From positions 127,139 to 159,138 of the forward strand of contig NZ_JBEZDA010000009.1 of the NCBI RefSeq assembly GCF_040647855.1: a stretch of DNA of 32,000 nt. The letters run 5' to 3'. The stretch is from Nocardia sp. NPDC049220. Lineage in GTDB: Bacteria; Actinomycetota; Actinomycetes; Mycobacteriales; Mycobacteriaceae. The notes under the pieces are model-generated. The model was given only the letters and a program-made list of their open reading frames with translations. It did not search any database and was not told the origin of the DNA. The translations under genes and the position numbers were made by a program. How positions within the stretch are numbered: position 1 is the first letter of the stretch; every line of letters starts with the position of its first letter. Below, in pieces: positions 1 to 32,000 of this stretch.

Positions 1-99
1 TCGGGGGTCACGCCGGACACCGGGTCGATCCGTGCCCGCAGGCACCTGATCATGAGGCGGACGCCCGAGCAGGCCCTGCCCGCCGCTACGTCGGCGTAG
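1..99 (+). CDS. 3' end of an unidentified CDS entering from upstream of the window (partial)
   Basis: Frame 1 is open from base 1 to TAG at 97-99. 30 of 32 sense codons end in G or C, the third-position bias of real genes in this genome. Too short to name. Overlaps the 3' end of the convergent helicase gene by 14 nt. Confidence 0.3.
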   Translation, partial: SGVTPDTGSIRARRHLIMRRTPEQALPAATSA

Positions 100-2218
100 C
101 CAGCGCGAACGGCAGGATCGCGTCCGCTCCGGCGGCACGCAGCGCGTGCGCGGCGACGGTGAACGTCCAACCGGTGTCGGTGCGGGTGTCCACCAGCAGG
201 ATCGGGCCCGCGACAGCGGTGAGGTCGGGGATATCCCACGAGTCGCACAATCCCGCGACGCGATGCGCGGAATTCGCCGCGGAGACCGGTGGCCGGTCCG
301 GCCGGGTCCGTAGCGTTCCGAGATCGCGCAGGCGGCCGACCTCGGCGAGCCTGGCGGCGAGGGTCGCGGTCAGTACGGGATAGCGCGGGGATTCCAACGC
401 CAGCACCGCGGTGGGGCGTGCCGCCCAATCCCATTCGCGCAGTATCGCGACGCATGCGTCGAAGACCGCGTCGGGGATCGGATCATCCGGTTTGTCGAGC
501 AGCGCCCGTAGCCGCTGTCCCCAGCCCAGGTCGCTGAGCCGGCCGAGCACGCGGCCGGTCTCGGCGCCACCGGTGATCTTGCCGGACAAGGGGATTCCGA
601 GCTTCGCCATGCCGGTCGGCCACTGCTTGCGCGGGGCGAGGTCGATGCCGGGGCGATCGAGGCGAGCCCTCGTCGCGGCGAGCGAATCGGCGGCCACGCT
701 GCGGTCGGGACGGGTGCCGGTGCAGTTGTCGCAGCGTCCACAGCCGGGCGAATCCGGCTGGTACGCGGGAAGTCCAGGGTCGTCGAGTTGACGGCGGAGG
801 AACTCCATCCGGCACTCGGAGGTCGACTGATAGTCGAGCATCGCCTGCTGTTCGCTCTCGCGGGCGACCGCGAGGCGTTCGTAGCGCTCGGTGTCGTAGG
901 TCCACGGCTGACCGGTGCGGATCCAACCACCGCGCACCCGGCGCACCGCGCCGTCCACGTCGAGTACCTTCAGCACCATCTCCAGCCGGGAGCGGTTGAG
1001 TTCCACCAGCGGCTCCAGCGCCGCGGTGGACAGTGCCCGGTCGAAATCCAGCGCGTCGAGCACCGCGTGCACGAGGTGTTCGCGCGGAAAGGCGACCGAC
1101 GCGAAGTAGCTCCAGATCCGCGTGTCCTCCGCGCCGGGCAGCAGGACCACTTCGGCGCGGTCGGTGCCGCGACCAGCGCGCCCGACCTGCTGGTAGTAAG
1201 CGATGGGGGAGGAGGGCGCGCCGACATGCACGACGAACCCGAGGTCGGGTTTGTCGAATCCCATACCCAGCGCGGAGGTCGCGATGAGCGCCTTCACTTC
1301 GTTGTTCAGCAGCGCGGCTTCCAGTGCCTCGCGTTCGGCCGGATCGGTCTGCCCGGTGTAGGCGGCGACCGTGTGGCCGTGCGAGTTCAGCACGTCGGCC
1401 AGATCGTGCGCGGCGGCGACGGTCAGTGTGTAGACGATCCCGGAGCCGGGCAACCGGTGCAGCTGGCCGCTGAGCCATGCGGTGCGTTCCACCGCGTCGT
1501 CGAATCCGACCACCGACAGATGCAGCGACTCGCGATCGAGCGTGCCGCGCAGCACCAGGGTGTCGGTGCCGATCTGGGTGGCGACGTCCGTGACCACCCG
1601 GTCGTTGGCGGTCGCCGTGGTCGCCAGCACCGGCACGTCCGAACCGAGATCGGCGATCAGGGTGCGGATGCGCCGATAGTCCGGCCGAAAATCATGGCCC
1701 CAGTCCGATACGCAGTGCGCCTCGTCGATCACGACCAGCCCGGCGTCCGCCGCGAGTCTGGGTAGCACCTGGTCACGGAAGTCCGGATTGTTCAGCCGCT
1801 CCGGGCTGACCAGCAGCACGTCGACCGCCCCCGCGGCGACCTGCGCGTGAATCTCGTCCCATTCGGTGACGTTGCCCGAGTTGATGGTCGCGGCGACCAC
1901 CCCGGCGCGTTGGGCCGCCGCTACCTGGTTGCGCATGAGCGCCAGCAGCGGCGAGACGATCACCGTCGGCCCGCGACCGGCCCGCCGCAACAACTTGGCC
2001 GCAATGAAGTAGACCGCGGACTTACCCCAGCCGGTACGCTGCACGACCAGCGCCCTGCGCCGCCGGACGACCAGCGCCTCGATAGCCGTCCACTGGTCTT
2101 CCCGCAGCCGCGCGCCGGACCCGGCCAATTCGCGCAGCAGGTGCTCCGCGCGTTCGCGTAGGTCAGGGGCGGTGAGATCGATCTCAGGGACATCGGTCGC
2201 CGTGGTCATGCGCTTCAT
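86..2218 (-). CDS. rqlH: RecQ-family ATP-dependent DNA helicase, RqlH-like (helicase core, Zn-finger Cys cluster, C-terminal PRTase/ComF-like domain)
   Basis: ORF 86..2344 trimmed to ATG at 2218 (MKRMTTATD...). Walker A TGWGKS, DEAH box VIDEAHCVSDWGHDFRPDY, and RecQ-type Cys cluster SEC...GCGRCDNC. The C-terminus reads ILLVDTRTDTGWT, like a phosphoribosyltransferase/ComF nucleotide-binding loop, in place of an HRDC domain. Confidence 0.9.
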   Translation of the reverse strand: MKRMTTATDVPEIDLTAPDLRERAEHLLRELAGSGARLREDQWTAIEALVVRRRRALVVQRTGWGKSAVYFIAAKLLRRAGRGPTVIVSPLLALMRNQVAAAQRAGVVAATINSGNVTEWDEIHAQVAAGAVDVLLVSPERLNNPDFRDQVLPRLAADAGLVVIDEAHCVSDWGHDFRPDYRRIRTLIADLGSDVPVLATTATANDRVVTDVATQIGTDTLVLRGTLDRESLHLSVVGFDDAVERTAWLSGQLHRLPGSGIVYTLTVAAAHDLADVLNSHGHTVAAYTGQTDPAEREALEAALLNNEVKALIATSALGMGFDKPDLGFVVHVGAPSSPIAYYQQVGRAGRGTDRAEVVLLPGAEDTRIWSYFASVAFPREHLVHAVLDALDFDRALSTAALEPLVELNRSRLEMVLKVLDVDGAVRRVRGGWIRTGQPWTYDTERYERLAVARESEQQAMLDYQSTSECRMEFLRRQLDDPGLPAYQPDSPGCGRCDNCTGTRPDRSVAADSLAATRARLDRPGIDLAPRKQWPTGMAKLGIPLSGKITGGAETGRVLGRLSDLGWGQRLRALLDKPDDPIPDAVFDACVAILREWDWAARPTAVLALESPRYPVLTATLAARLAEVGRLRDLGTLRTRPDRPPVSAANSAHRVAGLCDSWDIPDLTAVAGPILLVDTRTDTGWTFTVAAHALRAAGADAILPFALATPT

Positions 2219-2411
2219 CGTGCCCGACGCTACCGACACCGCCGACGGAACCGACGCGGAGGCAGCGTGCCACGACCGTGCACCGTCACGGTGGCGCACC
2301 TCGCCGAGCTCGCGGGCCAGCCTTCGACCAGGGTGCAACGCCACGGCGACGGTGCCGCCGCGGGCACGAAACGGTATCCGCCTGCGCGCCGGTCACCACG
2401 GCTCGCTGTGT

Positions 2412-2444
2412 GTGAACCCATACGCCGCGAACCGTTGGGTTCAC
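2412..2444. repeat. perfect 9-bp inverted repeat GTGAACCCA-N15-TGGGTTCAC between the hydrolase stop and the helicase start
   Basis: Read directly: GTGAACCCA at 2412-2420 and TGGGTTCAC at 2436-2444. Could be a terminator stem for the upstream minus-strand gene or an operator for rqlH. Confidence 0.6.
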
Positions 2445-2511
2445 GTCGTCGTATCTCCGGCGCGAGAGGAACCTGGTGGGCCTCACTCGCCTGCCTCAGC
2501 GACAGCGAAGG

Positions 2512-3441
2512 TCAATCGGACCTGGTCGCCGCGGCCAATTCGACCAATCGGGCGCGGACCAGATCGGGCCGCTCCTCGGCGATGAAGTGGCCGCAGTTCG
2601 CCACGAGCTCCAGGCGGTAGTCGTCGGCTCGTGCTGTCTCCTCGGCGGCGAGCGACGGGTGGATCGCCGCATCCTCGACGCCGAACAGGGCGCGGATCGG
2701 AACGGTCGCGTGGCGTCGTTCGCCGTGTCCCGCGGCCCGGGGCACTTCGTGCAGCAGAAAGGTGCGGTAAGTGTCGGTCGCGGTTCGCGCGCAGTCCGGA
2801 TCGCGGAAGCGGTCGGCGTAACTCCGAACTACCTCGGGGCCGAACTCGTCGCGATTGCGCACTCCCTTGGAGAAGATCAGATGTTCGAGGAACCGCGTGC
2901 GCTGATGCAAGTACTTGCCGAACGCCGCGACCGGCGGTTGATAGACCAGGAACCGCCATGCGTGTGGGAGGAAACCGCGCGGCGTCTGCCACGGATGGGC
3001 GATGTTCAGCGCGAGCAGCGCGTCGAACCGCTCCGGCGCCCGCAGCACGAGCAGGTGGCTGATGTAGCCGCCCCAGTCGTGTCCGACCAACAGGACGCGA
3101 TCGAGGCCGAGCGCGTCGAGCAGGGCTACTACGTCCGATGCGACGTCTTCCTTCGTCCATCGGTGCGGAGCGGGACCCGACCAGCCGTATCCCGGCAGGT
3201 CCGGTGCGATGATCCGCAGTCCGTCCGGCGGATCCGCGAGCAGGTGGCGGTAGGCGTAGTGATGCTGTGGCCAGCCGTGCAGTGCGAGCACCGGACGCCC
3301 GTCGACGGGCCCCGCCTCGGTGACGTGGAAACGGACGCCTCGCGCGGTGACGAACGATCGCCGCACGCCGCTGATATGCGGCGGACCGGCTTCCGGGTCC
3401 GAATCCGCCGGGGGCGAGAAGAACGACGGCCGCCAGGGCAT
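2512..3441 (-). CDS. alpha/beta-fold hydrolase (epoxide hydrolase / haloalkane dehalogenase-like)
   Basis: ORF 2512..3510. HGWPQ oxyanion-hole motif and GHDWGG nucleophile elbow with an Asp nucleophile. Start is ambiguous: the ORF's first Met at 3510, or ATG at 3441 (MPWRPSFF...), which gives a more typical N-terminal length. Confidence 0.85.
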   Translation of the reverse strand: MPWRPSFFSPPADSDPEAGPPHISGVRRSFVTARGVRFHVTEAGPVDGRPVLALHGWPQHHYAYRHLLADPPDGLRIIAPDLPGYGWSGPAPHRWTKEDVASDVVALLDALGLDRVLLVGHDWGGYISHLLVLRAPERFDALLALNIAHPWQTPRGFLPHAWRFLVYQPPVAAFGKYLHQRTRFLEHLIFSKGVRNRDEFGPEVVRSYADRFRDPDCARTATDTYRTFLLHEVPRAAGHGERRHATVPIRALFGVEDAAIHPSLAAEETARADDYRLELVANCGHFIAEERPDLVRARLVELAAATRSD

Positions 3442-3595
3442 AGTCGGATGGTATCGGGTCGATCGACGGTTTCGCGCGTCATCGGAAGGGCTGGTGATAG
3501 CGGCCGGCATCGCGGCTATTCAACGCAGGCGCTGAACACCTGCCGATCTCGCACCAGGCGAGTACCGCTCACCCGGCGCGAGATCTCGCGCGTAT

Positions 3596-4819
3596 TCATC
3601 CTTTCACGCACAGCACCTGGCGCAGCGTCGCCACGACATCGACCAGATCGCGCTGCGCGGCGATCACCTCATCGATGTCTTTGTAGGCCGCGGGGATCTC
3701 GTCCACGACGCCCGCGTCCTTGCGTGACTCGACGCCCTCGGTCTGGGCGATGAGATCGGCGACGGTGAACTGCTTCTTGGCCGCGTTGCGACTCATCCGC
3801 CGCCCCGCACCGTGCGAGGCCGACTGGAACGAGGCCGGATTACCCTTGCCGCGCACCACATACGAGCGGGTGCCCATGGAGCCGGGGATCAACGCCAGAT
3901 CACCGTCGCCCGCGCGCACGGCGCCCTTGCGGGTCACCAGCATCGGTATGCCGTCGACCAGTTCCTCCGCCACATAGTTGTGATGACACGAAATCGGCTG
4001 TTCGAAACGCACCTTGCGCTCGGCGAATTCGTCGCGCACCGCGCGACACACCAGGGCGAGCATCACCGCGCGGTTACGCGCGGCGTACTCCTGCGCCCAG
4101 CCGAGGTCGCGCCGATACGCCACCATCTCCGGCGTTCCGGTGACGAAAACCGCCAGATCGCGGTCCGGCAGATCGACGTTGTGCGGGAGCGTTCGCGCGA
4201 TCGCCATGTGCCGCTCGGCGAGTTCCTTGCCGATGTTGCGGCTGCCGGAGTGCAACAGGATCCACACCCGGTCGTCCTGATCGAGGCAGACCTCGATGAA
4301 GTGGTTTCCGCCGCCTAGCGTGCCCATCTGCTTGTGCGCCTTGGACTCTCGTGCCTGTACGCGGTCGTCGAGTGCGGCGAACGAACCCCAGAACCGATCC
4401 CAGCCGGCGCGCAGCGTCGCGGTGCTCGCGCCGAGCGCGGCCACCTCGGCGCCGAGCTTCGGCACACTGACGGCGTCCCGGTGTGCATGGAAGCCGACCG
4501 GCACCGCCGCCTCGATCCGGGACCGCAGCGAATGCAGGTTGTCCGGCAGGTCGGCGGCGGTGAGATCGGTGCGCACGCTCTCCATGCCGCACCCGATATC
4601 GACGCCGACCGCGGCGGGTGACACCGCGTCCTTCATCGCGATCACCGAACCCACCGTGGCGCCCTTGCCGAGGTGTACATCCGGCATCACCCGGACGCCG
4701 TGGACCCACTTCAGCGCGGCGATGTTGCGCAGCTGTTGGAGCGCTGCCTGGCCGACGTCGTCCTCGTCGGCCCACATCAGTGTCTGCGCCCTGGTGCCGC
4801 GCAGCTCGACGGGGAACAT
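3596..4819 (-). CDS. rtcB: RtcB-family RNA ligase (3'-phosphate/5'-hydroxyl)
   Basis: ORF 3596..4879. RtcB signature blocks MPDVHLGKG, GGGNHFIE, HSGSRNIG and SASHGAGR. ATG at 4819 (MFPVELRG) is preceded by GAGAGGA 8 nt upstream. Alternative starts at 4861 and 4879. Confidence 0.9.
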   Translation of the reverse strand: MFPVELRGTRAQTLMWADEDDVGQAALQQLRNIAALKWVHGVRVMPDVHLGKGATVGSVIAMKDAVSPAAVGVDIGCGMESVRTDLTAADLPDNLHSLRSRIEAAVPVGFHAHRDAVSVPKLGAEVAALGASTATLRAGWDRFWGSFAALDDRVQARESKAHKQMGTLGGGNHFIEVCLDQDDRVWILLHSGSRNIGKELAERHMAIARTLPHNVDLPDRDLAVFVTGTPEMVAYRRDLGWAQEYAARNRAVMLALVCRAVRDEFAERKVRFEQPISCHHNYVAEELVDGIPMLVTRKGAVRAGDGDLALIPGSMGTRSYVVRGKGNPASFQSASHGAGRRMSRNAAKKQFTVADLIAQTEGVESRKDAGVVDEIPAAYKDIDEVIAAQRDLVDVVATLRQVLCVKG

Positions 4820-4909
4820 GGTCTCGATCCTCTCGTTGCCTTCGTGATCAACGGTAGGCATCGAAGGCACGCACCGCACCCGAATATCGAGCGGCCGGAA
4901 ACCGCTGCC

Positions 4910-5992
4910 TCAGTCGGCGTTGGGCGGGTCGAGCGCCGCGCGGTAGGCACGCTCGGCGTTCCCGTGTGCGACCGCGAGAACCAGGCGTTCGGCGTCGGCG
5001 GTGGTGATCGCGTCGTCGGCGATCCACTCGTCGACCAACGCGCCGAGCCCGCGCCGCCAGAGCAGGGCGCCGAGGTAGTGCAGTTCCGGCAGTCCGTAGC
5101 CGTCCGAGGAGTAGCACAGCGCGCGGAACGGGGCGAGTTCCAGCGTCTCGGCGAGCACGGCGCCGGCACGATGTCCCACGTACGGGATGGTGAGGCCGAG
5201 ATCGAGGTGGACGTGCTCGAAGGCGTGCGCGAGGTAGGCGGCATGACGGTGGTAGGGCCAGCAGTGCAGCAGCTGCACCGAGAGCCCGGTGCCGGCGGTC
5301 CTGCGCAGAAAGTCGGTGAGCAGCAACGGGTCGGACCGGTGCAGTCGAAGATCCGGGTCGCCGAATCCGGTGTGGAATTGCAACGGGAGGCCGAGTTCGG
5401 CGCCGATGCGCGCGGCGAGACCGATCAGCCAGCCGAGCAGGTGCGGATCGGTGAGTCTGCGTTCGGGCGCGAAGCTCGTCGGCGGCCGATCGCGCAGCGG
5501 AAAGTCGAGACCGCACCGGTAGGCCACGATCGTCTTCAACCCCACGGCGTTGCGTGCCCGCGCCCACAGCTCCGCTTCGATCCGGTCGTAGACGCCCGAT
5601 ACCGGGCCGATTTGGGCAACGACTTGTTCGGCCACGTCTTCCACACGCACGATCTCGCGGACCGTACCGTTCACCAGCCGGGCGAAATTTTCGGTGCCAC
5701 CGCCGATACCGGTATCCAGGAACCAGCGGGTGACGCCGGTCGCGCGCAGCAGCCGTGCGGCGACCTCGGGTCCGCCCAGTCCGGCGCGGTGTCGCAAGTA
5801 CACATCCGCGCCGACATGCGCGGGCAGGTCGAGGGCGGGCGCGCACCAGCGACGCACCGCGAGCCCGATCGCGGAATCGAAACTGCCTCGGGCGCCTTCG
5901 CCGAGCAGTCGTTCGAAACGGGGCCGATCCAGGGTGTCGGTGACCACACCGTGGCAGTGCTGGTCGGTGAGCTGAACACCGTCGGTGAGCAC
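4910..5992 (-). CDS. amidohydrolase-family metal-dependent hydrolase
   Basis: 360-aa ORF with an N-terminal DQHCHGV (HxH-type metal ligand motif) and strong G/C third-position bias. The GTG start at 5992 lies 1 nt after the stop (5994) of the upstream GS-like gene, indicating co-translation. Confidence 0.75.
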   Translation of the reverse strand: MLTDGVQLTDQHCHGVVTDTLDRPRFERLLGEGARGSFDSAIGLAVRRWCAPALDLPAHVGADVYLRHRAGLGGPEVAARLLRATGVTRWFLDTGIGGGTENFARLVNGTVREIVRVEDVAEQVVAQIGPVSGVYDRIEAELWARARNAVGLKTIVAYRCGLDFPLRDRPPTSFAPERRLTDPHLLGWLIGLAARIGAELGLPLQFHTGFGDPDLRLHRSDPLLLTDFLRRTAGTGLSVQLLHCWPYHRHAAYLAHAFEHVHLDLGLTIPYVGHRAGAVLAETLELAPFRALCYSSDGYGLPELHYLGALLWRRGLGALVDEWIADDAITTADAERLVLAVAHGNAERAYRAALDPPNAD

Positions 5993-5993
5993 G

Positions 5994-7367
5994 CTAGAAC
6001 CGCCAACGAGTCAGGGCGACGAGCTCGTCGGCGCTCGCGGCGCCGTAGCGCTCGGCCTCGGCGCGGCGCACGGTGCGCAGCGCATCGTGTAATTGCACGC
6101 CCATGGCGGTGGCGAGCACCCCCGATTCGTCGAGTCGGTCGGCGGCTTCGGTCGGGGTGGTCGGCAATCGGCGCACACCCGACATCATGCGGGCTTCCGC
6201 ATCGAAAGTCACGGGATCCCCGGTGATTTCGGCGGGCAGACGAAGTTCGTCGGCGATGCCGGACAGTCCGGCCGCGACCACCGAACCGATGATCAGGTAC
6301 GGATTTCCGGTCGCATCGAAACACTTGATCTCGGCATTGGCCGCCCACTGCTCTGTTCCGCGCACACCGGTGATGAAACGTAGCGCCGCCTCCCTGGTCT
6401 CGCGGCCCCAGCACTGCCACACGCCCGCCCAGCGCGAGGGCACCAGCCGCAGGAAGCTCGCCGGATTGCCCGCGCCGACCGCGACCAGCGCCGGCAGTTC
6501 CCGCAACACTCCAGCCAGAAAAGCCTCGCCGGCCCGCCGCATGCCGTACCGCCGGTCGCCACCGGAGAACAGCGGGCCCTCATTGTCGTGTACCGACAGG
6601 TGCAGGTGCGCGCCGGAACCGGAGCCGCTCGGCTCGAGGCACGGCGCCAGCGACGCGCGCCACCCATACCGCGCGCTCACCTGGCGGATCGTGTGCCGGA
6701 CCAGCACCGCTTCGTCCGCGGCGGTGACCGGATCGGACGGCTCGATCGACAGTTCCAGCTGGGCGAGTGCGTATTCAGGGTGGAACTGGTCGACTGTGAT
6801 GCCTTGCTCGGTCAGCGCCGCGACCAGGTCTTTGCCGTAATCGGCGACCTGGCCGAGCCGGATCATGCCATAGGCGGGGCCGTACACGGCCGGCGTGAAG
6901 TCGTCCGTGTCGTCCTCCCGGCCGACCGACCATTCGGTCTCGAAGGACATCGACAACCGCAGCCCGATCGCGCGCGCCGCCTCGGCTTGACGCGCCGCGA
7001 AATGGCGCTGGCAGGCGACGAAGTGGGTGCCGTCCTGGGTGAACTTGTCGGCGGGCGCCCACGCCCAGCCCGGTTGACAGGCCAGCTCGGTCAGCATCGA
7101 TAGATCCGGGACGAGCCGCAGATCGCCGTCGGGACCGCCGAGGTATCGCCCGACTGTCATCAGGTCGTCGAAGGCGAAGGTCTCGAAGCACGGGGACACA
7201 CCGACTCCGAATCGGGCCGCATGCGTGAGCCGCTGCGCGGGCACCGCCTTCACCCGGGCGATACCCGCGTTGTCGACGAAACTCAGCGCGACCATGGACG
7301 CGGTCAACCCGCCGAGCGCCGTGTCGGCGTCGCCGTCGACGGGAATGCGATCCGGCGTCGGGGCCAT
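5994..7367 (-). CDS. glutamine synthetase family protein (GlnA-like gamma-glutamyl ligase)
   Basis: ORF 5994..7517 trimmed to ATG 7367 (MAPTPDRIP), because the ribokinase stop is at 7406. GS catalytic-domain blocks FETEWSV, HPEYALAQLE and GSGSGAHLHLSV. Confidence 0.85.
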   Translation of the reverse strand: MAPTPDRIPVDGDADTALGGLTASMVALSFVDNAGIARVKAVPAQRLTHAARFGVGVSPCFETFAFDDLMTVGRYLGGPDGDLRLVPDLSMLTELACQPGWAWAPADKFTQDGTHFVACQRHFAARQAEAARAIGLRLSMSFETEWSVGREDDTDDFTPAVYGPAYGMIRLGQVADYGKDLVAALTEQGITVDQFHPEYALAQLELSIEPSDPVTAADEAVLVRHTIRQVSARYGWRASLAPCLEPSGSGSGAHLHLSVHDNEGPLFSGGDRRYGMRRAGEAFLAGVLRELPALVAVGAGNPASFLRLVPSRWAGVWQCWGRETREAALRFITGVRGTEQWAANAEIKCFDATGNPYLIIGSVVAAGLSGIADELRLPAEITGDPVTFDAEARMMSGVRRLPTTPTEAADRLDESGVLATAMGVQLHDALRTVRRAEAERYGAASADELVALTRWRF

Positions 7368-7405
7368 GCGCACCACGATAAGCGCGACGAGTGCGCCGCG
7401 GGTCG

Positions 7406-8284
7406 TTACTCGGCGGCCACCGCGGCGGCGATCTCCGCTTCGGTCGGGATGGCGCTGCTCGCGCCGAGCTTGGTCGTCGCGAGGGCGCCGGCCGCGCAGG
7501 CCCAGTTCAGCGCCCATTCCGGCCCACGGTGCCAGGTGGCGGCGAGTGCACCGGTGAAGGCGTCGCCCGCGCCGGTGGTGTCGCGGACCGTCACCTTCGG
7601 GCTGTGCTGGGATCGGAGCGTGCCGTCGGGCCCGCGATAGGTGGCGCCGGCCGCGCCGCGGGTGACGACCACGTGCGGCACCAGGGTGAGGTCGGGGCGA
7701 AGCTGGTCGTATTCACCCGAATTGAGCACGGCCACATCGACATTCGCCGAAAGGTCGGCCGGAAGCCGGCGGGCCGGCGAGGGGTTCAGCACGACCGTCG
7801 TCCGGTTCGCGCGAGCGTGACCCGCGGCGGCGGTCACCGTGTCGATCGGGAGCTCCAACTGGCACAGCAGGATGTCGGCAGCCGCTATCGCCGCCAGGTC
7901 GTCGTCGTCGAGTTCGGTCATCCGCGCGTTCGCGCCGCCGACCACGATGATGCTGTTCTCACCAGCGCGGTCGACGATGATCGTGGCAACGCCGCTCGGC
8001 CCGGGGACGGTGCGCAACCGATCGACCGCCACCGCGGAATCCGTCAGCGCACGGCGGAGTTCGGTGGCGCACACGTCGTCGCCGACGGCCCCGAGGAACC
8101 GCACCGTCGCACCGGCGCGCTGCGCGGCGATGGCTTGGTTGGCGCCCTTCCCTCCCGGCACCATCACGAATTCCATGCCCACAACCGTCTCACCGGGGAC
8201 GGGCCGCCGCGCGGTAGTCGTCACCAGGTCCATGTTGATACTGCCGAGCACCACGATCATCGGTGCGCCCGTTTCGGCCGTCAT
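7406..8284 (-). CDS. rbsK: ribokinase (PfkB family)
   Basis: N-terminal VVLGSINMDL, GGKGANQA, and the C-terminal anion-hole motif DTTGAGDAF. The start could also be the internal ATG at 8260. Confidence 0.85.
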   Translation of the reverse strand: MTAETGAPMIVVLGSINMDLVTTTARRPVPGETVVGMEFVMVPGGKGANQAIAAQRAGATVRFLGAVGDDVCATELRRALTDSAVAVDRLRTVPGPSGVATIIVDRAGENSIIVVGGANARMTELDDDDLAAIAAADILLCQLELPIDTVTAAAGHARANRTTVVLNPSPARRLPADLSANVDVAVLNSGEYDQLRPDLTLVPHVVVTRGAAGATYRGPDGTLRSQHSPKVTVRDTTGAGDAFTGALAATWHRGPEWALNWACAAGALATTKLGASSAIPTEAEIAAAVAAE

Positions 8285-8415
8285 AGTGCCGGACGCTAGT
8301 CGCAGACCGCGCGTCTCGCACGCACCATCGTCCTCGCGTCGTCAGCGCCTTCGGCGCGGTCTAGGCTGCCCAGCGGGTGAAATCGGTGCCGAACCCGGTG
8401 CGTAGGCTGATACGC

Positions 8416-9681
8416 ATGACGGTAGGAACGACGACCGGGCCGGATGTTCGCGCGGCGGTGCACGAGGCCGCCCGCAAGGCGCGGGTTGCGTCGCGAACGC
8501 TCGCGCAGTTGACGACCGCGCAGAAGAACGACGCGTTGGATGCCGCGGCCGACGCGCTACTGGCCGCCGCCGACCGGGTACTCGCTGCCAACGCCGACGA
8601 TGTCACCGCGGCGCAGGCGGCGGGTACGGAGGGGTCGTTGCTGGATCGGCTGCGGCTGACGAAGGCGCGCATCGACGGCATCGCCTCCGGGCTGCGCCAG
8701 GTGGCCGGGCTGCCGGATCCGGTGGGCGTGGTCGTCCGGGGCTCGACCTTGCCGAACGGCCTGGAGATCAAACAGGTGCGGGTCCCGCTCGGCGTGGTCG
8801 GCATGGTGTACGAAGCCAGGCCGAACGTCACCGTCGACGCCTTCGGGCTCGCGCTCAAGTCCGGCAACGCGGCCTTGCTACGCGGCTCTGCTTCGGCGGC
8901 TCGCTCCAATGCGGCCCTCGTCGAGGTGCTCCGGGAATCGCTTGCCGCACAGGGCATCCCGGCCGACGCGGTGCAGCTGCTGCCGAGCGAGGATCGCTCC
9001 AGCGTGACCCATCTGATCCAGGCGCGCGGCCTGGTCGACGTGGTCATTCCGCGCGGCGGCGCCGGTCTGATCAACGCGGTCGTCCGGGACGCGCAGGTGC
9101 CCACCATCGAGACCGGGACCGGTAATTGCCACGTCTACGTGCATGCCGCCGCCGACCTGGACATGGCCGAGCAGATCCTGATCAACGCCAAAACCCGCCG
9201 CCCCAGCGTCTGCAACGCGGCCGAAACCGTTCTCATCGATGCCGCCATCGCCGACCGCGCGCTACCTCGCCTGACCAGCGCGCTCGAGCAGCACGGCGTC
9301 ACCATCCACGGCGACCTGCCCGGCCAGGTTCCGGCCACCGACGCCGACTGGGGCGAGGAATACCTGACGCTCGACATCGCACTCAAAGTGGTCGCCGACC
9401 TGGACGCGGCGGTGGAGCACATCAACACCTGGGGTACCGGCCACACCGAGGCTATCGTCACCGGCGAATTGGCCGCTGCCCGCGAGTTCACCGGTCGCGT
9501 CGATGCCGCGGCCGTCATGGTGAATGCCTCCACCGCGTTCACCGACGGCGAGCAGTTCGGATTCGGCGCCGAGATCGGCATCTCCACTCAGAAGCTGCAC
9601 GCCCGCGGTCCGATGGCCCTGCCTGAACTGACCTCGACCAAGTGGATCGTTTGGGGAGACGGCCAGATTCGGCCGGTCTAG
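8416..9681 (+). CDS. proA: glutamate-5-semialdehyde dehydrogenase (gamma-glutamyl phosphate reductase)
   Basis: ORF 8377..9681 trimmed to ATG 8416 ([10 protein letters not shown]). Aldehyde-dehydrogenase-like fold with the catalytic Cys context [13 protein letters not shown] and the C-terminal GHTEAIVT block typical of ProA. Confidence 0.9.
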
Positions 9682-9775
9682 CGTTCCGGCGCGCGGCGCC
9701 CCGTGCGGCGCACACCGACGTCGAGTCGGTCCGCGCTCCCGTAGCGTGAGTGGTGGTTCGGAAGGAAGGCAGCGA

Positions 9776-10657
9776 GTGGCATCGGAGAGTGCGGGGCAGG
9801 AACCGGTCTTCGGATCGGTGGATGACGTGATCGACCGGTTGGCGAGGACGGGATACCTCGCGGACACGGCCACCGCTACGTCGGTATTTCTTGCGGACAG
9901 GCTGGGCAAGCCACTGCTGATCGAGGGACCGGCCGGTGTGGGCAAGACCGAGTTGGCCCGCGCGATCGCGCAGACCTCGGGTGCCGAGCTGGTCCGATTG
10001 CAGTGCTACGAGGGCGTCGACGAGGCCCGCGCGCTCTACGAGTGGAACCACGCCAAGCAAATCCTGCGTATCCAGGCTTCCAGCGAGAACGACTGGGCGG
10101 AGACGAAGGCCGACGTCTTCACCGAGGAGTTCCTGCTCTCCCGGCCGCTGCTCACCGCGATCCGGCGTACCGATCCCACGGTGCTGCTGATCGACGAGAC
10201 CGACAAGGCCGATGTCGAGATCGAGGGATTGTTGCTCGAGGTACTCAGCGACTTCGCGGTGACCGTCCCGGAGTTGGGCACCATCACCGCCAGCCGTAAG
10301 CCGTTCGTCGTGCTCACCTCGAACGCCACCCGCGAGTTGTCCGAGGCGCTCAAGCGCCGCTGTCTCTACCTGCACCTGGACTTCCCGGATGAGGAGCTGG
10401 AGCGACGGATCCTGGCCAGCCGGGTCCCTGAGCTGTCCGCCGCGATCGCCGCACAGCTGGTGCGGATCGTGCACGTCCTGCGCGGCATGCAACTGAAGAA
10501 GCTGCCCTCGGTCGCCGAATCGATCGATTGGGGACGCACGCTGCTCGCGCTCGGGCTGACGGATCTGGACGACACCGCCGTTCGTGCCACCCTCGGCGTC
10601 GTGCTCAAACATCGCAGTGACCATCAGCGCGCACTGGCCGAATTGAAGCTGGCCTGA
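9776..10657 (+). CDS. MoxR-family AAA+ ATPase
   Basis: Walker A GPAGVGKT and Walker B LLIDETDKAD. GTG at 9776 is preceded by GGAAGGAAGG at 9760-9769. Alternative GTG at 9746. Confidence 0.85.
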   Translation: MASESAGQEPVFGSVDDVIDRLARTGYLADTATATSVFLADRLGKPLLIEGPAGVGKTELARAIAQTSGAELVRLQCYEGVDEARALYEWNHAKQILRIQASSENDWAETKADVFTEEFLLSRPLLTAIRRTDPTVLLIDETDKADVEIEGLLLEVLSDFAVTVPELGTITASRKPFVVLTSNATRELSEALKRRCLYLHLDFPDEELERRILASRVPELSAAIAAQLVRIVHVLRGMQLKKLPSVAESIDWGRTLLALGLTDLDDTAVRATLGVVLKHRSDHQRALAELKLA

Positions 10658-10660
10658 GCG

Positions 10661-12088
10661 ATGGCGACCGGATCGGTCCCCGCGGATCTTGCGCCATTGG
10701 CTGCGTCGAACGGACTGCCCGGGCATCTGGTCGGGTTCGTGGCGGCGCTGCGGGCGCGCGGAATTCCGGTCGGTCCCTCGGAAACGGTGGACGCGGGTCG
10801 TGTGGTGACCGTGCTCGACCTGATGGACCGCGAAGTCCTGCGCGAGGGGTTGGCCTGTGCGTTGCTGCGGCGCACCACGCACCGCGCGACCTTCGATGGA
10901 ATGTTCGACCTGTGGTTTCCGGCCGCGGTAGGTGAACGCACCTCGGCGCCGGACGAGGTCGAGATTCCGCACACCCGCTTGGGCGACGTGGACATTCCGG
11001 CGTTGCGTGAGCTGCTCGCGCGCCTGCTCGGGCAGGAGGCAGCCACCGCGCAGCTGGCGGCGCTGGCCGCGCAGCTGGTCGAACAGCTCGGTCAGTACCA
11101 ATCTGCCCGTGGCCCTTCATTTTCGGCGTATCAGGCATTACGTGAGGTGCAGCCGCAGACCCTGTTGGCCGAGATCGTCGCCGGGCTGGCCGCCGGACCG
11201 GACGCCAATGCTTTCGACACCGAGATCGCCCGCCGTACGGTGCGCCGACGCATCGACCGGTTCCGCGCGACCGTGGAGGCCGAGACCAGGCGGCGCGCCG
11301 CTGAACGGATCGGCCGGGAACGTGTCGCGACCTACGGCGTCGCCCGTCAAGCCGAGGATGTCGACTTCCTGCGCGCCTCCGAGGCCGAACTGGCCGAGCT
11401 CAAGCGTGGCACGCAGCGCCTTGCGCGCATCCTCGCGGCGCGCCTCGCCGCGCGGCGCAGGCACTCTCGGCGCGGCGAGATCGATCTGCGGCGTACCCTG
11501 CGCAAATCCATGTCGACCGGCGGAGTGCCGATCGACCTGGTGCACCGCAAACCGCGTCCCGGTCGCCCTGAGTTGGTGCTGCTGTGCGATGTGTCGGGGT
11601 CGGTGGCAGGCTTCAGTAACTTCACGTTGCTGCTGGTGAGCGCGCTGCGCGAACAGTTCTCCCGGGTGCGGATCTTCGCATTCGTCGACCAGGTGGACGA
11701 GGTGACCCGGTTCTTCGATCCGCACACCCGACTCGACACGGCGATGACGAAGATCTTCACCGAGGCGAGTGTGGTCGGCGTGGATGGGCACTCGGACTAC
11801 GGCAATGCGTTGGCCGGATTCGTCAGGGACTATCCCGATGCCGTCACCAGCCGAAGTTCGCTGCTGATTCTCGGTGACGCACGCACCAATTACCGAGATC
11901 CGGAGTTGACGACGCTGCGATCACTGGTTGATATCGCCAAGCATGCACACTGGCTCAACCCGGAGCCGCGCAACCAGTGGGGTTCGGGCGATTCCGCCGC
12001 CGACAGATACGGGCAAGTGATCGAGATGCACGAATGCCGGTCGGCGAAGCAGTTGACCGCCGTGGTGTCCCGGCTGCTGCCGGTCTGA
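10661..12088 (+). CDS. VWA domain-containing protein (CoxE-like), partner of the MoxR ATPase
   Basis: Starts 3 nt after the moxR-like stop. MIDAS motif in LVLLCDVSGSVAGFS. The C-terminal half resembles a von Willebrand A domain. Confidence 0.85.
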   Translation: MATGSVPADLAPLAASNGLPGHLVGFVAALRARGIPVGPSETVDAGRVVTVLDLMDREVLREGLACALLRRTTHRATFDGMFDLWFPAAVGERTSAPDEVEIPHTRLGDVDIPALRELLARLLGQEAATAQLAALAAQLVEQLGQYQSARGPSFSAYQALREVQPQTLLAEIVAGLAAGPDANAFDTEIARRTVRRRIDRFRATVEAETRRRAAERIGRERVATYGVARQAEDVDFLRASEAELAELKRGTQRLARILAARLAARRRHSRRGEIDLRRTLRKSMSTGGVPIDLVHRKPRPGRPELVLLCDVSGSVAGFSNFTLLLVSALREQFSRVRIFAFVDQVDEVTRFFDPHTRLDTAMTKIFTEASVVGVDGHSDYGNALAGFVRDYPDAVTSRSSLLILGDARTNYRDPELTTLRSLVDIAKHAHWLNPEPRNQWGSGDSAADRYGQVIEMHECRSAKQLTAVVSRLLPV

Positions 12089-12113
12089 GGAGTCGACCTC
12101 GAACGGGCGAAGG

Positions 12114-12157
12114 TCGTCTTGCCGGTCGCTGGACTGCGACGGGCAAGACGATCTTCT
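12114..12157 (+). terminator. intrinsic-terminator-like hairpin downstream of the VWA gene
   Basis: TCGTCTTGCCGGTCGC (12114-12129), loop TGGACT, GCGACGGGCAAGACGA (12136-12151). 15 of 16 positions pair, with one G:G mismatch, and the hairpin is followed by TCTTCT. Confidence 0.55.
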
Positions 12158-12249
12158 GGATAAGCGACGATCTCGTCCGGCTGATCGAGCGGTCCAGGCG
12201 ATGTCAGGCGGTCTTGCGGCCGCAGACTCCGGACGAACGATCGTATCCG

Positions 12250-12939
12250 CTAGTCTTTTTCTTCGACCTCGACCTCTACCTCGAATTCGAATTCGACTAC
12301 GTTTTCATCGTCGTCTTCGACTTCATCCCATTCTGAATCGTCCGCGCATGCAATCCAATACAATGCATAATATCGTTCCTCCACCACCTGAGGGTCGATG
12401 TTATCCATGACCCCTTCGCATAGGCGTAGGGCAAGATAATAGTGTAGCTCTTCGGCTATCTCCTGCCGCGGGCGGAGTGTGACGCTTCGGATAAATGGCT
12501 GCAAAGGATCGCCTAATCCGGGCAAGTGGTCGATAACCGATGAGCCGTCCATTCTTTCATCGGGTTCGATCATGGTCGGAATTGTTCCCGAAGCCCACAG
12601 TAGTACGTAGAGGGACTCTGCTCGCCAGGTCAGTAGGTTCGTTTGCATCGCCCGCTGTCGCCACAGCATCTCCGCTTCGGGCAACTCGGTCAATTCGAAT
12701 GCCCATTTTTCTCGCTCGGTCAGTTCATGCAGGAAATTCTCTTTCTCCATCCATTCTTTGACCTCCCGGGGGTCGCGGTGGAAAATGACCCCGAGCAATG
12801 CGTGTAGCGCAATTATTCGTTTGGCTATTTCGGTAGGAGAGCGGAGACGGACGGAAAAAACCTCGTCGATTTCAGGAAGGTGTTCCGCTTTCAATCTCAC
12901 GCCGTGCTGTTCCAATCGAATTCGTGTGGACAGCGTCAT
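12250..12939 (-). CDS. hypothetical protein: low-GC orphan with poly-acidic C-terminal tail (tentatively DUF4272-like)
   Basis: ORF 12250..12957. ATG at 12939 is preceded by GAAAGG; TTG at 12957 is the alternative. Visibly AT-richer than every neighbour. The tail reads DDSEWDEVEDDDENVVEFEFEVEVEVEEKD. The central block WRAESLYVLLWASG recalls DUF4272, but this is from memory and unverified. Confidence 0.75.
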   Translation of the reverse strand: MTLSTRIRLEQHGVRLKAEHLPEIDEVFSVRLRSPTEIAKRIIALHALLGVIFHRDPREVKEWMEKENFLHELTEREKWAFELTELPEAEMLWRQRAMQTNLLTWRAESLYVLLWASGTIPTMIEPDERMDGSSVIDHLPGLGDPLQPFIRSVTLRPRQEIAEELHYYLALRLCEGVMDNIDPQVVEERYYALYWIACADDSEWDEVEDDDENVVEFEFEVEVEVEEKD

Positions 12940-13059
12940 TGCACACCTTTCTGTCAACTAGCATCGATATCGCGTGCCGGTGGGTCTGTTGTCGGTGGTC
13001 GAGAGGGGTGGTTGGTGGGGTCTGATTTCGGGTTGTTGTCTGACACGACGAAGCCGCCT

Positions 13060-13097
13060 GTTTCGCCAGGTGGGGTGGGTTTCGCCAGGTCCGGTTG
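13060..13097. repeat. tandem 19-bp unit x2 (exact 12-bp core GTTTCGCCAGGT) inside a G-run-rich tract
   Basis: GTTTCGCCAGGT occurs at 13060-13071 and again at 13079-13090. The surrounding plus strand (about 12990-13135) is full of GG/GGGG runs, e.g. GAGGGGTGGTTGGTGGGG and GGTGGGGTTGGGG. Confidence 0.8.
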
Positions 13098-13139
13098 GTC
13101 TTTCGGGTCGAGTGGACGGTGGGGTTGGGGTCAGGTGAA

Positions 13140-13470
13140 TGCGGCGCGGAGGCGGCGGCGATGGCGGTGGCCCACCGCCAGATGGTGTCGATGCGAAGCC
13201 GGGCTCGTCGGGTGCGGCGGGCGTCGATGTGCGGCACACGGCCGCGGACGGTGTCGATCTCGCGGGTCGCCAGATCGGGGTGGTCGACGTAGCCGATGAG
13301 TTCGGCCCCAGTTCCAGACCGGCGGGTGGGCGACTGCATGGCGGACGATCCGCTGGTCGACCAGCCGCCACATCGTGGTCGTCGATGCGGCCACCCCGAA
13401 CGCATGCGAACGGTCACCGCAGGGTTTCGCTCGTATCCGGCCCAGCGTTGCGATACTTCACCTGCGAAGT
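13140..13470 (-). pseudogene. frame-broken remnant of an HTH-type (transposase/excisionase-like) gene
   Basis: Two minus-strand frames each show strong G/C third-position bias over adjacent segments. One reads ...GDRSHAFGVAASTTTMWRLVDQRIVRHAV (an HTH-like FGV..ST..W.LV pattern) to about 13310. It then shifts to ...GAELIGYVDHPDLATREIDTVRGRVPHIDARRTRRARLRIDTIWRWA. No single intact ORF with a sensible start exists. Family not identified. Confidence 0.35.
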
Positions 13471-13851
13471 GCCTTTCACTCAGGTTTGTGGAACCGTTGA
13501 GAACCATTATGCCTTGCGGGACAGGCGCTTTCGCGTTCCATCCGCCCCGACGAGCGAACTTTCGCGGAAATTCCAGGTTGAGCACTGCAACGCAACCGCC
13601 TGTCGACCACCCCCTATGGGTTGGCTCAGGTTGGGCTCGAATGGCAGCACTCGCTCGCTTCGGCCACGCTATGTGGGGACGGCCGTGACGACGCCTCCGT
13701 CGTCGACGAACCAGCGTCTGAAATTCGACTGTAAGTTCGCGTATGTCGTGGTGTGTGGAGGGTGCCGTACGCCATTCGGTAGTCAGGCTTGTTGGCCCGG
13801 ACGCCCGGCAAACCGGTCACCCGGCGATGTTCAGGGCAGCTACCGTGCAAC

Positions 13852-13883
13852 TACTTGTCTCAAGTACGGTACTTATATATACT
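13852..13883 (+). promoter_or_regulatory. putative promoter (-35 TTGTCT 13855-13860, 17-nt spacer, -10 TATACT 13878-13883) overlapped by nested palindromes
   Basis: TACTTG-tct-CAAGTA at 13852-13866 and AAGTAC-g-GTACTT at 13862-13874, in an AT-rich stretch 30-60 nt upstream of the flavin reductase ATG. RBS GGGAGG at 13901-13906. Confidence 0.4.
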
Positions 13884-13910
13884 TTCTCCTAGTCGTTCTA
13901 GGGAGGACTC

Positions 13911-14492
13911 ATGCAGTTGCGGGCAGTCGATCTCGACCGCACCGGTTTCCGCTCGGCGCTGGGCCGCTTCGCGTCGAGCGTCAACGTGATCTCGATGTGG
14001 GACGAGGAGGGCAGGCCTATCGGCATGACCGCCACAGCCTTCTCTTCGGTCTCCGACGATCCGTTGCTGGTGCTCATCTGCGTCAATCGTGCCACCCGGA
14101 CCTACGGGCACATCACGCGTGGCGGCCGGTTCGGCGTCAACATCCTCGGATCGGCGGCAGTTTCCATCTCGAACCACTGCGCGCGACCGGGCTCGGACAA
14201 GGGCTTGGCCCCGGAGTGGCTGGCGACGGACGCGGGCTGGTCATCGCCGGCCCTGAAGGATGCCCTTGCCTTCCTGGATTGCACGGTCGACAGCGATACC
14301 TCCGCAGGCACGCACGCAATCCTGGTCGGCAGAGTGACAGGGGTCGGCATTGCGACCCACGGCGAGCCGTTGCTGTACTTCGGCGGTCGCTACCAGCAGC
14401 TGCACCCCGAAGTGCAGTATCGGTCGCCGCTTCCGCTTCCGATCGCCTGGGACGGCGGGGACCCGGCGGTCCTGGCCGCCGTGGCCTCCTGA
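13911..14492 (+). CDS. flavin reductase family protein (HpaC-like NAD(P)H:flavin oxidoreductase)
   Basis: RBS GGGAGG 5 nt upstream. Flavin-reductase-domain blocks FRSALGRFASSVNVIS, GMTATAFSSVSDDPLLVLICVN and GRFGVNIL. Confidence 0.85.
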   Translation: MQLRAVDLDRTGFRSALGRFASSVNVISMWDEEGRPIGMTATAFSSVSDDPLLVLICVNRATRTYGHITRGGRFGVNILGSAAVSISNHCARPGSDKGLAPEWLATDAGWSSPALKDALAFLDCTVDSDTSAGTHAILVGRVTGVGIATHGEPLLYFGGRYQQLHPEVQYRSPLPLPIAWDGGDPAVLAAVAS

Positions 14493-14493
14493 G

Positions 14494-15090
14494 ATGGGAA
14501 CTGTGGGGCGACTGATCGTCGGCGTCACTGGTGCGTCCGCTCCGATCCTCGCAATCAGGACATTGCAAGCGCTGCGCGCGGCTGGGATCGAGACCCATCT
14601 CGTGATCTCCCGCGGAGCGCGCCGGACCCTCGCGCTGGAAGAGCCCTCATGGGGTCTGGCCGACGTCGAGGCGCTGGCCGACTTCGTGCACCGACCGGAG
14701 GACATGGCTGCGCCGATCGCCAGCGGTTCGTTTCGGGTGCGCGGCATGGTCGTCGTCCCATGCTCGATGAACACCCTTTCGCACATCGCCCACTCCGCCA
14801 CGCCGGACCTGGTGGCACGCGCCGCGGACGTGACCCTCAAGGAACGTCGCCGGCTCGTGCTGGTCCCACGGGAGAGCCCACTGCACCTCGGCCACCTGCG
14901 CAATCTGCTGGCGGCGACTGAACTCGGCGCGATCGCGGTGCCTCCGGTGATCGGGACCTATTACAAGCCGCAGACCGTGCTGGACGTGGTCGACCACGTG
15001 GTGGGGCGTGTCCTCGACCTCTTCGACATCGAGCACGATCTCGTCAACCGCTGGAATGGGCCGCCGCAGAGCCCCGGCGGTGGCATATGA
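14494..15090 (+). CDS. ubiX: UbiX-family flavin prenyltransferase (prFMN synthase)
   Basis: ATG at 14494, 1 nt after the flavin reductase stop. N-terminal LIVGVTGASAPILAIRTLQAL, then PCSMNTLSHIA and ERRRLVLVPRESPL, typical of UbiX/Pad1. Confidence 0.9.
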   Translation: MGTVGRLIVGVTGASAPILAIRTLQALRAAGIETHLVISRGARRTLALEEPSWGLADVEALADFVHRPEDMAAPIASGSFRVRGMVVVPCSMNTLSHIAHSATPDLVARAADVTLKERRRLVLVPRESPLHLGHLRNLLAATELGAIAVPPVIGTYYKPQTVLDVVDHVVGRVLDLFDIEHDLVNRWNGPPQSPGGGI

Positions 15091-15590
15091 CCGGGACACG
15101 ATTGTCCGCTGAACACATCGCCGACCTGACTGCCTCTGCTCAGCCTCGCGACCAGGCGCTGCTGCTGTTGTCGGTGGATGAAGCGGGGACGCCGCGGGTC
15201 GCCCTGCTGAGCCGCGCCGAGGTGCACGTCGTCGCTGACAGTCTGCTGCTGGTGGCGGTGTGGTCTGGCAGTCGATCGGCGACCAATATCGAGCGCTCCG
15301 GCGCGGCCACCTTGTTCTGGGTCGTGGACGGGGCCGCGGTGTCGGCCTCATTGCGGTGTGCCGGTAGCAGGCCCCTCGCCGCGGCGCCATCGGGCGAGCT
15401 GGCAGAACGCGCGCTGCGCGCGCTCACTCTTCGGGTTGTGGATGTGCGTGTGGACGAGGTCGGTTATGCGGAGCTGACCGCGCCCCTGATGTTTGCGGTC
15501 CACGAACCGGAGGAGATAATGTCCCGCTGGGAGGATGTCGCACGGCGCCTCGGTGCCGTTGCGCTGGGCCTCCAGGACGGTTCCGATTAG
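15087..15590 (+). CDS. hypothetical protein, PNPOx-like (FMN-binding split-barrel) by pattern
   Basis: ATGA start/stop overlap with ubiX at 15087-15090. The pattern LLLLSVDEAGTPRVALLS..EVHVV.DSLLLVAVWSGSRSATNIERSGAATLFWVVDG resembles pyridoxamine-5'-phosphate-oxidase-family proteins. The functional assignment is tentative. Confidence 0.65.
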   Translation: MTGTRLSAEHIADLTASAQPRDQALLLLSVDEAGTPRVALLSRAEVHVVADSLLLVAVWSGSRSATNIERSGAATLFWVVDGAAVSASLRCAGSRPLAAAPSGELAERALRALTLRVVDVRVDEVGYAELTAPLMFAVHEPEEIMSRWEDVARRLGAVALGLQDGSD

Positions 15591-15606
15591 AGGGGGGTGG
15601 TGACTG

Positions 15607-16158
15607 ATGGACGACGGAGCACTGCGGGCGTATGCGACCTGGTCGGACATCGGGGCGAGCCAACGGGCGACCGAGTTCCGCTCCTACACGTTCAACATCG
15701 CCGAAGCGCGCTACGTGATGCGTCGGGTCACTCGGATCATCAACGAGGAAGCCAAGAAACGCGGTTTCGATCCGCTGCAACACCAGGCATTGCTGCAAAC
15801 CTACGGCATCCGTGACGGTGAGCAACTGACTATCAGTGGGCTCGGCGAGCGACTCGATGTTCCCGCGGCCTTCGCCTCACGGCTGGTCCGTAAGCTCGAG
15901 AGCGAGGGTTACGTCACCCGCATGCATTCCGAGCGGGACAAGCGAGTCACCTTCGTCCAGGCCACAGACGCCGGCGTGCAGGTGCTGCGTGAAATCGACG
16001 AGCAAGTACATCGCCACGTGGCCTACTTCCAGCATTCCCTCAGCGAACATCAGCGCATCGCAGCGTTGTCGATTTTCGCGTTCTACGTGGGGATCGACGC
16101 GGAGTCGCCGATCGCCGAGGCGCTGCGCGAGGGTCGCATCCAACCGGAGAACGTCTGA
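15607..16158 (+). CDS. MarR family transcriptional regulator
   Basis: Winged-HTH block LTISGLGERLDVPAAFASRLVRKLESEGYVTRMHSERDKRVTFVQATDAG. Lies 16 nt after the previous stop, with AGGGGGGTGG as RBS. Confidence 0.85.
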   Translation: MDDGALRAYATWSDIGASQRATEFRSYTFNIAEARYVMRRVTRIINEEAKKRGFDPLQHQALLQTYGIRDGEQLTISGLGERLDVPAAFASRLVRKLESEGYVTRMHSERDKRVTFVQATDAGVQVLREIDEQVHRHVAYFQHSLSEHQRIAALSIFAFYVGIDAESPIAEALREGRIQPENV

Positions 16159-16244
16159 TTGCTGCCCTGGGCGCGAGTTCGCCCTGGTGTATGTGGTGAG
16201 CCGGGTCCGTTCCGGACAGCGAGCGCAGCACAGCAACTGGCCAA

Positions 16245-16279
16245 AGTACTTGACTTGAGTCTAGTACTGAAGTTAGCGT
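16245..16279 (+). promoter_or_regulatory. 24-bp near-palindrome (operator candidate) overlapping a putative promoter (-35 TTGACT, -10 TAGCGT)
   Basis: AGTACTTGACTT|GAGTCTAGTACT at 16245-16268 matches its reverse complement at 20 of 24 positions. TTGACT at 16251-16256, 17-nt spacer, TAGCGT at 16274-16279. About 60 nt upstream of the SBP ATG and 87 nt downstream of the marR stop. Confidence 0.45.
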
Positions 16280-16331
16280 CTTCTCTCATTAGTGAGGCGT
16301 GTTACACGCCCAGCATGAGGAGAGGTACGCA

Positions 16332-17369
16332 ATGGAGCACCGAGGACCCACTGGGCCGTTCGGCAGGCTCGCGTCGCGGGGAATCCTGACGCGGCGACGC
16401 GCTCTGGCCCTCGTGGGCGCAGCCCTGGTTCCGGCACTCGCGGCCTGTGGGAGCGGATCGTCGGGCACGTCCGGTCCATCCGACACAGTGCGAGTCGCGA
16501 TCGCGCCCACCGGCACCGCGTTGCCGGTCGTCGTCGCCGACAAACAGGGCTTCTTCAAGGCGCAGGGCCTGAAGGTCACCTTCCAGGTATCGAACGTCTC
16601 GATCTCGGACCAGCTCGCGACGCTCGGCAGGCAGTTCGACGTCGCGATGGGCACGCAGCCGGCGCTGATCACCGCTGCCGCCCATCGGATCGCGCTCGCC
16701 AACATCACCGGCGGCGCGATCGATTCGAAGGCCAACCCGCAGACCGACTTCGTCGCCTCGGCCGCCAGCGGCATCACGTCCTACGCCGAGCTGGAGGGGA
16801 AGAACCTCGGGGCGCTCTCGCTCACCGGCAACATCCACTACGCGGTGCTGAACGCGGCCAAACAGGCTGGTGCGCCGTTGGACAAGGCCAATTGGGTCGT
16901 CGGTACGGTGCCGCAGTTGCCGGACACCCTTCGGGCGGGCCGGGCCGACGGCATCGAGGAGATCGAGCCGTTCGCGAGCATGACGGTCGCCAACGGTGGA
17001 GTCTCACTCGGTTCGCCGTTCCGCTCGCTCGGCGACGAGGCGTTCCTCGGTATCTTCCTCGCGTCCAAGGGCTGGGCGGATGCCAACGAGGAGACGGTAC
17101 TGAAGTTCAACACCGCACTGGCCCAGGCCGCGGACTGGATCACGGCGAACCAGGCGGATGCCCTGGAGCTGATGGGCACGTACACGGGTGCCAGCAAGGC
17201 GGTACTCGCCAAGACCCGGATCCCGGACTATAGGTTCCAGACGACCGCGGCCGATCTCGCGTCGGTGCAGGGCGCCGACACCGAGACCTGGATCGAGCTG
17301 CTCCGGGAGTTCGGGAATTTCAAGGGTCGCGTGAGTCCCGCCGACGTCCTGCCGGGGTGGGCGAAATGA
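16332..17369 (+). CDS. ABC transporter substrate-binding lipoprotein (NMT1/THI5-like, NitT/TauT-type) with Tat-type signal
   Basis: ATG at 16332 preceded by AGGAGAGG. Signal region LTRRRALALVGAALVPALAAC has a twin-arginine motif plus the lipobox LAAC. The mature part resembles the NMT1/SsuA-like periplasmic binding fold. Confidence 0.85.
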   Translation: MEHRGPTGPFGRLASRGILTRRRALALVGAALVPALAACGSGSSGTSGPSDTVRVAIAPTGTALPVVVADKQGFFKAQGLKVTFQVSNVSISDQLATLGRQFDVAMGTQPALITAAAHRIALANITGGAIDSKANPQTDFVASAASGITSYAELEGKNLGALSLTGNIHYAVLNAAKQAGAPLDKANWVVGTVPQLPDTLRAGRADGIEEIEPFASMTVANGGVSLGSPFRSLGDEAFLGIFLASKGWADANEETVLKFNTALAQAADWITANQADALELMGTYTGASKAVLAKTRIPDYRFQTTAADLASVQGADTETWIELLREFGNFKGRVSPADVLPGWAK

Positions 17370-18094
17370 CCCGGCCGGCCGATGTCATCCGCAAATGGGA
17401 GGCGCACTTTCCGCGCGAGGAGCTGGAAACACTCGCGAAGGCCGGCTACGGTAACCGGCTCGGCTTCGGGTCCCGCCCCGCGCTGCTGGTCGTCGACGCA
17501 ACCTACAGCTTCTGTGGCCCCGAGCCACTGCCCATACTCGACGCGATCGAGGTCAACCGGCGCTCCTGCGGTGACCGGGCGTGGGCGGCGCTCGGACCGA
17601 TCCGCGAGCTGCTGACCGCCGCCCGGGCCGCGGCGGTGCCGATCGTGTTCAGCACGATGCGAGATCCCGCCAGTCCCGCGTACGAGCCGGGATTGTGGGG
17701 TGCCAAGAACACCCGCGGTGTCGAGGACGGTGGCACGGGCGGCGACAGTAGGGACAACGAGGTACTCGACGAGATCGCGCCGCGGGCGGGTGAACTGGTG
17801 CTTGCCAAGGACAAGCCGAGTATCTTCGCCGGCACCGGGCTCGCGGCGTATCTGATCGCCCGGGGGGTCGATTCCCTGATCGTATGCGGCGGCACATCGA
17901 GCGGCTGTGTTTACGCGACCGCGGTCGACGGCTTTTCCCATAACTACCGGGTGACGGTCGCGCGGGAAGCCTCGTTCGACCGGGTCGACTCCCCGCATTG
18001 GGCGGCCCTGCTGGACATCGACATGAAGTACGGCGACGTAGTCGACACGGGCGAGGTGCTCGAACACCTCGCCACGCTGCGGCCCGGCGCATGA
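17366..18094 (+). CDS. isochorismatase-family cysteine hydrolase (amidase-type), paralogue 1
   Basis: ATGA overlap with the SBP stop. D-K-C triad contexts LLVVDATYSF, LAKDKPSIFAGT and LIVCGGTSSGCVYATAVDG (N-carbamoylsarcosine amidase/nicotinamidase-like). Confidence 0.85.
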   Translation: MTRPADVIRKWEAHFPREELETLAKAGYGNRLGFGSRPALLVVDATYSFCGPEPLPILDAIEVNRRSCGDRAWAALGPIRELLTAARAAAVPIVFSTMRDPASPAYEPGLWGAKNTRGVEDGGTGGDSRDNEVLDEIAPRAGELVLAKDKPSIFAGTGLAAYLIARGVDSLIVCGGTSSGCVYATAVDGFSHNYRVTVAREASFDRVDSPHWAALLDIDMKYGDVVDTGEVLEHLATLRPGA

Positions 18095-18116
18095 GCCACG
18101 GACGAGAGGAACAACC

Positions 18117-18824
18117 ATGACAGACCCTGTACAGGTCCCGGACTGGCGGACGGTCTTTCCCGAAGAGGAACGCCGTATCTACGAGGCCGCGCGCTTCGGC
18201 GGCCTGCTCGAGCCGGGCAGCCGGCCTGCGATCATGGTGATCGACGTGGTCGAGTCCTTCGCCGGCCGCGCCGGCGAGGGCATCCTCGACGCTATCGAGC
18301 AATACCGGACGAGCTGTGGGCCGGCGGGCGAGGGGGCGATCGACGCGATCGCAACGCTGCTCGATCTGGCCCGCGAGACCGACGTGCCGGTCGTGTATAC
18401 CAAGGGCAGTGTCGTCGACAAGTTTCACGCGGGCGACTCGGTCAAGGGCACCCGGCCGGACGAGATCGCGAGCGTCTACGGCGCCCCGATCGTCTCGCGG
18501 ATCGCGCCGTTGGAGTCGGAGTACGTACTGGAGAAGACCAAGGCATCGGCGTTCTTCGGCACTCCGATGACGTCTTTCCTGCAGCGACACGGCGTGGACA
18601 CTCTGCTGGTCTGCGGCACGTCGACCAGTGGGTGCGTGCGTGCGTCGGTCGTCGACGCGTTCTCACACGGCTACCGCGTCTGGGTGGTGGAGGATTGCGT
18701 TTTCGACCGCGCACCGACCTCGCACGCGGTGAACCTCTACGAGATGAACCAAAAGTACGCTTCGGTCGTTACGTTGGACGACGCTTGCCAGTACTTACGC
18801 GTAGTTGCGAAGGGGCAAGCATGA
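18117..18824 (+). CDS. isochorismatase-family cysteine hydrolase (amidase-type), paralogue 2
   Basis: RBS GAGAGGA 6 nt upstream. Triad contexts IMVIDVVESF, LEKTKASAFFGT and LLVCGTSTSGCVRASVVDA. Confidence 0.85.
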   Translation: MTDPVQVPDWRTVFPEEERRIYEAARFGGLLEPGSRPAIMVIDVVESFAGRAGEGILDAIEQYRTSCGPAGEGAIDAIATLLDLARETDVPVVYTKGSVVDKFHAGDSVKGTRPDEIASVYGAPIVSRIAPLESEYVLEKTKASAFFGTPMTSFLQRHGVDTLLVCGTSTSGCVRASVVDAFSHGYRVWVVEDCVFDRAPTSHAVNLYEMNQKYASVVTLDDACQYLRVVAKGQA

Positions 18825-19672
18825 GTGCCCCGAGACACCGCGTCACTGCGACCAATTCGATGTCGGTCGCGGATTCGGCAACCACCGGAGTGACCATCGA
18901 GTGTCGCGATGTGTGCATCGACGTCCCGACCGACACCGGTCCACGACGGATCGTCGAGGGACTGGACCTGCGGATCGAGGCGGGCGAGTTCGTGTGTGTG
19001 CTCGGTGCTTCCGGCGTCGGCAAGACGACGGTGCTCCGGGCACTCGGCGGACTGGTCGCCCCGACCGAGGGCTCGGTGCTCGAGATCGACGGCATCCCGG
19101 TGGACGGCCCGCCGTCCGCCGGCGTGATGGTGTTCCAGAACTACGCGTCGTCGTTGCTGCCGTGGCGGTCCGCCCTCGCCAACGTCGAACTGCCGTTGGA
19201 GAGTACGGTCCGCGATCGTGGCGTGCGCCGGGAACGGGCGATGGAGGCGCTGCGACTCGTCGGGCTTGCCGACCGGCATGGCGCTTACCCCGCACAGCTG
19301 TCGGGCGGCATGCAGCAACGGGTGCAGATCGCGCGGGCGCTGGTCGTTCGGCCGCGGGTATTGTTCATGGACGAACCCTTCGGCGCACTCGACGCCATGA
19401 CCAGGGAAGGCCTGCAAGACGAGCTGCTGCGCATCCACGCGCGGACCTCGATGACGGTCGTATTCATCACCCACGACATCGAGGAGGCCGCCTACCTGGG
19501 TACCCGCCTCGTCGTGCTCGAGGGTAGGCCGTCGGCAGTGGGGCACGACCTGCGCAGCACGCTCGGGCCGGACCGGGACCAGGTCGCCACCAAGGAGTCC
19601 GCCGAGTACCTGCGACTGCGGCACAAGCTGTACGCCGCAGTGCGAGGCGAGCGGAAGGGTGCGGCACGGTGA
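18821..19672 (+). CDS. ABC transporter ATP-binding protein
   Basis: ATGA overlap with the previous stop. Walker A GASGVGKTT, signature LSGGMQQR, Walker B LFMDEPFGALD. Confidence 0.9.
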   Translation: MSAPRHRVTATNSMSVADSATTGVTIECRDVCIDVPTDTGPRRIVEGLDLRIEAGEFVCVLGASGVGKTTVLRALGGLVAPTEGSVLEIDGIPVDGPPSAGVMVFQNYASSLLPWRSALANVELPLESTVRDRGVRRERAMEALRLVGLADRHGAYPAQLSGGMQQRVQIARALVVRPRVLFMDEPFGALDAMTREGLQDELLRIHARTSMTVVFITHDIEEAAYLGTRLVVLEGRPSAVGHDLRSTLGPDRDQVATKESAEYLRLRHKLYAAVRGERKGAAR

Positions 19673-20493
19673 GTGCTCAGATCGCGGTGGCCCCCTCGGA
19701 CGGGGCCGCGCCGGAGCAGCCGGCTCGCCGCCATCGGCGGCGGTGGCTCAACCTGCCGGGGCTCGGGCTTTTGGTGGCGCTGGCCGTGCTGTGGGAGGTG
19801 CTGGCTCGCACGGTTCTCCGCTCCTTCGAGAACTTCGTGCCGACCTCGGACATTGTCCGCGCGTTCGGTGAGCTGGCCGGGCAAGGCGACTTGGCCGCGC
19901 AGATCGGGCACACCCTCAGCGTCACCATGATCGGCTGGGTGGTGTCCACCGCGGTCGGTGTGGTGATCGGCGTCTGGCTGGGGCTGTCCGGAGTCGCCTG
20001 GCGCTGGTCGATGGCCAGCGTCGAGGTCCTCCGTTCGCTACCGTCCATCGCGTTCGTGCCGATCGCGCTCCTCGTCTTCGGGTTCTCCCAGGAAATGGAG
20101 CTCGTGTTGATCATGTACGTGTGCCTGTGGCCGGTGCTGATCGCCACGATCGAGGGCGTACGCGGGGTACATCCGGGCCTCATCGACACCGCCCGAACGT
20201 TCAACCTCGGCCGGGTACAGGTGTGGCGCAGCATCGTGCTGCCCGCAGCCGTGTCGCGGATCCTCGTCGGCGTCCGGCTGGCTCTCGCCCTCGCGGTCTC
20301 CCTCGCCGTGATCGCCGAGATGCTCGGCAACCCCGAGGGCCTGGGCTTCGGGATCGTGTTCGTGCAGCGCGGTTTTCAGCCGGGGCAGGTCTTCGCCTAC
20401 TTGTTCACGATCGGGCTGGTCGGCTGGGCGCTGAACGCGCTGTTCACCGCCGCGGTGCGGCTGCTTGCGCCGCGGTTTGCGGGGTCGCTGTGA
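19669..20493 (+). CDS. ABC transporter permease (BPD_transp_1-type)
   Basis: GTGA overlap with the ATPase stop. Multiple hydrophobic helices and an EAA-like loop ARTFNLGRVQVWRSIVLPAA. Confidence 0.85.
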   Translation: MSAQIAVAPSDGAAPEQPARRHRRRWLNLPGLGLLVALAVLWEVLARTVLRSFENFVPTSDIVRAFGELAGQGDLAAQIGHTLSVTMIGWVVSTAVGVVIGVWLGLSGVAWRWSMASVEVLRSLPSIAFVPIALLVFGFSQEMELVLIMYVCLWPVLIATIEGVRGVHPGLIDTARTFNLGRVQVWRSIVLPAAVSRILVGVRLALALAVSLAVIAEMLGNPEGLGFGIVFVQRGFQPGQVFAYLFTIGLVGWALNALFTAAVRLLAPRFAGSL

Positions 20494-21266
20494 GTAGCGC
20501 GGCACCGGCGCGCCAGCGGCGGCGCACGTCCGGGATCCCGCCACTTCGCGGATTGCTGCCACTGGTCGTGCTGCTCGTACTGTGGCAGCTGCTGGTCTCG
20601 CCCGACGATCCCTACTTCCCCCCACCGAGCCGTTGGTTCGCGGCGCTCGGCGATCTCGGTACGGCGGGCGCACTGTGGCCATCGATATTCACCACCCTGC
20701 TGAGTTTCGTGCTCGCTCTGGTGATCGCCGTCGTGGTCGGGGCTGCGCTGGGTGTCGGCGTGGGTCGCGCTCCCGTCGCCGACCGAGTCCTCGGTCCGAC
20801 CTTCGAGTTCATCCGGACGATCCCGGCCGGCGCGATGGTGCCGGTCGCGGTGTTGGTCATCGGCTACACGCGCTCGATGACGGTCGCCGTCGTGGTCGTG
20901 ACGTCACTGTGGCCGGTGCTGTTGGCCACTCGCGCGGCTGCTCGCGAGCTCGATGTCGCTCGGCTGGAAGCGGCTCGGGTAATGCATCTGGGCCGGTTCG
21001 AGACCTTCCGCAAGATCGTGCTGCCCTCCCTGAGCTCGAGTATCGTGCTGGGCCTGCAGATCACCGCCCCGTTGGCACTGATCATCACCATCGTCGTCGA
21101 GCTGATCACCCAGGTCGACGGGATCGGCAAGCAGATCAGCCTCGCCCAGTCCCAGTTCCAGAGTGAGACGGTGTACGGGCTGGTGGCTGTCACCTGTCTG
21201 ATCGGGCTCGCTGTCAACCTGGTGGCCGCGGTCGTTGCCCGCGCTACCCGTCGCTATGTCGCCTGA
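20490..21266 (+). CDS. ABC transporter permease (second, paralogous)
   Basis: GTG at 20490 overlaps the previous stop as GTGA. EAA-like loop ARVMHLGRFETFRKIVLPSL. In frame with the longer track ORF 20121..21266, whose N-terminus is an Arg-rich overlap artefact. Confidence 0.85.
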   Translation: MSSAAPARQRRRTSGIPPLRGLLPLVVLLVLWQLLVSPDDPYFPPPSRWFAALGDLGTAGALWPSIFTTLLSFVLALVIAVVVGAALGVGVGRAPVADRVLGPTFEFIRTIPAGAMVPVAVLVIGYTRSMTVAVVVVTSLWPVLLATRAAARELDVARLEAARVMHLGRFETFRKIVLPSLSSSIVLGLQITAPLALIITIVVELITQVDGIGKQISLAQSQFQSETVYGLVAVTCLIGLAVNLVAAVVARATRRYVA

Positions 21267-21282
21267 GTCGAGGAAGGACCAC

Positions 21283-22851
21283 ATGACCTACCCGTACGAG
21301 GACTTTCGTGACTACCTGAATTCACTGGACGAGTCGGGCCTGCTCGTGCGGGTCACCGCACCGGTGGACAAGGATACCGAGTTGGTGCCGCTGGTCCGCC
21401 TACAGTTCCGCGGACTGCCGGAGGAGAAGCGCCGGGCCTTCCTCTTCGAGAATGTGACCGATAGCCGGGGCAGGCGGTTCGACGGCGGAGTGGCGATCGC
21501 CACCTTCGCAGCGTCGCGTCGCGTCTACGCCCATGCACTCGGTGCCGATCTGGACCGGCTCGGTGAGGTCTGGCAGCGGGCGCTGTCCGAGCCGATCGAG
21601 CCCGAGATCGTCGAGACCGGGCCGTGCAAGGAGCGGATTCTGCTCGGGGATGAGATCGTGTCCTCGGGTGGGGTCGACGCGTTTCCCCATCCCATCTCGA
21701 CGCCCGGCTTCGACAACGCGCCATTCCTGACCTCGCCGTACTGGGTCACCAAGGACCCGGAGACCGGCGAGTACAACGTCGGAACCTACCGCGGCATGAT
21801 CAAGGGGCCGGGTGTGGTGGGCCTGCAGATGGACACCCCGAGTCAGCACATCGCCATCCACCTTCGCAAGGCGCGGAAGCTGGGGAAACCGCTCGAGGTC
21901 GCGGTGGTACTCGGCGCCGTCCCGGCGGTCGGCCTCGCCAGCGTGCAGAAAGTGCCGTTCGGGGTCAGCGAGTACGCGGTCGCGGGCGGGCTGATGGGCC
22001 GCCCACTGGAGGTCGTACGCTGCGAGACAGTGGACCTGGAGGTTCCGGCCACGGCGGAGATCATCCTGGAGGGCCGGATCGACCCGACGCACCTGGAGCC
22101 GGAGGGCCCGTTCGGTGAGGCCAGCGGTTACATGGGCCCGCGCACGTTGTCGCCGGTGCTGGAGCTGACCGCGATCACGCATCGCGAGCGGCCAGTGGTG
22201 CAGGCGTTCATCAGCGAGTTTCCGCCCAGTGAGTCCACGCTGATGCGCAAGATCGGGTTCGAGAACGTCTATCGGCGGTTCTTGCAGCAGTCCTGCAACA
22301 TCTCCTCGGTCGTCGACGTGACCTTCTACGAGATGGCAACCTGCAACATGTTCTTCGTCATCCGCATGAAGGACCCGTCACCGGGCCAGGCGTGGCAGGC
22401 GCTGTACGCCGCCTCGGGGTACGAGCCGTCGATGGGTAAGTACATCGTGGCGGTGGACGACGATGTCGATCCGTCCGATCTCGGGTCGGTGGTGTGGGCA
22501 CTGAGTTTCCGCACGCAGCCCGCGCATGACGTGAAGGTTCTCGGGGACAAGTTGCCCCGGCTCGACCCGTCGATGCCACTGCCGCTCGGTGCGGATCCGG
22601 TGGCGAGCGGTTCGGCCATGCTCATCGACGCGACCCGGTCGCACCCGTACCCGCCGACGTCACTGCCCGCTGAACCGTACATGGACGCCGCAGTGCGGCG
22701 CTGGAACGACCTCGGCCTCGGACCACTCGATCTCGCCGCCCCCGTCCACGGCTATGAACTAGGAGATTGGACGGAGGAGAACCGCGAAGAGGCGGCATTG
22801 GCCGTACTGGGCCGCTATCTGGAGACCGGTGCGAAGTTGCACGGCGCGTGA
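21283..22851 (+). CDS. UbiD-family (prFMN-dependent) reversible decarboxylase
   Basis: ATG at 21283 preceded by GAGGAAGGA. N-terminus YEDFRDYLNSLDESGLLVRVTAPVDKDTEL and the block EGPFGEASGYMG (compare EGPFGDHTGYY in UbiD enzymes). About 522 aa. Confidence 0.9.
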   Translation: MTYPYEDFRDYLNSLDESGLLVRVTAPVDKDTELVPLVRLQFRGLPEEKRRAFLFENVTDSRGRRFDGGVAIATFAASRRVYAHALGADLDRLGEVWQRALSEPIEPEIVETGPCKERILLGDEIVSSGGVDAFPHPISTPGFDNAPFLTSPYWVTKDPETGEYNVGTYRGMIKGPGVVGLQMDTPSQHIAIHLRKARKLGKPLEVAVVLGAVPAVGLASVQKVPFGVSEYAVAGGLMGRPLEVVRCETVDLEVPATAEIILEGRIDPTHLEPEGPFGEASGYMGPRTLSPVLELTAITHRERPVVQAFISEFPPSESTLMRKIGFENVYRRFLQQSCNISSVVDVTFYEMATCNMFFVIRMKDPSPGQAWQALYAASGYEPSMGKYIVAVDDDVDPSDLGSVVWALSFRTQPAHDVKVLGDKLPRLDPSMPLPLGADPVASGSAMLIDATRSHPYPPTSLPAEPYMDAAVRRWNDLGLGPLDLAAPVHGYELGDWTEENREEAALAVLGRYLETGAKLHGA

Positions 22852-22894
22852 GTCCGCGCGGGGGCCGGGCGTGAGCGCGGCCCCCGCGCGGACT
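22851..22894. terminator. perfect 17-bp GC-rich inverted repeat between convergent genes (bidirectional terminator candidate)
   Basis: AGTCCGCGCGGGGGCCG at 22851-22867 and CGGCCCCCGCGCGGACT at 22878-22894, with a 10-nt loop. It fills almost the entire 45-nt gap between the UbiD stop (22851) and the CN-hydrolase stop (22897). No U-tract. Confidence 0.6.
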
Positions 22895-22896
22895 GT

Positions 22897-23715
22897 TCAC
22901 GCTGGCGTCATCGTGAACCGGCGCAGCCGAAGCGCGGGGTTGGTGTCGCGGACCGCGACGACTGCCGCCGGGTCGAGGTCTGCGGTGATGAGCCCCTCAT
23001 GCTGTCCGGCGTGGGCAAGCACCCGGCCCACTGGGTCCACGATCATGCTGGCGCCGACCCCGACCGGCGGTGTGTGGTCGGCGGCAACCAAGTAGCAGGT
23101 GTTCTCGATCGCCCGGGCCCGGCACAGGGTGGTCCAGTGATCTTCCTTGAGCGGTCCCGCCACCCACTCGGCGGGGACGGCGAGCAGATCGGCACCCGCA
23201 TCGACCAGCCGCCGGCTGATTTCCGGGAAGCGCAGGTCGTAGCAGGTCTGCAGACCCACGGTGAGGTCTCCCAGCCCGATGGTCCCTGGCGCGCCGATAT
23301 CGCCGGGACGCATCCAATCGGATTCGCGCGCGCCGTAGGCGTCGTAGAGGTGGATCTTGCGGTAGACCACTAGTGGGGACCGGCCATCCGTCGCGACCAG
23401 GGTGTTGGCGACGCGTCGGTCCGCAGGGTCGGTCGCTGCCTCGACCATGCCTGCCATGAGCAGCAGATCGTGTTCGGCGGCCAGCGCGCGGATCGCCCGG
23501 ACAAATGGGCCATCGAGCGGTTGGGCTCCGGCCAGAAACGCCTCGTCGAGCACCGGTGCGAACCACGAACTGTATTCGGGCAACACCAGCGCCCGCGCGC
23601 CGGCGGCTGCCGCCTCCCTGGCGAACCGCGCGATGCGATCCAGATTCGCGTCCGGATCGGTGGTCGGCGCGAACTGGGCGGCCGCGACGCGGACAGCGCG
23701 CTCAGGCTGGGTCAT
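22897..23715 (-). CDS. carbon-nitrogen hydrolase (nitrilase superfamily) amidase
   Basis: RBS AGGAG 7 nt upstream of ATG 23715. E-K-C triad contexts ALVLPEYS, VVYRKIHLYD and GLQTCYDLRFPE. Confidence 0.85.
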   Translation of the reverse strand: MTQPERAVRVAAAQFAPTTDPDANLDRIARFAREAAAAGARALVLPEYSSWFAPVLDEAFLAGAQPLDGPFVRAIRALAAEHDLLLMAGMVEAATDPADRRVANTLVATDGRSPLVVYRKIHLYDAYGARESDWMRPGDIGAPGTIGLGDLTVGLQTCYDLRFPEISRRLVDAGADLLAVPAEWVAGPLKEDHWTTLCRARAIENTCYLVAADHTPPVGVGASMIVDPVGRVLAHAGQHEGLITADLDPAAVVAVRDTNPALRLRRFTMTPA

Positions 23716-23775
23716 GGGAGTGCTCCTGACGATCGTGACGGCGACGTTGACGAATACAGCATGACATAGATGAAG

Positions 23776-23803
23776 TATCTAAACACTTGACTTAGCTTAG
23801 ATA
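23776..23803. promoter_or_regulatory. inverted repeat TATCTAA-N14-TTAGATA within the AT-rich divergent control region (23716-23879)
   Basis: TATCTAA at 23776-23782 and TTAGATA at 23797-23803. The spacer contains ACTTGACTT (23785-23793), identical to 16248-16256 upstream of the transporter operon. The region is markedly AT-rich relative to its flanks. Confidence 0.4.
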
Positions 23804-23879
23804 TTTTGGTTGCCTGTTCTTGCTGAATATTGATCTCGGGCGGGCAGGACCTGCTCATTGGAATGAGGAGGGACGGGCG

Positions 23880-25364
23880 ATGACCCGGTCTGGCAAGGAC
23901 TACATCTCGGGCCTGAAGGACGGGCGTCGGGTGTTCATCGACGGCGAGTACGTCTCCGACGTCGCCGCGCACCCGGCTTTCGCCGGTGCCGTCGCGTCGA
24001 TAGCGAACGTTTACGACAACGCCAACGCGCCCGCGAACCGCGAGGTCATGACGTACCCGTCGCCTACCACCGGCGATCCGGTGAATCTGTCGTTCCTGAT
24101 TCCGCGCAGCGAGGACGACCTGCGGCGCAGGCGCACCGCGTTGCGTCTCTCGGCCGAGACAACCGCGGGACTGATGGGCCGGGGTCCCGAGCACGTGGCA
24201 GGGTTCCTCGCCGGCTGGGCCGGGCGGGCGGACGTCTTCGCCGAGGGTGGGGATCGGTTCGCCGCGAACATCACGGCGTTCTACGAGCACGTGCGTGACA
24301 ACGACCTCTACTGCAGTTACGCAATCGTGCCGCCGCAAATCGACCGCAGCAAGCCCGCTCACCAGCAGGCTGATCCGCACCTCTATGCCGGTGTCAAAGA
24401 AGAGCGCGAGGATGGCATTGTGCTGGCCGGCGCGCAGATGCTCGGCACCGGTGCGGCGATCTCGGACTACCTGATCCTCTCCTGCATCGTGCCGTTGCGG
24501 GAGGGAGACGAAAACTACGCGATTTCGGTTGCCATCCCGCTCGGCGCGCAGGGGCTGAAAGTCTACTCGCGGCGCAGCTACGCCGAAGGTGCTACCAGCG
24601 TCTTCGATTACCCGCTGGCCAGCCAGTTCGACGAGACCGATGCGCTGATCGTGCTCGACGACGTCTTCGTGCCCTGGGAGCGGGTCTTCGTCTTCCGCAA
24701 CCGCGATGTCCTTTCCGGTTCCTGGAACCGCACTCCCGCGCACCTGCTGGGCAACAACCAGGCACAGATCCGCTTCTCGGTGAAGCTCGACCTGCTCACC
24801 GGGCTGGCGCAACGCGTCGCGGCGATGAATGGCTCGGACACGTTCCCGCCCGTCCGCGGCACGCTCGGCCAGTTGGCCGCGCACGCGGCCATGGTCAGCG
24901 GGCTGGTCGCGGCGCAGGAGCAGGAGTGCGAGATCGATGAGCATGGCGTGGCCTGGCCCGCCCGCACGCCCAACTTCGCCATCCAGACCCTGCAGTCGGA
25001 GTTCTACCCGAAGTTGCTGCAGATGGTCCGCGAGCTGTGCGGCGGCGGTGTCATCCAGCTGCCGTCCGACATCCGCGACTACGACAACCCAGAGGCCGCG
25101 GCCGACCTGGAGCGTTACGTCCAGTCACCGGGCTGGAGCAGTGTTGAGCGGGTCAAACTGCTCAAGTTGGTCTGGGATCTGGTCGGCTCGGAATTCGCGG
25201 GCCGGCACGAGCAGTACGAGATGTTCTACGCCGGGGCCCCGTTCCTCGTCCGCACACGGATGGCGCAGGTCTACGATTTCGCCGCTGCGGAGGCATTGGT
25301 GGACCGGGTGATGAGTACCTACGACCGGTCCGGCCGGATCGCATCGGACGGATCGGCGGCCTGA
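23880..25364 (+). CDS. HpaB-type (4-hydroxyphenylacetate 3-monooxygenase family) flavin-dependent oxygenase component
   Basis: ATG at 23880 preceded by GAGGAGGGA. N-terminus MTRSGKDYISGLKDGRRVFIDGEYVSDVAAHPAF is typical of the HpaB/PvcC family. About 494 aa. Confidence 0.9.
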   Translation: MTRSGKDYISGLKDGRRVFIDGEYVSDVAAHPAFAGAVASIANVYDNANAPANREVMTYPSPTTGDPVNLSFLIPRSEDDLRRRRTALRLSAETTAGLMGRGPEHVAGFLAGWAGRADVFAEGGDRFAANITAFYEHVRDNDLYCSYAIVPPQIDRSKPAHQQADPHLYAGVKEEREDGIVLAGAQMLGTGAAISDYLILSCIVPLREGDENYAISVAIPLGAQGLKVYSRRSYAEGATSVFDYPLASQFDETDALIVLDDVFVPWERVFVFRNRDVLSGSWNRTPAHLLGNNQAQIRFSVKLDLLTGLAQRVAAMNGSDTFPPVRGTLGQLAAHAAMVSGLVAAQEQECEIDEHGVAWPARTPNFAIQTLQSEFYPKLLQMVRELCGGGVIQLPSDIRDYDNPEAAADLERYVQSPGWSSVERVKLLKLVWDLVGSEFAGRHEQYEMFYAGAPFLVRTRMAQVYDFAAAEALVDRVMSTYDRSGRIASDGSAA

Positions 25365-26293
25365 TGGCAGGATTGCGAATCGGGGTACCGGACCTCGTCT
25401 CCCCGTCCTATTTCCCCGCGATCGCCGCGGTCGAACTGGGCCTGCTGGCCGACGAGGGGGTCGAAGGCACGATCGAGCTGGTCTTCCCTGTCACCGATGC
25501 GGCTACGTCGCTGCGCGACGGCCGCTTGGACCTGCTGGCCGGGGCCGCGCATGCCCCGCTCTACGCGTTCCCCGGCTGGCGGAACGCCCGGCTGGTCGCC
25601 GCGATCTCCCGCAACACGTACTGGTTCCTCGTGGTGCGGTCGGATCTCGGCGTCGCGCGTGGCGACCTGAAGGCACTACTCGACCTGCGGATCGGTGCTG
25701 CTCCCGGAGTCGACGAGGGACTGCGGCAGTTGCTCGTCCGCTCCGGTGTGGACCTGGCCGGGCAGGGCCTGCGGATCGGACCGATACCGGGGGTCGCGCC
25801 GGGGACGATATCGTTCGGCGTTGCGGCCGCCGAGGCGCTGGCCGACGGCCGGGTGGACGCCTTCTGGGCCAACGGGATGGGCGCAGAGGTCGCGGAGTCG
25901 ACCGGGACCGGAACAGTGGTCGTCGACGCTCGCCGCGACGGAGGCCTCGGCTCGAGACTCACTTTCCCCGCGATCTCCGCCACTCAGGACCTGATCGCCC
26001 GGGACCCGGCGGCGGTCGCCGCAGTCGTGCGCGCACTCGGCCGGGCCCAGCAGGTCCTTGCCGATGACCCGGAGCGGGCCACCGAGGTCGGCCGTCGGCT
26101 CTTCCCGCCGCGCGAGGCCGGGCTGATCGCCGAACTCGTCCGTCGGGACGCGCCGTGGTACGGGACGGAGATTTCCCCCGAGGCGGTCGCCGGCCTCAAC
26201 GCTTTCGGCCGGCACGCCGGCCTGCTGGAGCATGACGTCGCGTTCGATGACGTCGTGGTCACCGATTTCTTCTCGTCCGGAACATCCCGGTGA
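25364..26293 (+). CDS. leaderless NMT1/THI5-like substrate-binding-fold protein (cytoplasmic)
   Basis: The ATG shares its A with the hpaB-type TGA (TGATG). It starts directly with MAGLRIGVPDLVSPSYFPAIAA, a binding-protein first strand, with no signal peptide or lipobox. Compare the exported paralogue-type SBP at 16332. Confidence 0.8.
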   Translation: MAGLRIGVPDLVSPSYFPAIAAVELGLLADEGVEGTIELVFPVTDAATSLRDGRLDLLAGAAHAPLYAFPGWRNARLVAAISRNTYWFLVVRSDLGVARGDLKALLDLRIGAAPGVDEGLRQLLVRSGVDLAGQGLRIGPIPGVAPGTISFGVAAAEALADGRVDAFWANGMGAEVAESTGTGTVVVDARRDGGLGSRLTFPAISATQDLIARDPAAVAAVVRALGRAQQVLADDPERATEVGRRLFPPREAGLIAELVRRDAPWYGTEISPEAVAGLNAFGRHAGLLEHDVAFDDVVVTDFFSSGTSR

Positions 26294-26316
26294 GGCCCGA
26301 CCCGACAGGAGCCGTC

Positions 26317-27003
26317 ATGTCCGCACCACTTGTCCTCGCGATCGCGGGAACGGACGAGACGCTCGTCTTGACCGACTTCGACCTGGTTGTCGCCGGATAT
26401 ACCGGGCGCGACGAGGCAGCGGTGCGCGAACACATCGACGAACTCGCCGCGATCGGAGTGCCCGAGCCGGACTCGGTGCCCGCTTTCTACCCGCTCGACC
26501 GCTCGCTGGCCGTCGTCGCCGACGAGATCACCGTGACCGGGGCCGGGACTTCCGGTGAGGTGGAACCGTTGCTGGTCCGGACCGGGGGCCGGCTCTATCT
26601 CGGCGTCGCGTCCGATCACACGGACCGCGAGCTGGAGCGGACGAGCGTCGCCGGCTCGAAGGCCGCCTGCCCCAAGCCGCTCGGCCCGACGGTGCTGCCG
26701 CTGCCCGCCGACCTCGACTGGGATTCCGTCGCAGTGCGGTCCAGCGTCGACGGCCGGCCCTACCAGGACGGGTACTTGCGAGCGCTGCGCATCCCGACGG
26801 AGGTGCTCGCCCTGTACCTCGCGGCGGGAGATGACGGCCGCGACGTGGTCCTGCTCGGCGGGACTGTTCCGGTGATCGGTGGGGATTTCGTCATGGGTGC
26901 CTCCTGGGAGATGACTCTGCGGCCCGCCGGCGGTCCGGCACTCGAACTGAATTATCGCGTCGCCGTCGTCGATGTCGGCACTGCCGAAGGAGCAAAAGCA
27001 TGA
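26317..27003 (+). CDS. uncharacterised protein, DUF2848-like
   Basis: ATG at 26317 preceded by AGGAG. The alternative GTG at 26290 overlaps the previous stop. Blocks LVVAGYTGRDEAAVREHIDELAAIGVP, TSGEVE and GVASDHTDRELE match my recollection of DUF2848 proteins (unverified). Confidence 0.75.
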   Translation: MSAPLVLAIAGTDETLVLTDFDLVVAGYTGRDEAAVREHIDELAAIGVPEPDSVPAFYPLDRSLAVVADEITVTGAGTSGEVEPLLVRTGGRLYLGVASDHTDRELERTSVAGSKAACPKPLGPTVLPLPADLDWDSVAVRSSVDGRPYQDGYLRALRIPTEVLALYLAAGDDGRDVVLLGGTVPVIGGDFVMGASWEMTLRPAGGPALELNYRVAVVDVGTAEGAKA

Positions 27004-27344
27004 CCAAGCCCGAGATCGAGTTCACTCCGGTCGAGAAGACGGACTTCACCCTGTGCAGCGGGCACGTGCCCGGACTGACCGAGCGGATCCTCGCGACCGA
27101 CCCGGAATCCGGGACCGCGACTCGGATCCTGCGGTTCGCACCCAATACCGACACCACTCCGAACGGCGTGCAGGTCCACGACTTCTGGGAGGAGGTCTAC
27201 ATCCTGGAGGGCGAGATGACGGATCTCCGGCTCGGCCAGATCTTTTCCGCCGGCCAGTACGCGTGCCGGCCGCCGGGCATGGCGCACGGGCCCTGGACGA
27301 GCGGTCCCCAGGGCTGCCTCACCTTCGAGGTCCGCTACCGGTGA
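27000..27344 (+). CDS. cupin domain protein
   Basis: ATGA overlap with the previous stop. Cupin motifs VQVHDFWEEVYILEGE and YACRPPGMAHGP. 114 aa. Confidence 0.8.
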   Translation: MTKPEIEFTPVEKTDFTLCSGHVPGLTERILATDPESGTATRILRFAPNTDTTPNGVQVHDFWEEVYILEGEMTDLRLGQIFSAGQYACRPPGMAHGPWTSGPQGCLTFEVRYR

Positions 27345-28292
27345 TTCCGCTTGCCGGGCCTCGCATCGCCGCGGACGCATTGTTCGAGCTGTGCGATGCG
27401 CGGCTGTGCAACGTGTCGGCGCGGTCGATTTCAGCGAAGATCGGCATCCCAGCACCGATAACCCTGGCCGGCGGCCGCCCGAGCGAAACCGGCGAATGCG
27501 ATGGCGAGAGCGAGCCGTCGCCCAATTCCGGGACAGGTCCCGAAGTGCTATGCCACGACCGACAGCTGGGAATGACTCGTTTTGCCCAAGGCTGGCCAGA
27601 GCGTTCGTGAAACCTCGATGTCGAGCGGATGTGGTGCACGAAAGTGCCTGTCCTGCAAGGCATAGTGGACGGCCCCAGGCTCGGTGTCCGTCCGGGCGAC
27701 GGCGCCTCGCGGGTGCAGACTGTCGCATCGGTCTTCAGGTCGGAATATCCGCGGGCGCGGCGGGATTCGCGTGCCGGATGGATATCGGGTGGGAGCCCGA
27801 AGGGCTCTTCTCACAAGCTCCGATCCCGCTGTCGCCGACCCGTATCCGACCGTTGTGGTGCGCCGGCATCGAACCGTCGGCCGGGCGCGGTAACCGGGCA
27901 AATTCCGGGGCGAATCGGGTAGACGTCGCGTTGCCCGACCGGGACCGTGTCCGGTTCCACGATCGAACGAATCCGACTGGCCGAGCTGATCTGCACCCAG
28001 GGATGGGACCGCTGGCGTGCGGGCGGTGAGTCGGCCGCCAGAATTATCGGGAAGCCCGATAAGGGGGTGGTGCTGTTGTGCCCTCTGACCTGGATTTCAA
28101 CGGGTCGCTGGGTATCGTGGGAAGCGCGATCGCCTGGCCCTGGATGCTCGTGTGGGCAGTCCCGAGGCCGAGCGCCCAGCGCATCCTGTCCGCCTGGGCA
28201 AGGTGGCCGACGTGGGGCAGTCGTTCACCGGTGACGTCGGCTCCGCTTACCGCCCCGAGCAGGTCGGAGCCGACCCACTAAGCTCGGCAGTC

Positions 28293-28931
28293 ATGCACGG
28301 TACAGGTCGGCGCCGCAAACTCGGTGTGATGGGCGGTACGTTCGACCCCATCCACCACGGTCACCTGGTCGCCGCCAGCGAGGTCGCGAACCGCTTCGAC
28401 CTGGACGAAGTGATCTTCGTCCCGACCGGCCAGCCATGGCAGAAGGCGGATAAGCAGGTCAGTCCGGCCGAGGATCGATATTTGATGACCGTGATCGCGA
28501 CCGCGTCCAACCCGCGGTTCTCGGTCAGTCGTGCCGACATCGACCGTGGCAAGGTCACCTACACGGTCGATACCTTGCGAGAGATACAAACGCAGTGTCC
28601 CGATGCCGAGCTGTACTTCATCACCGGTGCGGACGCGCTGGCCAGTATTTTGACATGGCAGGATTGGGCGGAACTGTTCGAACTGGCGAAGTTCGTCGGG
28701 GTGAGCCGTCCGGGCTATGAACTCAATACCGATCATCTCGAGGAGCATCTACGGGATCTTCCCGCCGATGCCGTGACCATGATCGAGATCCCGGCATTGG
28801 CGATCTCGTCGAGCGAATGCCGTCGCCGCGCCGCCGAGAACCGGCCGGTGTGGTACCTGGTCCCGGACGGCGTAGTGCAATACATATCGAAGCGGCACCT
28901 GTATGTGCCCGGAGCAGCGGAAGGTAGCTGA
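28293..28931 (+). CDS. nadD: nicotinate-nucleotide adenylyltransferase
   Basis: ORF 28152..28931 trimmed to ATG 28293 ([25 protein letters not shown]), which contains the (T/H)xGH motif. About 212 aa, matching the mycobacterial NadD length as I recall it. Confidence 0.9.
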
Positions 28932-28959
28932 GCGTGAGCGAGCGCAGCGAGGTGCGGGG

Positions 28960-29373
28960 ATGAGTGCGTCGAGCGAGTCGGTCGAGATGGCGCAGGTCGC
29001 GGCGCGGGCGGCAGACGAGAAGTTGGCCTCCGATGTGGTGGTGCTCGATGTGTCGGAGCAGTTGGTGATCACCGATTGCTTCGTGATCGCGTCCGCGCCC
29101 AACGAGCGCCAGGTGAACGCGATCGTCGACAACGTCGAGGAGAAGCTCGGTGCTGCCGGGCATAAGCCGGTTCGACGCGAGGGCACCCGCGAAGGCCGCT
29201 GGGCGCTGCTGGACTACGTCGATATCGTGGTGCACATTCAGCACAATGATGAGCGCAATTTCTACGCGCTGGAGCGCTTGTGGAAAGACTGCCCGGTCGT
29301 GCCGGTCGAGGGGATCACCGGCGCCTCGCCGGAGCCACACGCGGGTGCGGCGGTCGAGGACCATACCCGGTGA
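28960..29373 (+). CDS. rsfS: ribosome silencing factor RsfS (iojap-like)
   Basis: ATG at 28960. Blocks DVVVLDVSEQLVITDCFVIASAPNERQVNAIVDNVEE and WALLDYVDIVVHIQHNDERNFYALERLW. Confidence 0.9.
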   Translation: MSASSESVEMAQVAARAADEKLASDVVVLDVSEQLVITDCFVIASAPNERQVNAIVDNVEEKLGAAGHKPVRREGTREGRWALLDYVDIVVHIQHNDERNFYALERLWKDCPVVPVEGITGASPEPHAGAAVEDHTR

Positions 29374-29434
29374 GCGAACGAATCGTCACAGCGTCATGGT
29401 TCGGCGTGCGACCGGTCATCGGCGAGGCGAGACA

Positions 29435-30094
29435 GTGAACAAATATGCCGGCGTGCGCACCTTGATCCTGTTGCGCCACGGGCAAACCGAATGGAACGCC
29501 GCCGACCGCATGCAAGGGCAGATCGACACCGATCTCACCGAGCTGGGCCGCAGGCAGGCCAAAGAGGCGGCCCGCGAACTGGTCTCGCGCAACGCGATCG
29601 CGATCGTTTCCTCGGACCTGCGCCGAGCCTTCGACACCGCGTCCGCGCTGGCCGACCATACCGGGCTGTCCGTCGTCCCAGACGCTCGACTGCGGGAGAC
29701 CAACCTCGGTGACTGGGAGGGCTTGACCCACCTCGAAGTCGATGCCGACTACCCGGGTGCGCGCGTCGCGTGGCGGCTCGACGCGAAATACACTCCGCCG
29801 AATGGCGAGAGCAAACTCGAGGTCGGTGCGCGATCGCTGCCGGTCGTGCGGGAATTGCTTGTCCAGCGGCAGGACTGGCCCGGCCGGACTATTATCCTGG
29901 TGGCGCACGGCGGGCTGATCGCTTCCCTCACGGCTGCGCTGCTCGATCTGCCGCCACAGAACTGGCCGATCCTCGGAGGACTGGCCAACACCAGCTGGGT
30001 GCAGCTCAGCAGTCACGGCCCGAGTATCGAACAGCCCGGCTGGCGTCTGGATGTGTGGAACGCAGCGGCGAAGGTAGCACCCGATGTCCTCTGA
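29435..30094 (+). CDS. histidine phosphatase family protein (phosphoglycerate-mutase-like; gpgP-like by synteny)
   Basis: GTG at 29435 ([21 protein letters not shown]) with the RHG catalytic motif, and later LVAHGGLI. Alternative ATG at 29396. Its position after nadD-rsfS mirrors M. tuberculosis gpgP (Rv2419c) as I recall it. Confidence 0.85.
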
Positions 30095-31631
30095 AGAACC
30101 GATTCGATCGGTCCCGGATGAATTGTTCCGGAAGGTGTCGGCCAAGGCCGAACGGCACCTCCCCGACGCGTTGTTCGGCGGCCCGCCGCCGCCCCGGCGG
30201 GAGCCCGAGGTCCGGCCCGAGGTGAAATCAACTAGTGCGACTGGGGACTCGGGTGCGGCGGACCGATCGCCCAGCTCGGAATCCGACGGGACGCACGCGG
30301 AGCGTGACGCAGTAATCGGGCAGACTGCTGCGCAGTCTGCCGAAGGCGTCGGTTCCGACGGTACCGACCAGGACGTGGCCGTAGCGGAGTCGGCGGTTCG
30401 TGTCGACGATGCTGGTGTCGTGGGACACGACGCCGGCGCGCCTGCCGATGCGGCCGACGACGAAACCGCTGCCGCCGCCGAGTCGGTCGTCGCGGAAGCC
30501 GGTGCACAGCATGCCGTGACCGGCTCGCCGGACGAGTCGTCCACGGCGATCGATTCCGCTACTCCGGCAACCGATTCCACCGGGATCGTAGGCACCGAGG
30601 TCGGCTCGCCCACCGCGGCCCAGTCGAGCGATGCGGACATCGCCAGCGCAGCGCAGGCCGCCGCGGACGCCGAGCCGGCTGTCGACGTGGTTGCCGCCAC
30701 TGGTGTGAATGTCGACGTCGACGTGAGTGTCGTCGCAGCCACGGATGAAGTCGCAGGCACGGATGAAGTCCCGGCCGTGGATGTCGTCGCAGCCACGGAT
30801 GTCATCGCAGACGCGGAGACTGTCGTCGACGCGATTATCCCAGAAGCCGAGGCCGTCGCGGCTCGGTCCGCCGCTCCCGCGGCGGAATCGATGGTCGCGG
30901 ACAAGCCCACCGAGGTACGGGAATCCCCGCGCCCGGTGCTCCTGGTGATCGCCGACTCGCTCGCCTATTTCGGCCCTCAGGGTGGGTTGCCCGCCGATGA
31001 CCCGCGAATCTGGCCGAACCTGGTTGCCGCCGAACTGGATTGGGACGTCGAACTGGTCGCCCGGATCGGCTGGACCTGCCGTGACGCCTACTGGGCGTTG
31101 ATCGGTGATCCGCGGGTGTGGGCCGCGGTGCCGCGCGCGGGCGCGGTGGTCTTCGCGGTCGGCGGGATGGACACGCTGCCCTCGCCGCTGCCGACTGCCC
31201 TGCGCGAGCTGATTCGTTACGTGCGTCCACCCGCGCTGCGTCGCATCGTTCGCGCCACCTATAACTGGTTGCAGCCGAAACTCGCGAAACTCGGTCGTCC
31301 CGTGGCGCTTCCGCCGAAGGTGAGTGTCGATTACCTGGAGCAGTCGCGCACCGCGGTGACGCAATTGCGGCCCGACCTGCCGTTTGTAGCGGCGCTTCCC
31401 TCGGTGCACAACTGCGATGCCTATGGCCGCGTGCACTCCGGACGCGATCGTGCCGTCAAGGCGATGCGGGCTTGGTCGGGGCGCACCTCGGTGCCGCTGG
31501 TCGATCTGGGTGAAGCGGTGCGCGACAACATCTTCTCGGGTGCGGCGAACCCGGACGGCATCCACTGGGGCTGGGACGGGCACACCGCTGTCGCCAACGC
31601 GATGGTGAAGACCTTGCAGGAGGTTCGGTAG
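30084..31631 (+). CDS. SGNH/GDSL-like hydrolase with a long acidic low-complexity N-terminal extension
   Basis: C-terminal about 245 aa: [12 protein letters not shown] (block I Ser) and [10 protein letters not shown] (block V D-x-x-H). The N-terminal about 269 aa are D/E/A/V/T-rich with G-initial codons, as in true coding phase. The internal ATG at 30891 would give only the catalytic domain. Confidence 0.75.
30729..30801 (+). repeat. in-frame short repeats inside the acidic extension (19-mer at 54-bp period; 13-mer at 18-bp period)
   Basis: GTCGTCGCAGCCACGGATG occurs at 30729-30747 and 30783-30801. CACGGATGAAGTC occurs at 30740-30752 and 30758-30770. These encode [24 protein letters not shown]. 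Confidence 0.8.
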
Positions 31632-31634
31632 TCC

Positions 31635-32000
31635 GTGGGCGTTGTGGTCGTCACCGATTCGTCGGCCAGCCTCCCTGCCGAACATCTCGATGAGCTGAAA
31701 GTCGCCGTCGCTCCGCTGCACGTCCTGGTCGGTGACCGAACGATCAGGGAGGGTGTCGATCCGGTCGACATCGACTACGCCGCGGATACCGTGACCACCT
31801 CGGCGGCATCGCCGGGCGAGCTACGCGCGGTATATGAGCAGGCGCTGGCACGCAGCCGCGGCGACGGTGTCGTCGCGGTGCATCTGTCCCGGCAGTTGTC
31901 GGGAACCTGGGAGGCCGGACGGCAGGCCGTGCGCGACATGGAAGCCGCCGACCGGGTGCGTCTGGTCGACTCGCTGGGTGCCGGGCTCGGGACCGGGCTG
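31635..32000 (+). CDS. DegV family fatty-acid-binding protein (5' part, runs off the window)
   Basis: GTG at 31635, 3 nt after the previous stop. VGVVVVTDSSASLPAEHLDELKVAVAPLHV matches the DegV N-terminus (VTDS..LP). The frame stays open to base 32000. Confidence 0.85.
   Translation, partial: MGVVVVTDSSASLPAEHLDELKVAVAPLHVLVGDRTIREGVDPVDIDYAADTVTTSAASPGELRAVYEQALARSRGDGVVAVHLSRQLSGTWEAGRQAVRDMEAADRVRLVDSLGAGLGTGL

Follow-up and report, generated by a model that had tools for sequence, protein, structure and literature searches.

A UbiD- and HpaB-containing gene island as a candidate catabolic system with a widespread core

Sixteen genes, which together cover about 13 kb (13911-27344, Table 1), form a gene island whose content and conservation support a coherent, uncharacterized catabolic system. 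We consider it somewhat probable that the island is catabolic and two-layered, with a feeder module placed on top of a widespread core, and that it is controlled by its MarR regulator. The window is the whole stretch of DNA analyzed, with a length of 32 kb. The first-pass annotation had assigned positions, families and ATGA/GTGA overlaps to these genes; Pfam, NCBIfam and reading of the sequence agree, and the profile searches confirmed every family call. Besides the ATGA start/stop overlaps at 17366 and 18821, further ones occur at 27000 and 15087. The GTGA overlaps at 19669 and 20490 are joined by another at 26290, and the HpaB stop at 25364 shares 1 nt with the downstream start.

Table 1. 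Genes and non-coding features of the island, with positions in the window
Feature	Unit	Position	Strand	Evidence
Promoter/operator-like site	Operon 1	13853-13883	+	ACTTGTCTC; palindrome TACTTG-TCT-CAAGTA
NAD(P)H:flavin reductase, HpaC/RutF class, HpaB-oxygenase partner	Operon 1	13911-14492	+	Flavin_Reduct PF01613, E 1e-35
UbiX flavin prenyltransferase, maker of reduced prFMN	Operon 1	14494-15090	+	PRK06029/NF004685, 241.5 bits (cut-off 188)
PhdC-like protein, candidate prFMN oxidative maturase/helper, 167 aa	Operon 1	15087-15590	+	phmmer vs PDB 9SRG/9NK0 (PhdC), E 1.5e-9
MarR-family regulator	Operon 1	15607-16158	+	PF12802, PF01047
Promoter/operator-like site	Operon 2	16248-16268	+	ACTTGACTT inside inverted repeat AGTACTTGACT..AGTCTAGTACT
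Tat-lipoprotein SBP, NitT/TauT-type ABC importer (NMT1-type)	Operon 2	16332-17369	+	PF09084, PF13379
Isochorismatase-family cysteine hydrolase 1 (amidase)	Operon 2	17366-18094	+	PF00857
Isochorismatase-family cysteine hydrolase 2 (amidase)	Operon 2	18117-18824	+	PF00857
ABC transporter ATPase	Operon 2	18821-19672	+	PF00005; closest NCBIfam models nitrate and taurine types
ABC permease 1	Operon 2	19669-20493	+	PF00528
ABC permease 2	Operon 2	20490-21266	+	PF00528
UbiD-family prFMN-dependent (de)carboxylase	Operon 2	21283-22851	+	UbiD_N, UbiD, UbiD_C domains
GC-rich hairpin, perfect 16-bp, bidirectional-terminator-like		22852-22893		Sequence read; exactly fills space between convergent stops
Carbon-nitrogen hydrolase, Nit1/Nit2 branch, omega-amidase-like amidase	Between operons 2 and 3	22897-23715	-	CN_hydrolase PF00795
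Promoter/operator-like site	Operon 3	23785-23806	+	ACTTGACTT, flanked by inverted repeat AAGTATCTAA..TTAGATATTT
HpaB-family oxygenase of two-component flavin monooxygenase	Operon 3	23880-25364	+	HpaB_N and HpaB, PF11794, PF03241
Leaderless cytosolic SBP-fold protein (NMT1/THI5-like)	Operon 3	25364-26293	+	PF09084
DUF2848, divergent FAH-superfamily enzyme	Operon 3	26290-27003	+	PF11010
Small Cupin_7 metalloprotein, dioxygenase or isomerase	Operon 3	27000-27344	+	PF12973

The genes are conserved together in other genera. In Pseudonocardia (locus L038), the block from the SBP to the cupin comprises 12 genes in identical order with 77-92% amino-acid identity (79% for the SBP), and rearranged versions occur in Amycolatopsis, Nitriliruptorales, a Burkholderiaceae MAG, marine Rhodospirillaceae and Thermocrispum. 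Because same-order or rearranged versions recur in this way, the adjacency is not fortuitous, and the operons show co-conservation across genera, in line with the first reading. Of 16 genome loci with a UbiD of 69% identity or more, 12 carry an HpaB orthologue (53-100% identical) within 10 kb; of 10 loci with a UbiD of 54% identity or less, none does.

The earlier view of one system holds for the coherence of the island but not for its indivisibility. Among 32 metagenome loci, each of at least 8 kb and collected with DUF2848 as seed, the cupin is present in 27, HpaB and a CN_hydrolase in 25 each, and the flavin reductase, found together with HpaB, in 24; UbiD is present in five and an isochorismatase in four. 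The conserved core thus consists of HpaB, the flavin reductase, the cupin, DUF2848 and an amidase. These five genes occur in Actinobacteria and Proteobacteria, in soil and marine settings, mostly without UbiD. The UbiD/UbiX/PhdC set, together with the importer and the two isochorismatases, makes up a feeder add-on present in a minority of loci, and since most core loci lack UbiD, importer and isochorismatases, the link between feeder and core rests on this minority. In Georgenia, the SBP/ABC/isochorismatase genes, the lower cassette and a MarR gene recur next to a single-component FAD_binding_3 hydroxylase that replaces UbiD and HpaB. DHDPS-like and aldehyde-dehydrogenase genes adjoin two cassette loci, one of which also carries an OCD-like gene; such a set is typical of hydroxyproline and 2-oxoglutarate-semialdehyde metabolism.

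Three amidase-type enzymes had been claimed; all are present with their triads, but they are not equivalent. An amidase near DUF2848 belongs to the core everywhere, and the two isochorismatases co-occur with the transporter and UbiD. In the first cysteine hydrolase, the triad D44, K150 and C181 is invariant. The second keeps the catalytic D-K-C triad, and its top PDB matches are 3ot4/3uao (E 2e-31), followed by N-carbamoylsarcosine amidase. The CN_hydrolase (triad E47, K120, C158) scores 229 bits against NF033621 (cut-off 355), with nitrilase-homologue chains 2w1v, 1f89 and 1ems as top PDB matches; both CN_hydrolase types are closest to the Nit1/Nit2/YafV omega-amidase branch. Its position is unchanged in L038 (79% identity), and in L006, a 95%-identical sister strain and the closest relative, the gene is disrupted or decayed. 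Thioclava has the same five functions, with an ‘amidase’-annotated gene of about 460 aa instead of the CN_hydrolase, and in Pantoea and Paraburkholderia the partner of DUF2848 is an amidase annotated in the same manner. Such an apparent exchange for a non-orthologous enzyme points to amide hydrolysis as an integral step of the pathway.

Operon 1 had been read as flavin reductase, UbiX, a PNPOx-like protein and MarR. Three of these assignments stand, and the PNPOx-like frame is revised to a homologue of PhdC-type prFMN maturases, which makes the operon a unit of cofactor supply plus a regulator. A Pfam search of this 167-aa frame gave no match; structure 9SRG, which it resembles, is PhdC (PMC13040415). 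It retains E45 and W148, but Ser takes the place of the otherwise invariant Glu in the ExW motif, which counts against a maturase role. The prFMN supply genes, UbiX and the PhdC homologue, are located near the decarboxylase. The UbiX start is most likely the ATG at 14494, 1 nt past the reductase stop. For the flavin reductase, the top NCBIfam matches are HsaB and HpaC, all under cut-off. MarR orthologues with 43-64% identity adjoin UbiD/HpaB genes in L001, L007, L008, L011, L012, L035 and L040.

A common motif precedes the three operons. ACTTGWCTY, defined post hoc after the sites had been inspected, has three matches in the whole window against 0.25 expected, one per operon, all on the + strand and 58-95 bp 5′ of the operon's first gene. 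These matches may reflect a mere likeness of promoters, as the motif overlaps a -35-like hexamer; the operon 1 site reads as a promoter-like TTGTCT-17-TATACT. At operon 3, the left arm of the inverted repeat (23773-23782) lies just 5′ of the site. AACACTTGAC is conserved 5′ of HpaB in L038 and L033, and related AT-rich sites are found 5′ of orthologous genes in other genera. A simple T-tail terminator scan did not call the hairpin between operon 2 and the convergent gene.

The catalytic motifs of the island are intact. UbiD retains the residues for catalysis and metal binding, whose loss would have spoken against the first reading (N..R, H, E and E-x4-E, as NVGTYR165, SQH187, SEY229 and EGPFGE274) and scores 261.5 against TIGR00148 (cut-off 244.85). 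In Streptomyces and Neorhizobium, xanthine-dehydrogenase-family molybdenum hydroxylases accompany UbiD homologues. The DUF2848-like protein keeps its family name and is more than a DUF: its AF2 model (pLDDT 95.6) has the fold of fumarylacetoacetate hydrolase (FAH), and acidic residues are conserved where the metal site usually sits. Foldseek retrieves fumarylpyruvate hydrolases and diketo-acid hydrolases at TM values of up to 0.67, and E82, E84, D101, D104, K116 and K121 are invariant. The cupin carries a 2-His-1-Glu metal site; H60, E64, E65 and H96 are conserved, at a threshold of at least 95%, at the canonical motif positions among about 50 cluster-linked homologues. The N-termini fit the two SBP assignments made earlier: the importer SBP begins with a twin-arginine motif and lipobox (TRRRALAL...ALAAC), and the protein at 25364 starts MAGLRIGVPDL and has no leader. 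The latter has more than 4700 homologues of about 305-312 aa with some 60 invariant columns, and its AF2 model (pLDDT 93) matches thiamin SBP, Thi5, SsuA and DszB in Foldseek (TM 0.66-0.78).

On this basis, a sequence of steps can be proposed. The Tat-lipoprotein SBP and the ABC importer would bring in an aromatic carboxamide or carboxylate, and the two isochorismatase-type hydrolases would turn amide group(s) into carboxylate(s), with ammonia set free. UbiD, with prenylated FMN from UbiX and the PhdC-like helper, would then strip a ring carboxyl group. Ring hydroxylation would follow through HpaB, using reduced flavin from the island's reductase. Opening and trimming of the ring may fall to the cupin, the FAH-fold DUF2848 and the Nit-type amidase, so that a dicarboxylic-acid mono-amide would yield ammonium and, as central metabolite, either 2-oxoglutarate or a C4 dicarboxylate. 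The cytosolic SBP-fold protein may assist the pathway in this variant.

The substrate suggested earlier, an N-heteroaromatic or amide-bearing aromatic carboxylate, is a reasonable guess. For the class, our leading guess is an N-heteroaromatic carboxylate or carboxamide of the pyrrole or pyridone type, and pyrrole-2-carboxylate-type compounds are, as a best guess, the single most attractive candidate. The route from pyrrole-2-carboxylate requires neither a decarboxylase nor a dioxygenase, hence any function given to UbiD or the cupin in such a scheme is ad hoc. A list of group D two-component flavin monooxygenases (PMC6165268) includes 4-HPA 3-hydroxylase and the Rhodococcus pyrrole-2-carboxylate monooxygenase; in the literature searched, no gene assignment for the latter was found.

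Compared with known systems, the combination of genes stands apart, as had been suspected. The searches gave no gene-for-gene match to a characterized pathway, the literature searched contained no description of such a pathway, and in the NCBIfam profile comparison no gene of the island reached a curated equivalog cut-off. Two absences noted at first reading are borne out: the gaps of 16 and 45 bp flanking UbiD leave no space for an adjoining VdcD-type D subunit gene, and the interval 13.9-27.3 kb is free of extradiol dioxygenase, aldolase and dehydrogenase domains. UbiD has only distant relatives among characterized decarboxylases; the nearest solved structures are chain 6h6x (E 1e-53), which we take to be the FDCA decarboxylase HmfF, and PA0254/HudA (E 3e-39), a decarboxylase of pyrrole-2-carboxylate. 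The HpaB oxygenase scores under both HpaB equivalog cut-offs and, relative to Thermus HpaB, retains R100 while Y104 is replaced by H and H142 by Y.

The island joins a core of five genes (HpaB, flavin reductase, Cupin_7, DUF2848 and an amidase) to a feeder set comprising UbiD, UbiX, a PhdC-like protein, an ABC importer and two isochorismatase-family proteins, Iso1 and Iso2. The first-pass annotation did not recognise this combination and, consistently, no gene-for-gene match to a characterised pathway was obtained from NCBIfam, the PDB and the literature searched. When a characterised orthologue was sought for each protein in NCBIfam, only generic UbiX and UbiD subfamily models passed their cut-offs. 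The sequence search of the PDB returned nothing for DUF2848 or the cytosolic SBP-fold protein, and only distant matches for UbiD and HpaB. No published account of this pathway was found in the literature searched, where the paper on PhdC was the sole useful result.

The 16 family assignments of the first-pass annotation were all borne out by Pfam and NCBIfam; the label of one ORF, then called PNPOx-like, is qualified below. The start/stop overlaps it listed are real (ATGA at 17366 and 18821, GTGA at 19669 and 20490, and ATGA also at 27000), and there are additional ones at 15087 (ATGA, where the PhdC-like gene starts on the UbiX stop) and at 26290. As had been read, the SBP that opens operon 2 is a Tat lipoprotein, with a twin-arginine TRRRALAL and a lipobox LAAC in its sequence, while the second NMT1-like protein carries no leader. 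Gaps of 173 and 164 bp separate the three transcription units. UbiD and CN_hydrolase converge, and the 45 bp from one stop codon to the other are exactly filled by a perfect 16-bp GC-rich inverted repeat; this hairpin has no T-tail, so that a simple terminator scan gives no call.

Positions of the features discussed, in the window and in other loci
Feature	Sequence	Coordinates	Remark
Palindrome CAAGTACTTG	window	2908-2917	
AAA ATPase and VWA-domain genes	window	9746-12088	
Low-G+C stretch	window	12001-13600	
DUF4272 gene	window	12250-12957	minus strand
Stretch absent from NPDC049190	window	13134-13755	
Island	window	13911-27344	
Operon 1	window	13911-16158	
UbiX	window	14494-15090	
PhdC-like ORF	window	15087-15590	167 aa
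MarR	window	15607-16158	
Operon 2	window	16332-22851	opens with the SBP gene (16332)
Iso1	window	17366-18094	
Iso2	window	18117-18824	
UbiD	window	21283-22851	
Inverted repeat	window	22852-22893	
CN_hydrolase	window	22897-23715	convergent
Part of CN_hydrolase not collinear with L006	window	23142-23648	
Operon 3	window	23880-27344	
SBP-fold protein	window	25364-26293	leaderless, NMT1-like
DUF2848	window	26290-27003	
Cupin	window	27000-27344	114 aa
CN_hydrolase region	NPDC049190 (L006)	11840-12112	
Second cassette	NPDC049190, second contig (L037)	8281-10989	
Core genes	Thioclava plasmid (L124)	4127-8666	
DUF2848, amidase, transporter	Pantoea (L122)	7971-11932	
DUF2848, amidase, transporter	Paraburkholderia (L123)	7941-9985	
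UbiD homologue and molybdenum hydroxylases	Neorhizobium petrolearium plasmid (L039)	2668-18109	

The window has a G+C content of ~68%, and the island lies among housekeeping genes, with a proA-like gene, an AAA/VWA pair and DUF4272 upstream, and nadD and rsfS downstream. The pair consists of an AAA ATPase gene and, after it, a gene for a MadC-family VWA-domain protein; it lies shortly before the island and appears unrelated to it. Upstream of operon 1 the G+C content drops to 0.55, against ~0.68 elsewhere, over the DUF4272 gene and a 237-aa ORF without family match. Part of the region has no counterpart in the sister strain Nocardia sp. NPDC049190, and the low-G+C stretch may be the edge of an insertion.

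The upstream regions of the three operons share a motif. ACTTGWCTY, which was derived from the sites themselves and includes a −35-like hexamer, has only three matches in the 32 kb, where chance would give 0.25. They are all on the plus strand and precede the first codons of the three operons by 58, 84 and 95 bp, and each lies within or beside an AT-rich inverted repeat; one coincides with a promoter-like TTGTCT-17-TATACT. In Pseudonocardia and Streptomyces, the sequence AACACTTGAC is again present upstream of HpaB, and the promoters of Amycolatopsis and Thermocrispum contain similar AT-rich palindromes. These sites would represent similar promoters, a shared operator or both, and the pattern does not in itself prove control by MarR. 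Far from the island, the palindrome CAAGTACTTG bears the TACTTG half-site of the island promoters, in or near an ORF without family match.

The UbiD-family protein scores above the cut-offs of Pfam UbiD_N, UbiD and UbiD_C and of TIGR00148 (261.5 versus 244.85). Its nearest solved relatives in the PDB sequence search are chain 6h6x/6h6v (E 1e-53), followed by E. coli UbiD, HudA and PhdA. We take 6h6x to be HmfF. Since all these relations are distant, the protein belongs to an uncharacterised UbiD clade. In an alignment, chains 6h6x and 2idb (E. coli UbiD) share its motifs NVGTYR (165), SQH (187), SEY (229) and EGPFGE (274). The first-pass annotation had made its reading depend on conserved prFMN- and metal-binding residues, and the Asn/Arg, His, Glu and E-x4-E elements are indeed present; the roles of the metal and phosphate ligands (Asn, His, Glu) and of the Arg/E-x4-E catalytic network are taken from the Fdc1 and HudA literature. 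A VdcBCD/BsdBCD phenolic-acid decarboxylase was rejected, the VdcC model NF041204 scoring 226 bits against a cut-off of 650. The small D subunit of these enzymes, noted earlier as lacking, is absent beside UbiD, where the adjoining gaps measure 16 and 45 bp and the latter holds the hairpin. In a plasmid database, the UbiD sequence found only ~40%-identical rhizobial homologues.

UbiX exceeds its subfamily cut-off, and the cognate prenyltransferase for UbiD is thus encoded in the island. For the ORF that follows, the PNPOx-like label is revised: Pfam gives no match, and phmmer finds PDB 9SRG/9NK0, that is PhdC, with E 1.5e-9. PhdC (9SRG) is the prFMN maturase encoded by phdABC in Mycolicibacterium fortuitum; according to PMC13040415, Nocardia is where PhdC-like genes are met most often. 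The equivalents of PhdC Glu47 (E45) and Trp138 (W148) are invariant. The ‘strictly conserved’ Glu136 of the ExW motif is apparently Ser146 in the window, as read from homologues since the PhdC C-terminus is not directly alignable; at this position the Thermocrispum homologue has Glu (EHW), and the homologue from locus L034 has Pro. In view of this mixed conservation, we name the ORF PhdC-like only, and a maturase role is putative.

HpaB contains the Pfam HpaB_N and HpaB domains and is a true family member. It falls below both equivalog cut-offs for 4-hydroxyphenylacetate (4-HPA) hydroxylases in the TIGR02309 and TIGR02310 screens (325 versus 480 and 306 versus 885, respectively). In the alignment with Thermus HpaB (2yyk), Arg100 is kept, Tyr104 is replaced by His and His142 by Tyr. 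These three residues presumably form the phenol-binding triad of the Thermus enzyme (2yyj structure).

Three amide hydrolases are encoded. In Iso1, Iso2 and three orthologues the D44, K150, C181 triad is invariant, and neither protein belongs to the RutB, BiuH or nicotinamidase equivalogs (37-51 bits versus cut-offs of 174-378). The nearest structures to Iso2 in the PDB sequence search are the putative isochorismatase 3ot4/3uao, 4l07 and N-carbamoylsarcosine amidase; we assume 3ot4/3uao and 4l07 to be maleamate amidohydrolases (NicF). The CN_hydrolase has an invariant E47, K120, C158 triad and is nearest to the Nit1/Nit2/YafV (omega-amidase) branch, although it stays below the NCBIfam cut-off for the deaminated-glutathione amidase/YafV model (229 versus 355).

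DUF2848 is predicted with confidence (AF2 pLDDT 95.6), and Foldseek relates the model to fumarylpyruvate hydrolase, HpcE, FAHD1 and others with a probability of 1.00 and TM scores of 0.54-0.67. In the model, the fold is that of the FAH superfamily, and some homologues give a weak match to PF01557. Across 41 sequences, E82, E84, D101 and D104 do not vary, and these acidic residues (E-x-E ... D) are candidate metal ligands of the FAH type. Many stand-alone DUF2848 proteins are named ‘4-hydroxyphenylacetate 3-monooxygenase’ by JGI (e.g. P0243, P0244 and P0257), a misleading label which is probably annotation carry-over from adjacent HpaB genes or from fusions.

The Cupin_7 protein is a monocupin whose only PDB match is ChrR (E 4e-4). 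It displays both canonical cupin motifs with His and Glu metal ligands, G56-x3-H60-x3-E64-x6-G71 and G85-x5-P91-x-G93-x2-H96, and among ~50 homologues the conservation of H60, E64, E65 and H96 reaches the threshold of 95% applied. The SBP-fold protein has more than 4700 homologues. Its ~60 invariant columns among sequences that are only 55-60% identical suggest an enzyme rather than a passive binder. Foldseek returned generic NMT1-family matches only (thiamin SBP, Thi5, SsuA, DszB and PqqT), at 12-21% identity for the SBPs, and does not distinguish an enzyme from a binder. Sulfonate or desulfinase chemistry, prompted by the DszB-like fold, was discarded: the island has no sulfur-related gene and its regulator is a MarR protein.

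Whether the arrangement recurs was a question raised at first pass. It does: in Pseudonocardia (L038) the order from SBP to cupin is the same, including the convergent CN_hydrolase, with 77-92% identity. The nearest public relative is NPDC049190, with a 98% identical UbiD and ~95% identity at the DNA level. In its main locus, the CN_hydrolase is rearranged or partly deleted within collinear surroundings, and an 82-bp piece of the region is inverted. The strain holds another CN_hydrolase copy on a second contig, in a cassette of SBP-fold protein, CN_hydrolase, DUF2848 and Cupin_7 without UbiD or HpaB. This cassette diverges from genes for a Rieske oxygenase (alpha, beta, ferredoxin), DHDPS-like, OCD/mu-crystallin, aldehyde-dehydrogenase and glyoxalase proteins. 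Georgenia has the same cassette with MarR and SBP/ABC/isochorismatase genes and a single-component FAD hydroxylase, again without UbiD and HpaB.

Among genome loci with a UbiD at least 69% identical, 12 of 16 have an HpaB orthologue within 10 kb, compared with none of the 10 loci, mostly from anaerobes and Thermoleophilia, in which UbiD is 45-54% identical. Gene order is reshuffled in Amycolatopsis, Nitriliruptorales, a Burkholderiaceae MAG and marine Rhodospirillaceae, as predicted by selection for co-function and not by shared ancestry of the block.

A metagenome scan seeded on DUF2848 defines the core. In 32 loci of at least 8 kb, the partners were cupin (27), HpaB (25), CN_hydrolase (25), flavin reductase (24), SBP-fold protein (7), UbiD (5) and isochorismatase (4). 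The dominant operon comprises CN_hydrolase, DUF2848, HpaB, cupin and flavin reductase; one example also has a GntR regulator and an APC-family permease, and an Arthrobacter isolate carries the core operon. With the core common and the feeder genes in few loci, the window holds an extended variant, which adds to the core an importer, two amidases and a prFMN decarboxylase accompanied by genes for its own cofactor. Core-type CN_hydrolases are only 39-41% identical to that of the window, and the bit scores of cassette-type homologues (96-122) stay below the cut-offs (249-355).

In Thioclava (Alphaproteobacteria), reductase, HpaB, cupin and DUF2848 occur with an amidase of ~460 aa, annotated just ‘amidase’, in place of CN_hydrolase. 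In Pantoea and Paraburkholderia, DUF2848 is accompanied only by a similarly annotated amidase and a transporter. The proteobacterial partner has 440-460 aa in these three genera, and the amide-hydrolysing enzyme looks to have been swapped by non-orthologous displacement. An amidase next to DUF2848 across loci, despite an apparently varying family, argues that the amidase step is integral. The Pantoea locus also has a DUF4286 gene, likewise found next to UbiD in Streptomyces (L033).

Other UbiD contexts were met. Alkalihalophilus pseudofirmus (L003), L034 and the Streptomyces locus carry two or three UbiD paralogues each, together with SDR, aldehyde dehydrogenase and TctABC or TRAP transporters, a context that suggests stepwise decarboxylation of polycarboxylated aromatics. 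On the Neorhizobium petrolearium plasmid, a 40%-identical UbiD lies among subunits of xanthine-dehydrogenase-family molybdenum hydroxylases, with an SBP-like gene within their operon and MarR, GntR, UbiX, a TPP enzyme and TctC nearby; this looks like N-heteroaromatic acid catabolism.

The gene families, intact active sites and co-conservation of the island are as described, and we infer the order of the steps. The substrate would be imported, deamidated by Iso1 and Iso2, decarboxylated by the prFMN enzyme and hydroxylated with reduced flavin. The cupin and DUF2848 would then open and trim the ring, leaving a dicarboxylate mono-amide for hydrolysis. Four features point to an N-containing ring: the obligatory amidase of the omega-amidase branch, the molybdenum hydroxylases adjoining UbiD homologues, the DHDPS-like and aldehyde-dehydrogenase neighbours, which we read as hydroxyproline-type genes, and a formamidase gene in the marine locus.

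In the most specific form of this reading, which we hold to be quite unlikely, the five core genes would make up a pathway so far unassigned genetically, in which 2-oxoglutarate is formed from pyrrole-2-carboxylate or from a closely similar N-heteroaromatic compound. HpaB would yield a 5-hydroxy- or 5-oxo-pyrroline carboxylate, the cupin and FAH-fold DUF2848 would act as a new tautomerase and a hydratase or ring-opening enzyme to give 2-oxoglutaramate or its lactam, and the Nit-type amidase would perform the last step. The Nocardia island would extend this core: the new UbiD clade and two amidases could channel into it polycarboxylates or carboxamides of pyrroles or pyridones, for which melanin, PQQ or antibiotics are conceivable sources, and the cytosolic THI5-like protein could be a new enzyme or a carrier of intermediates. 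The stoichiometry for pyrrole-2-carboxylate is exact (C5H5NO2 + O + H2O = 2-oxoglutaramate), and the Rhodococcus pyrrole-2-carboxylate monooxygenase is counted among the group D two-component flavin monooxygenases (PMC6165268). The match to the Rhodococcus/Arthrobacter route, whose products are 2-oxoglutarate and ammonia, concerns the enzyme class only, and a pyrrole-2-carboxylate substrate leaves the decarboxylase and the metal cupin without an obvious job.

The same architecture could instead serve a carbocyclic amino- or hydroxybenzoate or benzamide through a gentisate- or aminosalicylate-like route. After decarboxylation or deamidation, HpaB would hydroxylate in para or ortho position, the cupin would cleave the ring and DUF2848 would perform C-C hydrolysis of an acylpyruvate-type product, the nitrogen coming from an exocyclic amide or amine. 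A cupin dioxygenase and an FAH-family hydrolase are the standard pair of gentisate, homogentisate and 5-aminosalicylate pathways. The 2-His-1-Glu site of the cupin fits such a pair, as do the best fold matches of DUF2848, which are fumarylpyruvate, maleylpyruvate and diketo-acid hydrolases. HpaB enzymes classically take phenols, and the gamma-resorcylate (gra) cluster reportedly follows a like logic, with a decarboxylase, a two-component HpaB-type hydroxylase and MarR. However, the cupin is unrelated in sequence to known ring-cleaving cupins and the phenol-binding Tyr and His of HpaB are swapped. The cupin and FAH-fold enzyme are explained well and the amidase less well; Nit1/Nit2-branch amidases hydrolyse amides and not enamines or anilines. 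The molybdenum hydroxylases and hydroxyproline-type genes near relatives also suggest N-heterocycles instead, and we regard the carbocyclic route as unlikely.

Alternatively, two independent systems could be neighbours: an uptake/amidase/UbiD operon with its cofactor genes, perhaps for detoxification or salvage of an aromatic amide or acid, and an HpaB/DUF2848 module, with no shared pathway. Most core loci indeed do without UbiD (27 of 32), and the core also occurs with other hydroxylases. UbiD homologues 66-75% identical reside in the paralogue, dehydrogenase and transporter contexts described for L003, L034 and L033, and the flavin reductase of HpaB is oddly placed in operon 1 beside UbiX. 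That same placement makes the reductase part of the UbiX operon; moreover, one motif is common to the upstream regions of all three operons and a single MarR serves the whole island. The linkage of close UbiD homologues to HpaB holds across gene orders and phyla, and other-clade UbiD genes (~30-35% identical) too sit inside core modules (L035/L052, L050, L058 and L083). A chance neighbourhood is accordingly judged very unlikely.

Salvage or turnover of a cofactor or vitamin (pyrimidine/thiamine, pyridoxine-, nicotinamide- or PQQ-related) in place of carbon or nitrogen catabolism is highly improbable: both SBP-fold proteins are of the NMT1/THI5 family, whose solved members bind thiamin, HMP precursor, PLP or PQQ, the isochorismatase family includes nicotinamidase and nadD adjoins the island, but the likeness to SBPs is generic, the island has no salvage kinase or phosphoribosyltransferase, the logic of oxygenase, FAH-fold enzyme and omega-amidase is degradative, and nadD and rsfS are ordinary housekeeping neighbours that form the same flank in the sister strain while the island lies elsewhere in other genera. 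A functional link to nadD was rejected on the same ground.

No protein of the island is of a new kind, and catabolic islands as such occur often. What is uncharacterised is the combination of genes, which has a DUF at its centre and is conserved across phyla; the surprise lies in the substrate and the DUF function and not in a new principle. The proposed pathway would give roles to DUF2848, to the leaderless THI5/SsuA-like ‘binding proteins’ and to the new UbiD clade, and would define a catabolic route of soil, rhizosphere and marine bacteria without description in the literature searched. If the substrate is pyrrole-2-carboxylate or a pyridone carboxylate, genes would be assigned to a pathway whose biochemistry has been known since the 1990s. 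For the prFMN field, the island would offer a natural case in which one regulon unites UbiD, UbiX and a PhdC-like helper with a downstream oxygenase, and it would be well suited for obtaining new (de)carboxylase biocatalysts.

Several known systems resemble parts of the island. The hpa operon also pairs HpaB with a reductase (HpaBC) and uses an FAH-family enzyme (HpcE/HpaG). It differs in its HpaB, in view of the failed equivalog cut-offs and the Tyr/His swap, and in its partners, as homologues of HpaD/E/F/H/I are missing from the island. As noticed at first pass, Pfam finds no extradiol dioxygenase, dehydrogenase, isomerase, hydratase or aldolase genes within 13.9-27.3 kb, and a 4-HPA hydroxylase with an hpa meta-cleavage pathway was rejected. 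The gra cluster of Rhizobium sp. MTP-10005 reportedly unites a non-oxidative decarboxylase, the two-component hydroxylase and reductase, MarR and ring-cleavage genes. Its decarboxylase is said to have an amidohydrolase fold, unlike UbiD, and ring cleavage to use an intradiol dioxygenase and a maleylacetate reductase; amidases, DUF2848 and an SBP-fold protein are reportedly absent.

The nic (nicotinate/maleamate) and hpo (2-hydroxypyridine) pathways convert an N-heterocycle into a dicarboxylate mono-amide, which is then hydrolysed by the isochorismatase-type NicF or the Nit-type HpoI. The hpo pathway ends in 2-oxoglutaramate and an omega-amidase. The Nit2-like CN_hydrolase and the presumed maleamate amidohydrolases among the best PDB matches of Iso2 are in line with this scheme. 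However, the 16 island genes include no homologues of NicAB, NicC, NicX, NicD, NicE, HpoBCDF or HpoH. The canonical nic pathway was rejected accordingly, the isochorismatase fold being the only NicF-like feature; in the window hydroxylation is by HpaB, and ring opening would fall to the cupin and DUF2848.

For the decarboxylase, orthology to PhdA, HudA or HmfF was rejected, as similarity was too low or defining features failed. HmfF and HmfG (2,5-furandicarboxylate decarboxylase and UbiX of the HMF/furoate pathway) illustrate a feeder decarboxylase that makes the lower-pathway substrate from a ring acid. HmfF residues which we take to be His296, Arg304 and Arg331 are Ser, Phe and Asn in the window UbiD by a hand-read alignment, furoyl-CoA genes are absent and the downstream enzymes are wholly different. 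PA0254/HudA, the pyrrole-2-carboxylate decarboxylase of Pseudomonas aeruginosa, is a UbiD acting on a small N-heteroaromatic acid and its catalytic Glu is conserved here. The relation reaches only E 3e-39, and the neighbouring HudA Tyr279 would correspond to Ala, as placed by its offset from the conserved Glu. HudA lacks linked oxygenase or ring-processing genes and is tied to virulence, not catabolism. It is reportedly paired with a MarR-type regulator, HudR. The HudA paper, when searched, mentioned neither HudR nor MarR. The actinobacterial phdABC operon (PhdA, phenazine-1-carboxylate decarboxylase; PhdB, UbiX homologue; PhdC) likewise provides a UbiD-family enzyme with its own UbiX and a PhdC-type protein. 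The window UbiD is distant from PhdA (PDB 6da6, E 5e-36), and the PhdC homologue apparently has Ser for the ExW glutamate. UbiX and the PhdC homologue are located in a separate operon with the flavin reductase and MarR, and the island further encodes a transporter, amidases and a full oxygenase module for the downstream steps.

What the first reader, a model, noticed from the sequence alone, without database searches (positions are those of the whole stretch)
13911..15590. Flavin reductase - UbiX - PNPOx-like tricistron: a possible self-contained prFMN supply/maturation module
**What is seen**
- The flavin reductase stop and the ubiX ATG are 1 nt apart.
- ubiX and the PNPOx-like ORF overlap as ATGA.

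**Why it matters**
- UbiX needs reduced FMN plus a dimethylallyl phosphate donor.
- UbiD enzymes need prFMN that must still be oxidatively matured.
- A reductase immediately upstream could feed FMNH2 to UbiX, and reduced flavin to the HpaB-type oxygenase 10 kb away, which has no reductase of its own nearby.
- A small FMN-binding split-barrel protein translationally coupled to UbiX is a plausible but undemonstrated prFMN carrier, chaperone or oxidase.
Basis: inference. Interest (0 to 1): 0.6.

Follow-up and report, generated by a model that had tools for sequence, protein, structure and literature searches.

The report
UbiX operon with PhdC-like flavin maturase
Three tightly packed genes in a Nocardia-like catabolic island encode a flavin reductase, the prenyl-flavin synthase UbiX and a small protein related to PhdC, the recently characterised enzyme that activates that cofactor. 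The guessed role of the third gene therefore already has a published precedent, and the reductase belongs mainly to the island's oxygenase.

Summary
Flavin reductase (13911-14492), UbiX (14494-15090) and a 167-aa ORF (15087-15590) are packed with a 1-nt gap and an ATGA overlap. MarR follows, and a promoter with a perfect palindrome lies upstream.

- **The third ORF.** It has no significant Pfam hit. It is a homologue of PhdC of Mycolicibacterium fortuitum, the published prFMN oxidative maturase (phmmer E 1.5e-9). The model has pLDDT 95, and its nine best solved-structure matches are all PhdC (TM 0.73-0.81).
- **Its family.** It is large: 358 clusters at E<=1e-10. It sits beside ubiX in 18 of 22 loci from several phyla.
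- **Key residues.** PhdC's Glu47, Phe126 and Trp138 are kept. The proposed base Glu136 is Ser here and varies across the family.
- **The reductase.** Its orthologues follow the HpaB/UbiD island and overlap hpaB in three genera. None lies beside 30 other ubiX genes. It is best read as the oxygenase's partner; feeding UbiX remains possible.

In the sister genome the island holds the only UbiX, UbiD and PhdC-like genes. Related islands lack the PhdC-like gene. This scan had already noted UbiX/PhdC-like modules in at least nine other genomes. Verdict: a new member of a known kind.

The parts
13855..13883 (+). Sigma-70-like promoter (TTGTCT, 17 nt, TATACT) of the reductase-ubiX-phdC-like-marR operon
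   Evidence: Consensus scan. It was the only promoter-like site in 12900-16400. The TTGTCT element is also present upstream of the Pseudonocardia orthologue. Function is inferred.
13862..13874 (.). Perfect 6-1-6 palindrome AAGTAC-G-GTACTT in the promoter spacer; probable MarR operator
   Evidence: an exact match here and a 2-mismatch relative at 16244-16256 upstream of the transporter-UbiD operon; 0.12 matches expected by chance. It is conserved in the sister Nocardia genome. A related inverted repeat sits at the same place in Pseudonocardia. The operator role is inferred.
13911..14492 (+). HpaC-type NAD(P)H:flavin reductase, 193 aa
   Evidence: PF01613, 123 bits. Best NCBIfam and solved-structure matches are reductase components of two-component monooxygenases such as HsaB, HpaC, StyB and PheA2. 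Orthologues overlap hpaB in Amycolatopsis, Streptomyces and Trebonia.
14494..15090 (+). UbiX flavin prenyltransferase, 198 aa
   Evidence: NCBIfam NF004685, 242.6 bits (cut-off 188); TIGR00421, 212.6 bits (cut-off 108.9). It is the only UbiX in the sister genome G001.
15087..15590 (+). PhdC-family split-barrel protein, 167 aa; probable prFMN oxidative maturase or handler
   Evidence: phmmer against solved structures: E 1.5e-9 to PhdC 9SRG/9NK0. AF2 model pLDDT 95.2. Foldseek ranks 1-9 are all PhdC, TM 0.73-0.81. It lies next to ubiX in 18 of 22 loci.
15607..16158 (+). MarR-family regulator, last gene of the operon
   Evidence: PF12802 and PF01047. It holds the same position in the Pseudonocardia operon.
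21235..22851 (+). UbiD-family decarboxylase, the presumed client of the prFMN made here (start codon uncertain)
   Evidence: PF01977, PF20696 and PF20695. TIGR00148, 261 bits. Nearest solved enzyme is HmfF, 6H6X, E 1.2e-53. It is the only UbiD in G001.
23820..25364 (+). HpaB-type oxygenase component, the presumed client of the flavin reductase (start codon uncertain)
   Evidence: PF11794, 320 bits, and PF03241, 189 bits. No reductase gene lies beside it. The other HpaB of G001 has its own reductase directly upstream.

Best explanation
Genes 13911-16158 form one MarR-controlled 'cofactor service' operon for the adjacent catabolic island.

1. The HpaC-type reductase uses NAD(P)H to make free reduced flavin. 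Its main client is the island's HpaB-type two-component oxygenase.
2. The same pool of FMNH2 may also be used by UbiX. This step is inferred, not shown.
3. UbiX prenylates FMNH2 to prFMNH2.
4. The 167-aa protein is a member of the PhdC family. It binds the prenylated flavin and most likely converts off-pathway prFMN radical or prFMNH2 into the active iminium form.
5. It then hands the cofactor on to the island's single, HmfF-like UbiD decarboxylase.

Shown here: the gene identities, the homology and fold match to PhdC, the UbiX linkage of the family, and the HpaB linkage of the reductase. Inferred: the catalytic activity of this particular protein (it lacks PhdC's Glu136), flavin flow from the reductase to UbiX, and operator control by MarR.
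For: **ORF3 belongs to the PhdC family**
- phmmer gives E 1.5e-9 to PhdC chains 9SRG and 9NK0. A family profile gives E 1.9e-15.
- The AF2 model has pLDDT 95.2 and pTM 0.89.
- Foldseek ranks 1-9 are all PhdC entries, including the prFMN-bound 9NK2, with TM 0.73-0.81 and 26-27% identity.

**Residues**
- E45 aligns with PhdC Glu47, the residue mutated in 9NK3/9NK4. It is present in 141 of 143 family members.
- F136 aligns with Phe126 and W148 with Trp138.

**Linkage to UbiX**
- 18 of 22 independent loci carrying a family member have ubiX within 1.5 kb. These come from Actinomycetota, a Dormiibacterota MAG and an unclassified MAG.
- In 401 evenly sampled Actinomycetota genomes, 11 of 13 family-positive genomes have UbiX, against 75 of 388 others. 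Fisher p = 1.4e-6.

**Self-containment**
- G001 (Nocardia sp. NPDC049190, 92-99% identical proteins across the island) has exactly one UbiX, one UbiD and one PhdC-like gene, all in this island.

**Reductase**
- Orthologues (53-79% identity) always lie in islands with HpaB and UbiD.
- They overlap the hpaB start by 4 nt in Amycolatopsis, Streptomyces and Trebonia.
- None of 30 other ubiX loci has such a reductase next door.

**Published function of PhdC**
- It oxidises prFMN radical to the iminium form and activates UbiDs in vivo (PMC13040415).
Against: - The residue aligned with PhdC Glu136, proposed as the C1' proton-abstracting base in a strictly conserved ExW motif, is Ser146 here. That position is Glu in only 29 of 143 family members.
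- The position aligned with the 'always hydrophobic' residue 132 is Glu142.
- Identity to PhdC is only 26-27%.
- A syntenic Pseudonocardia operon goes straight from ubiX to marR, with no such gene.
- The family model found no match in the Amycolatopsis and Streptomyces genomes that carry related islands, so the gene looks dispensable for this kind of UbiD. Incomplete genomes cannot show absence.
- The reductase lies next to ubiX in four island variants: this window, Pseudonocardia, metagenome locus L025 and Streptomyces L026. A specific link to UbiX therefore cannot be excluded.
- No biochemical data exist for any of these proteins.
Confidence: 0.72

Rival explanations
1. ORF3 is a non-catalytic binder of prenylated flavin. 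It would be a carrier or chaperone that protects prFMNH2 and passes it from UbiX to UbiD, functionally like LpdD, rather than an oxidase.
For: - The proposed catalytic base Glu136 of PhdC is Ser146 here and varies across the family.
- Co-expression effects of PhdC and of the chaperone LpdD on E. coli UbiD are similar in size, according to PMC13040415.
- The UbiX linkage fits a carrier as well as an enzyme.
Against: - Glu47 of PhdC, the other active-site acid and the one chosen for the E45A mutant structures, is nearly invariant (141 of 143) and is present here as E45.
- The fold and flavin site are those of PhdC, not of LpdD.
- A conserved acidic residue (D/E140, 109 of 143) sits in the loop before the C-terminal helix and could replace Glu136. 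This is inference.
Confidence: 0.18
2. The reductase is a dedicated FMNH2 supplier for UbiX. The three genes would then form a complete NAD(P)H-to-active-prFMN pipeline, and HpaB would draw reduced flavin from elsewhere.
For: - There is a 1-nt gap between the reductase stop and the ubiX start.
- The reductase is adjacent to ubiX in four island variants.
- UbiX needs FMNH2 (PMC13040415).
Against: - Orthologues overlap hpaB in three genera, and in two of them no ubiX lies within 10 kb.
- None of 30 other actinobacterial ubiX loci, and none of the other PhdC-like loci, has a homologous reductase beside it.
- G001 has seven Flavin_Reduct genes, and its other HpaB has its own reductase directly upstream. 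That leaves this reductase as the natural partner of the island's HpaB.
Confidence: 0.08
3. ORF3 is an ordinary PNPOx-like, FMN- or F420-binding protein acting on a pathway intermediate, with no role in prFMN handling.
For: - Weaker Foldseek matches include F420-dependent reductases and general PNPOx-like proteins (ranks 13-40).
- The only Pfam hit is a weak PNPOx_N match.
Against: - The best matches by sequence and by fold are PhdC, well ahead of the next group (E 5e-11 against 1e-5).
- The family travels with ubiX across phyla and in different catabolic contexts.
- It is missing from islands that share the same pathway genes.
Confidence: 0.03

Closest known systems
PhdC of Mycolicibacterium fortuitum, the prFMN oxidative maturase of the phdABC operon (DiRocco et al. 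2024, ACS Catal 14:10223, cited in PMC13040415; structures 9SRG/9SRJ and 9NK0-4, 9O5M)
   Same: - Similar size (167 against 163 aa).
- Same split-barrel, HpaC-like fold (TM 0.73-0.81).
- Detectable sequence homology (E 1.5e-9).
- Glu47, Phe126 and Trp138 equivalents are present.
- The gene abuts ubiX and serves a UbiD decarboxylase of a catabolic island in an aerobic actinobacterium.
   Different: - Only 26-27% identity.
- Ser replaces Glu136 of the ExW motif, and Glu stands at the 'hydrophobic 132' position.
- It has Trp59 and Ser62, nearly invariant in the wider family, where PhdC has Val and Pro.
- The operon is reductase-ubiX-phdC-like-marR and is separated from ubiD by a transporter/amidase operon, rather than the three-gene operon of phdA (decarboxylase), phdB (prenyltransferase) and phdC.
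- The activity is untested.
YclD of Priestia megaterium, and the structural-genomics protein 2Q9K of Exiguobacterium
   Same: - Small PhdC-like barrel.
- YclD is a putative UbiDX accessory protein, and its co-expression activates E. coli UbiD (PMC13040415).
- 2Q9K is the next-best fold match after PhdC (TM 0.71/0.80).
   Different: - YclD keeps Glu136 and lacks Trp138; here it is the reverse.
- Very low sequence identity (15% to 2Q9K).
- Firmicute context.
LpdD, the prFMNH2-binding chaperone of the gallate decarboxylase LpdC (PMC10865409, cited in PMC13040415)
   Same: An accessory protein of a UbiX/UbiD system that raises UbiD activation.
   Different: - The PhdC paper describes it as a prFMNH2-binding chaperone for which no direct catalytic role in maturation was found.
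- No LpdD entry appears among the listed fold matches of the ORF3 model.
HpaC/StyB/PheA2-type class I flavin reductases of two-component monooxygenases
   Same: - The first gene has the full Flavin_Reduct domain.
- Its best matches are such reductase components.
- Its orthologues are translationally coupled to hpaB.
   Different: - Here it is placed 9 kb from its oxygenase and directly before ubiX.
- The family motifs read SDDPL and GTH rather than SxxPP and GDH (read directly).
- Its flavin and nicotinamide preferences are unknown.

Membership tests
PhdC-type prFMN maturase | Small (about 150-170 aa) HpaC-like/PNPOx-like split-barrel fold with a C-terminal helix | tested here: met
   AF2 model pLDDT 95.2. 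Foldseek ranks 1-9 are PhdC entries, TM 0.73-0.81.
PhdC-type prFMN maturase | Significant sequence homology to PhdC | tested here: met
   phmmer E 1.5e-9 over residues 20-139. Family profile E 1.9e-15.
PhdC-type prFMN maturase | Active-site Glu47 (E45 in the numbering of 9NK3/9NK4) | tested here: met
   E45 aligns with it. It is present in 141 of 143 family members.
PhdC-type prFMN maturase | C-terminal ExW motif: Glu136, the proposed C1' base | tested here: not met
   Ser146 aligns with Glu136. The Phe-to-Trp spacing is identical, and a MAFFT alignment that includes the PhdC-clade members L035 and L036 agrees; the sequence of the near-identical PhdC homologue in L016 was read directly. Glu stands at this position in only 29 of 143 relatives.
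PhdC-type prFMN maturase | C-terminal ExW motif: Trp138 | tested here: met
   W148, present in 141 of 143 relatives.
PhdC-type prFMN maturase | Prenyl-ring pocket: Phe126 and a hydrophobic residue at 132 | tested here: inconclusive
   F136 aligns with Phe126. By linear alignment residue 132 corresponds to Glu142, with hydrophobic I144 and M145 close by. No residue-level superposition was possible.
PhdC-type prFMN maturase | Gene linked to ubiX and ubiD | tested here: met
   ATGA overlap with ubiX. 18 of 22 family loci have ubiX adjacent. Genome co-occurrence p = 1.4e-6.
PhdC-type prFMN maturase | Catalyses prFMN radical to prFMN iminium and raises holo-UbiD activity | not testable with these tools
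   This needs enzyme assays of the kind described in PMC13040415.
UbiX flavin prenyltransferase | Scores above the curated family cut-offs | tested here: met
   NF004685, 242.6 bits (cut-off 188). TIGR00421, 212.6 bits (cut-off 108.9).
Class I HpaC-like flavin reductase | Full-length Flavin_Reduct domain | tested here: met
   PF01613, 123.4 bits, covering model positions 1-152 of 153.
Class I HpaC-like flavin reductase | SxxPP and GDH motifs (named in PMC13040415, section 3.5) | tested here: inconclusive
   The sequence reads S-D-D-P-L and G-T-H at the candidate positions (read by eye). These are near matches only, and their alignment to the motifs was not verified.
Class I HpaC-like flavin reductase | Partnered with a two-component oxygenase | tested here: met
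   HpaB is in the same island. Orthologues overlap hpaB in three genera.

The most novel reading that the evidence does not exclude
Most of the PhdC family, this protein included, lacks the ExW glutamate proposed as the catalytic base. These proteins may mature prFMN by a different route, for example using Glu47 alone or the conserved D/E140, possibly with another oxidant. In this island the co-translated reductase may make the operon a complete NAD(P)H-to-active-prFMN line, with one enzyme feeding both UbiX and the oxygenase.
Probability: 0.22. Interest if true: 0.55.

Novelty: new member of a known kind. Interest (0 to 1): 0.32.

Why it matters
How UbiD decarboxylases receive active prenylated flavin limits their use in biocatalysis, and PhdC is the only dedicated maturase characterised so far.

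- **Family size.** The PhdC paper reported 86 PhdC-like sequences from a BLAST search, all from Actinomycetota. This locus shows that PhdC belongs to a much larger UbiX-linked family, with at least 358 clusters at 50% identity and members outside Actinomycetota.
- **Mechanism.** Most members, this one included, lack the glutamate proposed as the catalytic base. That gives a cheap test of the proposed mechanism: assay this protein and an S146E or E45A variant.
- **Annotation.** The first gene should be read as the missing reductase of the island's HpaB oxygenase rather than as a UbiX helper.

Beyond that, the locus is an ordinary new example of a known arrangement.

Tried and rejected
- **No genome for the window.** No whole genome is held for it, so the near-identical Nocardia sp. 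NPDC049190 (G001) served as a stand-in.
- **Pfam and NCBIfam.** Neither gives a significant hit for ORF3.
- **Literature.** Searches for '9NK0' and for prFMN with UbiX and pyridoxamine found nothing. The Marsh-laboratory papers are not in the library.
- **Locus scan.** The 70-sequence alignment was too diverse for the scan, so the 6-sequence alignment was used instead.
- **UbiD orthologues.** A class-wide search at E<=1e-60 found only G001. The island was then traced through the reductase.
- **C-terminal alignment.** Searching residues 108-167 alone against solved structures did not recover PhdC. The alignment came instead from PhdC-clade genes found in genomes.
- **Upstream AAA/VWA pair rejected as part of the module.** I considered whether the MoxR-type AAA and CoxE-type VWA genes (9746-12088) belong to it, because two other genomes have ubiX-phdC-like-AAA-VWA operons. 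The window's AAA gene has 64-92% identical orthologues in 36 of 41 genomes of the family, whereas the PhdC-like family occurs in 5 of 401. It is a core gene next to which the island sits.
- **Covariation.** None was found between Trp59 and Glu at position 146.
- **Upstream gap.** No recognisable gene lies in 12957-13911.
- **No complex prediction.** None was run, because no protein-protein binding is claimed.
Full report
**Observation**

The packing is as described.
- The first frame ends with TGA at 14490-14492. One base follows, then the ubiX ATG at 14494.
- The ubiX stop (15088-15090) overlaps the ATG at 15087 of a 167-aa ORF that ends at 15590.
- A MarR gene starts 16 nt later (15607-16158).
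- Gene 1 is a full Flavin_Reduct domain protein (PF01613, 123 bits).
- Gene 2 scores above the curated UbiX cut-offs.
- A sigma-70-like promoter lies at 13855-13883. A perfect palindrome, AAGTAC-G-GTACTT (13862-13874), sits in its spacer. A related site lies upstream of the transporter-UbiD operon.
- This promoter and repeat layout recurs in the sister Nocardia genome and, in altered form, in Pseudonocardia.
- No recognisable gene fills 12957-13911.

**Surroundings**

Downstream lie:
- an NMT1-type binding protein, two isochorismatase-family hydrolases and an ABC transporter;
- a UbiD decarboxylase (21235-22851);
- a divergent CN-hydrolase;
- an HpaB-type oxygenase (23820-25364);
- a second NMT1-like protein, DUF2848 and a cupin.

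The UbiD is closest to the furandicarboxylate decarboxylase HmfF among solved enzymes. The substrate of the island is unknown.

**What the third ORF is**

- Pfam gives only a non-significant PNPOx_N hit (E 0.19).
- A sequence search of solved structures gives E 1.5e-9 to chains 9SRG/9SRJ and 9NK0-4/9O5M.
- These chains are PhdC of Mycolicibacterium fortuitum. [quoted passage not shown] The activity was first reported by DiRocco et al. 2024 (reference 5 of that paper).
- An AF2 model built on 70 relatives is confident (pLDDT 95.2).
- Its nine best Foldseek matches are all PhdC entries (TM 0.73-0.81, 26-27% identity). Next come 2Q9K and, far behind, generic PNPOx-like and F420 proteins.

**The family**

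- A profile search of 1.84 billion cluster representatives found 767 members at E<=1e-3 and 358 at E<=1e-10. The PhdC paper reported 86 PhdC-like sequences from a BLAST search, all Actinomycetota.
- Nearly invariant positions are G34, P36, S42, E45, A57, W59, N67, D123, Y127, A128, R147 and W148.
- PhdC-clade genes were recovered from genomes, including a near-identical PhdC homologue in L016. Read against these (for L035 and L036; for PhdC itself):
  - E45 corresponds to PhdC Glu47, the residue mutated in the E45A structures.
  - F136 corresponds to Phe126.
  - W148 corresponds to Trp138.
  - Glu136 of the 'strictly conserved ExW' motif corresponds to Ser146.
- That position is Glu in only 29 of 143 relatives.
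- So the protein is a real but divergent member, and it lacks the residue proposed as the proton-abstracting base.

**Link to UbiX**

- Of 22 independent loci carrying a family member, 18 have ubiX within 1.5 kb. They include a Dormiibacterota MAG, an unclassified MAG, Nitriliruptoraceae and Acidimicrobiaceae.
- In 401 evenly sampled genomes of the phylum, 13 carry the family and 86 carry UbiX. Eleven of the 13 carry UbiX, and the two exceptions are the weakest matches. Fisher p = 1.4e-6.
- The tally of 86, and one of the 30 ubiX loci (L048), include the unpublished genome G269. Leaving it out changes no conclusion.
- Within the family Mycobacteriaceae as sampled, only 5 of 401 genomes have a member, each beside ubiX.
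- In G001 (Nocardia sp. NPDC049190), whose island proteins are 92-99% identical to the window's, there is exactly one UbiX, one UbiD and one PhdC-like gene, all in the island. The island is therefore self-contained for prFMN.

**The gene is optional**

- The syntenic Pseudonocardia operon runs reductase-ubiX-marR, with a 68-nt spacer where ORF3 would be.
- The family model found no match in the Amycolatopsis and Streptomyces genomes with related islands, although it hits G001 at 1.4e-44. Incomplete genomes cannot show absence.
- This fits the published picture that some UbiDs mature their cofactor unaided.

**The reductase**

Its orthologues (53-79% identity) always sit in islands that hold both HpaB and UbiD.

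| Source | Arrangement |
|---|---|
| Pseudonocardia | reductase precedes ubiX |
| Metagenome locus L025 | reductase precedes ubiX |
| Streptomyces | between ubiX and hpaB, overlapping hpaB |
| Amycolatopsis | overlaps hpaB; no ubiX within 10 kb |
| Trebonia | overlaps hpaB; no ubiX within 10 kb |
| Thermocrispum-like contig | lies before ubiD |

- None of the 30 best ubiX loci of the phylum sample, and none of the other PhdC-like loci, has a homologous reductase next door.
- G001 has seven Flavin_Reduct genes and two HpaB genes. The second HpaB has its own reductase directly upstream.
- Presence of this reductase is thus predicted by HpaB, not by UbiX. It is best read as the oxygenase's reductase component.
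- Because such reductases release free reduced flavin (general knowledge of the HpaC class), it could also supply UbiX. Nothing here tests that.

**Comparison and verdict**

The closest known system is the operon of phdA, phdB and phdC. This locus is a new member of that kind, with three differences:
1. a divergent maturase that lacks Glu136;
2. an operon that also carries the oxygenase's reductase and a MarR regulator;
3. separation from ubiD by a transporter/amidase operon.

The reductase-feeds-UbiX idea is not specifically supported. This scan had already noted UbiX/PhdC-like modules in at least nine other genomes.

The upstream AAA/VWA pair is a core gene pair of the family, not part of the module. 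Tight ubiX-phdC-like-AAA-VWA operons do exist in two other actinobacterial genomes.

Noticed in passing
L028 3216-10903 (minus strand; genome G216) and L029 9412-11286 (genome G190): In two other actinobacterial genomes ubiX and the PhdC-like gene head an operon with overlapping stops and starts. The operon continues into a MoxR/CoxD-type AAA ATPase and a CoxE-type VWA protein, then an amidohydrolase, an SDR, a CN-hydrolase and UbiD. This hints at a chaperone role for AAA/VWA pairs in UbiD or cofactor maturation.
   Followed up: partly
window 9746-12088: The AAA ATPase and VWA_CoxE pair just upstream of the island has 64-92% identical AAA orthologues in 36 of 41 genomes of the family. It is therefore a core pair beside which the island is inserted, not an island gene.
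   Followed up: yes
window 13862-13874 and 16244-16268: A perfect palindrome AAGTAC-G-GTACTT lies in the promoter spacer of the reductase operon, and a related near-palindrome lies upstream of the transporter-UbiD operon. They are likely operators of the island's MarR. A related inverted repeat (TCTCAAGT-N5-ACTTGAGA) sits at the same place in Pseudonocardia (L021 9950-9970).
   Followed up: partly
L001 251-2447: On a metagenome contig an FMN-dependent alpha-hydroxyacid dehydrogenase-family gene (PF01070) sits between ubiX and a PhdC-like gene. This is another flavoenzyme inserted into the pair.
   Followed up: no
L026 1804-12033 (Streptomyces sp. 4N509B): A related island combines UbiD, UbiX, the reductase and HpaB with a three-subunit xanthine-dehydrogenase-family molybdenum hydroxylase, an Amdase-family protein and several amidases. 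This suggests that the substrate class of these islands is an N-heteroaromatic carboxylate or carboxamide.
   Followed up: no
L024 286-729 (minus strand): A Thermocrispum-like contig has a PhdC-family gene (E 1.5e-24 with the family model) at the edge of a related HpaB/UbiD island. No ubiX was seen in the 20 kb fetched.
   Followed up: no
window 12250-12957 (minus strand): A DUF4272 gene lies antisense between the core AAA/VWA pair and the island. Its homologue is also present in the sister Nocardia genome (L002 5578-6192).
   Followed up: no
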